DNA from: Candidatus Parcubacteria bacterium
GTDB taxonomy: Bacteria > Patescibacteriota > Minisyncoccia > Phycocordibacterales > UBA918
Reading direction: 5' to 3'
Length of the DNA stretch: 34,903 nt
Assembly: GCA_046050355.1 (NCBI GenBank)
Contig: JBJOPW010000012.1
Coordinates: 1-34,903 of the forward strand
The notes below the pieces were generated by a model. That model searched no databases and was not told the DNA's origin. It saw nothing but the letters and a program-made list of their open reading frames with translations. The translations under genes were made by a program, and so were the position numbers. Shown here in pieces: positions 1 through 34,903 of the stretch (positions within the stretch are counted from its first letter, which is position 1; every line of letters begins with the position of its first letter).

Positions 1-1
1 G

Positions 2-385
2 CTCGGTGCCACTAACCGTGCCAAAGCTTGTAAAGATGCGTTTCCTGAGGGTGATTACTTTGTGGGACTTGAAGGTGGACTAGAACTGATTGAAGACATG
101 TACTGGGAGTCTGCCTGGATGTGTGTCATGGACAAGTCTGGCACATGTGGGTTTGGACGTACAAGCGCTTATCTTGTTCCCCAGATTCTGTATGAACTCA
201 TCAACCAAGGACATGAACTTGGTACTGCAACCGACATTGTATTTAATGAAACCAATTCCAAACAAAAAAGCGCAACGATAGGGATTCTCACCAACGATAT
301 TATTACGCGAAAAGATTTTTACCGAGACGCAATGGTATTTGCCCTCATACCGTTTGTGAAGCCGGAATTATACTTTCAGATATGA
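2..385 (+). CDS. yjjX: Inosine/xanthosine triphosphatase (YjjX/DUF84 family), 5' part lies outside the window
   Basis: Frame open from base 2: LGATNRAKACKDAFPEGDYFVGLEGG... and later NSKQKSATIGILTNDIITRKDFY...ALIPF, matching the YjjX GAxNRA / GxEGG / NxKQK..G.LT motifs. Confidence 0.85.
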   Translation, partial: LGATNRAKACKDAFPEGDYFVGLEGGLELIEDMYWESAWMCVMDKSGTCGFGRTSAYLVPQILYELINQGHELGTATDIVFNETNSKQKSATIGILTNDIITRKDFYRDAMVFALIPFVKPELYFQI

Positions 386-804
386 AGATAAGGGACTACA
401 ATCCGGAGACAGACTTTGACGCAGTCAAATCTTTACTTTGTGATAGCAGTACCTATGGTGGTGATTTTGATGAAGCGCGCGACTCAAAAGATCGGATTGA
501 TACTCTTGGACAGCAAAAACCTGGTAGTGTTTTAGTAGCCGAGTTAGATAATGAGATAGTTGGTACCGTTACCCTTTTTGAAGATGGTCGCTCAGCTTGG
601 TTGTATCGATTTGCAGTAGCCAAGACACACGAAGACATTGTCACCGATGCTTTGTGGCAGGCCGCCAAAGAAATTATGCGTTCATGGGGCCATACACAGA
701 TACTTGTTTATGCCCCTGCACATGATGCTGCATTTTCAAGTCGCTACAGCAAACTGGGGTTTACTGCTGGAAATGATTTTACTGCGTATTGGCAGAACAT
801 CTAA
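382..804 (+). CDS. GNAT family N-acetyltransferase
   Basis: IRDY...LVAELDNEIVGTV...LYRFAV...YSKLGF pattern of the GNAT fold; ATGA overlap with the yjjX stop. Confidence 0.8.
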   Translation: MKIRDYNPETDFDAVKSLLCDSSTYGGDFDEARDSKDRIDTLGQQKPGSVLVAELDNEIVGTVTLFEDGRSAWLYRFAVAKTHEDIVTDALWQAAKEIMRSWGHTQILVYAPAHDAAFSSRYSKLGFTAGNDFTAYWQNI

Positions 805-1271
805 TTGTCACTATGCTCTGCTGAATAAGCATCCCGATACGCTAAGAGCTTTTCTCTCGCCATACCAATATGTCGCTCGATGTGCCGGAGTTCGCGGCGG
901 CAGCCAGGCACATCCTCGCACCAGAGTGCTACCTCCGTCCAAAAGTCCACACTATGATTGAGATGCTTGCGATGACAGAGCTCGTGAATGACGACGTAGC
1001 GTGCGAGATGCTCTGGCAAGAAAAAGAGCTTGTAGTGAAAATTGAGATTGCCTTTGATGGAACAGCTACCCCAGCTACGCTTGGTGTCTTTGATAGACAC
1101 GCGACCATAGGTCACACCGATACGCTCTGCCTCTTCTGCAATCATCGGTAGCAAAAAAGCGCGTGCCGCTTCTTTGTGATTGAGATAGGCGGTACGTTTT
1201 GGACTCGGTTTTGGTGTCGACCGGCGTTTTGTGACGACTCGACGTTTTATCGTGCTCCACAACTGCTTCAT
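801..1271 (-). CDS. M48/YgjP-like (DUF45) metallopeptidase domain protein
   Basis: KRSWGSCS...LNFHYKL...YVVIHELCH...NHS.DFW signature. Confidence 0.88.
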   Translation of the reverse strand: MKQLWSTIKRRVVTKRRSTPKPSPKRTAYLNHKEAARAFLLPMIAEEAERIGVTYGRVSIKDTKRSWGSCSIKGNLNFHYKLFFLPEHLARYVVIHELCHRKHLNHSVDFWTEVALWCEDVPGCRRELRHIERHIGMAREKLLAYRDAYSAEHSDN

Positions 1272-1312
1272 AACAAGGTAACTGTTTTAACTAAGTTTTA
1301 ATGGTCAGATTT

Positions 1313-1437
1313 TAAAGTGTGTCAAAAATCGTCGCAGACAAGGAAGGTAAATGAGGAAATATGAGGCGTATTACATATACGATGAATGTTTCCGATTGCA
1401 ACCTGACGCAGGATCCGGCGATTTTGGGCACACTTTA
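1313..1437 (+). repeat. ~123-nt hairpin element, copy A (MITE/BOX-like or structured RNA)
   Basis: Imperfect terminal inverted repeats aaagtgtgtcaaaaatcgtcg / cggcgattttgggcacacttt; core GAGGCGTAT-loop-ATACGATGA shared with the copies at 13429 and 22195. Confidence 0.8.
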
Positions 1438-3123
1438 TTTTCGATAGAGTGCTCTTACGAGGCGAATGAGGTCGTATCCATACTGCTCACCAGTGGCTTC
1501 GTAGAGTGGCTTTAGTTTTTCGTCGCCGTGCTCCTTGATGGCTTTGACAATATCAGCTTCGCCCACCCCATCAGGATCAAGCTCACGCACTGCCCGGGTC
1601 AAATCATCGGCAGTGAGTTCCCCACCCTCCACAAGCTTATCAATATGTTCAATAATAGTACCAATCGCTATCTCGCGCTCTTTGGCAATTGCCTTGAGTG
1701 TCTTGCCGTCTAGCCAACGCAGTTTTGTTTCTTCGTAGGTCGAGAGTTTTTTTACCCGTTCCTTGACCGCACGCTTCCCGGCCACAATCACGGTATCGGC
1801 AGACGGGAGCTTGCCACCAAGGGCCGTCACAAATTGCGTATGGAGAGTAAAGAGCTCCTCGTCTGGCATCGAGAGGAAGGTATCTTCGGCCGTCTCTGAG
1901 TCAGCACGGAATTGTTTGTCTTTGTTCACGACCTTCGGGTCGACCTGGAGGGCATTTGGGTGCATCCCGAGAATCTTTAGTCCCGCCAGCGAGCGCACAC
2001 GCGATAATGCCACGTACCCCTGCCCAAAGACAAAAGCCCGTGAGAGATCCACCTCCGCCGCATCAAGACTCATCCCCTGCGATTTGTGCACTGTGATAGC
2101 CCAGGCGAGACGTAGTGGATACTGTTCAATAGACGCTTTCATCTTGCCATCTTCAATGACGTCCCAGGTGGTCGTCTCCATGACAATCTTCCGTCCTTCG
2201 GTGGTTTCGATAATCGGTTGTCCGCCGGCATCAAAGGCGGTGACGCGCGCCAAGGTACCGTTCACATACCCTGCTTCAAAATTATTCTTGGTACACATCA
2301 CCATGGCCTCTTCTTTCAAGGTCAATGTCTCGGGTGAGAGGCAGTTCTTTACCAATACTTCAAGCAGTGGCTTACTCCCCCGCCCAGACATAGTGTACGT
2401 GCGCGCCCGACCCGGCAGCGCCGCGAGCTTTGTGGCATTGACCGCATCAACATCCGCATTGTGCGTGTAAAGGCGGGTTGGTTCGATACCCTCGTACGCT
2501 ATATCCGTCTGCTCATTTAAGAGCGTGTAATGGTCTTCTTCAATTTCGTTGCGACGAATTGAGGTCAGGAGTGAGAGCAAGAGCTCATCCTCCTGCCGAT
2601 GTTGCTCGGTGAGGTAGCAGACGAGCGGTCGTGCTTCGAGCCACGCGCGTGATTCAAACGCGTAGCGCATCATGTCCCCCTGCCGTGTCACTGGTGGCAA
2701 CTGAAAGAAGTCCCCGACAAATATCACCTGCAGTCCCCCAAAGGCGTCCTTGCGCTGGCGAATGGTCCGGCAGATGACATCCACCATATCAAGGAGCTTC
2801 CCATCGAGCATGGAGATTTCATCAATCACGAGCACCTTCGCTTTCTTCACCCGCTTCACGGTGGCTTCGCGTGAGACGATTTGATCAAGGTCGTACTGGG
2901 TCAAGGTATCGCGGGCACCAGCCCCACTCCAGGAGTGGATGGTCATTCCCCCGATGTGAGTGGCGGCAATACCGGTAGACGCGGTCACCGCCACCGAGAG
3001 CCCGCAAGCTTCGAGCCAGGCAATGTACTGGTTGATGACATACGTCTTCCCTGCTCCCGGCTCACCGGTGAGGAAGACATTGGCACCGGTTTTGAGGATA
3101 TCAAGTGCCCGCGCTTGGTTCAT
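1435..3123 (-). CDS. PIF1/RecD-like SF1B DNA helicase with a C-terminal helix-turn-helix domain
   Basis: Walker A TGEPGAGKT, TASTGIAA, DEISM, GDFFQLPPV, QYPLRLAWAITVHKSQGMSLD, GQGYVALSR; C-terminal STYEET...IAKEREIAIGTIIEH. Confidence 0.92.
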   Translation of the reverse strand: MNQARALDILKTGANVFLTGEPGAGKTYVINQYIAWLEACGLSVAVTASTGIAATHIGGMTIHSWSGAGARDTLTQYDLDQIVSREATVKRVKKAKVLVIDEISMLDGKLLDMVDVICRTIRQRKDAFGGLQVIFVGDFFQLPPVTRQGDMMRYAFESRAWLEARPLVCYLTEQHRQEDELLLSLLTSIRRNEIEEDHYTLLNEQTDIAYEGIEPTRLYTHNADVDAVNATKLAALPGRARTYTMSGRGSKPLLEVLVKNCLSPETLTLKEEAMVMCTKNNFEAGYVNGTLARVTAFDAGGQPIIETTEGRKIVMETTTWDVIEDGKMKASIEQYPLRLAWAITVHKSQGMSLDAAEVDLSRAFVFGQGYVALSRVRSLAGLKILGMHPNALQVDPKVVNKDKQFRADSETAEDTFLSMPDEELFTLHTQFVTALGGKLPSADTVIVAGKRAVKERVKKLSTYEETKLRWLDGKTLKAIAKEREIAIGTIIEHIDKLVEGGELTADDLTRAVRELDPDGVGEADIVKAIKEHGDEKLKPLYEATGEQYGYDLIRLVRALYRK

Positions 3124-3156
3124 AGTTTGCTGATTATAGCATACAAACCAATACTA

Positions 3157-3185
3157 TTGACTTATACACAATAATGTACTATAAT
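3157..3185 (+). promoter_or_regulatory. Sigma70 promoter for the 3222/3519 pair, divergent from the helicase promoter
   Basis: TTGACT-17 bp-TATAAT; on the minus strand TGcTATAAT lies 9 nt before the helicase ATG. Confidence 0.75.
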
Positions 3186-3221
3186 ATATGTAGCCCTGAA
3201 ACTTCGGAACTGGAGAAGAGT

Positions 3222-3479
3222 ATGAAAGCGACTTCGAGAATTGCAGCCTGCCTGATCGGGATCGGGACACTGGTCATTGCCACGGCAAGCACGGCCGATG
3301 GCCCTGCCCCGCACGGGTACCTGCTCAACGTGTGGTCTGGACTCACCACCGATCAGACCCATGGCATGCTCGCGTTCGAGGGCGAAAACGCCTACGAACG
3401 CTGCAAAGCAGCGGAAGCGGCGATGAAAGCGTACCACCCTCGTTTCGACAACAAGTTCACCGTCTGCATTCCCTTCTAG
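3222..3479 (+). CDS. Small secreted hypothetical protein
   Basis: GGAGAAG SD before the ATG at 3222; signal peptide MKATSRIAACLIGIGTLVIATASTA; two Cys in the mature part. Confidence 0.7.
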   Translation: MKATSRIAACLIGIGTLVIATASTADGPAPHGYLLNVWSGLTTDQTHGMLAFEGENAYERCKAAEAAMKAYHPRFDNKFTVCIPF

Positions 3480-3518
3480 GGATTTGCTAGATCCACTGCC
3501 CTTTGCGGAGATCTCCAA

Positions 3519-3827
3519 ATGAAAAAGTTGCTCGCTCTTTGCTTCCTCATGCTCCTGGCCGGATGCAAGGAAGAAACTGGTCGCAAGCCCGTCGGTGAGC
3601 CGACCATCACCACCGGCGAGCGCTCGTGTTCTGTTCCCGGGTTCTGCTTCCGCTTTGCCATGAACAGCAAAGGTGACATGAGCTACGGGTACGGCTACAG
3701 TGCCTTCTGCTCCGGCAAGCAAACCGCCACTGAAAAGAAAACGGTCTACGAGATCATGTACAGCGACGGAACCTCCGAAAGGCTTCCGCACAGCGAAACG
3801 ATCTCGGCAAGTTCTTGCAAGCAGTGA
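3519..3827 (+). CDS. Small Cys-rich lipoprotein
   Basis: MKKLLALCFLMLLAGC lipobox; GGAG SD; four more Cys; terminator follows. Confidence 0.78.
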   Translation: MKKLLALCFLMLLAGCKEETGRKPVGEPTITTGERSCSVPGFCFRFAMNSKGDMSYGYGYSAFCSGKQTATEKKTVYEIMYSDGTSERLPHSETISASSCKQ

Positions 3828-3840
3828 CCAACACCAATCG

Positions 3841-3871
3841 ATCGCCCGACACTCCGTGCCGGGCGATTTTT
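3841..3871 (+). terminator. Intrinsic terminator
   Basis: atcgcccg.cac-tcc-gtg.cgggcgat stem followed by a T run. Confidence 0.7.
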
Positions 3872-3956
3872 AATAACCTGAAAGAATTTTTAATTCACAC
3901 TTTAGAAATAAATTTCTACCGAAAAAAATCAACGCTGCGGTATACTACTTCTATAT

Positions 3957-6032
3957 ATGGCATTGCGTTCTTTAACTGTCGTGGATATCGACGAAGCACC
4001 TACTAGAAAGCGTAAAGTAGCGACCCCTAAAAAAGTCGCTCCCAAAGCAAAAAAGCGCCCAAATCTCGAAGCGACGACTGTCGACCCGGATTTGTACGTC
4101 AGTGCCGAAACCACCGAAAAAGAAAGTATTACGCTGCCAACCAAAGCCAAAGTCAAAAAAGCTTCTGACAAAAAAGCCGTGGTGAAAAAAGTCGCTGTCA
4201 AAAAGACCAAGGCAACAAAAACTGCAGTTGCGGTGACCACGAGTGAGCCTGAAACAGAAGCCCATCATGACCACGAGCACCCACCTCTCTCATGGGTGCC
4301 GTCTCGCCCGCTCTCTGGCAAAGACAAAATCGCCATCAAGCGTCACCCGCTTGGTCACCTTCTCCTTGAGAAGAAACTCCGTGAAGCCGGCTTCCGTGGC
4401 GGTATTAGTAGTGATAAAAAAGTGCTCGAAAAGTACAGTACTGACGAGAGTATCTTTCATATTCGTCCACAGATTGTTATCCAACCAAAAGACCGTAAGG
4501 ATGTCGAAACCGCCGTGAAGCTGATTGCAGTTGAAACCAAGCGCTTCACCTCCCTCTCCCTCACCCCACGTGCGGCTGGTACCGGTCTCTCCGGCGGATC
4601 ACTCACCGACTCAATCGTGATTGATGTCGCACCACACCTCACCCATATTCACGAAGCGAAGAGCACCCCTGAGGGTGGAACTATCGTCTGTGAACCAGGC
4701 GCGATGTGGCGTGATGTCGAAAAGAAACTCAAGAAAGTTGATTCGTACATTCCGTCATACACCTCATCAAAAGATATCTGTACTATTGGCGGCGCTATCG
4801 CGAACAACGCTGCTGGTCCTGACTCACTCCGCTACGGGCACTGTGCTGAGTGGGTGGACTCGATGGATGTGGTGCTCCATGATGGTAATACGTACACGCT
4901 GCGTCCCCTCTCGTACAAGGAGTTCAAATCACTGGTGAAGGAAAAGCATGCCTACGCGCGGATTGCACGTGAAGTCTTTGCCCTGATAGAAAAGAATGAA
5001 TCCCTCATCGAAAACGGGCGACCAAAAACTGCCAAGAACTCGGCCGGCTACGCGCTTTGGGATGTGATCTCGACCACCGTCGCAGATTTCAAGGCTGGTA
5101 AAGGCACGTTCGACCTCGGTCGTATCATCTCTGGTAGTCAGGGAACGGTGGGTGTGATTGTTGGTCTCACCATCAAGGCGATCAAGATTCAAAAGAATAC
5201 CACGCTTATTGCCCTTCCCCTCTTTAAGCTCGAAGATGCCGCGAAGTCAATTGTGACCGCACTCAAGTACAATCCGATCAATGTCGAAATCTTTGACGCC
5301 CTTACTTTTGACCTCGCGCTCAAGAACCCCGACTTCTTCAAGGCTCGCCTCCAGGGCATGGACTACTACAAAGTCATCCTTTCGATGTACACGACATTCC
5401 ATATCCGCTTTGGTCGTCAGACTCCAGAGTTCACTATCCTCATCACCCTCGACGAAGCCACTACAAAAGAGACTCCGGCCCAAGAAATCGCTGCGAAGGT
5501 CTCAGCGCCCGGAGCTAAGGCCCGCGTCATCAAAAACCCAAGTGAAGTCGAGATGTTCCTCCAGATTCGTCGTGCGAGCTTTTCACTCTCAAAGCTCCTT
5601 GATCCGGAGAAGCGTCCCGCGGCCTTCCTCGAAGATATGACTGTCCCCCCAGAAAATCTTGGCAAATTCTTTATGGAAATCAAGTCCCTCTTTAAGGAGT
5701 TTAATGTGAAGTCTGCCATCCACGGTCACGGGGGCAATGGTCACTTCCACTTCTATCCGCTTCTCGACTTCACGAAGGCCAACACCCCACTTCTGATCGA
5801 ACGCATGGCCGAACGTTTCTACAACACGGCAGTAAAATACAAGGGTAATATCTGTGGCGAGCACAACGACGGCATCATCCGCACTCCCCACCTCTCAAAA
5901 ATATTCAAAAAGCCTGTCCTTGATCTCTTCACGAAGACCGAAGCAATATTCGACCCCGACGACATCTTCAACCCGGGCAAAAAAGTAAACCCTCGTTTTG
6001 ATATCAAAGAATCAATCCGACATACAAACTAG
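3957..6032 (+). CDS. FAD-binding oxidoreductase (GlcD/D-lactate dehydrogenase-like, FAD_binding_4 + FAD-oxidase_C) with a Lys-rich N-terminal extension
   Basis: YSTDESIF..RPQIV..PK, PRAAGTGLSGGS, CTIGGAIANNAAG..SLRYG, GSQGTVG, FLEDMTVP, GHGGNGHFH, GEHNDG, FDPDDIFNPGK. Confidence 0.9.
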   Translation: MALRSLTVVDIDEAPTRKRKVATPKKVAPKAKKRPNLEATTVDPDLYVSAETTEKESITLPTKAKVKKASDKKAVVKKVAVKKTKATKTAVAVTTSEPETEAHHDHEHPPLSWVPSRPLSGKDKIAIKRHPLGHLLLEKKLREAGFRGGISSDKKVLEKYSTDESIFHIRPQIVIQPKDRKDVETAVKLIAVETKRFTSLSLTPRAAGTGLSGGSLTDSIVIDVAPHLTHIHEAKSTPEGGTIVCEPGAMWRDVEKKLKKVDSYIPSYTSSKDICTIGGAIANNAAGPDSLRYGHCAEWVDSMDVVLHDGNTYTLRPLSYKEFKSLVKEKHAYARIAREVFALIEKNESLIENGRPKTAKNSAGYALWDVISTTVADFKAGKGTFDLGRIISGSQGTVGVIVGLTIKAIKIQKNTTLIALPLFKLEDAAKSIVTALKYNPINVEIFDALTFDLALKNPDFFKARLQGMDYYKVILSMYTTFHIRFGRQTPEFTILITLDEATTKETPAQEIAAKVSAPGAKARVIKNPSEVEMFLQIRRASFSLSKLLDPEKRPAAFLEDMTVPPENLGKFFMEIKSLFKEFNVKSAIHGHGGNGHFHFYPLLDFTKANTPLLIERMAERFYNTAVKYKGNICGEHNDGIIRTPHLSKIFKKPVLDLFTKTEAIFDPDDIFNPGKKVNPRFDIKESIRHTN

Positions 6033-6048
6033 TACAGAATAATAGACG

Positions 6049-6078
6049 AGCCCGCGCAGTTTCCCGCGCGGGCTTTTC
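6049..6078. terminator. Terminator between convergent genes
   Basis: agcccgcgc / gcgcgggct stem followed by tttt. Confidence 0.7.
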
Positions 6079-6100
6079 GTTATCTATAGCTTCTGGAAGT

Positions 6101-6499
6101 TCATGCCTTCAGTTCGATGGATTCGACGTAAACGGCATGCAACTCAACCCGCTTTTGCACAGTACCCAGCAGCCATCGCAAGTTATTCGCCTCGAATGTT
6201 AACGAGCTGACGAAGAACAAGCGGTTAGCATTGCCGAGGTCCTGCTGAACACAGAACCCAGTGTCAGTGGTCTCCCATATCTTGCTGATGAGACCTGAAG
6301 CGGGCTCGTCTCGAACCGCGAGATGAGCTGGCACTACCGACCACACGGTAACGTCATAGTAACCAGCTTCTCCAGCATTCCGTGCAAGCCGAATGGTGCA
6401 AAGAACTTCTTCATGGGCCGTAGTAGTTGTGGTCAGAACCGGCAGTTTGCCGGAGAACACGCGACCGCAGTCGCGAAGAATCGTAAAACTAAGCGACAT
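6101..6499 (-). CDS. Hypothetical protein (ORFan cassette)
   Basis: 132-aa ORF, AGGAAGGGG SD, TAGTAT -10 upstream, hairpin downstream. Confidence 0.6.
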   Translation of the reverse strand: MSLSFTILRDCGRVFSGKLPVLTTTTTAHEEVLCTIRLARNAGEAGYYDVTVWSVVPAHLAVRDEPASGLISKIWETTDTGFCVQQDLGNANRLFFVSSLTFEANNLRWLLGTVQKRVELHAVYVESIELKA

Positions 6500-6571
6500 G
6501 GGTCACCCCTTTCCTTTCCTAATCTCATACTACCCCGTATGACCAAAAGCGCAAGTAATCAAAAATGAGTA

Positions 6572-6596
6572 CAACCCCGTATGGAATACGGGGTTG
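6572..6596 (-). terminator. Hairpin terminator of 6598-6969
   Basis: caaccccgtat-gga-atacggggttg directly after the stop codon. Confidence 0.65.
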
Positions 6597-6597
6597 C

Positions 6598-6969
6598 TTA
6601 GTCTGTCTTTTCGCACATGAGGTGCTGTGCTAGCTGCCGCAAAAGCGGCAGGTACCGGGTCGAGCGGTGACCTACCTCCAAGGAGATCGGGTAGTCCGGT
6701 CGGAAGCGAAAGATGAGCCACCGAAAGCCGATTAGCCCAAGCGCATACTCCGGGTCTGGGAGATAGCACTCCTCCGCCAGCTGTCGAAACGTCTTGGTTC
6801 GCCGCCAGGTTTGGTCGACCCACTGCAGAGGCGCATCCCACCACTCCGCCTGTCCGTAGTACAGCTGCCGCGGCACCATCACGTGGAATGTAGGCAAAGA
6901 CGGCATCATACAATATGTCATGACACGGTCACGACTGATATGCGCGAGTCGGCAATCGATGTATAGCAT
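6598..6969 (-). CDS. Hypothetical protein (ORFan cassette)
   Basis: 123-aa ORF, AAAGGAGG SD, TTGCAA-17-TAGGAT promoter. Confidence 0.65.
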   Translation of the reverse strand: MLYIDCRLAHISRDRVMTYCMMPSLPTFHVMVPRQLYYGQAEWWDAPLQWVDQTWRRTKTFRQLAEECYLPDPEYALGLIGFRWLIFRFRPDYPISLEVGHRSTRYLPLLRQLAQHLMCEKTD

Positions 6970-7047
6970 TGTCTTTCCCTCCTTTCGCTGCTGAAGTCAC
7001 TACATGTCTACTCCTATCCTACCGCCAAGAATTGTTTTTGCAACCAT

Positions 7048-7091
7048 CAAACGAAAGCGGGCGCGCGAGGGATATTCTCCTCGCGCGCCCG
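7048..7091 (-). terminator. Intrinsic terminator of 7096-7584
   Basis: 13-bp stem cgggcgcgcgagg / cctcgcgcgcccg with a T-rich tail on the minus strand. Confidence 0.72.
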
Positions 7092-7095
7092 TGCT

Positions 7096-7584
7096 TCACG
7101 CCCGGCCAGCTGTGGGCAAGTTGATGAGTCTCACATCAGCTTCTGAATTGCCAATCTCATGGCAAAACTCTTTCCCGATTGCCAGAAGTGAATCGAGGCC
7201 GCTGCGAATCATGCCGTCGACGAGATCGACATCAAATTCTTCAGCGTCTTCACTGAACATAGAGTCCCGCCATACCACCAAACCCAGCTCATGGTTGTAA
7301 ATGAGGGCACCGTAGCACATCTCCGTGTCGATTCTACCAATACGTCGATATGCATCCAGCTCATCTAGCGGGTTCGGGAACTCTAGCACCAAAGCGAGAG
7401 TCAGCGTAAGAGGCACCTTAATCGTCGCGGTGCCGCTGTACATTTGACCTTGGTAAACGAAGTGGAATTCGATACTTTGCACATCAGTCCGCCACTCATA
7501 GTCTTGGCCATGCTCATTCACCCAGCCAATAAGAGCCTCAAGCGGCGCAGACCATGCCTCCTCGTCTTCCTCATCAGTGTTCAT
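7096..7584 (-). CDS. YbjN-like (type III secretion chaperone-like fold) acidic protein
   Basis: Size, acidity and the pattern PLE.L...D..W...I..EM.YG.L.Y...G.VVWR.S...PTAGRA resemble alphaproteobacterial YbjN-domain proteins (recalled, not searched); AGGGG SD. Confidence 0.55.
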   Translation of the reverse strand: MNTDEEDEEAWSAPLEALIGWVNEHGQDYEWRTDVQSIEFHFVYQGQMYSGTATIKVPLTLTLALVLEFPNPLDELDAYRRIGRIDTEMCYGALIYNHELGLVVWRDSMFSEDAEEFDVDLVDGMIRSGLDSLLAIGKEFCHEIGNSEADVRLINLPTAGRA

Positions 7585-7724
7585 AGCAATCCCCTATGTC
7601 ATGCTTCCACCGGGTAGCCTACGCCATCTTTTTGTAACTGTCCACGACCCCTTCCCTTTTTCTCAATTCTCTGCTATAAATATGGGCACTTTTCGCCCCC
7701 AAAGCGCAGAAGTACAAATGAATA

Positions 7725-7754
7725 TTGACCAAGCCCGTCTAACGCTAGGATAAT
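7725..7754 (+). promoter_or_regulatory. Candidate sigma70 promoter for tRNA-Glu
   Basis: TTGACC-18 bp-GATAAT about 105 nt upstream of the tRNA. Confidence 0.45.
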
Positions 7755-7859
7755 GAAAGAGTATGGGATACTCTTTCATCCGCAGGGAAAGTTTTCATCA
7801 ATGAAAACCTGACAGGTAGGTTCAAAAAAGCAGAAATGCATTGAGGAAAAAAGAATATT

Positions 7860-7931
7860 GGCCCTATCGTCTAACGGCTAGGACATCAGGTTTTCATCCT
7901 GGAAATCGGAGTTCGATTCTCCGTAGGGTCA
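7860..7931 (+). tRNA. tRNA-Glu (TTC), CCA not encoded
   Basis: Acceptor GGCCCTA/TAGGGTC-A; D arm CGTCTAACGGCTAGGAC; anticodon arm TCAGG-TT-TTC-AT-CCTGG; T arm CGGAG-TTCGATT-CTCCG. Confidence 0.96.
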
Positions 7932-7938
7932 CGCGATT

Positions 7939-7980
7939 ATAACAACAAACACCGCATAGCTATGCGGTGTTTGTTGTTAT
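7939..7980. terminator. Perfect 42-bp palindrome after the tRNA (terminator or cruciform)
   Basis: ataacaacaaacaccgcatag|ctatgcggtgtttgttgttat. Confidence 0.75.
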
Positions 7981-7981
7981 T

Positions 7982-8208
7982 GCTGGCAAACAAGGTTTGC
8001 CAGCCTCGCGTGACCCTACGAGGAAATATGCTGGGAGCATATTTCCGTGAGAATCGAAGCTGTTGCCAGATAGATTATGAGCGTAGCGAAATAATCTAGC
8101 GACAACGGGTACTGGTCCTGTAAGGACCGATTCTCCGTAGCGAGTCGGGGTCGAGAGTACTTAGTAGATTTTGAGCACAGCGAACAAATATACTTAGTAA
8201 CTCGTGAC
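7982..8208. repeat. tRNA-linked branched palindromic element with inverted and direct copies of the tRNA-Glu 3' end
   Basis: 8007-8020 is the reverse complement of 7922-7935; 8049-8058 is the reverse complement of 7912-7921; 8128-8140 equals 7914-7926; two hairpin loops share TGAGCRYAGCGAA. Confidence 0.75.
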
Positions 8209-8307
8209 AATAGCTATAAAAGACAGCAGCGTTATTGTTACAAAATCATTATAGAGTTATAAATTTTAGTTAGTACTATTTTGTCGCAATAGCATGTCAA
8301 CTAACTA

Positions 8308-9822
8308 CTATGCATGTAGACTAGCATCAATTTGTTTGAGCTTCTCAATGACTTCTGTCGCAGATAGTGCAAATTGCTTTTTTGCTTCTTCTTCATCATT
8401 ACTCACCCAATCTTTTACCTCAATAAGTAAATTAATTTTTTTTAATCGTTTTTCCTCCTTTGTTAACGTAGTATCATTTCTAATCTCCGAATTGAACTTA
8501 TCTTTAAAGATCTTGGGATAATACTCTTCGAAATCATGCTCGTTAAATTGCAAAAAATTTTCTTCTTTCCAACCATCCTTCACTACATACTTTGCTTTAA
8601 ACTTTTCAATAATTGCCGCCTCACTTTCTCCACCATCTAAAATTACCCAGGCTTTGTTTCTATATATTGGTTCCAGATGTACAAAGACAAATAAATTATT
8701 AAATTCTTCAAAGCGCATTTCAATCTTTGATTTGCCAGCCGACGAATGAGTTCTGATTTTTTGATTAAGATTTGGAATAAACCAAGGTATGATATACTCG
8801 CGAATAATTAGCTCAGCAGATGATTCTTCTAAAAAGAGGTATCCCATGTACTGTCCGTAATCAAAAAATTCATAGCCAAGGTTTTCGAGGGCATCCATTC
8901 TTTCCTTTGATGTCTTTATTTCTTTAACTTGTGAAACAAATAATTTTGGTCTTTCTGCATCACTTAACTGAGTACTTACTTCAAATACTTTTGCATTACT
9001 ACTTGCACCAAGCATTCGCATAACAATATTTGAATGTGTTGAAACAAAAAACTGATTTGTTTCAGACTTTCTTGCTATCAAGGACAGAAGTGACTTCAAA
9101 GCTTTTGGATGTATGTCATTTTCAGGCTCTTCTATTATAAATATTTTATTCTTTGCCACACACAAATCTGCAATTAAACCTAAAAGGTTTGGAATACCTT
9201 CTCCCATACTCGTCATGGGGATTTCATCAAAACCGCCAAGTTTATAAACGGCCTGCTTTCCATTACCTTCTCCTCCTGAAGTTGATATGCGGAATCCTAA
9301 AATTTCATCACATGCTTCGACATATTCTTGGTACCAGCTTGCCTCTGGATCAGATAATCTATCAATTTTTGCGTACAAATGTGTAAAATTTCCCACAACG
9401 GAATTTGCTGCACCTTTATTTACATCGGGTGAGTAAGTAACAACTTTTCGCTTTGAAAGATAAGGGTATATTAAATTATCTGGTTCTGATTGATTTGCAG
9501 CGCCATTCCACCCAGCCTCACCAGTATGAGTAAGTATATGTCTTTGATTACCATTTAAATGAAAAACGAAACCTAACATTCTGTCTGAAAAACCTGGGTG
9601 ACTTCCTGCTGTATACAACTTAACTAACCCGTTTATGTTACCAACAGTTTGATCATACATATTCAATGCCTCCCTTTTTTGAATTAGATGTATAGCATTT
9701 AATATTGTTGACTTACCAGAGTTATTTTCACCAATAAAAATATTTATAGACTCAGAAAAATCTGTCTTTGGTAACGACTTGAAACCTTTAACACTTTGTA
9801 ATTCAATTCCGATAACTTTCAT
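8308..9822 (-). CDS. OLD-family-like ABC ATPase / TOPRIM-like nuclease (candidate defence gene), AT-rich
   Basis: IELQSVKGFK, Walker A IGENNSGKST, MGEG signature, Walker B IEEPENDIHP, FVSTHS, then LFLEESSAE / SAGKS / WVILDGG / DFEEYY TOPRIM-like motifs; visibly more AT-rich than its neighbours; start at MKVIG preferred over the TTG at 9849. Confidence 0.78.
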   Translation of the reverse strand: MKVIGIELQSVKGFKSLPKTDFSESINIFIGENNSGKSTILNAIHLIQKREALNMYDQTVGNINGLVKLYTAGSHPGFSDRMLGFVFHLNGNQRHILTHTGEAGWNGAANQSEPDNLIYPYLSKRKVVTYSPDVNKGAANSVVGNFTHLYAKIDRLSDPEASWYQEYVEACDEILGFRISTSGGEGNGKQAVYKLGGFDEIPMTSMGEGIPNLLGLIADLCVAKNKIFIIEEPENDIHPKALKSLLSLIARKSETNQFFVSTHSNIVMRMLGASSNAKVFEVSTQLSDAERPKLFVSQVKEIKTSKERMDALENLGYEFFDYGQYMGYLFLEESSAELIIREYIIPWFIPNLNQKIRTHSSAGKSKIEMRFEEFNNLFVFVHLEPIYRNKAWVILDGGESEAAIIEKFKAKYVVKDGWKEENFLQFNEHDFEEYYPKIFKDKFNSEIRNDTTLTKEEKRLKKINLLIEVKDWVSNDEEEAKKQFALSATEVIEKLKQIDASLHA

Positions 9823-9873
9823 ATTTCTTTCTACAGAGATAGAGTGCAATCATTAACTTATTATACGCCTAAG

Positions 9874-10404
9874 CTATTTCACCCCCACCTCAATCACTCC
9901 CCCATCTGCAATCGAATCCGGCAACAGCTCACCCAAGTACGTCAGTATTCGCTTGATCGAACCGCCATGTCCTAAAATCGCAATCGTCTCATACGACTGT
10001 TCTTTTATCTTTTCAAACGCTGCCACGACACGGTCATTAAAATCTTCAAAACTCTCGCCTTCGGGGTCGGTGTTCATCGGGTCTTTGTGGGCGGCTACTG
10101 CTTCGGGATACTGCTCCAGGGCTTCTTGCTTGGTCAGACCAGTCAACACGCCATAGTGACGTTCCTCAAGTCCCTGCCACTCCACAATTGGACAGCCGAT
10201 GCCACCACTGATTATCTCAGCACTTTCGCGCGCACGTATAAGTGGGCTATGGAAGATAACCTCGATACCCTTGCCAGCTACCTGGGTAGCTGTTGCAGCG
10301 AGCTGTTCGTGGCCGCGTTCGGTCAGATGGTCGTCGTAACTCCCTCCATAGCGGTCTTCCAAATCGCCAGTAGTCTCCCCGTGTCTAATGAGAAATATTT
10401 TCAT
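9874..10404 (-). CDS. Histidine phosphatase (phosphoglycerate mutase superfamily)
   Basis: LIRHGET, LTERG, SPLIRA, LEERHYG, GES, GHGG. Confidence 0.92.
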   Translation of the reverse strand: MKIFLIRHGETTGDLEDRYGGSYDDHLTERGHEQLAATATQVAGKGIEVIFHSPLIRARESAEIISGGIGCPIVEWQGLEERHYGVLTGLTKQEALEQYPEAVAAHKDPMNTDPEGESFEDFNDRVVAAFEKIKEQSYETIAILGHGGSIKRILTYLGELLPDSIADGGVIEVGVK

Positions 10405-10650
10405 GTTGCTAGTATACCAAATCTACTCCTTTTTATAAAAAACACCAGAAAAAGAAAACCGCCCGACCTATGAGAGCTATATAGTTTTCTAGTTAAGTAC
10501 CGGTTTCCATGACTTCTTCAGATATGCAGTTGAGTATCGAGCAACATTTACTTTGGTTGCATTAAACAAAAATGTGTTGCATATTAGTAGCAATAGTACC
10601 CTTGTCGTGAAGGTCTCACGAAGTACCAAAATCACCTGCAGGAGAGAAAG

Positions 10651-11139
10651 ATGGATCGGCGAATCACCCGCAAGGATTTCCAGGACCAAGCAGATGCCAA
10701 TGTTGGCGTCACCTGGGCAGACAGTGATGCCCAAAAAGCCCTTTTCGATGCAATCAAGAAAGACGATGTTGCATCTGCCCTAGGCAAACGTGTTGTAATG
10801 TGGATGGTTGAAGCTGCCAGTCTCAAGTTGTCTACCCCAGTTGAAGTCTCGTTCTACTACGACGTCTGGGGTCGAGATCTTGCCTGTGAAATCCAACACG
10901 ACGCCGACACTCTTTCGGGTGGTCGGATGAGGCAGCTTTGGCTTGACTGTGGCGTCGGCCGTCATCTTACCCATCACACAGGCGGACGAGACAATCTGCT
11001 ACGCTGGAACAGCAACGTTCGTGCCTCGACACTTTGGATTGCTGAGGGTGATGACTGGTACAACCACAAGGACAAAGCCCTTGTGGTGACACCAAACTTG
11101 GCTGAGATTGGCGCTTTTCCGCTACTGCATCCGCATTGA
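10651..11139 (+). CDS. Hypothetical protein (ORFan cassette)
   Basis: 162-aa ORF, AGGAG SD, terminator after the stop. Confidence 0.65.
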   Translation: MDRRITRKDFQDQADANVGVTWADSDAQKALFDAIKKDDVASALGKRVVMWMVEAASLKLSTPVEVSFYYDVWGRDLACEIQHDADTLSGGRMRQLWLDCGVGRHLTHHTGGRDNLLRWNSNVRASTLWIAEGDDWYNHKDKALVVTPNLAEIGAFPLLHPH

Positions 11140-11140
11140 G

Positions 11141-11192
11141 AGCCGCCGCACAACACCCGAGAAGGGCGCACGTGTGGCGGCCTTTTCATTTT
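11141..11192 (+). terminator. Repeated terminator-like element, copy 1
   Basis: gccgccgcac...gtgtggcggc stem with an inner ccc/ggg hairpin and a T run; 20 bp identical to copy 2. Confidence 0.75.
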
Positions 11193-11218
11193 CTAAAAAC
11201 ATTAGAATCAACACCACA

Positions 11219-11246
11219 TTGACAATCCCCCACCATACCGTATAGT
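11219..11246 (+). promoter_or_regulatory. Sigma70 promoter of the receiver-domain gene
   Basis: TTGACA-16 bp-TATAGT, then GGAG SD. Confidence 0.7.
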
Positions 11247-11273
11247 TTCGCCAGACAACAACGGAGACTGCAC

Positions 11274-11684
11274 ATGACCAAACTCACAGTTCTCGTCGTC
11301 GATGACGAAGACCGCTGGCTCGACTCTCTCGAAAAGCTCGGAGTGTCACTTGGCTTTGAGGTGCTGAAAGCGCGCAACGGTGACGAAGCTTGGAATATAC
11401 TTGAAGCTCGTCCCGAAATCGACGTCGTCATCACTGATGTGCGCATGGCACCGGTTGATGGAGTGATGGTTCTTCATCACATCGACGCCATGCGTAAAGG
11501 CAACCAGCCAAAAGTGCTCATCCACAGCAACGAGAACACCTACTACGCATCTGATCGGACGCGTTTGGATTTGTCGAAGTGGGTGCCAGAGTTCTTCGGT
11601 GAATTCGCGCAATTCGCACGGAAGTCGGTCGACCTCGCCAAGGTGCGTGCCTTCCTCGCTGAGATCCTCGCCGCCAGGCAGTAA
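11274..11684 (+). CDS. Single-domain response regulator (CheY-like receiver)
   Basis: VLVVDDE, ARNGDEA, DVVITDVRMAPVDG phospho-acceptor Asp, beta-4 Ser, FARK Lys. Confidence 0.88.
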   Translation: MTKLTVLVVDDEDRWLDSLEKLGVSLGFEVLKARNGDEAWNILEARPEIDVVITDVRMAPVDGVMVLHHIDAMRKGNQPKVLIHSNENTYYASDRTRLDLSKWVPEFFGEFAQFARKSVDLAKVRAFLAEILAARQ

Positions 11685-11735
11685 GCCGCCACACCGCACC
11701 CTTGATTGGGCCGCTACGTGTGGCGGCCTTTTCAT
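11684..11735 (+). terminator. Repeated terminator-like element, copy 2
   Basis: gccgccacac...gtgtggcggc-cttttcat. Confidence 0.75.
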
Positions 11736-11806
11736 ACCCCCTATCAACACACCACCACCCCACTCACCTGCCACTGCGGTACAATAATGATCATAAGTAT
11801 CACCAT

Positions 11807-11974
11807 ATGAAAATCCCTCAAACCTCAGCCAAAAGTCTGTTATCAACTAAACGTATTAACGAAGTCACCTCTTTCTCAAAGGTCTTGGCGGCTCTACTCT
11901 TTATTATGATGCCCTTTATCGGTTTTGCTATCGGTTATACGAACGCTGGAAGCACGTTACCCTTTATTTGGTAG
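11807..11974 (+). CDS. 55-aa single-pass membrane peptide
   Basis: ATG downstream of TACAAT; VTSFSKVLAALLFIMMPFIGFAIGY hydrophobic segment; terminator follows. Confidence 0.65.
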   Translation: MKIPQTSAKSLLSTKRINEVTSFSKVLAALLFIMMPFIGFAIGYTNAGSTLPFIW

Positions 11975-11977
11975 AGA

Positions 11978-12014
11978 TTAAAAAGAGAGATGGTCATACC
12001 ATCTCTCTTTTTAA
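11978..12014. terminator. Bidirectional terminator
   Basis: ttaaaaagagagatggt-cat-accatctctctttttaa between convergent genes. Confidence 0.8.
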
Positions 12015-12020
12015 CACAGC

Positions 12021-12287
12021 CTAGGCTTCAATTGGTCCTTGGTAGAGCATGAGACCACCTTCGAGCTCACCCACCTTTATACCATGTTTAGTCTCAAGTA
12101 AGGTGCACACGTACTTCGAACGCACCGTTGAATAACAGTACACTACCACATCATTGGCGGCAGAGAGCGCAATAATTTCGTCCACTGCTTGAGGGTCCTC
12201 TTCAATACTAATATTACGCGCACCTGGCAGACGGCCGGTGGCAAATTCTTCGGGACGACGAACGTCAATGTATACCTTTGGCTTCAT
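12021..12287 (-). CDS. Rhodanese-like single-domain protein
   Basis: IDVRRPEEFATGRLPGARNI, VVYCYSTVRS, LEGG; start MKPKV lies 9 nt after TATAAT. Confidence 0.88.
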   Translation of the reverse strand: MKPKVYIDVRRPEEFATGRLPGARNISIEEDPQAVDEIIALSAANDVVVYCYSTVRSKYVCTLLETKHGIKVGELEGGLMLYQGPIEA

Positions 12288-12337
12288 GTCACCCTGATTA
12301 TACAGGGTGTCCCGCATGTAAACAGCCTGCAATACAC

Positions 12338-12367
12338 AGTAAAAGGCGCCCCAGAGCGCCTTTTACT
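12338..12367. terminator. Intrinsic terminator
   Basis: agtaaaaggcgc-cccaga-gcgccttttact. Confidence 0.78.
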
Positions 12368-12379
12368 ATCACTACATTA

Positions 12380-13312
12380 TTAGTATTCGTCAGTGGTGAA
12401 TTCCTCCACCTCTCCACACTCTAAGCGTTCATCATTATCCTCATCTTCAAACTCAACACAGATACGGAAGTAATGGTCGGTATCGTCTTGTAGTCCAGTT
12501 ACCACGGCGTAGAAGTCATCTTCATCATCAAAATTTGAAGCGACCTTCACCTTCTGCAGGTCATCATTATCAGTGTCGATGTCACTATAACGATCCTCAT
12601 CTGCGGCATCCTCGACCTGATCTTCGTCTTCACCGAAAACAAAGAAGACAATACCATCTTCCGCATCTTGCATGTCAACCTCACCACGAAGCTCCGCGCG
12701 AGTTTCAGTAACATCATCGACATCATCAGTCGTTACATCAGGAATATCTTCATCATCGTCATTCCAGTCATCATCATCATTGTCGTACCAATCATCGTCG
12801 TAGTTGTTGTATGAACTACCACCGACGTTTATCGACTGAACTGAACCTTCGTAGGTGTCGCCACGACGATCTTCGAGTACAGCGCGGTAGTAGTAGGTAC
12901 CACGACTAAGGTCGTACGCGTAGCCGGTAAAGTTGCGGGTGTTGTTGTTACTATTACCAAGACTGAGCTTTGGGGTACTGTATGAAAGTGAACGATTTGG
13001 TCCAAATTCAAACCAAACTTTTGATTGTGTCGTACCTGGACGAGCAGAACCATGGAAGTCTACATCACCATTGCCACGGTGTACGGCACTACCGGTAGTG
13101 ACCATACCACTACCACTGTTGCTCCAACCATTATTATTTGAATAACCACGAAGCGCATCGAGCTGCGCTTGCAAACGAAGAATCGTGGCCTGGAGTTCAG
13201 CAATCTGGGCAGCATTACTGTTATACGTTGTGTAGGCATCGGCAGTTGGGGTACTGGTTACCAATAAAACCACCGCCAAAGCACCTCCTGCAATATATCT
13301 TAATGTATCCAT
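12380..13312 (-). CDS. Secreted/surface protein with a coiled coil and two FN3-like beta domains, the second extremely acidic
   Basis: Signal peptide; IAELQATILRLQAQLDAL; repeated VTT...A.L.G...VWFEFG...L..GTYYYRA...G.V..F motif. Confidence 0.7.
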   Translation of the reverse strand: MDTLRYIAGGALAVVLLVTSTPTADAYTTYNSNAAQIAELQATILRLQAQLDALRGYSNNNGWSNSGSGMVTTGSAVHRGNGDVDFHGSARPGTTQSKVWFEFGPNRSLSYSTPKLSLGNSNNNTRNFTGYAYDLSRGTYYYRAVLEDRRGDTYEGSVQSINVGGSSYNNYDDDWYDNDDDDWNDDDEDIPDVTTDDVDDVTETRAELRGEVDMQDAEDGIVFFVFGEDEDQVEDAADEDRYSDIDTDNDDLQKVKVASNFDDEDDFYAVVTGLQDDTDHYFRICVEFEDEDNDERLECGEVEEFTTDEY

Positions 13313-13343
13313 ATAGCTATACTATATGCTTATTTTTCCACGT

Positions 13344-13376
13344 GTAAAGCCATGGCGCGAAGTGCCATGGCTTTAC
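13344..13376. terminator. Hairpin terminator downstream of murF
   Basis: gtaaagccatggcgc-gaa-gtgccatggctttac. Confidence 0.7.
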
Positions 13377-13428
13377 CGTTCTTCTGAACTTCTTCTTGAG
13401 TTTGTTACATTGACCCATTCGTCATCGA

Positions 13429-13553
13429 CTAAAAGTGAAGAAATTGGCTTAGATTCGCGGCGCCGAGGAGTTGCAAAGGAGACGTACAATGGTACGGTGA
13501 CTCCCACAACGACGCTGGCAACAAAGAAGATGAGCTAATTTATTTGCTTTTAG
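13429..13553 (+). repeat. ~123-nt hairpin element, copy C
   Basis: Terminal inverted repeats ctaaaagtgaagaaattggctta / tgagctaatttatttgcttttag; core GAGACGTAC-aatg-GTACGGTGA. Confidence 0.8.
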
Positions 13554-13557
13554 GGAT

Positions 13558-14847
13558 TTAACGGCGTTTCCAAGCGGTGTCTTGGCGCACAAGTAGCTCC
13601 CCCGCCCGCTCCGGCTCCGCCATTATCTCCTCAATGACTCGTTCCGCACGCACCCCTTGTGAACCCTTTACCAGTATAACGTCACCGGGTTTAATTAATT
13701 GCTGTAGTTCTCGACCAGCCGTTACCGAATCTTCGTATTGGTATATCTGCTTTTCGGAGAGACCGTGTTCTAGCGCCCCTTCAGCTGTCTTGCGCGAACG
13801 CACACCAATCGTTACGAGTATATCGACAGCTCCTGCTGCGACAGCACCGATACGTTCATGTTCACGAGTAGAGAACTGACCAAGTTCAAGCATGTCACCA
13901 AGCACCGCAATTTTACGATTAAAACCGCGCAACTCCTTTAGTGTCTGGAGTGAGGTCTCCACTGCCGTGGGTGAAGAATTGTAGGTATCATCAAGAATAC
14001 AGGTGGCTTTAATTCCTGGAATTACCCGCATACGCCCGACTGGACCAATGTGTGATTTGACCGCTTCAGCAACCGCCGATAGCGGAATATCAAACTGCGC
14101 TGCCACCGCAGCGGCCGCACTATAGGTGTACGCGTTTTGTATACCAATTGAGCCATTTACTTTAAAAGTGACCGCTTCATCAAGATGCGTGATAGTGAAT
14201 TGCGAACCAACCGGAATATCATCGCGATAGATTATCTCATCGGCTGCGGCGGTAAACTGTGACGGTGCATACCGACTAAAGCCCACACTCGGCTGACGAA
14301 CAGTAGCTACCGCTGCTAGTAACTTAGCGTCATCATGGTTATAAACAAAGACCCCATCTGGCTTTAACGCTCGTACGAGTGCGAGTTTCTCTTCAGCAAC
14401 TGCTTCTGGTGTACTAAAATATTCCACATGCACCGGTACGTCTGGTAGACGAGTGATCACCGCTATATCGGGCTTCAACCAGGCTGTGAGTGACTTCATG
14501 TCACCAGGGCGATCCACCCCCGCCTCAAGCACAAGTACCTCTGGATAATTTCGACTAAAAACAGCAATGAAAAATCCCTCAACAATATTCGCCAACCAAC
14601 CAAATGGATTGTCCCAGGCATTTGGCAACCCGAGAATAGACAACGGCACGCCGATTTCAGAATTAAAACTTTTCTCACTTTTTCTAGTTTTGCGATACTG
14701 TTTTAAGACAGCGAAGATCGCGTCTTTGGTTGATGTTTTGCCAACACTACCAGTGACCGCAATCACAATTGGCCTAGTGCGACGCAGTAATAGCTTGGCC
14801 TCAAAAGTCAAAATAGTATAGACAATGGTCTTAAAAGTAGCTTTCAT
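13558..14847 (-). CDS. murF: UDP-N-acetylmuramoyl-tripeptide--D-alanyl-D-alanine ligase
   Basis: AVTGSVGKTSTK, SFNSEIGVP, DDTYNSSP, VLGDMLELG, LVKGSQG; position in the dcw cluster. Confidence 0.92.
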   Translation of the reverse strand: MKATFKTIVYTILTFEAKLLLRRTRPIVIAVTGSVGKTSTKDAIFAVLKQYRKTRKSEKSFNSEIGVPLSILGLPNAWDNPFGWLANIVEGFFIAVFSRNYPEVLVLEAGVDRPGDMKSLTAWLKPDIAVITRLPDVPVHVEYFSTPEAVAEEKLALVRALKPDGVFVYNHDDAKLLAAVATVRQPSVGFSRYAPSQFTAAADEIIYRDDIPVGSQFTITHLDEAVTFKVNGSIGIQNAYTYSAAAAVAAQFDIPLSAVAEAVKSHIGPVGRMRVIPGIKATCILDDTYNSSPTAVETSLQTLKELRGFNRKIAVLGDMLELGQFSTREHERIGAVAAGAVDILVTIGVRSRKTAEGALEHGLSEKQIYQYEDSVTAGRELQQLIKPGDVILVKGSQGVRAERVIEEIMAEPERAGELLVRQDTAWKRR

Positions 14848-14951
14848 ACCGTTAGAAGTTATTGAATATTAACATGATAATATTTTTGTTTAAGATAAGA
14901 AGTGCGATTTCAGAGCTCGGAAGGTTTTATGATAACTTCTAACGGCATGAA
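14843..14951 (-). promoter_or_regulatory. 20-bp long-range stem covering the murF start codon
   Basis: 14843-14862 and 14932-14951 are inverted repeats at 19/20; the mismatch is G-U in the minus-strand RNA. Confidence 0.6.
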
Positions 14952-14956
14952 TAATG

Positions 14957-16675
14957 CTAACGGTCAGGAGGAATATTGTAGTAATTAATCAAAAAGGTGG
15001 TCAAATCCATAAACGGCTCAGTCAGGGTTTCAGACGCATATTGCACCCCTTTTGGTTCTACAGTATACAGGAAAACTATAAATTGTGGGTCATACGCTGG
15101 AAAGTAACCAAAAAACGAGTGCAGGTAACGATCGTCATAATACCCACCAGATGGTTTAGCTATTTGTGCGGTTCCCGTTTTAGCTGCCACTGTATGGTGC
15201 GGAAGCGCCACCTTACCACCACGAAGGGCTTCATCTACGACCGTAGTGAGCATACGAGAGATCGTCTCACTGGTTTCTGGAGTAAACACCTGCGTCCCAT
15301 CGGGATACTGAATATCTTTCTCAGTACCGTCGGTGTACTCGATACGCTTCACCAGGTGTGGTGTAACGAGATGTCCACCATTACCCAGTGTTGCGAGCGC
15401 CCGCACGGTTGCGATTGGTGTCATTGCAATCCCCTGTCCAAAAGATGCGGTTGCATACTCTACCTCACGCGGCGATTCTAGGTTAGAGACCAAGCCACTC
15501 GCTTCGTTAGGAACATCAATCCCCGACTCACTGCCGAGCTTGAGGTTCGTGAAGTACTCGCGGAAGCGCTTGTGCCCCATGAGTCCTACTATATGTGCCA
15601 CACCAGTGTTCAAGGATTGATTAAGTACCTCTTGCATATCAACCGTCCCTCGACCTTTGCCGTCGAAGTTTTTGATTGTAAAGGTGTTGAGCTCGAGAAA
15701 GCCTGGGTCGTAGTATGTCGATGCTGGAGTAATCACTTTGCTATCCAAGCCAGCTGCGACAGTAAGCGCTTTTACGATAGAACCCATCTCGTAGACGTTT
15801 TCAACGAGAGGATTTTGAAATAGCTCAATACTCGCATCGGCACGGTTGTTTGGGTCATAAGTTGGTACGGCATTAAGGGCCCGGATTTCACCGGTCTGTG
15901 GATCCATAATAATCCCAGCAGTGAGTGCACTATTGTACTTTGTCTGGGTTTCACTGAGCACCCGATCAAGCATCCGAGCAACCGTTGGTTCAATCGTGGT
16001 GACAATATCGCCGTGTTTTTTGGTATCACCATCAAATACCAAATGTCCAAGATTACTAAAAATTTCAGCAAAAAAATTCACCGAGAGTGCCGCTTCATCA
16101 CGAAAGAGAATATCGTCGTAAGCATACTCAAGTCCATACTTACCACGCTCAATGGTGCTGGCATCATCAAACCCAATAAAGCCAATGCTCCGTGCGCCAA
16201 CTTCATGACCCGGGTAATAGCGCCACTGCATCCGATAGAGTTCAACCCCTGCAAGGGCCAAAGCTTCAATGAGCGGCGCCTCTTGTTCAGTAACCCGTGG
16301 GTTAATCTCTACGTACGTACGATTGGGTAACGTCGCCTTACGCACAAATTCGGCCTGATCAAGAGCGATAAATGGATCGAGTTTCTCGTAGAGGGCGTCA
16401 GCATCAGTGATGACAGTGGGGTTCACCGCGAGTACATACCCCGATTTCATGCTAGCCGCCCCTACTTTTTCTCCATCTTTTGTTGTGTAATAAATGGTGC
16501 CACGATCAAAAATATCTTCCGCTGTATTGACGTATTGCTTACGTGCGCGTTCCTGGTAGGCTGCTCCTTCTACCAACTGCACATAATATAACCGTACTAT
16601 GAGTAATAGCCCCAGTACTAAAATGAACCCAGTGATGACACGTATCCGACCAGGGGTTGAGGCCACACTTCGCAT
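14957..16675 (-). CDS. ftsI: Class B penicillin-binding protein (FtsI/PBP3)
   Basis: TM anchor, RGTIY, YEMGSIVK (SxxK), SLN (SxN), KTGTAQ; follows mraZ-rsmH-ftsL; start at MRSVAST preferred. Confidence 0.9.
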   Translation of the reverse strand: MRSVASTPGRIRVITGFILVLGLLLIVRLYYVQLVEGAAYQERARKQYVNTAEDIFDRGTIYYTTKDGEKVGAASMKSGYVLAVNPTVITDADALYEKLDPFIALDQAEFVRKATLPNRTYVEINPRVTEQEAPLIEALALAGVELYRMQWRYYPGHEVGARSIGFIGFDDASTIERGKYGLEYAYDDILFRDEAALSVNFFAEIFSNLGHLVFDGDTKKHGDIVTTIEPTVARMLDRVLSETQTKYNSALTAGIIMDPQTGEIRALNAVPTYDPNNRADASIELFQNPLVENVYEMGSIVKALTVAAGLDSKVITPASTYYDPGFLELNTFTIKNFDGKGRGTVDMQEVLNQSLNTGVAHIVGLMGHKRFREYFTNLKLGSESGIDVPNEASGLVSNLESPREVEYATASFGQGIAMTPIATVRALATLGNGGHLVTPHLVKRIEYTDGTEKDIQYPDGTQVFTPETSETISRMLTTVVDEALRGGKVALPHHTVAAKTGTAQIAKPSGGYYDDRYLHSFFGYFPAYDPQFIVFLYTVEPKGVQYASETLTEPFMDLTTFLINYYNIPPDR

Positions 16676-16676
16676 A

Positions 16677-17012
16677 TTATTCGCTACCAGTACGTGACAA
16701 TGCCACCGCAGCTGGTACACGAGTCACAAAGATTTTTTCGTTTGTTTCTGTGAGAGACACTGCGTTTGCGATCCGCTCACTGACGGCATGCTGCGCTTCA
16801 ATATACGTTGACTCAAGAGCCGAGATTTCTGACTCCAGCTGACGCGCCTCTTGATGTGATTCTTTTCGAAACACGACATGCACCACAGACATAGACAAGA
16901 AGTACATGTAGGCCACCACCAACACAAACACCACCACCGATAGTACCGTTACCCAAAAAGCTGGGTTTTTGTATGGCACTGTATGGAAACTGACAATCTG
17001 ATGGCGACTCAT
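16677..17012 (-). CDS. ftsL: FtsL-like cell division protein
   Basis: One TM helix plus a heptad coiled coil, located between rsmH and ftsI; assigned by synteny. Confidence 0.62.
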   Translation of the reverse strand: MSRHQIVSFHTVPYKNPAFWVTVLSVVVFVLVVAYMYFLSMSVVHVVFRKESHQEARQLESEISALESTYIEAQHAVSERIANAVSLTETNEKIFVTRVPAAVALSRTGSE

Positions 17013-17019
17013 AATGTAT

Positions 17020-17910
17020 CTAGCTAATTTTTTCAATAACGCGGAGTTTGGCGCTGCGGGCGCGGGGATTCATTTTGAGCTCTGCCTCGCTCGCAATGAT
17101 TGGTTTTTTGGTAACCAAGACACCTTTTTGATCATGTTCGAAAGCTTTAAACGCAAGCTTTACAATGCGGTCTTCTAAACTATGGAAGGAAATGATGGCG
17201 AGCCGTCCACCCGGTGCTAGATGCATAAAGGCACTTTTGATGAACAGTTCCAGGGCCTCGAATTCATCGTTCACCGCGATGCGCAAACCCTGAAATGACT
17301 TCGTGGCTGGGTGAGTTTTGCCGTGGCGATATGGTGCCGGTACGGCGGCATCGATGATAGTAGCGAGCTCCTTGCCGGTCTTGATCGGACCTTTTGTCCG
17401 TGCCTCAATGATGGCTTTGGCAATACGACGCGAGTAATGTTCTTCGCCATAGGCGTAGATCACGTTTGCGATATCAACCTCATCCCAATCGTTGACAATG
17501 TCATACGCGGTGAAGGCATAGTCGCGGGCGTCACCGTACGTCATAGCGAGACCAACCTCATCATTAAAGGAGAAACCTCTCCCCGCTTCGATGAATTGGT
17601 CGGTACGCCACCCAAGGTCAGCGAGGATTGCATCGATGCTTCCTATTCCCCGCTCGGCCAACACCTCGTCAAGCTGACGAAAGTTGGCATGTACGAGGTC
17701 AATAGTAGCGGCACCCTTGAGGCTACCCTTGGCAGCTTCGATAGCCTGCACATCAGCATCAAAGCCGATATAACGTCCATCTTTGCCGAGCACCTTTAGT
17801 ATCTCGCGCGCATGGCCACCCGCTCCTAAGGTCGCATCTACAACGACGCTCGCCGGTCTAAGGGCGAGCGCGTCGACAGCTTCCGATTGTAAAACGGTAA
17901 TATGCTCCAT
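17020..17910 (-). CDS. rsmH: 16S rRNA m4C1402 methyltransferase
   Basis: HITVL, VDATLGAGGH, DLG, RGFSF, HPATKSFQGLRIAVN, ISFHSLEDRIVK, NPRARSAKLR. Confidence 0.97.
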   Translation of the reverse strand: MEHITVLQSEAVDALALRPASVVVDATLGAGGHAREILKVLGKDGRYIGFDADVQAIEAAKGSLKGAATIDLVHANFRQLDEVLAERGIGSIDAILADLGWRTDQFIEAGRGFSFNDEVGLAMTYGDARDYAFTAYDIVNDWDEVDIANVIYAYGEEHYSRRIAKAIIEARTKGPIKTGKELATIIDAAVPAPYRHGKTHPATKSFQGLRIAVNDEFEALELFIKSAFMHLAPGGRLAIISFHSLEDRIVKLAFKAFEHDQKGVLVTKKPIIASEAELKMNPRARSAKLRVIEKIS

Positions 17911-17954
17911 GCGCTCTTTCCATAGTTATGAAGAGGTTGAAATTCTAGACAGTC

Positions 17955-18389
17955 CTACAGTACCCCGATATCCGAGAGCTTCTCCGCGAGGGAGTCAGCC
18001 TGCATCTCGATTTTGGCGACGTACTCTGTCCAGCGATTATCATCCCAAATTTCTACACGATCATGGATTCCGGCGAGCACGACTTTACTTTCGAGCTTCG
18101 CAAAATCCTTCAAGAAATCTGGAACGAGAATTCGTCCAACACTATCCACCTCCACTTCCACTGCACCGGATAGAAAGAAGCGATTAAAACTTCGTGTGTC
18201 CGCGCTTCCGAGTGGGAGTTGACCGATTTTGTCGGTTATTTTCTCCCACTCGGCCTGCGGATACACAAAGAGACAGTTATCAAGACCTCGAGTAACAATC
18301 ACCGTTGATCCAAGTTCCTTCCGCCATTTTGACGGTAAGGACAGCCGTTTCTTAGGATCAAGTGTGTGGCGATATTCCCCGATTAACAT
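17955..18389 (-). CDS. mraZ: Transcriptional regulator MraZ
   Basis: MLIGEYRHTLDPKKRLSLP, TRGLDNCL, DSVGRILVP, RVEIW. Confidence 0.97.
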   Translation of the reverse strand: MLIGEYRHTLDPKKRLSLPSKWRKELGSTVIVTRGLDNCLFVYPQAEWEKITDKIGQLPLGSADTRSFNRFFLSGAVEVEVDSVGRILVPDFLKDFAKLESKVVLAGIHDRVEIWDDNRWTEYVAKIEMQADSLAEKLSDIGVL

Positions 18390-18503
18390 ATGTTTTGTCT
18401 TGATAGCTCTCCACTTCCATCCCTGACACCAGCCACCATCGGTGGAGCGATGCTGACTGCTGTCAGAGATAGTTGTGGATCTGTCTAGAACTTGCGTTCT
18501 ATA

Positions 18504-18559
18504 CCACTATCTCCCACCACAACTACACTATACACCACTTCATCCCACCAACAAGCCAC
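18504..18559 (-). promoter_or_regulatory. MraZ-box-like GTGG direct repeats over the dcw promoter
   Basis: CCAC (GTGG on the minus strand) at 18504, 18514, 18535, 18545 and 18556, a 10-11 bp period, overlapping a TATAGT -10. Confidence 0.72.
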
Positions 18560-18683
18560 TTGTGCACACATTGTGGGGATTCTTTGGTGCAGACAACAAA
18601 AAAGCCTCGGTGTGTTTCGAGAGCTAAAAAAGTTGAGGGGCAAATTTCGCCCCTCATACTCTGTTCTGTACCGTGCGACCAGT

Positions 18684-19019
18684 TTAGTCTTGGTCATCAT
18701 CCTCAATGACGGCTACAACCGCCCAGTCGGCGCGTAGCTCGTAGTACTGTGCATCGCGAGGCATCTTCTTTTGCCACTCAGGCAAACCTTTCATGACTGC
18801 CCAGAAGACTTCATGCAGCATGTGATATCTGGTGCGGTGACCCTTGCGTTTGAGCGACACGTACCGTATCACATACCCTTGAAGGTGCTCAGGAACCTTC
18901 AAGCGAGTTATAGCTGGCGGCGATGAGGCCGATACAATCGGGCATGGGTGCGGGCCAGGATTGCGCCTCGCCTTCTCTGCATCCCGGTTTACTGCCCTGA
19001 TAAGCTTCGTGTTTCGCAT
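18684..19019 (-). CDS. Basic hypothetical protein (ORFan cassette)
   Basis: GGAGTG SD before MRNTKL; hairpins downstream at about 18600-18657. Confidence 0.55.
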   Translation of the reverse strand: MRNTKLIRAVNRDAEKARRNPGPHPCPIVSASSPPAITRLKVPEHLQGYVIRYVSLKRKGHRTRYHMLHEVFWAVMKGLPEWQKKMPRDAQYYELRADWAVVAVIEDDDQD

Positions 19020-19129
19020 GACATCACTCCGATTGTCATAGTTGAGGTGGAACAATTTATTCAAGAGTAACATACAAGATAAAAGTAGTTTTGTACAGAA
19101 TTTGCCGACAAGGAAAAAAGTCGGTCTAT

Positions 19130-19996
19130 TTAGAAAAAGATTTTGTACAAACCAACGAGACCAACTATTACTGCAATCACTCGCATTGATACACGAATGA
19201 GATGTTCGTTTGGTTGATGGATAGTGAGGAGGGCTGGTAACAGAATACTTAAAAAAACGAGGTTTGCGGCCAGATCGAACCCGCGATCTACGTACCAGAG
19301 CACAATGCCGCTGCTCGCTAAAATCGCTACCAGAAGTGTACTCTTCCTTGGTCCCAGCATAACAGCAAAAGTTTTTTCGCCAGTGGCTTTATCAACGGTG
19401 TAATCACGTAACGTACCGAGAGCATGGAGACACACAGCAAACAGAGCCAGTATGTAGGCAGCATTTGGTAATAGTGCCAGTGGTTGCACGAGCCAATACC
19501 CGGCTCCGTACATACAAATTACATACACAAAACCAGAGAACAAAACATCAAGTCCAGCACGACTTTTGAGCCGAATTGGTGGTACTGAATAAACTACACT
19601 GGCCAGTAAAACAAATACTGTAAAGATAAAACCATACCACCCGAGAGCATAACTACTGATACCAAACAGTAAAGCCGCTGCCAATCCAACTCCAGTTCGT
19701 ATGGAGCGAATAGAATCTAGATCAGCAATGCCACCATCAAGTCGACTCCGCTTGGTATCATGCCTGTCGCTATGAACATCAGTCAGATCATTAATACCAT
19801 ACACAATCATGGTCAGTGGCCAGGTGAGCGCTGCGACAAATAACCACTCTGATATCTGCCAATCCAAGAGTTCACCACCTCCAGCCTGGTATCCCAAGAT
19901 AAAGATAACTGGTACCAACGGGTACAAGAGTGGACGAGAAGTAATAATCCAAACCTTGAGTATCCACATGGAGAAACTAACTCTCGCAAACCACAC
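19130..19996 (-). CDS. UbiA-family prenyltransferase
   Basis: SRP, GINDLTDVHSD (NDxxDxxxD), YSVPPIRLKSR, RDYTVDKATG..T.AV.LG; multiple TM helices; start may be 19969. Confidence 0.88.
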   Translation of the reverse strand: MWFARVSFSMWILKVWIITSRPLLYPLVPVIFILGYQAGGGELLDWQISEWLFVAALTWPLTMIVYGINDLTDVHSDRHDTKRSRLDGGIADLDSIRSIRTGVGLAAALLFGISSYALGWYGFIFTVFVLLASVVYSVPPIRLKSRAGLDVLFSGFVYVICMYGAGYWLVQPLALLPNAAYILALFAVCLHALGTLRDYTVDKATGEKTFAVMLGPRKSTLLVAILASSGIVLWYVDRGFDLAANLVFLSILLPALLTIHQPNEHLIRVSMRVIAVIVGLVGLYKIFF

Positions 19997-21473
19997 AATT
20001 ATCTTGAGCCAACGTGTCTTCCTCAGCTGGTTTTGGTTTCATGAGTGGGAACATCTGCGTCTCACGGAGTGGCAAGCCGGCGAGGAACGCAAACAGTCGC
20101 TCACCGAAGCCATACCCGCAGGTTGGTGGCATGCCGTACTCGAGCATTTCGACAAACTCGAAGTCCGCCATCATGGCTTCTTCATCCCCAGCCTCAAGGA
20201 GCGCCTTCTGTACTTCGAAGCGGGCACGCTGATCGTCAGGGTCATTAAGTTCACTATAACCACGACCGACTTCACTGCCGGCAATAATCGGTTGGAACAT
20301 CTCAACCGTCTCAGTACCTGGACGAGTTTTTGCTAGTGGCGCGACCAGCTTTGGATGATTAATAAGGAACGCGGGGCCAGCAATTTGTTTGCGGCAGTAC
20401 TTCCAGAGCGTATCAGTGAGGCGTTCGCGGTTTTGTCCCTCGTACTTCACGCCAAGTTCGGCCAGCTTTGCTTCCATTTCGGCTTCAGTCGCTGTATGAA
20501 TATCAATCCCCGTTTTTTCCCGGATGGTATCGGTGTAATCAATCTCCTCCCATTCGTCCGCCAGGTCAAAGGTATGACCACGCATTTCGAATTTAGTTTT
20601 ACCAAATACTTCACGTGCTATGGTGCGGTAGAGATCACGTACAAAAATCATACCATCGCGGTAATCAGCATAGGCCCAGTAGAACTCCAGGTTCGTAAAC
20701 TCCTGAAGATGTTCGGGACTGCTCCCTTCATTGCGGTAGGCCCGACCAATTTCAAACGTCTTCGGGTACCCAGCGGCCATCAGGCGCTTCTGCCAGAGTT
20801 CACCAATACAGATACGCATGTACACCGGCATATCGTAATCGTTGTGATGGGTTTTAAAGGGGCGTGCTTCAGCTCCACCAGTCGTCACTTCGATGGTTGG
20901 AGTCTCCACTTCAAGGAAGCCATGGTCAACCATAAATTGCCGTGTTACCGACCAGAACTTGGCCTTCTTCACAAAGAGATCACGTAGTTCTTGATTCAGT
21001 AAGATATCGAGATAGCGCTTGCGGTAGCGCGCTTCTTCGTCTTTGATACCAAAGTGTTCTGATGGAATCGATTCCAGTGCCTTGGTGAGGACACGCCAGG
21101 CAGTGACACCAACTGCCTTCGTCTCACGCTTAGTAACAAACGGCACACCAGTGGCTTCAATGAAGTCGCCCGCATCAATGGCGTTCGCAAAGAGATCAAA
21201 GAGGTCGTCACCAAGTTGATCTTTGGCCAAGAAGAGCTGGAGTTTTTCTGTACCATCAAAAAGGTCAACAAAGGCTGACCCACCATGAAGACGCACTGCC
21301 ATTACGCGACCAGCGATAGTCACGGGAGTACTGTCGGCAACGAGCACATCAAATTGTGCCAGGACCTCACTCCCAGTGTGAGTCTTGTTGGCCTTGGCGG
21401 TATACGGGTCCTGACCAGCCGCTCGTAATAGTTCGCGCTTTTTGCGACGCTCTTCGATAATTTCGCTCGACAT
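19977..21473 (-). CDS. lysS: Lysine--tRNA ligase (class II)
   Basis: IAGRVMA OB-fold, RYRKRYLD, FLEVETP, GGAEARPF, FEIGRAYRNEG, YSELNDP, YGMPPTCGYG; start at MSSEII after TACTAT. Confidence 0.97.
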   Translation of the reverse strand: MSSEIIEERRKKRELLRAAGQDPYTAKANKTHTGSEVLAQFDVLVADSTPVTIAGRVMAVRLHGGSAFVDLFDGTEKLQLFLAKDQLGDDLFDLFANAIDAGDFIEATGVPFVTKRETKAVGVTAWRVLTKALESIPSEHFGIKDEEARYRKRYLDILLNQELRDLFVKKAKFWSVTRQFMVDHGFLEVETPTIEVTTGGAEARPFKTHHNDYDMPVYMRICIGELWQKRLMAAGYPKTFEIGRAYRNEGSSPEHLQEFTNLEFYWAYADYRDGMIFVRDLYRTIAREVFGKTKFEMRGHTFDLADEWEEIDYTDTIREKTGIDIHTATEAEMEAKLAELGVKYEGQNRERLTDTLWKYCRKQIAGPAFLINHPKLVAPLAKTRPGTETVEMFQPIIAGSEVGRGYSELNDPDDQRARFEVQKALLEAGDEEAMMADFEFVEMLEYGMPPTCGYGFGERLFAFLAGLPLRETQMFPLMKPKPAEEDTLAQDNCVVCES

Positions 21474-21538
21474 AATATGGCTATAGTAACGCAATTTTTG
21501 CTTTTTCGAAAGAGACGCCTGGACTACAAAACCAATAT

Positions 21539-21567
21539 TTGACAATCATAACCGTTGTATATACAAT
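21539..21567 (+). promoter_or_regulatory. Sigma70 promoter of the toxin-antitoxin operon
   Basis: TTGACA-17 bp-TACAAT, ATG 9 nt later; ttgtatatacaa palindrome over the -10 is a candidate autorepression operator. Confidence 0.8.
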
Positions 21568-21576
21568 AGTTATATT

Positions 21577-21849
21577 ATGAAAACCGTCTTGAGTATCAAA
21601 ACTGATAAAGATATCAAGGATCGTGCACAGGCTTTGGCTAAGCATCTCCGCATTCCACTCTCGTTAGTTGTTAATGCGCAACTAAAGGCTTTTGTTGAGT
21701 CCGGTGAATTTACTATTAGTCGTGAACCCGAGCTTAAACCCGCTGTGATTAAAGCTCTCAATAAGGCTGCACAAGAAGTACAAACCAAAAAGAAGCTCTC
21801 CCCACGCTTTAATACTGCCAGCGAAGCCATAGATTGGCTCAATAGCTAG
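21577..21849 (+). CDS. RelB/DinJ-like antitoxin
   Basis: RHH-like KTVLSIKTDKDIKDRAQALA...LSLVVNAQL; C-terminal FNTASEAIDWL; upstream of a toxin. Confidence 0.82.
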   Translation: MKTVLSIKTDKDIKDRAQALAKHLRIPLSLVVNAQLKAFVESGEFTISREPELKPAVIKALNKAAQEVQTKKKLSPRFNTASEAIDWLNS

Positions 21850-21866
21850 CCTTACAGGCACACTCT

Positions 21867-22121
21867 ATGCACATAGAATTCCACAAAGAGTTCAAAAAGC
21901 AATACAGAAAATTGCCAAAAAAGGTACAGGCAAAATTCAATGAACGTTTAGAACTCTTCATGTCGGAACCAAACCACCCCTTACTCCATCTCCATACACT
22001 CACCGGAGCAGAGTATCCAATCGAATCTATTAATGTGACCGCTGACTACCGCGCCCTATTTCTACGCTCAAAAAATCTTATTTCATTCATTCGCATTGGT
22101 ACGCACAGTGAACTCTATTAA
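21867..22121 (+). CDS. RelE/YafQ-family mRNA interferase toxin
   Basis: FHKEFKKQYRKL, HTLTG, SINVTADYR, RIGTHSELY. Confidence 0.88.
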   Translation: MHIEFHKEFKKQYRKLPKKVQAKFNERLELFMSEPNHPLLHLHTLTGAEYPIESINVTADYRALFLRSKNLISFIRIGTHSELY

Positions 22122-22163
22122 ATAACAAAGAGCGGCACCGAAGGTGCCGCTCTTTGTTATTTA
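22119..22163. terminator. Bidirectional terminator with a 21-bp perfect stem
   Basis: taaataacaaagagcggcacc-gaa-ggtgccgctctttgttattta. Confidence 0.82.
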
Positions 22164-22194
22164 GTTTCAACTATGCACCTCCATAAGTCACTTA

Positions 22195-22316
22195 AGTTGT
22201 TCAGAAAATGTTTCAGATACAAGGCGCTTAAGTGAGGCGGAAGGAGACGTACTTACTGTACGATGACTGACGTCGAGCGTAGAGCAACGACGTAGCTAGA
22301 CATTTTATGGACAACT
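22195..22316 (+). repeat. ~123-nt hairpin element, copy B
   Basis: Terminal inverted repeats agttgttcagaaaatgttt / agacattttatggacaact; ACAAGG; core GAGACGTAC-ttact-GTACGATGA. Confidence 0.8.
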
Positions 22317-22317
22317 G

Positions 22318-22788
22318 TTACTCGACCTTGAGAACTTTGTATTTCTGCTTACCCGCCGGTGTCTCAAATACAAATTCATCCCCCTTCGCCTTCCCCATCA
22401 GTGCTTCACCGAGTGGTGAGAGGTACGACAACTTGTGTTCGTGAATGTTTGCTTCTTCAGAACCAACCATAGTGTAGGTACGTCCGTCCTTCTCCTTGTC
22501 TTTTACAATTGTTACGGTTGAACCCATAACTACGATGTCTCCTTTCTTATCGTGTGAGACAATCTTCGCTTCTTTAATTACTTTCTCAAGGTGCGTTATA
22601 CGCTCTTCGATAGCAGCCTGCATATCACGAGCTTCTTGATATTCAGCGTTTTCTGAGAGGTCGCCGAGACTACGGGCGTATTCGAGCGACTCAGCCACTT
22701 CTTTGCGGCGTACTGTTTTGAGGTGGTCAAGCTCTTGTTTCAGTTCAGTGAACTTTTCTGGGGTCAAGAACGATTGCTGGTCAGTCAT
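22318..22788 (-). CDS. greA: Transcription elongation factor GreA
   Basis: LTPE, ARSLGDLSENAEY, SYLSPLGEAL.G, TPAG. Confidence 0.96.
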   Translation of the reverse strand: MTDQQSFLTPEKFTELKQELDHLKTVRRKEVAESLEYARSLGDLSENAEYQEARDMQAAIEERITHLEKVIKEAKIVSHDKKGDIVVMGSTVTIVKDKEKDGRTYTMVGSEEANIHEHKLSYLSPLGEALMGKAKGDEFVFETPAGKQKYKVLKVE

Positions 22789-22911
22789 ATAGAACGTTAT
22801 CGAAGTAATGTGACACTATTATACTTACTTCAAGCCAGGGGTCAATGTGGATTGGCTTGTGCTCATATTCAGCTGTTTGGGTAATCGTGCCATAAAGTTG
22901 CTCTGTTGTAC

Positions 22912-24615
22912 TTACTCCCGTGACCGAGCGAGTGTACTGGTTGGGGTTAAGTACTCGCTCCGATTTTGTACCATCCACTCCATTACCCCACCCATGATGC
23001 GTGTTGCTCCAAGCGCGTTACTGCGGGGGGCTTTATCCATCATCAGGATAAAAGCGTAGCGCGGTTCTTCGTACGGCCAGAAGCCTGCTGCCCAGGAGTT
23101 GACGTAGGCATTCCCTGCTCCAATTTCAGCCGTACCGGATTTAGCCGCCACGGCTACATCCTGACGCTCGAGTCCACGTGCGGTTCCGCCAGGATAGATA
23201 ACAGTCTTGCGCATCCCTTCATGTACGATTTGCAGATAGTCTTGATTTAACCCAAGATCAGTCGAGCTACTGACGTGACCTTTGATTACGTGAGGCGTGA
23301 GGAGCTTCCCGCCATTAGCGAGCGCAGCATAGGCACGCAACATCTGGAGCGGTGTCACTTGAAAACCATATTGTCCGATTGACGTGAAATACGTATCACC
23401 AAGACGCCAATCGTCGTTAAATGTCTGTTTTTTCCAAGCCGGGTCTGGTACGACACCCTCTTGTTCGGTGGCGAGATTAATGCCGGTTATACTTCCCATA
23501 CCAAACTTGCGATAATATTCGGCAAGCTTGGTGATACCAAGACCCTTTTGATCACCAAAACCACCGCCCACGATATAAAAGTAGACATTCGAAGAAAACG
23601 CAATGGCTTCACGCATGGTCATCACACCATGAGCACGCCAGTCACGGAAGATAGATGGTTGATCAGGATTGTACGGATTTGGAACAACTAGTTCACCTGT
23701 TGAAACTATCTCTTTATTTGGACTGATAATTCCTTCAGCCAACGCACCGTAGGCTACAAACGGCTTTACTATTGAACCCGGGGTATAGACACCACTGACG
23801 ACTTTATTCAGAAATGGCAAACGATCATCTGTATTGTATGAAGCGATCAAATCAGTATTGTCCCCGTCTGCCATGACCTCTGGATCGTAGGATGGGAAGC
23901 TCGTCATAGCGATAATCTCACCGGTATGTACATCCATAATTGCTCCGGCTCCACTACGAAAACCAGCCTGTGCACTTGATGTCGCAATAATCTGATACAT
24001 TGCTTCTGAGAGACCGGCGTCAACAGACAAGTGGAGCTCTCCGCCTGGTATCGGAGCTTTTAGCGCATGTTCACCCACTACAGTTCCATGGACGTCTGCT
24101 TCAATAATTTGTTCCCCATTCTGGCCATGAAGATAGGACTCGAAGGCGCTTTCAACCCCGGTACGACCAACGTACTCAGTGCGAAAATAAAAACCCTTAT
24201 TATCTTTTTGCGGATAACTAACGTACCCAATCAGTTGCCCCATGCCGAGACGGTCGGTATACGCGCGCACCGGAAACGAATATTGTCCACTAAAATCTGG
24301 TTCATTCCATATCACCATTTCACCTTGACGGTCATATACCACACCACGTTCAGCGATAATAACGGTACGATTCAAACTATTATTTTCACTAATCTCACGG
24401 TACGTTACACCCTCTACTATTTGGAGCGTATAAATACGAGACAAAAATGCCAATGCAATCAATCCAAAAATGAGCCCCACTAAAAAAATACTTCGTGGAG
24501 TAATTGGCAGCTCACGCCGCCCTTCCAGCCGACCGGTGTTAAATGCCGGCAAGTTTGATACGTCCATGAGAATTTCATCAAACTCTACTGGTTGTTGTTT
24601 TTTGTGACGCCACAT
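22912..24615 (-). CDS. mrdA: Penicillin-binding protein 2
   Basis: AERGVVYDR, YTPGSIVK, SSN, KSGTAE; follows mreBCD. Confidence 0.92.
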   Translation of the reverse strand: MWRHKKQQPVEFDEILMDVSNLPAFNTGRLEGRRELPITPRSIFLVGLIFGLIALAFLSRIYTLQIVEGVTYREISENNSLNRTVIIAERGVVYDRQGEMVIWNEPDFSGQYSFPVRAYTDRLGMGQLIGYVSYPQKDNKGFYFRTEYVGRTGVESAFESYLHGQNGEQIIEADVHGTVVGEHALKAPIPGGELHLSVDAGLSEAMYQIIATSSAQAGFRSGAGAIMDVHTGEIIAMTSFPSYDPEVMADGDNTDLIASYNTDDRLPFLNKVVSGVYTPGSIVKPFVAYGALAEGIISPNKEIVSTGELVVPNPYNPDQPSIFRDWRAHGVMTMREAIAFSSNVYFYIVGGGFGDQKGLGITKLAEYYRKFGMGSITGINLATEQEGVVPDPAWKKQTFNDDWRLGDTYFTSIGQYGFQVTPLQMLRAYAALANGGKLLTPHVIKGHVSSSTDLGLNQDYLQIVHEGMRKTVIYPGGTARGLERQDVAVAAKSGTAEIGAGNAYVNSWAAGFWPYEEPRYAFILMMDKAPRSNALGATRIMGGVMEWMVQNRSEYLTPTSTLARSRE

Positions 24616-24620
24616 AAATA

Positions 24621-24884
24621 CTATTCGGTGATCTCACGTCGCCGTATAAATGGCTGGGCAACTAAACCAAAACATACAATGATGGTGAGAACTGTAGTGT
24701 ACCAAAAAGTAATTGGTTCTGGCGAAAAATAACAATCAATACAAAATGCTAGTGCAATATATTCGTAGGCCGCAAAGCGTAAGCTTAAAATCGCCACCAG
24801 CACACACCCGACAAAATACAAGCCATAGAGAAAGCAGAGAGTGGTAAGTATAAAGAATATAATACGAAAAGGCCACCTGATCAT
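24621..24884 (-). CDS. Short membrane protein in the MreD position
   Basis: 87 aa, almost entirely hydrophobic, GxxxD-like AFCID; lies between mreC and mrdA. Confidence 0.6.
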   Translation of the reverse strand: MIRWPFRIIFFILTTLCFLYGLYFVGCVLVAILSLRFAAYEYIALAFCIDCYFSPEPITFWYTTVLTIIVCFGLVAQPFIRRREITE

Positions 24885-25849
24885 AGTGAGGTTGCGGTAG
24901 TAGCAGTTGGTGATGTACTGCTGGTTTCTGGTGAACTTGAGGCGACCTCAGGGGTTACCAGTACTCCCGGTGGCAAATTGACTTTAAAGAGTGACGTCTG
25001 CAGCCCGTCAACCAACGCCTCTGCCTCTTCATACGAATGGGGTACAATCGGTTCGCGACCAACCGAAACATATTGGACACTTTGTAGGTTTTGTTTCATC
25101 GGTACATAGCCATACTGTTCTGGTTGTGTTGGTGATGTCTCGATATATGCAATTGTACCGTACACCCCAGAATCAATAGCTGGCAAAATCACTGTATCAC
25201 CCACTCCCAGTGGTATCCCTTGCGGGACAACCACTCGCATCATGCCACCACCCACACCTTCGGCATACGTATAGATATTGGGGCCAATAATATAGGCCAT
25301 TGATTCAAATTTCGCAGTGGAGACCAACGTGACCAGTGCGGTTTTTTCATAGACACGCGAAACATAACCAATAATCTGGTCACTGCCAATAAACACCGGA
25401 GCATCGGCTATCACATCATGAATACGACCACGATCAAGCATGATTACGTCATACGGCAATTTCGGCGGACGGCCAACAACACGTGCGATCACTCGCTCAT
25501 TTGGTACCGCCTCACAGAGTTGTCGAAATTGTTCATTCTCAGCTTTGAGTTTTGTGAGGGTATTTTCAGTACCGCCACTAACCGCTACTTGCTGTTCAAG
25601 CGACTCAATCCGAGAGATAAGCTCGTGCCGATCACGAAGATAATATGGTAATGAATCCTGTGATTCGAGTACCCATAATCGTAGGGATTCGAAAGGATAG
25701 AGGGCTACCGCAACTACCCCAAATACCAATCTCGGGACAATATACAAAAGCATTACTCCGATGAGTAAAAAGAGAAATACCCAACGTACCCCTTTAGGTA
25801 AGAAGGGTTGGCGAGAGCTCGCCTTCTTTGTCGATAAGTAATTCTTCAT
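24881..25849 (-). CDS. mreC: Rod shape-determining protein MreC
   Basis: TM, LKAENEQFRQL coiled coil, ARVVGRPP...YD.IMLDRG, IGYVSRV; downstream of mreB; start uncertain. Confidence 0.88.
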   Translation of the reverse strand: MKNYLSTKKASSRQPFLPKGVRWVFLFLLIGVMLLYIVPRLVFGVVAVALYPFESLRLWVLESQDSLPYYLRDRHELISRIESLEQQVAVSGGTENTLTKLKAENEQFRQLCEAVPNERVIARVVGRPPKLPYDVIMLDRGRIHDVIADAPVFIGSDQIIGYVSRVYEKTALVTLVSTAKFESMAYIIGPNIYTYAEGVGGGMMRVVVPQGIPLGVGDTVILPAIDSGVYGTIAYIETSPTQPEQYGYVPMKQNLQSVQYVSVGREPIVPHSYEEAEALVDGLQTSLFKVNLPPGVLVTPEVASSSPETSSTSPTATTATSL

Positions 25850-26870
25850 ATTGCTCCAAATTTTCGATAACGATTCCGGCTCCGCGAATAACCGCGCGTA
25901 GTGGATCGGGCACAATAATCACTGGAACTTCAAGCACCTCCTCAAGGAGCTGCTTGAGGCCCGGGATAAGCGCCCCACCACCTGATATATGTATACCACG
26001 CTGCATAATGTCTGCCATTACTTCTGGGGGCGTTTGTTCTAACACAGCCCGTACTGATTCCACAATCGTATCAACTTGTGTCGCGATCGCATCGCGAACA
26101 TCACTGTCGGTAATAATAACTTCTCGGGGTAGGCCGGTAATGACATCACGCCCGCGCACGACATGCTCCTTCCCTCCCTCTGGCGCTTCAATGGCAGCGA
26201 GGAGGATTTTGACATCTTCAGCGGTTTTCTCTCCGACATACACCTTAAACTGGTCGCGGATATAGGACATGATAGCAGCGGTGAGATGGTCTCCAGCGAC
26301 GCGGAGATTCTTCGCGACGACAATACCATTAATCGAAATCACGGCGATATCAGTGGTGCCACCACCAATATCAATAATCATGTTACCAGCCGCCTTGCCA
26401 ATCGGGAGCTTCGCACCAATGGCGGCCGCCATCGGTTCTTCGATGAGGAAGACCTCGCGCGCACCAGCATTGCGCGCCGCGTCGCGCGCCGCGCGCATCT
26501 CAACATTCGTGATACCTGACGGTACACCCACTAAGACCCGCGGTGCAATAAAGGTGCGCATTTCACTTCGCACTTTGTTGATGAGGTAGGCAAGCATTTC
26601 TTCGGTCACCTCAAAGTCTGAAATCACGCCATCAACGAGCGGACGCACCACTTCAATATGGCTTGGCGTACGCCCTTGCATAGCGCGGGCTTCGTTCCCT
26701 ACTGCGACCAATTGTCCGGTCTTTTTGTTGATAGCCACGATGGTTGGTTCATTGAGCACAATACCCTTACCCTTCACATACATGAGGGTATTCGCCGTAC
26801 CAAGATCAATACCGATGTCTGTGGAGAAAGATCCAAGGATCTTTTGAATAAAGCGCGACATTTTAGCCAT
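25794..26870 (-). CDS. mreB: Rod shape-determining protein MreB
   Basis: IGIDLGTANT, RPLVDGVISDF, IEEPMAAAIGA, IDIGGGTTDIA, GGGAL. Confidence 0.97.
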   Translation of the reverse strand: MAKMSRFIQKILGSFSTDIGIDLGTANTLMYVKGKGIVLNEPTIVAINKKTGQLVAVGNEARAMQGRTPSHIEVVRPLVDGVISDFEVTEEMLAYLINKVRSEMRTFIAPRVLVGVPSGITNVEMRAARDAARNAGAREVFLIEEPMAAAIGAKLPIGKAAGNMIIDIGGGTTDIAVISINGIVVAKNLRVAGDHLTAAIMSYIRDQFKVYVGEKTAEDVKILLAAIEAPEGGKEHVVRGRDVITGLPREVIITDSDVRDAIATQVDTIVESVRAVLEQTPPEVMADIMQRGIHISGGGALIPGLKQLLEEVLEVPVIIVPDPLRAVIRGAGIVIENLEQYEELLIDKEGELSPTLLT

Positions 26871-26871
26871 A

Positions 26872-28134
26872 CTAGACGGAGGCGACTCCAAGGAGCGCAA
26901 ACAATTCGGTTTCACTTACCTTCTTCACCTCGCCAGTGGCACGTTCGACAACTTCGTAGAGTCCTTCGGCTTTACCCTTTTTACTCACGACCACACGGTA
27001 TGGAAGACCAATGAGGTCACTATCGGCAAACTTCTCTCCCGCTCGCGCATCGCGGTCATCGTAGAGCACTTCTACCCCGGCCGCTTTGAGGTTCGCATAC
27101 AGACCATCCGCCCAGTCGCGAATTTCTCCTTCTTCGATATTGAGTGCAACGAGGTGGACGAGGTATGGCGCAACTGCACGAGGCCAGACAATACCCTTCT
27201 CGTCTGCAAACTTTTCAACCAGCACACCAATGAGTCGAGTCACGCCAATACCGTATGAACCCATCCAAACTGGGACATCATTCCCAGATGAGTCTTTCAT
27301 GGTTAATCCCAAATCAGTCGCTTTCTGCTGGCCAAAGTTAAAGATATTACCCACTTCTGCGGTAGTGACTTTGGTGAGTTCATCCGCACTGACTCCAAGA
27401 CTGGCAAGGGTTTCGTCATTGAGGACTTCCTCATTGATGGCAATACCCTTTTCGCGATTGATGTAAGTGATATCTTCACCTGCTTCACAGATGGTTTGAA
27501 ACTCATGTGAGAACTTGGTAAAAGCACCGCCGGCAGCAAAGGTCACAAATGTATCCTCCCCAATACCAAGTCGTTCAAACACTTTCATGTACGCCGGCTT
27601 AGTTGATTCGTAGTAGGCCATGTGACTCGCTTCATCTGCAGCAAACGAGTACATATCTTTCATAATGAACTCGCGACCACGCATCACTCCACTCTTGGCT
27701 CGCATTTCGTTGCGTAACTTTGTTTGAAATTGGTACACCGAAATTGGCAGATCTTTATAGCTCGTGATGTAGTTTTTTATCATCTCGCCAATTGGTTCTT
27801 CGTGACTCCACCCAAAACCAACTTCACCACCAGCTTTGAGTTCGGACTTAAACCATACATCAACCACATCATCAGCCCAGCGCCCGGTACTCTCCCACAA
27901 CTCTTTGCGCTGAAGTGCGGTCATGATCAGTTCCTGACCGTCAATCGCATTCATTTCTTCACGAACGATTTGTTTGATTTTATCTTGGACGCGTAACCCG
28001 AGGGGAAGGTACGAGTATACTCCAGCCATTTCTTTGGCAATATACCCCGCTCGGATAAGGAGCTGGGCGTTCTTGGCCACTTCGTCTGCTGGTGCTTCTT
28101 TGCGTGTTTTTGTAAAGAGTTTTGACTGGCGCAT
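26872..28134 (-). CDS. proS: Proline--tRNA ligase (short form without an editing insertion)
   Basis: MRQSKLF, LLIRAG, AGVYSYLPLG, RGREFIMKDMYSF, EVGNIFNFG, MGSYGIGVTR, DDRDARAGEKFADSDLIG. Confidence 0.96.
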   Translation of the reverse strand: MRQSKLFTKTRKEAPADEVAKNAQLLIRAGYIAKEMAGVYSYLPLGLRVQDKIKQIVREEMNAIDGQELIMTALQRKELWESTGRWADDVVDVWFKSELKAGGEVGFGWSHEEPIGEMIKNYITSYKDLPISVYQFQTKLRNEMRAKSGVMRGREFIMKDMYSFAADEASHMAYYESTKPAYMKVFERLGIGEDTFVTFAAGGAFTKFSHEFQTICEAGEDITYINREKGIAINEEVLNDETLASLGVSADELTKVTTAEVGNIFNFGQQKATDLGLTMKDSSGNDVPVWMGSYGIGVTRLIGVLVEKFADEKGIVWPRAVAPYLVHLVALNIEEGEIRDWADGLYANLKAAGVEVLYDDRDARAGEKFADSDLIGLPYRVVVSKKGKAEGLYEVVERATGEVKKVSETELFALLGVASV

Positions 28135-28313
28135 AAAAATCCCCTATTACCTCCGAATAAGTCTAGGAAGTGTATCACATCCACAAATTAATGGCCAAAA
28201 TATAGTGATAAATCAATGAGGCATAGCCACCCCCAACCGAAAAACCTTCGGTTGGGGTTTTTCGGTTACCTTATCCTATGGACATTACTTGGCATTATCT
28301 CAAATAATATCAT

Positions 28314-28345
28314 TTCTCTTTCTATCATATATGATAGAAAGAGAA
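28314..28345. promoter_or_regulatory. Perfect 32-bp palindrome 1 (candidate operator) abutting the stop of the TrpR-like gene
   Basis: ttctctTTCTATCATA|TATGATAGAAagagaa. Confidence 0.8.
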
Positions 28346-28765
28346 TCATTCTTTTGGCCAAGGAAAAAGTAAAAAATGGAGCGGGTATTTCATTTTGAGA
28401 GCGGTGAGACCAAACGGGTTTTCTTTGGCTATACGCTTTCGCCGCTTCAGAGTTTCAACTTGGACCTCTTTATTTAGATAATCACCATAATCCGGTAGTA
28501 GCCCACGTAGCCACATCTCTACTTTTGCAACGGTGTTCGGTCCCACATGGAGACGAGCACCGATTTCGTCATACCGCTTTTGCTCAAGCAGCATTCGTGA
28601 TATCCAAATTCTTCGACCAAGCATGATTTGTTCACTCGGTGTTAGCAACCCTTCCAAAAATTTCTCTAATTGCTTGTTTGTTTTGGCTGTCTTCGCAGCC
28701 TCAAATAATACCTTACGAGTAAAGAGTTGATCGGCAGCTGATAAATCACTTGGTTTTCTTTTCAT
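28346..28765 (-). CDS. TrpR-like (YerC/YecD) helix-turn-helix repressor with a C-terminal extension
   Basis: FLEGLLTPSEQIMLGRRIWISRML....YDEIGARLHVGPNTVAKV matches TrpR-family LLTxxE...RR...HTH. Confidence 0.85.
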   Translation of the reverse strand: MKRKPSDLSAADQLFTRKVLFEAAKTAKTNKQLEKFLEGLLTPSEQIMLGRRIWISRMLLEQKRYDEIGARLHVGPNTVAKVEMWLRGLLPDYGDYLNKEVQVETLKRRKRIAKENPFGLTALKMKYPLHFLLFPWPKE

Positions 28766-28767
28766 GA

Positions 28768-28797
28768 TTTCATTCTATCATATATGATAGAATGAAA
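28768..28797. promoter_or_regulatory. Perfect 30-bp palindrome 2 containing the extended -10 of the TrpR-like gene
   Basis: tttcaTTCTATCATA|TATGATAGAAtgaaa; the minus strand reads TGaTAGAAT-6 nt-ATG. Confidence 0.82.
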
Positions 28798-28854
28798 GAG
28801 CAAGAAAAGTTAAATATTTTGCAAGTTAATTGTTTGGAGAGTTCAATATTTTAA

Positions 28855-28892
28855 GCAAAAACTTTCTATCATATATGATAGAAAGTTTTTGC
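28855..28892. promoter_or_regulatory. Perfect 38-bp palindrome 3
   Basis: gcaaaaactTTCTATCATA|TATGATAGAAagtttttgc. Confidence 0.8.
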
Positions 28893-29015
28893 GTATCTGT
28901 AGGCTATTTTTTGGTTTTATATTTAAAGTATCAGTTTTTTGGTTATGATTTCAAGTTTGTCGATAGTAGATGGTAATTAGCAATTAGCAGTTGCCGTCAG
29001 TTATTTGTGATCAAA

Positions 29016-30110
29016 CTAAAATAGCTTAAGGATGTCATTGTAAGTAACAACAACCATCAACAGCATCAACGCGGCAAAGCCAAGCAGATTCAAGCGCCCC
29101 GCCCACACTGGATTAATTGGTCGCTTGGTGATAGCTTCAATCGCGACAAAAACCAGTCGTCCCCCATCAAGGGCTGGTACCGGAAGCAGGTTAATAACTG
29201 CCAGGTTGAGTGAAATCACCGCCGTAAAGTACAAGAGTGACGTAAATCCAAACGCCGCCGCCTGTCCCACGTGGTCAACAATGCCAACAGGGCCTGTCAC
29301 TTGTGAGAAGTCGGCTTGTCCAACAATCGCATTACCAAGAAGGATCACGAGACCAACGGTAATTGCCTTGAGCATGTAGATTGTTTGCTTGGTGCCCTCA
29401 ACTATTGCCGCACCAAATGAATACCGTTGGTTTTCGAGGTAGCCGGTATCAATACCGAGAATAGCCTTGTCAGGATTAGCTTTATCGACTCCACGCACCG
29501 GTGTGAGTGTCACTGTCTCTTCCTGGTCATCGGCACGATATGTCAAAGTAATTGGCGCACCATTGCTCGTAGTGACAAAATCTCGGAATGATTCTGGGGT
29601 TGGGTTCGAAAGCACTGCTTCGTCACGACTGACAGATACGATAATAGCCTTCAGTGGCAAATCTTCAGCTGGACTACCAGGTACCGCCCCCAGAATCATG
29701 AGTGGTGTACCGGCCGCAACACTATCAGACCCAACGCGGATAGCGGTCCCCAGCATCAGAATCGCCACAAGTACTACCCAGGCCAATAGTACGTTCATAG
29801 TCACTCCCGCAATGAGCACAACTGCCTGTGCCCACTTCGGACGAGCACTAAAGGTACGTGCCTGGTCAGTCGCAGAGAGGACTTCGCCATCAACGTCACC
29901 ATTCTCACCAAGGATCTTTACAAAGCCACCAATCGGCAGTGCGTTAAGCGAATACACCGTCTCCCCTCGCCGCCATGAAAAGAGCTTTGGTGGAAAGCCG
30001 ATGCCAAATTCATCAACACGCATGCCTGTCCACTTAGCCGTAATAAAATGCCCCCACTCATGAACCAAGATGAGTACAACAAGCACTGCCAAAAATATAA
30101 AAACGGACAT
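29016..30110 (-). CDS. rseP: RIP metalloprotease RseP (M50) with one PDZ domain
   Basis: HEWGH, FGIGFPP, LPIGGFV, AGVTMN, GSPA, GPVGI, NLLPVPALDGG. Confidence 0.95.
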   Translation of the reverse strand: MSVFIFLAVLVVLILVHEWGHFITAKWTGMRVDEFGIGFPPKLFSWRRGETVYSLNALPIGGFVKILGENGDVDGEVLSATDQARTFSARPKWAQAVVLIAGVTMNVLLAWVVLVAILMLGTAIRVGSDSVAAGTPLMILGAVPGSPAEDLPLKAIIVSVSRDEAVLSNPTPESFRDFVTTSNGAPITLTYRADDQEETVTLTPVRGVDKANPDKAILGIDTGYLENQRYSFGAAIVEGTKQTIYMLKAITVGLVILLGNAIVGQADFSQVTGPVGIVDHVGQAAAFGFTSLLYFTAVISLNLAVINLLPVPALDGGRLVFVAIEAITKRPINPVWAGRLNLLGFAALMLLMVVVTYNDILKLF

Positions 30111-30128
30111 GATTGTGAGAATTAGTGA

Positions 30129-30671
30129 TTAACGAGAAATTTCAGTTTCTTTTTCGGTAAAGCGCGCTTCCAGGGCTCGGTTGGTAGCATCAACGATTTT
30201 TTGAGCTTCTTCTTTGGCAGCAAACTTATCATCCTGACTCAGATCACCAGACTTTTCAGCGGCATCAATCGCCTTCATGACGTCGTCACGAACCGCCTTG
30301 ACTGATACGCGTGCATCTTCGAGTTTACTCTTAGCTAGCTTCACTAATTGTTGCCGACGTTCACCAGTGAGTTCTGGGAAGATGACCCGCACTCCCGAAC
30401 TATCAGTCATTACCGATAAACCAAGATCAGCGTCAGTAATAGCCTTTTCCACCGCCTTTACCTGCGTCGCATCCCAGGGTGATATCCGGAGCGTGCGAGC
30501 ATCTTCAACACCAACTGAGCCCACCTGATTAAGTGGTAACAGAGCGCCATAACTTTCGACACGGACACCATCAAGAAGCGCTGGTGTTGCTTGACCAGTA
30601 CGTATCGTTGAAAACTCTTTATCAAGCCATTCAATAATTTCCGTAAAGCGCTTTTTTTCAATCTCATCCAT
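30129..30671 (-). CDS. frr: Ribosome recycling factor
   Basis: IRTGQATPALLD, SYG, DARTLRISPWD, FPELTGERR; start at MDEIEK preferred. Confidence 0.96.
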   Translation of the reverse strand: MDEIEKKRFTEIIEWLDKEFSTIRTGQATPALLDGVRVESYGALLPLNQVGSVGVEDARTLRISPWDATQVKAVEKAITDADLGLSVMTDSSGVRVIFPELTGERRQQLVKLAKSKLEDARVSVKAVRDDVMKAIDAAEKSGDLSQDDKFAAKEEAQKIVDATNRALEARFTEKETEISR

Positions 30672-30713
30672 ATTTTTTGGTCTAATTACTAGGTGGAGTG
30701 AGTATACCACAAA

Positions 30714-31334
30714 TTACTGTTTTGATACGACGGGTATGGTGAGCGCGAGGTGCTCCCATATCATTTTCTTAGCTGCTCCTTTTTGCCGCAGGAAACGGAG
30801 AGCTGCTTCAATATCTTTGAGTATGGAAAGCTCAGTCATTGTTGGTACGTATGAAACTAGTCCATCGTACAATTCGTCATATTCTTCGTCAGCTTTACGC
30901 TTCGCTATATCAGCAATGAGTTCGAGACGCTCTTTTATTGATGTCGTCAGGAAAGTCAAAAAACGTGATGTTGATTCTGAACCGCCATCTCGAGACTCTT
31001 CAACAATAACCCGAGACAACACGGTAGGTAGTAAACCTGCGAGGGTAGGCACGATAATCAAAAAAACCGTAGTTGCTGGTGGTTCTTCTAGTACCTTCAA
31101 GAGTGCGTGTTGAGCTTCACGATTAATAGTGCGCGTCGCAATCGCAATCATTCGTTTGGGATGTGAGTCTGGGGTTTGATACGCATAGACGATGATCCGC
31201 CGCACGTCCTCAATTGTTAGTGATGGGACTGCGTATGGCACCATTTCTGCGTCTTGGCGAACGCTTTCTTCTAGTGTGCTGAGAGCTTTGACAGGATCAG
31301 CAGCAAGACGGATGACCGCATGATGAGAAACCAT
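30714..31334 (-). CDS. holB: Truncated DNA polymerase III delta-prime-like protein
   Basis: IEDVR, EAQHALLKVLEEPP, LLPTVLSR; no N-terminal P-loop or zinc-finger region. Confidence 0.72.
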   Translation of the reverse strand: MVSHHAVIRLAADPVKALSTLEESVRQDAEMVPYAVPSLTIEDVRRIIVYAYQTPDSHPKRMIAIATRTINREAQHALLKVLEEPPATTVFLIIVPTLAGLLPTVLSRVIVEESRDGGSESTSRFLTFLTTSIKERLELIADIAKRKADEEYDELYDGLVSYVPTMTELSILKDIEAALRFLRQKGAAKKMIWEHLALTIPVVSKQ

Positions 31335-31341
31335 GTGGTTA

Positions 31342-32808
31342 TTATGCCCCACGCCGTCGTGTTTGTGAATCAATAATGTGACGAATTACCCGTCGCAAGA
31401 AATGTTCAAAGGTCTCCTCTTGTTCGTAGATAATCCCCTGTTCGTAGCGCCACCCGTTCATATAATCGGTAATACTCTGTCGAATCTCAGCCGTAGCGCC
31501 CTCAAAACGACCAGACAGAATAAGTGGCATCGGGAGATTGGCGAGCTTTTGGAAAAGTGGGTGTTGTCTCCCTTTTGGTCCTGAACCAAATACCCCACTC
31601 TTACGGAAGAGTGTCCACTCACTTAACAACTGCTCTAATCCGAGATCAACATCGGGATCAGCCAGTGGGTCAGTGTTTCCAGATCGTGCCTTTACCTCAG
31701 CGGCGGTTGGTAGATCGTGAGGTGTTTTTAGCGGGGCTTGGGCGGTTACTGGTATAACTGTTTTGGCTCGCGCGACAGTCATGTCTACTGGAGCAACGGG
31801 TGGTACAGCATCGCGTACAGGCACCGCGGGGATGATGCGTGGACGACTCTCAACAGTTGCAACTCCCTCGTCCATGGTCAGCACTGGAATCGTAGCAGCG
31901 TTAACTGGTATCGATGCCACAGACTGCTCTACCAAAGCGGCTTTTGGGATCTCTGTAACTGTCTCCGGTGCAGGAATATTCGAATTGATAAGCCGTTCTA
32001 CGTCTTTAACTACCAACTCCAATTTTGCCATGGGGGTAGCAACTTCCCCGCCACCGCCAGATACGGCCTTCATCGCTTCGAGTAGTGCTGCCATATAAGC
32101 TCGACCAACCGCATTATCAAGATCAACCAGATTAACCGGGTTACCGACCTTTTGATTGATGAACTGCTTAATTTCTGTAATACGGTTGCGGTAGGTATCG
32201 AGGGTGTGGTCTTCTTGATACGGTGGACGAAATTCTGTACTGGCTACTGGCACCGGTGCTATATCAGCTAGTTTCTCATCTACTATTGCTTTAGGCACCA
32301 TTTCTGTCGATGTAATACTAGTAGGTACAACCTCTGACTTCTCAGTACTCAAGGTATCTGGAGTAGCTGCCTCTGGTTTTTGTGTATCAACTTTTGTGGA
32401 CGAAGTAACCGCTGCTACGGTTGATGCTGATGGCGTACCGGCATGACGAACCGCTGTTGGTATAGCAAAAAATGGCACCGGTCGACTATGACCTAGTTTA
32501 GTGGCAAGACGTAAAGGGGCAACGTTGCTACTGCCCACAGCAAGCACTGGTGGGGTAGCCGGCATTGGTGTTACGGTAGTTTCGGTGTGATGTGCCGGTG
32601 TGAGTGTTTGTAGTTTGGTTGTAATAGTTGATCTGAGTGTTGTGTCGGTACTATCTTGCGTAAAGGCAAAAATCAAATCACGCAACTCGTTTTTTTCTTC
32701 TCGAGAGATGCTACTAGCACGAACTACCGCTAAGGCAGCCGCCATACCAGTGTCACTATCCAAATCAAAAACGACATCAGTCGTCAGAGAACGCACGTCC
32801 TGAACCAT
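31342..32808 (-). CDS. Hypothetical protein: three globular blocks joined by Pro/Thr/Ala-rich linkers
   Basis: 488-aa ORF co-oriented with the backbone; TGgTACTAT -10 lies 10 nt before the ATG. Confidence 0.75.
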   Translation of the reverse strand: MVQDVRSLTTDVVFDLDSDTGMAAALAVVRASSISREEKNELRDLIFAFTQDSTDTTLRSTITTKLQTLTPAHHTETTVTPMPATPPVLAVGSSNVAPLRLATKLGHSRPVPFFAIPTAVRHAGTPSASTVAAVTSSTKVDTQKPEAATPDTLSTEKSEVVPTSITSTEMVPKAIVDEKLADIAPVPVASTEFRPPYQEDHTLDTYRNRITEIKQFINQKVGNPVNLVDLDNAVGRAYMAALLEAMKAVSGGGGEVATPMAKLELVVKDVERLINSNIPAPETVTEIPKAALVEQSVASIPVNAATIPVLTMDEGVATVESRPRIIPAVPVRDAVPPVAPVDMTVARAKTVIPVTAQAPLKTPHDLPTAAEVKARSGNTDPLADPDVDLGLEQLLSEWTLFRKSGVFGSGPKGRQHPLFQKLANLPMPLILSGRFEGATAEIRQSITDYMNGWRYEQGIIYEQEETFEHFLRRVIRHIIDSQTRRRGA

Positions 32809-32847
32809 ATCACTTCCTATAGTACCACTACATCAAAAAAGTAGCAG

Positions 32848-33114
32848 TTAGTTTTCCTCAGAAATAGCTGTAGCCATGTCCGTGTTGTTGGTCTTGGTGT
32901 TTAATTTTTCGATTTCATCAGCAAAGATTTCTCCAAACTGAGGATATGTTTGTAAGAGTTGCGGTAACAGATCTTCAGCTTCTACATGCTCATCCAACCA
33001 CGTTTCAAATTGTTCTCCAGCGGCATCATCAATGCTAGCAACGTAACGTTCTATGGCTGCCATAAAAATGGCAAAGGCTCGTTCTTCTTCTGGATTCATG
33101 GTGTCGTTGGACAT
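32848..33114 (-). CDS. Small acidic hypothetical protein
   Basis: ORF from MSNDT, 7 nt after the upstream stop; helical and acidic. Confidence 0.65.
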   Translation of the reverse strand: MSNDTMNPEEERAFAIFMAAIERYVASIDDAAGEQFETWLDEHVEAEDLLPQLLQTYPQFGEIFADEIEKLNTKTNNTDMATAISEEN

Positions 33115-33121
33115 AATCAAA

Positions 33122-34780
33122 TTAATTACTCTTTGTAGTTGCTTCTGCGAGAACACGCGCACGAATCACTTCTTCCCCAGTGAGGGTTGAGTCAATTTCA
33201 TATGGCGCTTGACCTTCTGCTCGAGCTTTGATGATAAGATCGTACATACTCTTAGCACTTTCAAAGGAGATTTTCCGAACTTCAAGTTCGCGCGCTACTT
33301 CTGTTAGTGCTTGCATCATTATCTTTGTGAGTTCACCAACTGACATTGCCAGAAGCGCACGATTATCGGGAACCCGCGGTGTAAACCAGCTATCAATCAT
33401 TGCCGACGCTTTGGGTGCAATACCAAGTGATTCAAGTTTTTCATTGTACGCTTTACTATATTCGAGAATACCACCCGGATAGTTTTCAGGACTAGTCACG
33501 GCATCTGTGATGGCTTCAGACGCACTACCCGATTCTTCGACGGTATCAGAAATTATATCTACTTCTTGCGCACTCGTTTTGATGACTGGACTGTCTTTTA
33601 CAAGTACTCCTGACGTACTGGCAGAGTCGTAGGTGGCTAGAACTTTTTTAGCCACTGCATCAGCGAGGTAACGTGCTGTCATCTGTAGTGGTACGACGGC
33701 ACCAGCAGGTACCATATCCTTATCAGTAAGCTTGAGATTGTCGAGGGCTCCCGGTGTTGCAAGATAAGCAGCCAATGCCTCCTCTACCACCGGCAAACGA
33801 TCACCCTCAGATAAAACAGCCAAATCACGAGCAAATGATTTCGCTACGAGCTGGGTAAGGTTATCTCCAGCCTCTGCTACCTCGGTATGGGGAACTTTAA
33901 GGTACTGGCGGTATTCATTAAACCGTTGATCAAGTCTTTCGACCGGATCGTGGTAATTAATTTTTTCACCGGGGAAAGTGACGTTCCTTTGACCACTTCC
34001 TACCCCAGCAGCTTTTAATCGGGTGGCATCAGCTAGAAACGCTTCTTTTTCTTCAGCTCGAAACCGACTGGCGAGTACCTCAGGAATACCAGTCGAATCC
34101 ACGGTCGCCAACAGCGGGTCGATAGCTCGGTCCGGATAGGTGGCTTCGTCTCCTTGCAAAACTTCAACCGTCGTACTCCTACTTCCTCCTGACTCCGCGG
34201 GAACAATAGTCTCTTGGTAGGCCGGGCTTTTTGGATCCACATCAACCACGGTCTCTGTCACCCCTTGGTCTACTCCTGATGACGACTGCGGTAATGGATC
34301 TTCCATGGCAGTGTTACTCTGCGGTGGCATATCAAATTGTACGGGCGATAAATTATCTGGTGCTGTTCTTTGTACGACAGCCTCTTCATACACTACTTTT
34401 GGCAGGATTTTCTCTATGGTTGAAGCTGCTGGTTGCTCAATGGCAGCACTCGCAACTGAAGGCTTGGTTTGTTCTATAGTTGACCAGACAGCATCTTGAC
34501 CAATACCAGCAATCGCATTGGTTTTTGGAACGTCAGCGGTAAAGACTGAGGCTTTGTTTCCTGCCTCTTCAGCTGATAAAAAGGTCGCAACAATTGCCGC
34601 CAGCGCCACTCTAGTTGCCGGTGTTACTCGCTTACTAATAATTTCCCGTATCCTCGATAGTCTTGATGTGGGTGTTTGTTCTTGACTCGCAACTTCCCTA
34701 GTAGCAACGGCTGGTACATTCACTATCGGTTCTTGAACAATGTCCGCATCAGCCTTTACTCGCATTTCTGGACCAAGAAC
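33122..34780 (-). pseudogene. Large membrane-anchored surface protein with degenerate LysM-like motifs, probably cut at its 5' end by an IS
   Basis: Frame stays open (VLGPE) up to the IS end at about 34781, then meets a TGA inside the IS hairpin; TM VALAAIVATFL; motifs GVGSGQRNVTFPGEKI and AEAGDNLTQLV...DMVPAGAVV. Confidence 0.55.
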
Positions 34781-34903
34781 TGAACCACCCTCGCCTCAAG
34801 GCGAGGGGTTCTTCGTGGCTTCAAGCACGGACTGAAGTCCTCTCGTTTGTTACGCACTGAGTACGGTGAAGTTGTCACCACGTTTTTCAGCGTCATCATC
34901 TTG
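34781..34903 (-). mobile_element. Right end of an IS200/IS605-family element including the last codons of a probable TnpA
   Basis: Minus strand: QDDDAEKRGDNFTVLSA* (34903-34850), then hairpins ggacttcagtcc, cgtgcttgaagccacg and ccctcgcc-ttga-ggcgaggg, ending GGTTCA; this is the subterminal hairpin architecture of Y1 HUH insertion sequences. Confidence 0.6.

Follow-up and report, generated by a model that had tools for sequence, protein, structure and literature searches.

Three hairpins in a Candidatus Parcubacteria contig are part of an apparently undescribed large family of ~125-nt structured repeats at TAA and TAG stop codons

Hairpin copies and adjoining genes

The window, meaning the whole 34,903-nt stretch of Candidatus Parcubacteria DNA analysed here, carries three hairpin copies (A, B and C) next to genes for a Pif1-like helicase, a Mur ligase and GreA (Table 1). 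The original prediction placed these copies in the same orientation and beside the stop codons of three minus-strand genes. The covariance model recovers all three on the plus strand, and the stop codons of helicase, murF and greA adjoin them as described. Each copy folds as one long hairpin (−46.9, −44.6 and −42.9 kcal/mol for A, B and C), with z-scores of −6.7, −6.7 and −5.3 and none of 200 shuffles equally stable. The gene-sense strand of the window copies also folds well (z = −3.2 to −3.5). The apical motif GAGRCGTAY-loop-RTACGRTGA is present in the copies, as is the inner bulged junction, which in the family consensus consists of CGAGGCG opposite CAACAAAG. TA at both ends, claimed for copies A and C, is found in copy A and only loosely in copy C. 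Read in the greA sense, the stop codon is followed by copy C, then by ~35 nt and a G+C-rich terminator-like hairpin. The latter lies between a toxin-like ORF and copy C.

Table 1. Hairpin copies, adjoining genes and terminator-like hairpins of the window.
Feature	Position	Strand	Evidence and remarks
Hairpin copy A	1312..1437	+	Covariance model 93.2 bits (model bounds 1312-1436); final three bases complement the TAA stop of the helicase
Hairpin copy B	13429..13553	+	Covariance model 85.1 bits (model bounds 13429-13551)
Hairpin copy C	22193..22316	+	Covariance model 88.7 bits
Pif1-like helicase gene	1435..3123	-	PF05970, E 3e-34; TAA stop 1435-1437 within the end of copy A
Mur ligase (MurF-like) gene	13558..14847	-	PF08245, PF02875; TAA stop 13558-13560, 4 nt away from the hairpin of copy B
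greA	22318..22788	-	PF03449, PF01272; TAA stop 22318-22320, 1 nt away from copy C
G+C-rich hairpin with symmetric A-run and T-run (bidirectional terminator)	22118..22162	.	Direct reading; missed by a simple terminator scan
Terminator-like hairpin	13344..13376	.	~55 nt past copy B in murF sense; a promoter-like site for the next gene follows

Family architecture, folded strand and placement

Many copies per genome had been expected from the window, and the 940-kb genome (rated 99.97% complete) indeed holds 42 by iterated nhmmer (E 1e-6 to 1e-20) and 48 by the covariance model, which also found further copies in related genomes. Elements span 122-128 nt, typically ~125 nt, and form a rod-like hairpin. 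In the 42-copy family three purine-rich internal loops are conserved, while the helices are highly variable and strongly covarying. The internal loops can be read as tandem G·A motifs. Compensatory change, from which selection on the fold had been proposed, is massive. In the 42-copy alignment 81.3% of the cells are paired (57.7% in shuffles), and the covariation score is 0.627 vs. 0.214 in shuffles, with 0 of 500 reaching the observed value. Sliding the partners by 1-3 columns lowers this score to at most 0.255, and double changes occur in 40 of the 46 pairs. The genome's copies are judged to be old, because their mean column identity is only 59%. Variability within this genome is greatest in the outer stems, and conservation is highest in the internal loops. 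The possibility that outer stems are copied from target DNA was rejected, since subfamilies located at different loci share the same outer-stem sequence. The family occupies ~6 kb.

Concerning the two strands, the one described by the model is antisense to the adjoining gene and folds better, with a mean MFE of −55.3 kcal/mol vs. −39.3 kcal/mol for the other strand. Its paired cells contain 228 G·U vs. 71 A·C, and it holds an invariant G·U pair; in the mRNA sense the conserved purine loops become pyrimidine mismatches and G·U becomes A·C. Among copies from other lineages the model strand was more stable in nine of nine pairs with RNA parameters and in five of five with DNA parameters, and their gene-sense strand still folds (z from −4.4 to −10.1). 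For genes co-oriented with replication, as judged by GC skew, the folded strand is neither the mRNA nor the lagging-strand template, and therefore the IS200/RAYT model does not fit.

Placement at stop codons extends well beyond the window. According to crude, home-made ORF calls, in 34 of 42 copies genome-wide a convergent ORF, encoded on the other strand, ends with its stop codon overlapping or directly adjoining the 3′ end of the element. These stops are TAA in 19 cases, TAG in 15 and TGA in none (genome-wide 468/261/123), and simple arithmetic from the genome-wide counts gives p ~0.005 for the absence of TGA. Six copies were found by the model alone; of three examined, two show the same placement. 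The orientation bias relative to the gene is ~34:1. The gene-proximal end has TA in nearly all copies, with TA at both ends in some, and the gene-proximal terminus reads TAA/TAG, or CTAG in the GC-rich subfamily. In other lineages a stop codon is placed likewise in 50 of 85 full-length matches vs. 20 of 85 for a mirror control, and in other phyla the neighbouring stops are again TAG/TAA. The order in gene sense is gene, stop codon, element, and then a terminator or the next gene; in convergent gene pairs a terminator separates the neighbouring gene from the element. The element itself was also considered as a terminator and rejected: no T-run of the kind expected of an intrinsic terminator was found directly after the hairpin in gene sense, and separate terminator hairpins lie downstream. 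At greA, empty sites consist of the stop codon, 4-20 nt and a terminator, and filled sites of stop codon, element and terminator. Since empty sites keep their own terminator and filled sites have both, the element is not the terminator.

Distribution, known families and candidate partners

Within the genus, matches were obtained in all 24 sampled genomes (2-80 each), in the order in only one of 16 other families, and in the phylum in 10 of 150 other genomes. Beyond the phylum, 85 full-length matches (46-114 bits) at 80 loci represent at least 10 lineages by record title, including Rokubacteria, Acidobacteriota and Deltaproteobacteria MAGs, a breadth that relies on MAG record titles, some of whose bins may be wrong. 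A GC-rich copy occurs in a Nitrosocosmicus-labelled MAG. Across these lineages element GC spans 0.29-0.73 with no change in the loop bases, and the GC-rich subfamily has conserved outer stems. Viral contigs gave 0 matches to the element pattern. In one Rokubacteria MAG two copies differ at few positions, including one G-C to C-G swap, which would be a sign of recent amplification. Empty orthologous sites, proposed as a check on the original prediction, were found as well: the greA site is occupied in 13 of 30 genus genomes (copy C and 12 others). An alignment of 11 greA-site copies and one neighbouring copy shows divergence with pairing kept (89.8% paired, double changes in 34 of the 46 pairs). 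That the fold is retained at orthologous sites suggests that the locus is under selection, which would not be expected of a purely selfish element. DNA identity to the closest genomes is only ~78-83%, too low to define a fresh insertion junction in this genome.

No transposase partner emerged, and neither co-occurrence nor adjacency was found for Y1, reverse transcriptase or integron integrase. Y1 (IS200/RAYT) genes are present in 16 of 24 genus genomes and missing in some carriers (e.g., G010). They are also present in 9 of 16 order families without the element, and the single other family with a match gave no Y1 hit. An element lies within ~1.5 kb at only one of 12 Y1 loci, and the suggested search for a copy flanking a transposase found none. 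Additionally, distant RAYT-like proteins of this genome score 41.5 and 41.7 bits against a cut-off of 80, six of 24 genus genomes encode a reverse transcriptase, and no half-elements that could flank a gene were seen among the model matches listed.

The family matches nothing in Rfam 15, with which a comparison had been suggested. The window yields only a tRNA at the gathering threshold, five copies gave 0 hits at E up to 10, and a tRNA was the sole hit of six GC-rich loci at E up to 0.1. A literature search by keyword and motif words, with supplementary MITE catalogues outside its range, retrieved no description of the family; to judge from their titles, the papers matching the motif words deal with other subjects. 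The available part of PMC12584367 describes a group II intron located in the stop codon of groEL, unrelated to the element, and those of PMC4853749 and PMC11602168 mention neither placement at stop codons nor Patescibacteria. Group II intron domain V, hammerhead and hairpin ribozymes, SRP RNA and dif/Xer sites were dropped, since their defining bulges or motifs, as generally known, are not visible by eye.

REP units are short (20-40 nt) palindromes with a GTAG or CGTC terminal tag, and termini of the GTAG type reportedly often provide the TAG stop of the flanking ORF (PMC3733652, in the part available). Like the REP/REPIN-RAYT system, our family consists of high-copy extragenic palindromes 3′ of ORFs, between co-directional or convergent genes, in which compensatory change keeps the hairpin; long vertical persistence and inverted or tandem dimers are also common to both. 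Hairpin evolution in REPINs is likewise said to be compensatory. However, the element is a single ~125-nt rod with three internal loops instead of 20-40-nt units or doublets, its tag is TAA/TAG (CTAG in the GC-rich subfamily) and not GTAG or CGTC, and Y1 genes neither are flanked by it nor co-occur with it, the RAYT-like proteins being below the cut-off. Moreover, REP families are usually lineage-specific, whereas this architecture is common to several phyla. A second likeness, drawn from general descriptions, is to ERIC/IRU and Correia (NEMIS) elements, which are intergenic, transcribed, 100-170-nt single imperfect palindromes with TA ends and expected orientation-dependent effects on mRNA. 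Size and the single long palindrome are alike. The hosts differ, being Enterobacteria and Vibrio for ERIC/IRU and Patescibacteria, Rokubacteria and others (by record title) here, and our elements have the least conserved part at their termini, a placement exactly at the stop codon and a nearly fixed orientation.

Interpretation of the family

In our interpretation, to which we give about an even chance, the family consists of mobile hairpin elements of REPIN/ERIC-like type that are non-autonomous, span several phyla and insert at TAR stop codons. Selection on a single strand, of DNA or RNA, most likely preserves their shape. The original prediction left the choice between a mobile element and a 3′-UTR or antisense structured RNA; the evidence favours the former, with room for a host role. 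The better folding of the antisense strand and the span across phyla are new relative to that observation. Signs of mobility are the variable copy number, the scarcity of matches elsewhere in the order and phylum, presence or absence at one orthologous site, the occurrence of tandem copies and the near-identical Rokubacteria copies. The element would move, or be recognised, as a single-stranded hairpin of the mRNA-complementary strand, whose three conserved purine loops are of tandem-G·A type and which tolerates G·U (G·T) and not A·C. Insertion would take place next to TA(A/G) and leave no clear target duplication, the site being the short neutral stretch that separates a stop codon from the terminator or next gene. 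Inserted copies would then persist through speciation, with helices drifting and pairing kept, and would be co-transcribed in the 3′ UTR as a weaker complementary hairpin that may protect or process the mRNA 3′ end.

Among the alternatives, the one that survives best is a host cis-acting 3′-UTR module, whose mRNA hairpin blocks 3′ exonucleases, sets a processing site or modulates termination or recycling, with spread being secondary. Elements should be co-transcribed because they lie between the stop codon and the terminator or next gene. The structure retained by greA-site copies across species, the ~6 kb kept in a streamlined 940-kb genome and the folding of the gene-sense strand in window and other-lineage copies are consistent with such a module. 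REP-type repeats 3′ of ORFs are also thought to work as RNA elements (PMC3733652, in its available part). Nevertheless, it is the non-mRNA strand that carries the conserved purine loops, the excess of G·U and the invariant G·U pair. Furthermore, patchy occupancy for the same gene, as at greA, and across lineages indicates that no gene needs the element. We therefore consider this module unlikely.

Less likely still is a TA-targeting MITE of a DDE transposase (IS630/Tc1-like), in which the outer stem would represent the TIRs and selection would leave the insertions at stop-codon TAs. The TA at gene-proximal ends, the complete avoidance of TGA and the conserved outer stems of the GC-rich subfamily across lineages agree with it. 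However, variable outer stems and conserved loops in this genome are the reverse of what TIR binding would lead one to expect, and a symmetric TA target leaves the orientation bias unexplained. A TA duplication is not supported either, because 11 of the 17 young Rokubacteria-type copies have TA at the gene-proximal end and just 4 have it at the distal one. In searches that covered Y1 transposase, reverse transcriptase and integron integrase but no DDE family, no parent IS came to light.

An attC-like site, i.e., a dispersed singleton whose folded bottom-strand hairpin 3′ of an ORF is recognised by a tyrosine recombinase, has very little probability in our view. The logic is that of integron attC, with structure kept while sequence varies, a position directly after the ORF stop and a fold antisense to the ORF, and one Rokubacteria carrier (G047) encodes integron integrases that score 423.7 and 353.3 bits, above the cut-off. 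The four Patescibacteria carriers tested (G000, which is this genome, G007, G050 and G051) have only Xer-like TIGR02249 matches (~45 bits, cut-off 265) and no integron integrase. There are no cassette arrays: the 98 kb around the G047 integrases contain five scattered elements of differing orientation. The genes that the elements follow are housekeeping ones. By direct reading the hairpin base is variable and seems to lack conserved attC core sites, as judged against the commonly known consensus. Equally improbable are independent small RNA genes or insulators, with the model strand transcribed antisense to bind a protein or stop antisense transcription: that strand has hallmarks of functional RNA (purine-rich loops, G·U, tandem G·A), yet a search, weak as a test, revealed no promoter-like site upstream on it at copies A, B or C, the hairpin is not followed by a T-run, a terminator stands between neighbouring gene and element in convergent pairs, and it would be extraordinary for 940 kb to hold 48 genes of a single sRNA.

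A further, tentative and rather unlikely reading is that the purine loops of the antisense strand are a docking platform for a widely distributed single-strand-specific recombinase or host factor, which would place the hairpin 3′ of TAA/TAG in one orientation. Such a system would be common to Patescibacteria, Rokubacteria, Acidobacteriota and Deltaproteobacteria and attC-like in logic, without an integron or known transposase. The placement rule and the strand rule together fit none of the known mobilisation models tested, which points to an unknown enzyme or host pathway. If mobile, the family would be among the few small bacterial repeat families with one structure across distant phyla. Apart from this, the covariance model is a ready annotation marker for these genomes, and the copies offer a clean natural data set for studies of compensatory evolution. 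Occupying ~0.6% of the DNA and following housekeeping genes such as greA, murF and the helicase, the family probably shapes 3′ UTRs in the ultra-small genomes of Patescibacteria.

The hairpin family in the window and its genome

The three hairpins claimed for the window are present as described. Each folds on the + strand into a single long hairpin (MFE of -46.9, -44.6 and -42.9 kcal/mol for copies A, B and C; z-scores of -6.7, -6.7 and -5.3) that none of 200 shuffles equals, and the reverse complements fold markedly less well (-30.7, -30.3 and -27.9 kcal/mol). The claimed adjacency to stop codons also holds, as each copy lies directly beyond the stop of a - strand gene, the products being identified with Pfam as a Pif1-like helicase (A), a MurF-like Mur ligase (B) and GreA (C). 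The sole Rfam match in the window at the gathering threshold is a tRNA (7860-7931, + strand, 58.8 bits). Additionally, a small ORF (21867-22121, +) with weak matches to ParE/YafQ toxin families (25 bits) converges on greA across copy C and a bidirectional hairpin, and the 90-aa ORF just upstream of it (21577-21849, +) could be an antitoxin.

The original prediction had expected many copies per genome if the density in the window is typical. The genome of the window (G000; 939,894 bases in 17 contigs, rated 99.97% complete), whose contig C12 is the window in full, yielded 42 copies with nhmmer, iterated to convergence from the three window copies, and 48 with a covariance model (R1) built from the 42-copy alignment; the strand folded in this model (model strand) is antisense to the adjoining gene. 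The alignment is nearly gapless across 128 columns, with a mean column identity of 59%. Four invariant or near-invariant blocks were identified on the model strand (+), namely AGAT, CGAGGCG, GAG.CGTA(C/T)-loop-(G/A)TACG.TGA and CAACAAAG, the last with AGAT after it. The intervening helices are almost wholly different among copies, pairing being nonetheless kept. Specifically, standard pairs occupy 81.3% of the 1928 cells of the 46-pair structure, compared with 57.7% in shuffles, and the covariation score is 0.627 against 0.214, a value that 0 of 500 shuffles reached; with partners slid by 1-3 columns it does not exceed 0.255. Double changes occur at 40 of the 46 pairs, bearing out the compensatory change that had been read from three copies.

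Distribution across genomes and lineages

All 24 of the other genus genomes sampled have matches to the model, numbering from 2 to at least 80; these counts are lower bounds since the best 86 candidates per genome were scored. Only one of the 16 other families of the order has matches, and a sample of 150 other phylum members, each no less than 80% complete, includes 10 with matches at E ≤1e-5 (best 23 candidates per genome scored). An exact-pattern scan, with a single genome for each species, gave more than 119 stretches. The pattern was not found in viral contigs. Among the labelled carriers of the listed stretches, Patescibacteria are represented by Paceibacteria, Kaiserbacteria, Saccharibacteria and Campbellbacteria. 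The other labelled carriers are Rokubacteria/Methylomirabilota, Acidobacteriota, Deltaproteobacteria, Binatia, Limnocylindria, Verrucomicrobiia, Planctomycetia, Omnitrophota, Geobacter and Syntrophaceae. Among the matches listed, 96 reach E ≤0.01 on 80 loci; 86 of these cover all 125 model positions, at 46-114 bits, with an element GC of 0.29-0.73. Across 23 aligned copies drawn from these lineages, the same loop bases are invariant.

Whole-genome searches gave at least 70 matches in a Rokubacteria MAG (4.7 Mb), 64 in a Kaiserbacteria MAG (1.2 Mb), 44 in a Saccharibacteria MAG (0.6 Mb), 14 in an Acidoferrum MAG and two in a Deltaproteobacteria MAG. The cross-phylum carriers are MAGs, some contigs of which may be mis-binned, but the distinct subfamilies track host GC content, which argues against wholesale contamination. 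One locus (L110) carries a copy with a GC of 0.71 in a MAG labelled Nitrosocosmicus, an archaeon. This genus is AT-rich, so that the contig may be mis-binned.

Placement and dynamics at stop codons

Genome-wide placement statistics refer to G000 and use crude ORF calls of our own (the longest ORFs that do not overlap, with a minimum of 70 codons; 1000 ORFs, 90% coding). For 35 of the 42 elements, the gene end closest to the 3' side is the stop of an opposite-strand gene. This stop overlaps the element end or lies within a few bases of it in all but one case, which is 128 nt off. The 34 adjoining stops comprise 19 TAA, 15 TAG and no TGA, a codon that ends 123 of the 852 ORFs of at least 100 codons in G000 (p ~0.005 for zero among 34, by our own arithmetic), in keeping with the non-random placement that had been predicted. 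The other side of the element mostly faces the start of the following same-strand gene (26/42), hence the order in gene sense is gene, TAA or TAG, element as reverse complement, gap, and next gene or terminator. Two back-to-back elements between the genes of one convergent pair (contig C6), each at the stop of its own gene and with a common hairpin between them, indicate that orientation is set by the gene and not by replication direction; there is one clear sense-oriented exception (C3:80557-80680). Three of the six extra copies found by the model only were examined, and two have a convergent stop overlapping their 3' end. Most copies away from ORF ends still end in YTA, so TAR is part of, or tightly linked to, the element terminus.

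The placement extends outside the genus. Eleven of the 96 cross-lineage matches were dropped (nine that were partial or weak, one truncated at the end of its locus and a 188-nt copy bearing an insertion), and for 50 of the remaining 85 an opposite-strand ORF of at least 60 codons ends -12 to +9 nt from the element 3' end, against 20/85 in a mirror-image control. The stops are TAG (26), TAA (15) and TGA (9), though many of these genomes are GC-rich. Concerning 17 Rokubacteria-type copies, TA opens the gene-proximal flank in 11 and closes the distal flank in four, favoring TAR at one end rather than a TA duplication. At five or more Rokubacteria-type loci (L044, L070, L081, L086 and L051; one MAG contributes two of these) the full element has just 5' of it a fragment some 20 nt long that is preceded by CTAG and resembles the gene-proximal terminus of an inverted copy; a long model-strand ORF ends inside this fragment. 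Separately, a sense-oriented copy in a Methylomirabilota MAG (L112:3975-4165) has an insertion of about 50 nt in its 3' arm and lies with a TAG stop on one side and, on the other, the TAAGGAG-ATG of the gene that follows.

In G000, read in the sense of greA, a single base separates the TAA stop from the element, and about 35 nt past the element comes a G+C-rich hairpin whose A-runs and T-runs are symmetric. Beyond copy B lie a distinct terminator-like hairpin and a promoter-like site; beyond copy A, the next ATG comes after 40 nt. Lying between stop and terminator or next gene, the elements should be transcribed along with the gene, within 3' UTRs or intra-operon spacers. A host role of the hairpin in the 3' UTR is the main rival to a mobile element; we consider it unlikely, and it may coexist with mobility. 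That the element is itself the terminator was rejected, given the separate terminator hairpins beyond the elements and at greA sites (3' of the greA stop) devoid of an element, where a canonical hairpin-plus-T-run comes 4-20 nt past the stop.

As regards mobility, the empty orthologous sites to which the original prediction had pointed do exist, the greA site being filled in 13 of 30 genus genomes (a 31st gave no locus), including the six with the GreA nearest to that of G000. Several filled sites have a common downstream flank, suggestive of a single old insertion followed by losses or gains. Eleven greA-site copies and one neighboring copy, in an alignment fitted to the model and hence leaning towards it, are 89.8% paired, with double changes at 34 of 46 pairs (0/500 shuffles). 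The helicase- and murF-site copies are also found in the nearest genome, at a DNA identity of only 78-83%. The kept pairing and the common sites point to copies that are old in the G000 lineage and drift under structural constraint. Two copies on different contigs of the Rokubacteria MAG differ at only a few positions, one being a G-C to C-G swap, and this near-identity indicates recent amplification. Finally, tandem same-orientation copies directly after one stop and before the terminator, in three genomes, are as expected from repeated insertion at a stop codon. One greA-site copy (L164:1979-2184, genome G018) bears an insertion of about 81 nt in its apical region, perhaps another small element nested inside this copy.

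Coordinates of the window copies, tandem pairs and candidate partner genes
Feature	Genome	Location
Copy A	G000	window 1312-1437 (+)
Copy B	G000	window 13429-13553 (+)
Copy C	G000	window 22193-22316 (+)
Tandem pair, L204	G002	C22:8414-8663
Tandem pair, L205	G024	C27:10120-10377
Tandem pair, L105		L105:5210-5461
IS200-type gene	G000	C7:24316-24675
RAYT-like gene	G000	C2:111467-111718
RAYT-like gene	G000	C1:6036-6263
RAYT-like gene	G000	C1:69263-69484
Reverse transcriptase	G000	C11:1197-1826
Integron integrase	G047 (Rokubacteria MAG)	C4:13405-14292
Integron integrase	G047 (Rokubacteria MAG)	C2:13812-14555

Partner proteins, strand asymmetry and interpretation

A copy flanking a transposase, also proposed at the outset, was not the rule, as an element lies nearby at only one of 12 Y1 loci, and none adjoins those of G000. 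Y1 (IS200/RAYT) domains occur in 16 of the 24 genus genomes and also in nine of the 16 families of the order in which the element was not found. In G000 there is one IS200-type gene along with three distant RAYT-like genes (211-236 aa); of the RAYT-like proteins, the two scanned scored 41.5 and 41.7 bits, the cut-off being 80. Reverse transcriptases were detected in six of the 24 genus genomes, and the single such gene of G000 does not adjoin an element. Integron integrases exceeded the curated cut-off only in the Rokubacteria MAG (two matches, plus fragments), and no element arrays stand beside them, the surrounding 98 kb holding five scattered elements.

The two strands differ in their folds. 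When each of the 42 copies is folded with its flanks, the model strand has a mean MFE of -55.3 kcal/mol and its complement one of -39.3 kcal/mol. Paired cells of the model strand hold 228 G·U vs. 71 A·C, and one near-apical G·U pair is kept in 39/42 copies. As for the conserved loops, the model strand presents tandem G·A/A·G motifs where the mRNA strand has pyrimidine mismatches. The model strand is also the more stable in all nine strand pairs from other lineages with RNA parameters and in 5/5 with DNA parameters. The GC skew of the window + strand is negative throughout, so the model strand is probably the leading-strand template; the reverse asymmetry would be expected from a deamination bias of the exposed strand. 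From the energy gap, the G·U excess, the loop motifs and their recurrence in other lineages, we conclude that selection works on the fold of the gene-antisense strand, as DNA or RNA.

No matching family exists in Rfam 15, and keyword and motif-word searches of the literature found no description of this hairpin family. The nearest precedent is a survey of GTAG- and CGTC-tagged REPs (PMC3733652), and, judging from that survey, stop-codon contact of palindromic repeats is not new in kind. What is new is one 125-nt architecture with three conserved loops, its conservation across phyla, the near-fixed orientation and the fold on the antisense strand. The original observation is both confirmed and extended. 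The likeliest reading, held with middling confidence, is that of a REPIN/ERIC-like non-autonomous mobile hairpin, inserted next to TAA/TAG stops and under single-strand structural selection.

What the first reader, a model, noticed from the sequence alone, without database searches (positions are those of the whole stretch)
7912..8208. Branched element made of inverted and direct copies of the tRNA-Glu 3' end
Seen: after the tRNA come a perfect 42-bp palindrome and a second hairpin (7982-8004). Then comes the exact reverse complement of tRNA positions 7912-7935, split into 8007-8020 and 8049-8058 by an inserted hairpin (ggaaatatgct-ggg-agcatatttcc). Further on is a direct copy, cgattctccgtag (8128-8140), continuing as gggtc after a 7-nt insert. 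The inverted copy can therefore pair with either the real T-arm/acceptor strand or the downstream copy. Two side hairpins carry the same loop, TGAGCRYAGCGAA (8078-8090, 8172-8184). Known: integrase att sites duplicate tRNA 3' ends as direct repeats, not as interrupted inverted copies. Inference: a tRNA-targeted mobile structured element that carries target-matching segments, in the manner of guide- or bridge-type elements, or a switch controlling tRNA 3' maturation. A foreign-looking nuclease gene lies immediately next to it.
Basis: partly seen in the sequence, partly recalled or inferred. Interest (0 to 1): 0.78.

Follow-up and report, generated by a model that had tools for sequence, protein, structure and literature searches.

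The report
Hairpin repeats built on tRNA ends
The odd structure after this tRNA gene is one copy of a repeated DNA element, found across one order of tiny-genome bacteria, that settles at the ends of tRNA genes and builds its stems from inverted and direct copies of whichever tRNA it sits beside.

Summary
The scaffold after tRNA-Glu (7860-7932) has two parts. One is a ~115-nt core of three hairpins (h, A1, A2), covered by covariance-model hit 8000-8131. The other is a second hairpin module, B (8141-8208).

- **Spread.** The core has 39 model hits in this 0.94-Mb genome. It occurs in 89 of 151 genomes sampled from the same order (labels point to class Paceibacteria, candidate phyla radiation). 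Outside the order it was found in 1 of 150 other genomes sampled across the phylum.
- **Tracking.** In two genomes (~78% identity) the segments flanking the scaffold follow the neighbouring tRNA. The inverted copy beats all cross-pairings at 18 of 42 and 15 of 45 tRNAs.
- **Boundary.** The inverted copy ends at tRNA position 54 in 32 of 43 cases.
- **Turnover.** Identical or orthologous tRNAs carry or lack the element. At one locus the downstream direct copy is the original 3' end.
- **DNA-level signs.** Stems are almost purely Watson-Crick. Copies nest and form tandem arrays. Away from tRNAs they lie in either orientation.

Best reading (0.55): a mosaic mobile repeat acting at the DNA level that enters hairpin loops of tRNA genes and duplicates the target. 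No transposase, reverse transcriptase or nuclease co-varies with it, so the mechanism is inferred. A guide-type reading is not excluded. A tRNA-maturation switch is unlikely.

The parts
7860..7932 (+). tRNA-Glu(UUC). T-loop 7912-7918 (T54 = 7912), T-stem 3' strand 7919-7923, acceptor 3' strand 7924-7930, A73 7931, then C 7932. No CCA is encoded.
   Evidence: ARAGORN; Rfam tRNA 58.8 bits; positions read.
7912..7936 (+). Source segment X: T-loop to 3' end plus a 4-nt trailer. It is copied downstream both inverted and directly.
   Evidence: Inverted pairs I2 and I8 and direct pair D2.
7939..7980 (.). Perfect 42-nt palindrome just after the tRNA, with a T-rich 3' arm. It did not meet the terminator criteria of the scan tool.
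   Evidence: I1, 100%; one search found no terminator-like site. Identical in L272.
7982..8004 (+). Second hairpin: 10-bp stem, 3-nt loop.
   Evidence: I9.
8006..8020 (+). X'acc: inverted copy of the trailer plus acceptor 3' strand (complement of 7922-7936).
   Evidence: I2. The same part tracks other tRNAs.
8022..8046 (+). Hairpin h (GGAAATATGCT-GGG-AGCATATTTCC), flanked by AG and CGT. It sits at the junction between the acceptor-stem and T-stem complements.
   Evidence: I7. Equivalent hairpins with different, compensated stems stand at the same place behind other tRNAs. In L272 it is replaced by another variant.
8049..8058 (+). X'T: inverted copy of the T-stem 3' strand plus T-loop (complement of 7912-7921). 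It ends at the complement of T54.
   Evidence: I8. Boundary at position 54 in 32 of 43 such blocks.
8060..8108 (+). Hairpin A1, long, with apical loop TGAGCGTAGCGAA (8078-8090).
   Evidence: Folds. Covariation: 15 of 16 pairs change on both sides across 59 copies.
8109..8113 (+). Conserved linker (G)GTACT between A1 and A2.
   Evidence: Alignment A1, nearly invariant columns.
8114..8128 (+). Hairpin A2: GGTCC-TGTAA-GGACC. The loop is constant. The 3' strand runs into the direct tRNA copy.
   Evidence: 5 of 5 pairs covary.
8128..8140 (+). X: direct copy of tRNA positions 7914-7926 (T-loop to start of the acceptor strand), cut short by module B.
   Evidence: D2, 13 of 13.
8141..8208 (+). Module B: the hairpin GGGGTCGAGAG...CTCGTGAC with loop TGAGCACAGCGAA (8172-8184). 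It is a second repeat family.
   Evidence: BLAST gave 12 other copies in the genome; 9 of them lie behind tRNAs on the same strand. Many copies occur in the genus.
8000..8131 (+). Extent of the core element (X'acc, h, X'T, A1, A2) as matched by covariance model R1.
   Evidence: 80.5 bits, E = 3.9e-20.

Best explanation
This is one copy of a mosaic, non-autonomous repeat family that acts at the DNA level and is confined to one order of small-genome bacteria (Paceibacteria-type, candidate phyla radiation).

**Building blocks.** There is a ~115-nt core: hairpin h, linker, long hairpin A1, linker (G)UGUACU, and a 5-bp hairpin A2 with loop TGTAA. There are also B-type hairpin modules.

**Where they lodge.** The modules settle in hairpin loops of DNA, above all the T-loop of tRNA genes.

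**What arrival does.** The target is duplicated.
- The tRNA keeps a complete new 3' end (T54 onward).
- A palindromic hairpin follows it.
- Next comes an inverted copy of trailer, acceptor strand and T-arm that stops at T54.
- Then come the modules.
- Last is the displaced original 3' end as a direct copy, which pairs with the inverted copy.

**Mechanism I think most likely (inferred, about 0.35 on its own).**
1. The tRNA-sense strand is nicked between G53 and T54.
2. Synthesis from the 3'-OH regenerates the tRNA end and the downstream palindrome while displacing the old strand.
3. At the palindrome the new strand switches template onto the displaced strand and copies it back to its 5' end (T54). 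This makes the inverted copy.
4. The modules cap and join that end to the displaced original.

Later recombination between copies swaps modules and makes tandem arrays.

**Shown:** the architecture, the tracking, the boundary, the gain and loss, and the direction at one locus. **Inferred:** the nick, the template switch and the joining.
For: **Recurrence**
- The stretch 7933-8300 has 31 matches in the genome.
- BLAST copies of its two halves (8043-8132, the A1-A2 part of the core, and 8139-8211, module B) lie within 600 nt downstream of 13 of 42 tRNAs, all on the tRNA's strand.
- Core model R1 gives 39 hits in this genome and 37 in G007.
- It matches 89 of 151 genomes of the order, but only 1 of 150 other genomes sampled across the phylum.
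- In 20 loci from 20 other genomes, 9 of 20 top hits and 13 of all 24 hits lie within 250 nt downstream of a same-strand tRNA.

**Tracking**
- The inverted-copy score of a tRNA against its own downstream region beats all cross-pairings for 18 of 42 tRNAs (G000). The direct copy does so for 17 of 42.
- In G007 the figures are 15 of 45 and 17 of 45.

**Sharp boundary**
- Of 43 inverted T-arm blocks, the innermost complemented position is 54 in 32, 53 in 6, 52 in 2, 56 in 2 and 47 in 1.
- The direct copy starts at 53-56 in 24 of 36.

**Continuous palindromes**
- Near-perfect palindromes with arms of 22-33 nt run from the hairpin loop through the trailer at least 8 nt into the tRNA at 10 of 87 tRNAs, with ungapped arms.

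**Turnover and direction**
- Orthologous tRNA-Glu loci in the genus carry or lack the element.
- Six metagenome contigs with the identical tRNA differ downstream.
- At tRNA-Glu(CUC), G000 is empty and G007 is filled. The sequence after the downstream copy in G007 (CCA AAGAGAGAGCTGGTTCGAGC) matches the flank of empty sites.
- CCA is encoded in 3 of 50 element-bearing tRNAs and 13 of 37 element-free tRNAs.

**DNA-level signs**
- Stem cells: 1113 Watson-Crick, 26 G-U, 11 A-C and 57 other, of 1207.
- 20 of 21 pairs change on both sides; 0 of 500 shuffles reach the observed value.
- Cores nest inside the loop of h of other cores and form tandem arrays.
- Cores also sit in partial duplicates of the 5S rRNA 5' end and of the rnhB start.
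- Of 22 cores away from tRNAs, all are intergenic. Both flanking ORFs are on the opposite strand for 9 and on the same strand for 6 (crude ORF calls).

**Module swapping**
- The window and L272 differ at 3 of 163 positions from the tRNA through X'acc. Yet h, A1 and A2 are all replaced by other variants.

**Not tRNA-type lineages**
- Cores at different tRNA types resemble each other across species. Only the Met copy pairs with its ortholog. The target-derived parts must therefore be made anew at each site.
Against: **No enzyme found**
- The genome has one IS200-type TnpA, three RAYT-like Y1 genes, one Xer-like recombinase, one P4-type integrase and one DGR-like reverse transcriptase. None is next to a copy, and the TnpA flanks do not resemble the modules.
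- Across 151 genomes I counted, from the listed handles, genomes with both / element only / gene only / neither:
  - RAYT-like: 53 / 36 / 33 / 29.
  - Reverse transcriptase: 41 / 48 / 21 / 41.
  - Small GIY-YIG: 68 / 21 / 45 / 17.
- These show no association.

**Signs of constraint**
- The sequence is conserved across more than 100 families of the order.
- Syntenic copies in G000 and G007 are 91-95% identical (0.86 for one pair) where the flanks are 78-84%. That is more constraint than a decaying selfish repeat should show.

**Signs of single-strand folding**
- G-U outnumbers A-C 26:11 in alignment A2 and 15:2 in the seed alignment (my tally of the pair types). This points to one strand folding, which RNA would also explain.
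- The inverted copy, h and the direct copy together mimic the acceptor/T-arm helix of a tRNA, with a branch where the tRNA body would leave. That looks selected.

**Gaps in the model**
- h interrupts the inverted copy, and a single template switch does not explain this.
- The direction of insertion rests on one locus.
Confidence: 0.55

Rival explanations
1. A functional structured RNA. The region after the tRNA is transcribed and folds into a tRNA-like helix: inverted copy paired with direct copy, h as the body, A1 and A2 as extra arms. tRNA-handling enzymes such as RNase P, RNase Z or the CCA-adding enzyme would recognise it, or it would pair with the tRNA 3' half. The outcome would be processing, decoy or regulatory RNAs specific to each tRNA.
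For: - Strong covariation in the hairpins.
- G-U exceeds A-C on the tRNA-sense strand, 26:11.
- All tRNA-adjacent copies are co-oriented with the tRNA.
- The branch hairpin sits at the acceptor/T-stem junction.
- Syntenic copies are more conserved than their flanks.
- The sequence is conserved across the order.
Against: - The inverted copy follows a hairpin plus T-run in many loci (my reading).
- Only 2% of stem cells are G-U.
- 21 of 35 cores (G000) and 26 of 37 cores (G007) are not near a tRNA. Such copies lie in either orientation relative to the flanking genes.
- Identical tRNAs lack the element in relatives.
- 62 of 151 genomes of the order have no match.
- There is no Rfam match.
- A sharp copy boundary at T54 and copying of the trailer fit templated DNA synthesis better than selection on RNA.
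Confidence: 0.2
2. Products of site-specific recombination. A tyrosine recombinase (Xer-like or integron/CTX-like) would recombine a folded single-stranded or circular form of the element with the tRNA T-arm. In that form the inverted-plus-direct copies mimic the double-stranded tRNA gene end. The outcome is att-like direct repeats of the tRNA 3' end.
For: - Direct repeats of the T-loop-to-3'-end flank the insert, as at attL/attR of tRNA-integrating elements.
- The breakpoint G|TT in GGTTCGA resembles, from my recall, the G|TT crossover of integron core sites.
- The T-arm is a natural inverted-repeat core site.
- One Xer-like gene is present.
- A foreign 1.7-kb segment in the window begins exactly at the direct copy.
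Against: - A recombinase-borne att site is fixed, whereas these segments match more than 20 different tRNAs.
- Cores do not form tRNA-type lineages.
- No dedicated integrase accompanies the copies. The one P4-type integrase lies elsewhere.
- This model gives no reason for the inverted copy or for its inclusion of the trailer.
Confidence: 0.12
3. A guide-type mobile element. The target-complementary segments (the 5' strand of A2, X'T and X'acc) would act as guides, as RNA or single-stranded DNA. They would pair with the tRNA gene end and direct an as yet unrecognised, order-specific enzyme.
For: - The scaffold is constant while the complementary segments vary with the target.
- The A2 stem is always built from the first bases of the target plus their complement, while its loop TGTAA is constant.
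- At one locus the scaffold was exchanged while the target-matching parts stayed.
- The element is confined to one order.
Against: - No candidate protein was found: none of the known guide-using families and no gene linked to copies.
- Guides that match only the site where the copy already sits cannot direct a move to a different tRNA unless they are re-templated, which is the main explanation.
- Expression is unknown.
Confidence: 0.08
4. An assembly artefact at palindromes.
For: One metagenome contig (L269) ends exactly at the end of a perfect 2 x 50-nt palindrome. That pattern could be a fold-back misassembly.
Against: - The window's structure is internal to a 34.9-kb contig and is imperfect and modular.
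- It is reproduced with variations in L272 and in many genomes.
Confidence: 0.01

Closest known systems
REP/BIME-type mosaic intergenic repeats and MITEs of bacteria (features recalled)
   Same: Short, non-coding hairpin-forming modules in many intergenic copies. The modules combine in mosaics, nest and form arrays, and are often placed just after genes.
   Different: - The flanking stems are copies, inverted and direct, of the neighbouring gene's end and change from site to site.
- There is a strong preference for tRNA T-loops, with a breakpoint at position 53/54.
- There is no link to RAYT-like genes and no DDE transposase in the genome.
tRNA-targeting integrative elements (attL/attR duplication of the tRNA 3' end; recalled)
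   Same: The insert lies between two direct copies of the T-loop-to-3'-end segment. The tRNA stays intact. At one locus the downstream copy is the original end.
   Different: - The insert is only 100-350 nt and carries no integrase.
- The same scaffold serves more than 20 tRNA species.
- An inverted copy of the target, including the trailer, is always part of it.
IS200/IS605-family elements, their hairpin-ended derivatives, and IS91 rolling-circle elements (recalled)
   Same: The hairpins are strand-specific, with a small excess of G-T over A-C pairs. Short segments beside a hairpin pair with the target. The junction sequences GAAC and CAAG equal, as I recall, the complements of the IS91 targets GTTC and CTTG.
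   Different: - No Y2 transposase is present.
- The single IS200 TnpA has unrelated flanks.
- Those families make no long target duplications and no inverted copy.
Templated palindrome extension and inverted duplication by template switching at hairpins (known from replication and repair studies; recalled, and seen only as search listings)
   Same: Near-perfect palindromes centred on a hairpin extend into unique flanking sequence.
   Different: Here it happens at dozens of tRNA genes with one fixed boundary, and it is coupled to conserved modules and a direct copy.
IS110 bridge RNA and TIGR-Tas guide arrays (TIGR-Tas: passages of PMC12045711 read; IS110: recalled)
   Same: A constant structured scaffold carries segments complementary to a DNA target. 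TIGR-Tas occurs in Parcubacteria.
   Different: - No IS110 or Nop-domain gene is present.
- There are no tandem 36-nt units.
- The segments match the adjacent site rather than a distant target.

Membership tests
MITE | Terminal inverted repeats belonging to the element and a short fixed-length target-site duplication | tested here: not met
   The ends are target-derived and differ at each site. The duplicated segment is about 18-25 nt, and an inverted copy is present as well.
MITE | A related autonomous element with a transposase in the same or related genomes | tested here: not met
   No rve, DDE_Tnp_1, TnpB, Y2 or IS110 gene in the genome. The TnpA flanks are unrelated.
REP/REPIN-RAYT system | Co-occurrence with, and usually flanking of, a RAYT gene | tested here: not met
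   Counts are 53 both, 36 element only, 33 RAYT-like only, 29 neither, of 151. The flanks of the three RAYT-like genes carry other palindromes.
Integrase att sites at tRNA genes | Direct repeat of the tRNA 3' end bounding the insert | tested here: met
   Direct copies at 17 of 42 and 17 of 45 tRNAs. In the window, 8128-8140 equals 7914-7926.
Integrase att sites at tRNA genes | An integrase gene within the insert, or one specificity per element | tested here: not met
   The inserts are 100-350 nt without ORFs. The same scaffold stands at more than 20 tRNA species.
IS110 bridge-RNA element | A DEDD recombinase gene with the structured RNA in its 5' region | tested here: not met
   No PF01548 match in a 99.97% complete genome.
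TIGR-Tas | A Nop-domain Tas protein and a tandem array of dual-spacer units | tested here: not met
   No PF01798 match. The architecture is not a tandem array of 36-nt units.
Integron attC site | An imperfect hairpin with R''/L''-L'/R' boxes next to cassettes and an IntI integrase | not tested
   Only a recalled likeness of the G|TT breakpoint. No attC model was run.
Rfam RNA families (riboswitch, T-box, ribozymes, tRNA-like RNAs) | A covariance-model match | tested here: not met
   No match besides tRNA, 5S rRNA and a partial group I intron in the window and in 15 other loci holding copies.
Intrinsic terminator | A GC-rich hairpin followed by a T-run | tested here: inconclusive
   The scan found none in 7700-8400. 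Hairpins with T-runs are visible after other element-bearing tRNAs (my reading).

The most novel reading that the evidence does not exclude
This would be a new kind of mobile element that needs no dedicated transposase gene. A small structured single-stranded scaffold would enter 7-nt hairpin loops of tRNA genes and build its own stems by copying the target: the A2 stem, X'T and X'acc. These would serve as programmable target-matching segments, used either by host replication and repair enzymes or by an unrecognised enzyme specific to this order. Each copy would then be locked to, and possibly able to re-home to, the tRNA it sits beside.
Probability: 0.25. Interest if true: 0.9.

Novelty: new variant of a known kind. 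Interest (0 to 1): 0.78.

Why it matters
- **Genome content.** Bacteria of the candidate phyla radiation have tiny genomes and few recognisable mobile elements. Yet roughly half the tRNA genes in two of them carry this structure.
- **Scaling the rule.** The rule 'constant scaffold, target-copied stems, breakpoint at T54' can be checked at scale with the covariance model built here.
- **Mechanism.** If the mechanism is a loop-directed nick with templated copying, it would show how repeats spread and how tRNA gene ends are remodelled without classical transposases.
- **Programmable targeting.** If the target-matching parts act as guides, this would be a small system that targets DNA by base pairing.
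- **Annotation.** These regions should not be read as att sites of lost prophages or as misassemblies. They also mark hot spots where foreign genes enter, such as the ATPase segment in this window.

Tried and rejected
- **RNA evidence.** No RNA holder was listed for window 6000-11000. Laying the three same-study runs on 7600-8500 placed only short tRNA-like pieces from other organisms on 7858-7934. Expression therefore remains unknown.
- **Known RNA families.** None matched.
- **Candidate partner genes.** RAYT-like Y1, reverse transcriptase and small GIY-YIG genes show no co-occurrence with the element. I made these cross-tabulations by hand from the listed handles, taking unlisted genomes as no match. 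Kin are not independent.
- **The reverse transcriptase.** It has an Avd-like four-helix neighbour (my reading of the sequence), so it is probably part of a diversity-generating retroelement. It is not near any copy.
- **Viral contigs.** Three exact-pattern scans found nothing. The pattern had a wrong spacing, corrected.
- **Genome-contig scan.** The 16-nt motif scan mostly returned chance hits in unrelated phyla. Only the few labelled Kaiserbacteria, Zambryskibacteria, Paceibacteria, Saccharibacteria or Patescibacteria were informative.
- **A conserved 'master' gene.** Rejected. In genomes with a single copy it lies behind different tRNAs, or behind none.
- **tRNA-type-specific lineages spread by homologous recombination.** Rejected as the main route. 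Cores at different tRNA types are each other's best matches across species.
- **L269.** Its perfect 100-nt palindrome reaches the contig end and may be a fold-back misassembly, so I do not lean on it.
- **Literature.** Seven full-text searches gave no description of such elements. I read passages of PMC12045711 and PMC8172020; neither bears on them. Supplements were not seen.
- **A correction.** An early note of mine said modules follow at least 15 tRNAs. A recount gives 13 of 42.
Full report
**1. The observation**

tRNA-Glu(UUC) lies at 7860-7932. After it come:
- a perfect 42-nt palindrome (7939-7980);
- a second hairpin (7982-8004);
- the reverse complement of the tRNA's trailer and acceptor strand (8006-8020);
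- a hairpin (8022-8046);
- the reverse complement of the T-stem 3' strand and T-loop (8049-8058);
- further on, an exact 13-nt direct copy of 7914-7926 at 8128-8140.

Two hairpins carry the loops TGAGCGTAGCGAA (8078-8090) and TGAGCACAGCGAA (8172-8184). The 356-nt stretch folds far better than shuffles, z = -10.1.

**2. It is a repeat family tied to tRNA genes**

The window is contig 12 of a 0.94-Mb, 99.97% complete genome. Pieces of 7933-8300 recur 31 times in that genome. BLAST copies of its two halves lie within 600 nt downstream of 13 of 42 tRNA genes, always on the tRNA's strand. The halves are 8043-8132 (the A1-A2 part of the core) and 8139-8211 (module B).

Reading those regions gave a common plan:
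1. the tRNA;
2. a short trailer;
3. a palindromic hairpin that includes the trailer;
4. X'acc, the inverted copy of trailer plus acceptor 3' strand;
5. 'AG', hairpin h, 'CGT';
6. X'T, the inverted copy of T-stem 3' strand plus T-loop;
7. a long hairpin A1 with apical loop UGAG-N-CGAA;
8. the linker (G)UGUACU;
9. a 5-bp hairpin A2 with loop TGTAA;
10. X, a direct copy from the T-loop to the 3' end.

B-type modules (GGGGTCG...GTGAC) can stand in or be added. Units can repeat in tandem.

**3. The complementary segments track each tRNA**

Each tRNA's last 21 nt was scored against its own and every other tRNA's downstream region.
- In G000 the inverted copy beats all cross-pairings for 18 of 42 tRNAs. 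The direct copy does so for 17 of 42.
- In G007, a second genome of the genus fetched whole, the figures are 15 of 45 and 17 of 45. G007 is about 78% identical to G000: 630 of 931 1-kb pieces aligned.
- The inverted T-arm block ends at tRNA position 54 in 32 of 43 cases and at 53 in 6.
- The direct copy begins at 53-56 in 24 of 36 cases.
- The 3' strand of A2 is the start of the direct copy (positions 52-56, often with one change). Its 5' strand is the complement, while the loop is constant.

**4. The core element and its spread**

A covariance model (R1) was built from 20 copies.
- It finds 39 matches in the genome and 37 in G007.
- It finds matches in 89 of 151 genomes sampled from the order, which spans more than 100 families.
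- In a phylum-wide sample it finds 1 match among 150 other genomes.
- Labels of a few hits in named records point to Paceibacteria-type candidate phyla radiation bacteria.
- In 20 loci from 20 other genomes, 9 of 20 top hits and 13 of all 24 hits lie within 250 nt downstream of a same-strand tRNA.
- The hairpins covary strongly: 20 of 21 pairs change on both sides, 94.4% of cells pair, and 0 of 500 shuffles reach this.

Only 14 of 35 cores in G000 and 11 of 37 in G007 are tRNA-adjacent. The rest are intergenic and lie in either orientation relative to their neighbours. Some sit inside the loop of h of another core. One sits in a partial duplicate of the 5S rRNA 5' end just upstream of the real 5S gene. 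One sits in a diverged duplicate of the first codons of rnhB just upstream of the intact gene. The common thread is insertion into hairpin loops with local duplication of the target, the intact gene copy being kept.

**5. Gain, loss and direction**

- Orthologous tRNA-Glu loci in the genus carry the element in some species and a plain hairpin or a gene in others.
- G000 and G007 differ in which tRNAs are occupied.
- Six metagenome contigs with the identical first 36 nt of this tRNA show empty, simple and complex downstream regions.
- At tRNA-Glu(CUC), G000 is empty and ends ...GGGTCACCA followed by AAGAG..GGTTCAAGCG. G007 is filled, and that CCA plus flank follows the downstream direct copy. 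The tRNA itself is followed by new sequence (the same flank follows element-free tRNA-Glu in L014). So the downstream copy is the original end.
- In keeping with this, CCA is encoded in 3 of 50 element-bearing and 13 of 37 element-free tRNAs.

**6. Mosaic exchange**

L272 is a close relative of the window; its coding flanks are 87-89% identical.
- It matches the window at all but 3 of 163 positions from the tRNA through X'acc, and has the same X'T and X.
- Yet h, A1 and A2 are all different variants with compensated stems.
- A remnant of the window-type A1/A2 lies further downstream.
- The h variant of L272 is the one seen behind tRNA-Lys and tRNA-Met in G000.

Cores at different tRNA types are each other's best matches across species. 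The scaffold therefore moves or converts between sites, while the target-derived parts are local.

**7. DNA or RNA?**

*For a DNA-level origin*
- 92% Watson-Crick and 2% G-U in the stems.
- Near-perfect palindromes of 2 x 22-33 nt reach from the hairpin loop through the trailer into the tRNA.
- The trailer is copied.
- The boundary is sharp.
- Copies nest.
- Orientation is random away from tRNAs.

*For folding of one strand*
- G-U exceeds A-C 26:11 and 15:2 in the seed alignment (my tally of the pair types).
- The apical GC-NNN-GC mini-hairpins are, from my recall, a very stable DNA hairpin type.

No expression data could be had.

**8. Mechanism**

No enzyme could be tied to the element.
- The genome lacks the usual transposases and the known guide-using families.
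- What it has is one IS200 TnpA, three RAYT-like genes, a Xer-like and a P4-type recombinase, a DGR-like reverse transcriptase and small GIY-YIG genes. None is adjacent to copies.
- The three families tested do not co-vary with the element over 151 genomes.

The model that accounts for most features runs as follows:
1. A nick between G53 and T54 on the tRNA-sense strand.
2. Displacement synthesis that remakes the tRNA end and the palindrome.
3. A template switch at the palindrome onto the displaced strand, which is copied to its 5' end at T54.
4. Capping of that end by the modules, which joins it to the displaced original end.

This is inference. It does not by itself explain why h interrupts the inverted copy.

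**9. Comparison and verdict**

The element shares mosaic hairpin modules with REP/BIME-type repeats and MITEs. It shares the direct repeat of the tRNA end with integrated elements. It fails the defining tests of both: own terminal repeats and a transposase for the former, an integrase and a single specificity for the latter. It also fails those of bridge-RNA and TIGR systems.

Seven literature searches found no description.

I rate it a new variant of known kinds of repeat. There is a real chance (about 0.25) that it is a new kind of target-copying or guide-using element. Interest is 0.78.

Noticed in passing
window 8137-9876: This low-GC segment (0.35-0.37 against ~0.48) holds a 513-aa AAA_21/AAA_15 ATPase (8308-9849, minus strand). 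Its best defence-library hits are AriA and GajA, and Pfam finds no nuclease domain. The segment is absent from the close relative L272, where the histidine-phosphatase gene follows the direct tRNA copy after 2 nt. The foreign segment therefore begins exactly at the element's direct copy.
   Followed up: partly
G000:C2:125160-125452 (L054 61-353): A duplicate of the 5S rRNA start (13 nt of leader plus the first 23 nt, then nt 26-38), interrupted by a core element, lies 25 nt upstream of the intact 5S rRNA gene.
   Followed up: partly
G000:C6:37270-37480: A diverged duplicate of the first codons of rnhB (..VGIDEAG) is followed by a core element. The intact rnhB start comes 11 nt after it.
   Followed up: partly
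G000:C4:67900-68250 (L057, minus strand): A tRNA gene that ARAGORN missed appears to carry a group I intron (partial Rfam hit, 25.9 bits, below threshold). Its 3' end is also followed by a contiguous 22-nt inverted copy and modules.
   Followed up: no
G000 and G007, all tRNA genes: Most tRNA genes lack an encoded CCA and are followed by 'CA' after the discriminator (71 of 87 lack CCA).
   Followed up: partly
G007:C1:95523-95850: tRNA-Thr(UGU) is followed by two tandem copies of its 3' part starting in the anticodon loop. Each is preceded by a D-arm-like hairpin and an h-type hairpin. The constant A2 loop TGTAA resembles this tRNA's anticodon loop CTTGTAA.
   Followed up: no
G000:C11:987-2393 (L045): A 349-aa reverse transcriptase lies beside a divergent 117-aa four-helix-bundle (Avd-like) ORF. 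This is probably a diversity-generating retroelement.
   Followed up: no
G000:C4:33549-34760 (L044 769-1980): A 403-aa P4-type integrase sits on a contig of higher GC (0.51). It may mark an integrated island or foreign DNA.
   Followed up: no
L269:1495-1594: A perfect 2 x 50-nt palindrome (T-arm to hairpin loop and back) ends exactly at the contig end. It is either a pristine inverted copy or a fold-back misassembly.
   Followed up: partly
window 6500-7095: This GC-rich stretch has only overlapping ORFs without Pfam matches. It aligns only in patches to L272 (6513-6603, 6835-7107). Its nature is unknown.
   Followed up: no
order-wide: Small stand-alone GIY-YIG proteins (~85-95 aa) occur in 113 of 151 genomes, with up to 9 copies per genome.
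   Followed up: partly

Follow-up and report, generated by a model that had tools for sequence, protein, structure and literature searches.

The window analysed here, that is, the whole 34,903-nucleotide stretch of DNA, carries a TrpR/YerC-family gene, P0001, between the host genes rseP and proS, together with three long palindromes (Table 1). P0001 matches the Pfam family Trp_repressor (PF01371) over residues 19-99 with 41.2 bits against a cut-off of 27; this was the only Pfam domain matched in the profile scan, and no DNA-cutting domain was found. A profile search with P0001 matched 3frw, 3g1c, 3kor and TrpR, and the predicted model (pLDDT 91) has TrpR chains as its top Foldseek matches, none of them at E ≤ 0.001, in agreement with the TrpR fold and helix-turn-helix (HTH) that characterize the TrpR/HisR family. 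P76 and N77 align with TrpR Ile79 and Ala80, and W85, a tryptophan found in 137 of 139 homologues, takes the place of TrpR Ser88. The ligand-pocket positions L41, T42, R52 and T78 are conserved. The C-terminal extension that the initial annotation had set apart from classical TrpR is a tail of about 40 residues lying beyond the Pfam match and yet conserved (Y127 in 139/139 homologues, P128 in 138/139, H130 in 136/139); it adds helices to the model, and a protein atlas search with residues 90-139 returned no usable match. The region was also rightly called AT-rich, with a GC content of 0.43 (GC3 0.37) for P0001 versus 0.50 for rseP and 0.49 for proS. The source genome is of Paceibacteria type (CPR), and named homologues belong to Paceibacteria and Kaiserbacteria. 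P0001 is a member of the TrpR structural family and not an orthologue of TrpR or HisR: its core differs from both operator consensuses and, as annotated, there is no trp or his context, trpA not being found in the 99.97% complete source genome (G000, an assembly of 17 contigs) and hisD being found in 0 of the 21 genus genomes searched. Two long ORFs (488 and 547 aa) without Pfam match occupy positions 31342-34765 of the window, upstream of a holB-like gene, frr and rseP, and elsewhere in the genome G000:C1:101608-123978 is a single ORF of 7456 aa.

Table 1. Coordinates of the rseP-proS locus (positions in the window) and of RAYT-like genes in the source genome.
Feature	Position	Strand	Remarks
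proS (class II tRNA synthetase, read as ProS)	26872..28134	minus	downstream host gene
Putative proS promoter	28169..28199	minus	shared with the empty G046 allele; limit of the insert on its downstream side
GC-rich terminator-like hairpin	28231..28267		within the insert; a second perfect inverted repeat overlaps
Downstream palindrome	28314..28345		32 bp, perfect; core 28320-28339; 0 nt from P0001 stop
P0001, TrpR/YerC-family gene	28346..28765	minus	139 aa; N-terminal TrpR fold and conserved C-terminal tail
P0001 tail motif KYPLHF	28373..28390	minus	codons 126-131
P0001 recognition helix	28511..28540	minus	codons 76-85
Proximal palindrome	28768..28797		30 bp, perfect; core 28773-28792; 2 nt from P0001 ATG
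Extended -10, TG-A-TAGAAT	28772..28780	minus	inside the proximal palindrome; 6 nt before ATG, leaderless spacing
Distal palindrome	28855..28892		38 bp, perfect; core 28864-28883; arms unchanged in G007
rseP (RseP-type M50 peptidase)	29016..30110	minus	upstream host gene
RAYT-like genes in G000 (L499-L501)	C2:111151-111995, C1:5765-6519, C1:69016-69655		each bracketed by its own palindrome family

The 20-mer TTCTATCATATATGATAGAA begins at positions 28320, 28773 and 28864, each time as the core of a perfect palindrome. Our analysis reproduced exactly the coordinates and lengths given for the three copies by the initial annotation, the contact of one palindrome with the stop codon, the 2-nt distance of another from the ATG and the presence within the latter of the gene's own extended -10. 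No fourth match was detected in the window at up to three mismatches, and none in 100 shuffles. With a hairpin energy of -21.1 kcal/mol and a T run behind it, the distal palindrome possibly doubles as a terminator. The extended -10 of P0001, read straight from the sequence, is absent from the promoter-scan output; a -10-like hexamer lies 5-8 nt before the ATG in 69 of 137 homologues versus 98 of 471 control ORFs, and an SD-like word precedes the ATG in 5 of 137 homologues.

Long perfect arms were noted as a distinctive trait of the locus. The arms are there, but the trait is shared by hundreds of other hairpins. Perfect palindromes that have no loop and measure 30 bp or more number 33 in G000 versus 0 in three local shuffles; perfect inverted repeats whose arms reach 10 bp or more number 299, and 55 of these have loops of 1-2 nt. 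At orthologous sites the core is kept and the arms differ but remain symmetric. Template switching turns imperfect inverted repeats (quasipalindromes) into perfect ones, as outlined in PMC7202029, and the site-specific arms, like the 1-2 nt loops, fit this process, which is known as a mutational one and is not known as a route by which operators spread. We infer that the arms would form after the arrival of the core, template switching perfecting the hairpins, and would be tolerated because SbcD, which was not found in G000, is missing. The suggestion that unrelated arms mark cruciform or recombination ends finds no support in view of the 299 perfect-armed hairpins of G000 and of the empty rseP-proS junctions of relatives, which retain no site; we rejected the arms as specific recombination ends on account of these other hairpins.

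We next consider what reads the core. The homologue set comprises 161 distinct proteins from 176 loci, 155 of which have enough flank to be scored. Matching palindromes stand on both sides of the gene in 138 of these 155 loci, 17 not being scored as bracketed, versus 1 of 655 control ORFs submitted to the same test, and 14 of 16 rows of distant paralogues are bracketed as well. Among bracketed homologues, the proximal site lies within 35 nt of the ATG in 126/139 (mode 7 nt), and a matching downstream site within 35 nt of the stop codon in 126/139. The five protein positions with the highest corrected mutual information with the core are 77, 76, 66, 65 and 80, which align with TrpR Ala80, Ile79, Arg69, Gln68 and Thr83, four of them being among the six TrpR DNA contacts given in PMC9413887. 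The pairing is readable: at half-site positions 6-7, N77 is paired with TC in 37/38 homologues, D77 with TG in 31/37 and T77 with CC in 15/17, and at position 5, P76 is paired with A in 42/42. When 344 residue traits were ranked by their co-change with G7 on a tree built without the HTH, D77 came first (6 same, 0 opposite). Half-site positions 5 and 6 give a weaker tree-aware signal, with residues 73 and 75 on top, not 76 and 77, and a supported-branch test of independent pairs was underpowered, its 2-5 pairs (median p 0.125-1) placing significance out of reach. In G000 itself, a 78%-identical paralogue behind rpoC has the helix GHGTIAG (GPNTVAK in P0001), another core and the same three-site layout; paralogues within one genome carry, as their sequences show, different helices together with different cores.

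Because the core co-varies with residues aligned to TrpR DNA contacts, it is very probably the operator of the P0001 protein, and the operator format of TrpR/HisR, a 20-bp palindrome read by the HTH's second helix, is matched here at the level of covariation only. A TrpR-family dimer would bind the 20-bp core, and the proximal palindrome, which covers the gene's own leaderless promoter, is probably the operator through which binding would bring about autorepression. The autoregulated module with palindromes as cognate sites proposed from the window is supported as a prediction, and two of its expected properties are observed, namely flanking sites on both sides of homologues and covariation of the core with the recognition helix. 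The homologue at L304 (G055:C1) is broken by a TGA, and its flanking sites and four more pattern matches persist. Another (L013/L308, G003:C2), with a PN helix and an eroded tail, lacks flanking sites, and its genome has no A-type pattern; the junction where it lies holds a single site in other genomes.

The position of the gene is not stable. A search for rseP in the genus matched 39 of 41 genomes, and of the 30 best loci, two of them cut short by contig ends, only those of G000 and G007 have the unit between rseP and proS. Relatives do have the empty junctions that the initial annotation proposed to look for: G046, whose RseP is 84% identical, has an empty junction that retains the putative proS promoter. 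Past the outer sites the insert continues for about 120-130 nt, contrary to the idea of a cassette ending at the outer palindromes, and no target duplication was seen in the alignments of this insert. A cassette precedes dnaG in 5 of 30 loci; G007 and G041, with an RpoC of 96% identity, lack it there. A third junction, followed by a gene that we take to be tatD, is occupied by other paralogues in G007, G041 and G046; in G000 it measures 8 bp. Judged from these junctions, the gene with its flanking sites is a self-contained unit gained, lost and relocated between host-gene junctions. Its neighbours are diverse (up to 104 pairs among 131 loci, on crude ORF calls), the downstream one being convergent in 100 of 145 loci. 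The 37 neighbour clusters scanned, of 184, correspond to housekeeping families or have no match, and none contains a transposase or recombinase; the unit lacks a mobilizing enzyme, and no RAYT-like gene was found in the 176 homologue loci. The contigs of four sequencing runs revealed no cassette deletion, circular form or cassette-skipping joint; in run X3, both outer palindromes coincide with contig breaks, and the depth of the piece between them is 7.5 versus 11.5-13.6, a pattern that contigs alone cannot interpret. Viral contigs contained 8 site matches in 2.9 million contigs; no homologue was present among 109 viral candidates, and a phage-directed site was rejected. In G007 and several relatives (L030, L037, L044, L045), a structured repeat of about 100 nt with paired GTAC words follows the rseP stop codon.

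Cores also occur away from the gene, for the most part as exact copies. The A-type core pattern has 203 occurrences in 61 genomes versus 9 for the reversed control, with at most 20 copies per genome. The subfamily gene is patchy and multi-copy across genus genomes and is absent at E<1e-15 from 40 of 61. At least two A-type copies are present in 19 of the 21 genomes with the gene versus 9 of the 40 without, for totals of 159 and 44 copies, respectively; these counts include the 2-5 flanking sites, and kin genomes are not independent. Core C has 11 exact copies in G000 and none with 1-3 mismatches, its gene there being cut by an IS200-type element. Core D has 5 perfect copies and no cognate gene found in G000, and close variants of it bracket paralogues in G007, G041, G057, G069 and G072. 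The dispersed cores sit chiefly at gene 3′ ends: in 80 regions, a non-random subset, we located 88 sites, 19 between convergent, 39 between tandem and 4 between divergent genes, 20 in ORFs (some of them doubtful) and 6 in unresolved contexts. The same junctions are used repeatedly, several of them holding a whole cassette in other genomes, and some dispersed sites are conserved at orthologous junctions across species. The dispersal pattern is plain in these genomes; that the cores were copied is what we infer from it. A third TrpR-like paralogue of the genome (L003, G000:C16:19308-19739) is cut by an IS200/IS605-type element and intact as an orthologue in G007 and G041; the ends of this element also close five other contig ends, and the 5′ part of the interrupted gene was not found at three other IS ends. 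Two further palindromes of G000 deserve mention, an identical 18-bp one right before two start codons (C4:74713 and C5:43669), one of them that of murC, and a 22-bp A-like one with a wider centre (C13:24281).

Some copies are translated. Core B occurs in frame in G000 truB (twice), murC and prmC. In murC, five extra codons are missing in 5/5 relatives; the loop site is present in 2 of the 30 best-matching genomes and also in G058, added since a site was already known there. The prmC loop of G000 has been replaced by site-bearing sequence, and several in-gene sites are such replacements, the net change being 0-5 codons. Of 56 genomes matched, the best 30 include 12 in which this loop contains a palindrome with no more than two mismatches; these palindromes are of at least four unrelated core types, several of which also bracket distant paralogues, and in G001 two of them stand in tandem. 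In 5 genomes of other families the prmC loop has no palindrome (40 of 45 order genomes fell below the match threshold). Overall, G000 has 38 in-ORF palindromes versus 20-21 in synonymous shuffles, a modest excess. The same genome encodes three RAYT-like genes separate from the P0001 unit, both of the two scanned having Y1_Tnp matches, and their palindrome families have 11-17 matches each, some at gene ends. RAYT-type repeats are found in frame in the two prmC loops of G000, G001, G018 and G064. Two variable loops of PrmC (L458-L485, genus relatives) gather palindromic DNA of several families.

We propose, in a reading whose chances we consider evenly balanced, that P0001 belongs to an autorepressed TrpR-family module whose operators spread in the manner of REP sequences through machinery that is borrowed in trans or linked to replication. 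The core would be copied as a short unit to new places; its survival is seen at the 3′ ends of genes and within protein loops that tolerate it, and it outlives its gene. A REP-like spread is favoured because the 20-mers found in one prmC loop, being unrelated, could not all derive by perfection from a single ancestral pseudo-site, and because exact copies that lack a series of degenerate ones have the look of copying or self-correction, not of tuning. The bracketing and covariation, the lability of the unit, the truB insert described below and the RAYT-type repeats in the same prmC loops speak for this reading too. Since the unit has no enzyme, copying would most likely depend on trans machinery, of the HUH/RAYT or IS200 type present in these genomes, or on replication-linked template switching, with binding of the protein favouring copying or retention of the site; this is the weakest step. 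Against copying stands possible perfection in place at truB, where relatives already have a half-site-like sequence, and in the replaced loops. Of 27 genomes with three or more A-type sites, 20 have RAYT-like genes, versus 11 of the 34 others. Against borrowing from RAYT, however, G058 (99% complete) has 19 sites and no RAYT-like match. Against a REP-like spread in general, dispersed sites are conserved at orthologous junctions and recur in the same genes, which selection also fits.

This last point keeps viable, although unlikely, a host-useful protein that acts as a roadblock or organizes the chromosome, because sites persist at orthologous places. Dispersed sites would be selected as transcription roadblocks or boundaries in a genome in which Rho was not found, new ones being recruited on each arrival of a paralogue. 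The location of sites mainly at 3′ ends and convergent junctions, the frequent convergent downstream neighbour, the conservation of cores despite changes in the arms and the repeated use of the same junctions and loops are all compatible with this function. On the contrary, it is difficult to reconcile with the absence of the subfamily gene from most genus genomes, with the perfection of the D-type and C-type orphan sites of G000, with the lack of a degenerate-site tail for core C and with the RAYT-type repeats that occupy the same loops; ordinary strong hairpins are moreover already plentiful. In chromosome-organizing pairs such as parS/ParB and matS/MatP, the gene is universal and single-copy, and the sites cluster within one region of the chromosome.

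Somewhat less likely still, the repressor itself might drive the copying of its operator, as an enzyme-free replicator in which Trp85 fills the corepressor pocket and binding is tight and independent of ligand. Bound protein would protect the 20-bp site or stall forks there, and the site, sometimes the whole site-gene-site unit, would be written into new loci without a dedicated nuclease. If this were true, an enzyme-free replicator would rewrite loops of essential proteins, and its paralogues would diverge into orthogonal specificity groups.

Two other explanations have less support than the REP-like spread or the roadblock/organizer network. A local autorepressor in which a dimer bound upstream and another bound downstream join by way of their tails, with the gene looped out between them and the dispersed copies being incidental, is improbable: the proximity of the downstream site to the stop codon and the strongly conserved tail with its extra helices speak for it, but centre-to-centre spans have no helical-phase preference, and dispersed and in-frame copies are left unexplained. 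We consider it equally doubtful that the unit is a non-autonomous element with the palindromes as recombination or transposition ends, single sites being scars or targets. The 75-bp insert of truB, missing in 4/4 relatives, spans the interval between the centres of two successive, hybrid-looking sites, as such an element could leave it; no source of the insert was found in G000. Likewise, the rpoC-dnaG junction of G012 has a gene-less site where G016 and G024 have a cassette with the same core, and other dispersed sites lie at junctions occupied by cassettes elsewhere. Yet of 51 mappable loci, 17 have neighbours that lie next to each other in G000, in every case without the cognate core (by inspection of the junctions), the rseP-proS insert exceeds its outer sites without visible target duplication, no RAYT-like gene was found in the homologue loci, and the scanned neighbour clusters contained no recombinase or transposase. 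Finally, an ordinary TrpR/HisR-type amino-acid regulon with a fixed regulator gene, which would share the fold, the 20-bp palindromic format and several conserved ligand-pocket positions, is highly improbable and was rejected as largely refuted by position and gene content, given that trpA and hisD were not found, that the core fits neither published consensus (trp, his), that divergent genes flank only 4 of the 88 dispersed sites and that the gene, which the initial annotation had allowed might be fixed at this locus, changes position.

The REP-like module that we favour shares features with several known systems. With TrpR of E. coli and HisR/YerC of Firmicutes (PF01371), as described in PMC9413887, P0001 has in common the fold, the 20-bp palindromic operator and the helix positions that determine specificity; autoregulation, common to both of these regulators in that description, is predicted for P0001. 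It differs from them by its conserved tail and its tryptophan at the Ser88 position, by sites on both sides of the gene and the lack of an amino-acid pathway to regulate, and by a family of several paralogues with different cores, labile position and exact dispersed and in-frame sites. The overall organization resembles REP-rayt-REP with a repressor replacing the transposase. As in the REP-rayt-REP units presented in PMC2817692, the gene is flanked by cognate palindromes with which it co-evolves, and the palindromes are dispersed outside genes with an abundance that tracks the presence of the gene. Unlike these units, as that source presents them, P0001 is an HTH repressor with no HUH (Y1) nuclease domain between the repeats, the symmetric AT-rich 20-mer has no constant GT(A/G)G head (by inspection of flanks), and we find 1-20 copies per genome where REP copies usually exceed 100 (PMC2817692). 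The Rickettsia palindromic elements (RPE) of PMC10969869 likewise consist of palindromic DNA translated in frame in unrelated housekeeping proteins, here TruB, MurC and PrmC. Compared with the unit of about 150 bp given there, ours is 20 bp (75 bp in one case), often replaces loop codons and is linked to a DNA-binding protein that can be identified; the alignments revealed no target duplication of the kind that accompanies the terminal repeats of MITEs. In the literature searched, whose scope left most subscription journals aside, we found no published description of a bracketed TrpR-like system.

If operators behave like REP or RPE repeats next to a non-catalytic protein, the spread of short palindromic repeats becomes testable with the enzyme taken out of the unit. 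Peptides derived from repeats are moreover seen to have been written repeatedly into one loop of PrmC, MurC and TruB. The family also provides a predicted natural collection of far more than a hundred small repressors, each paired with its operator by a readable code from residue to base, which could be used as orthogonal switches, in a CPR phylum with almost no characterized regulators. One homologue, L069, lies amid seven cognate sites, between two glycosyltransferase-type genes.
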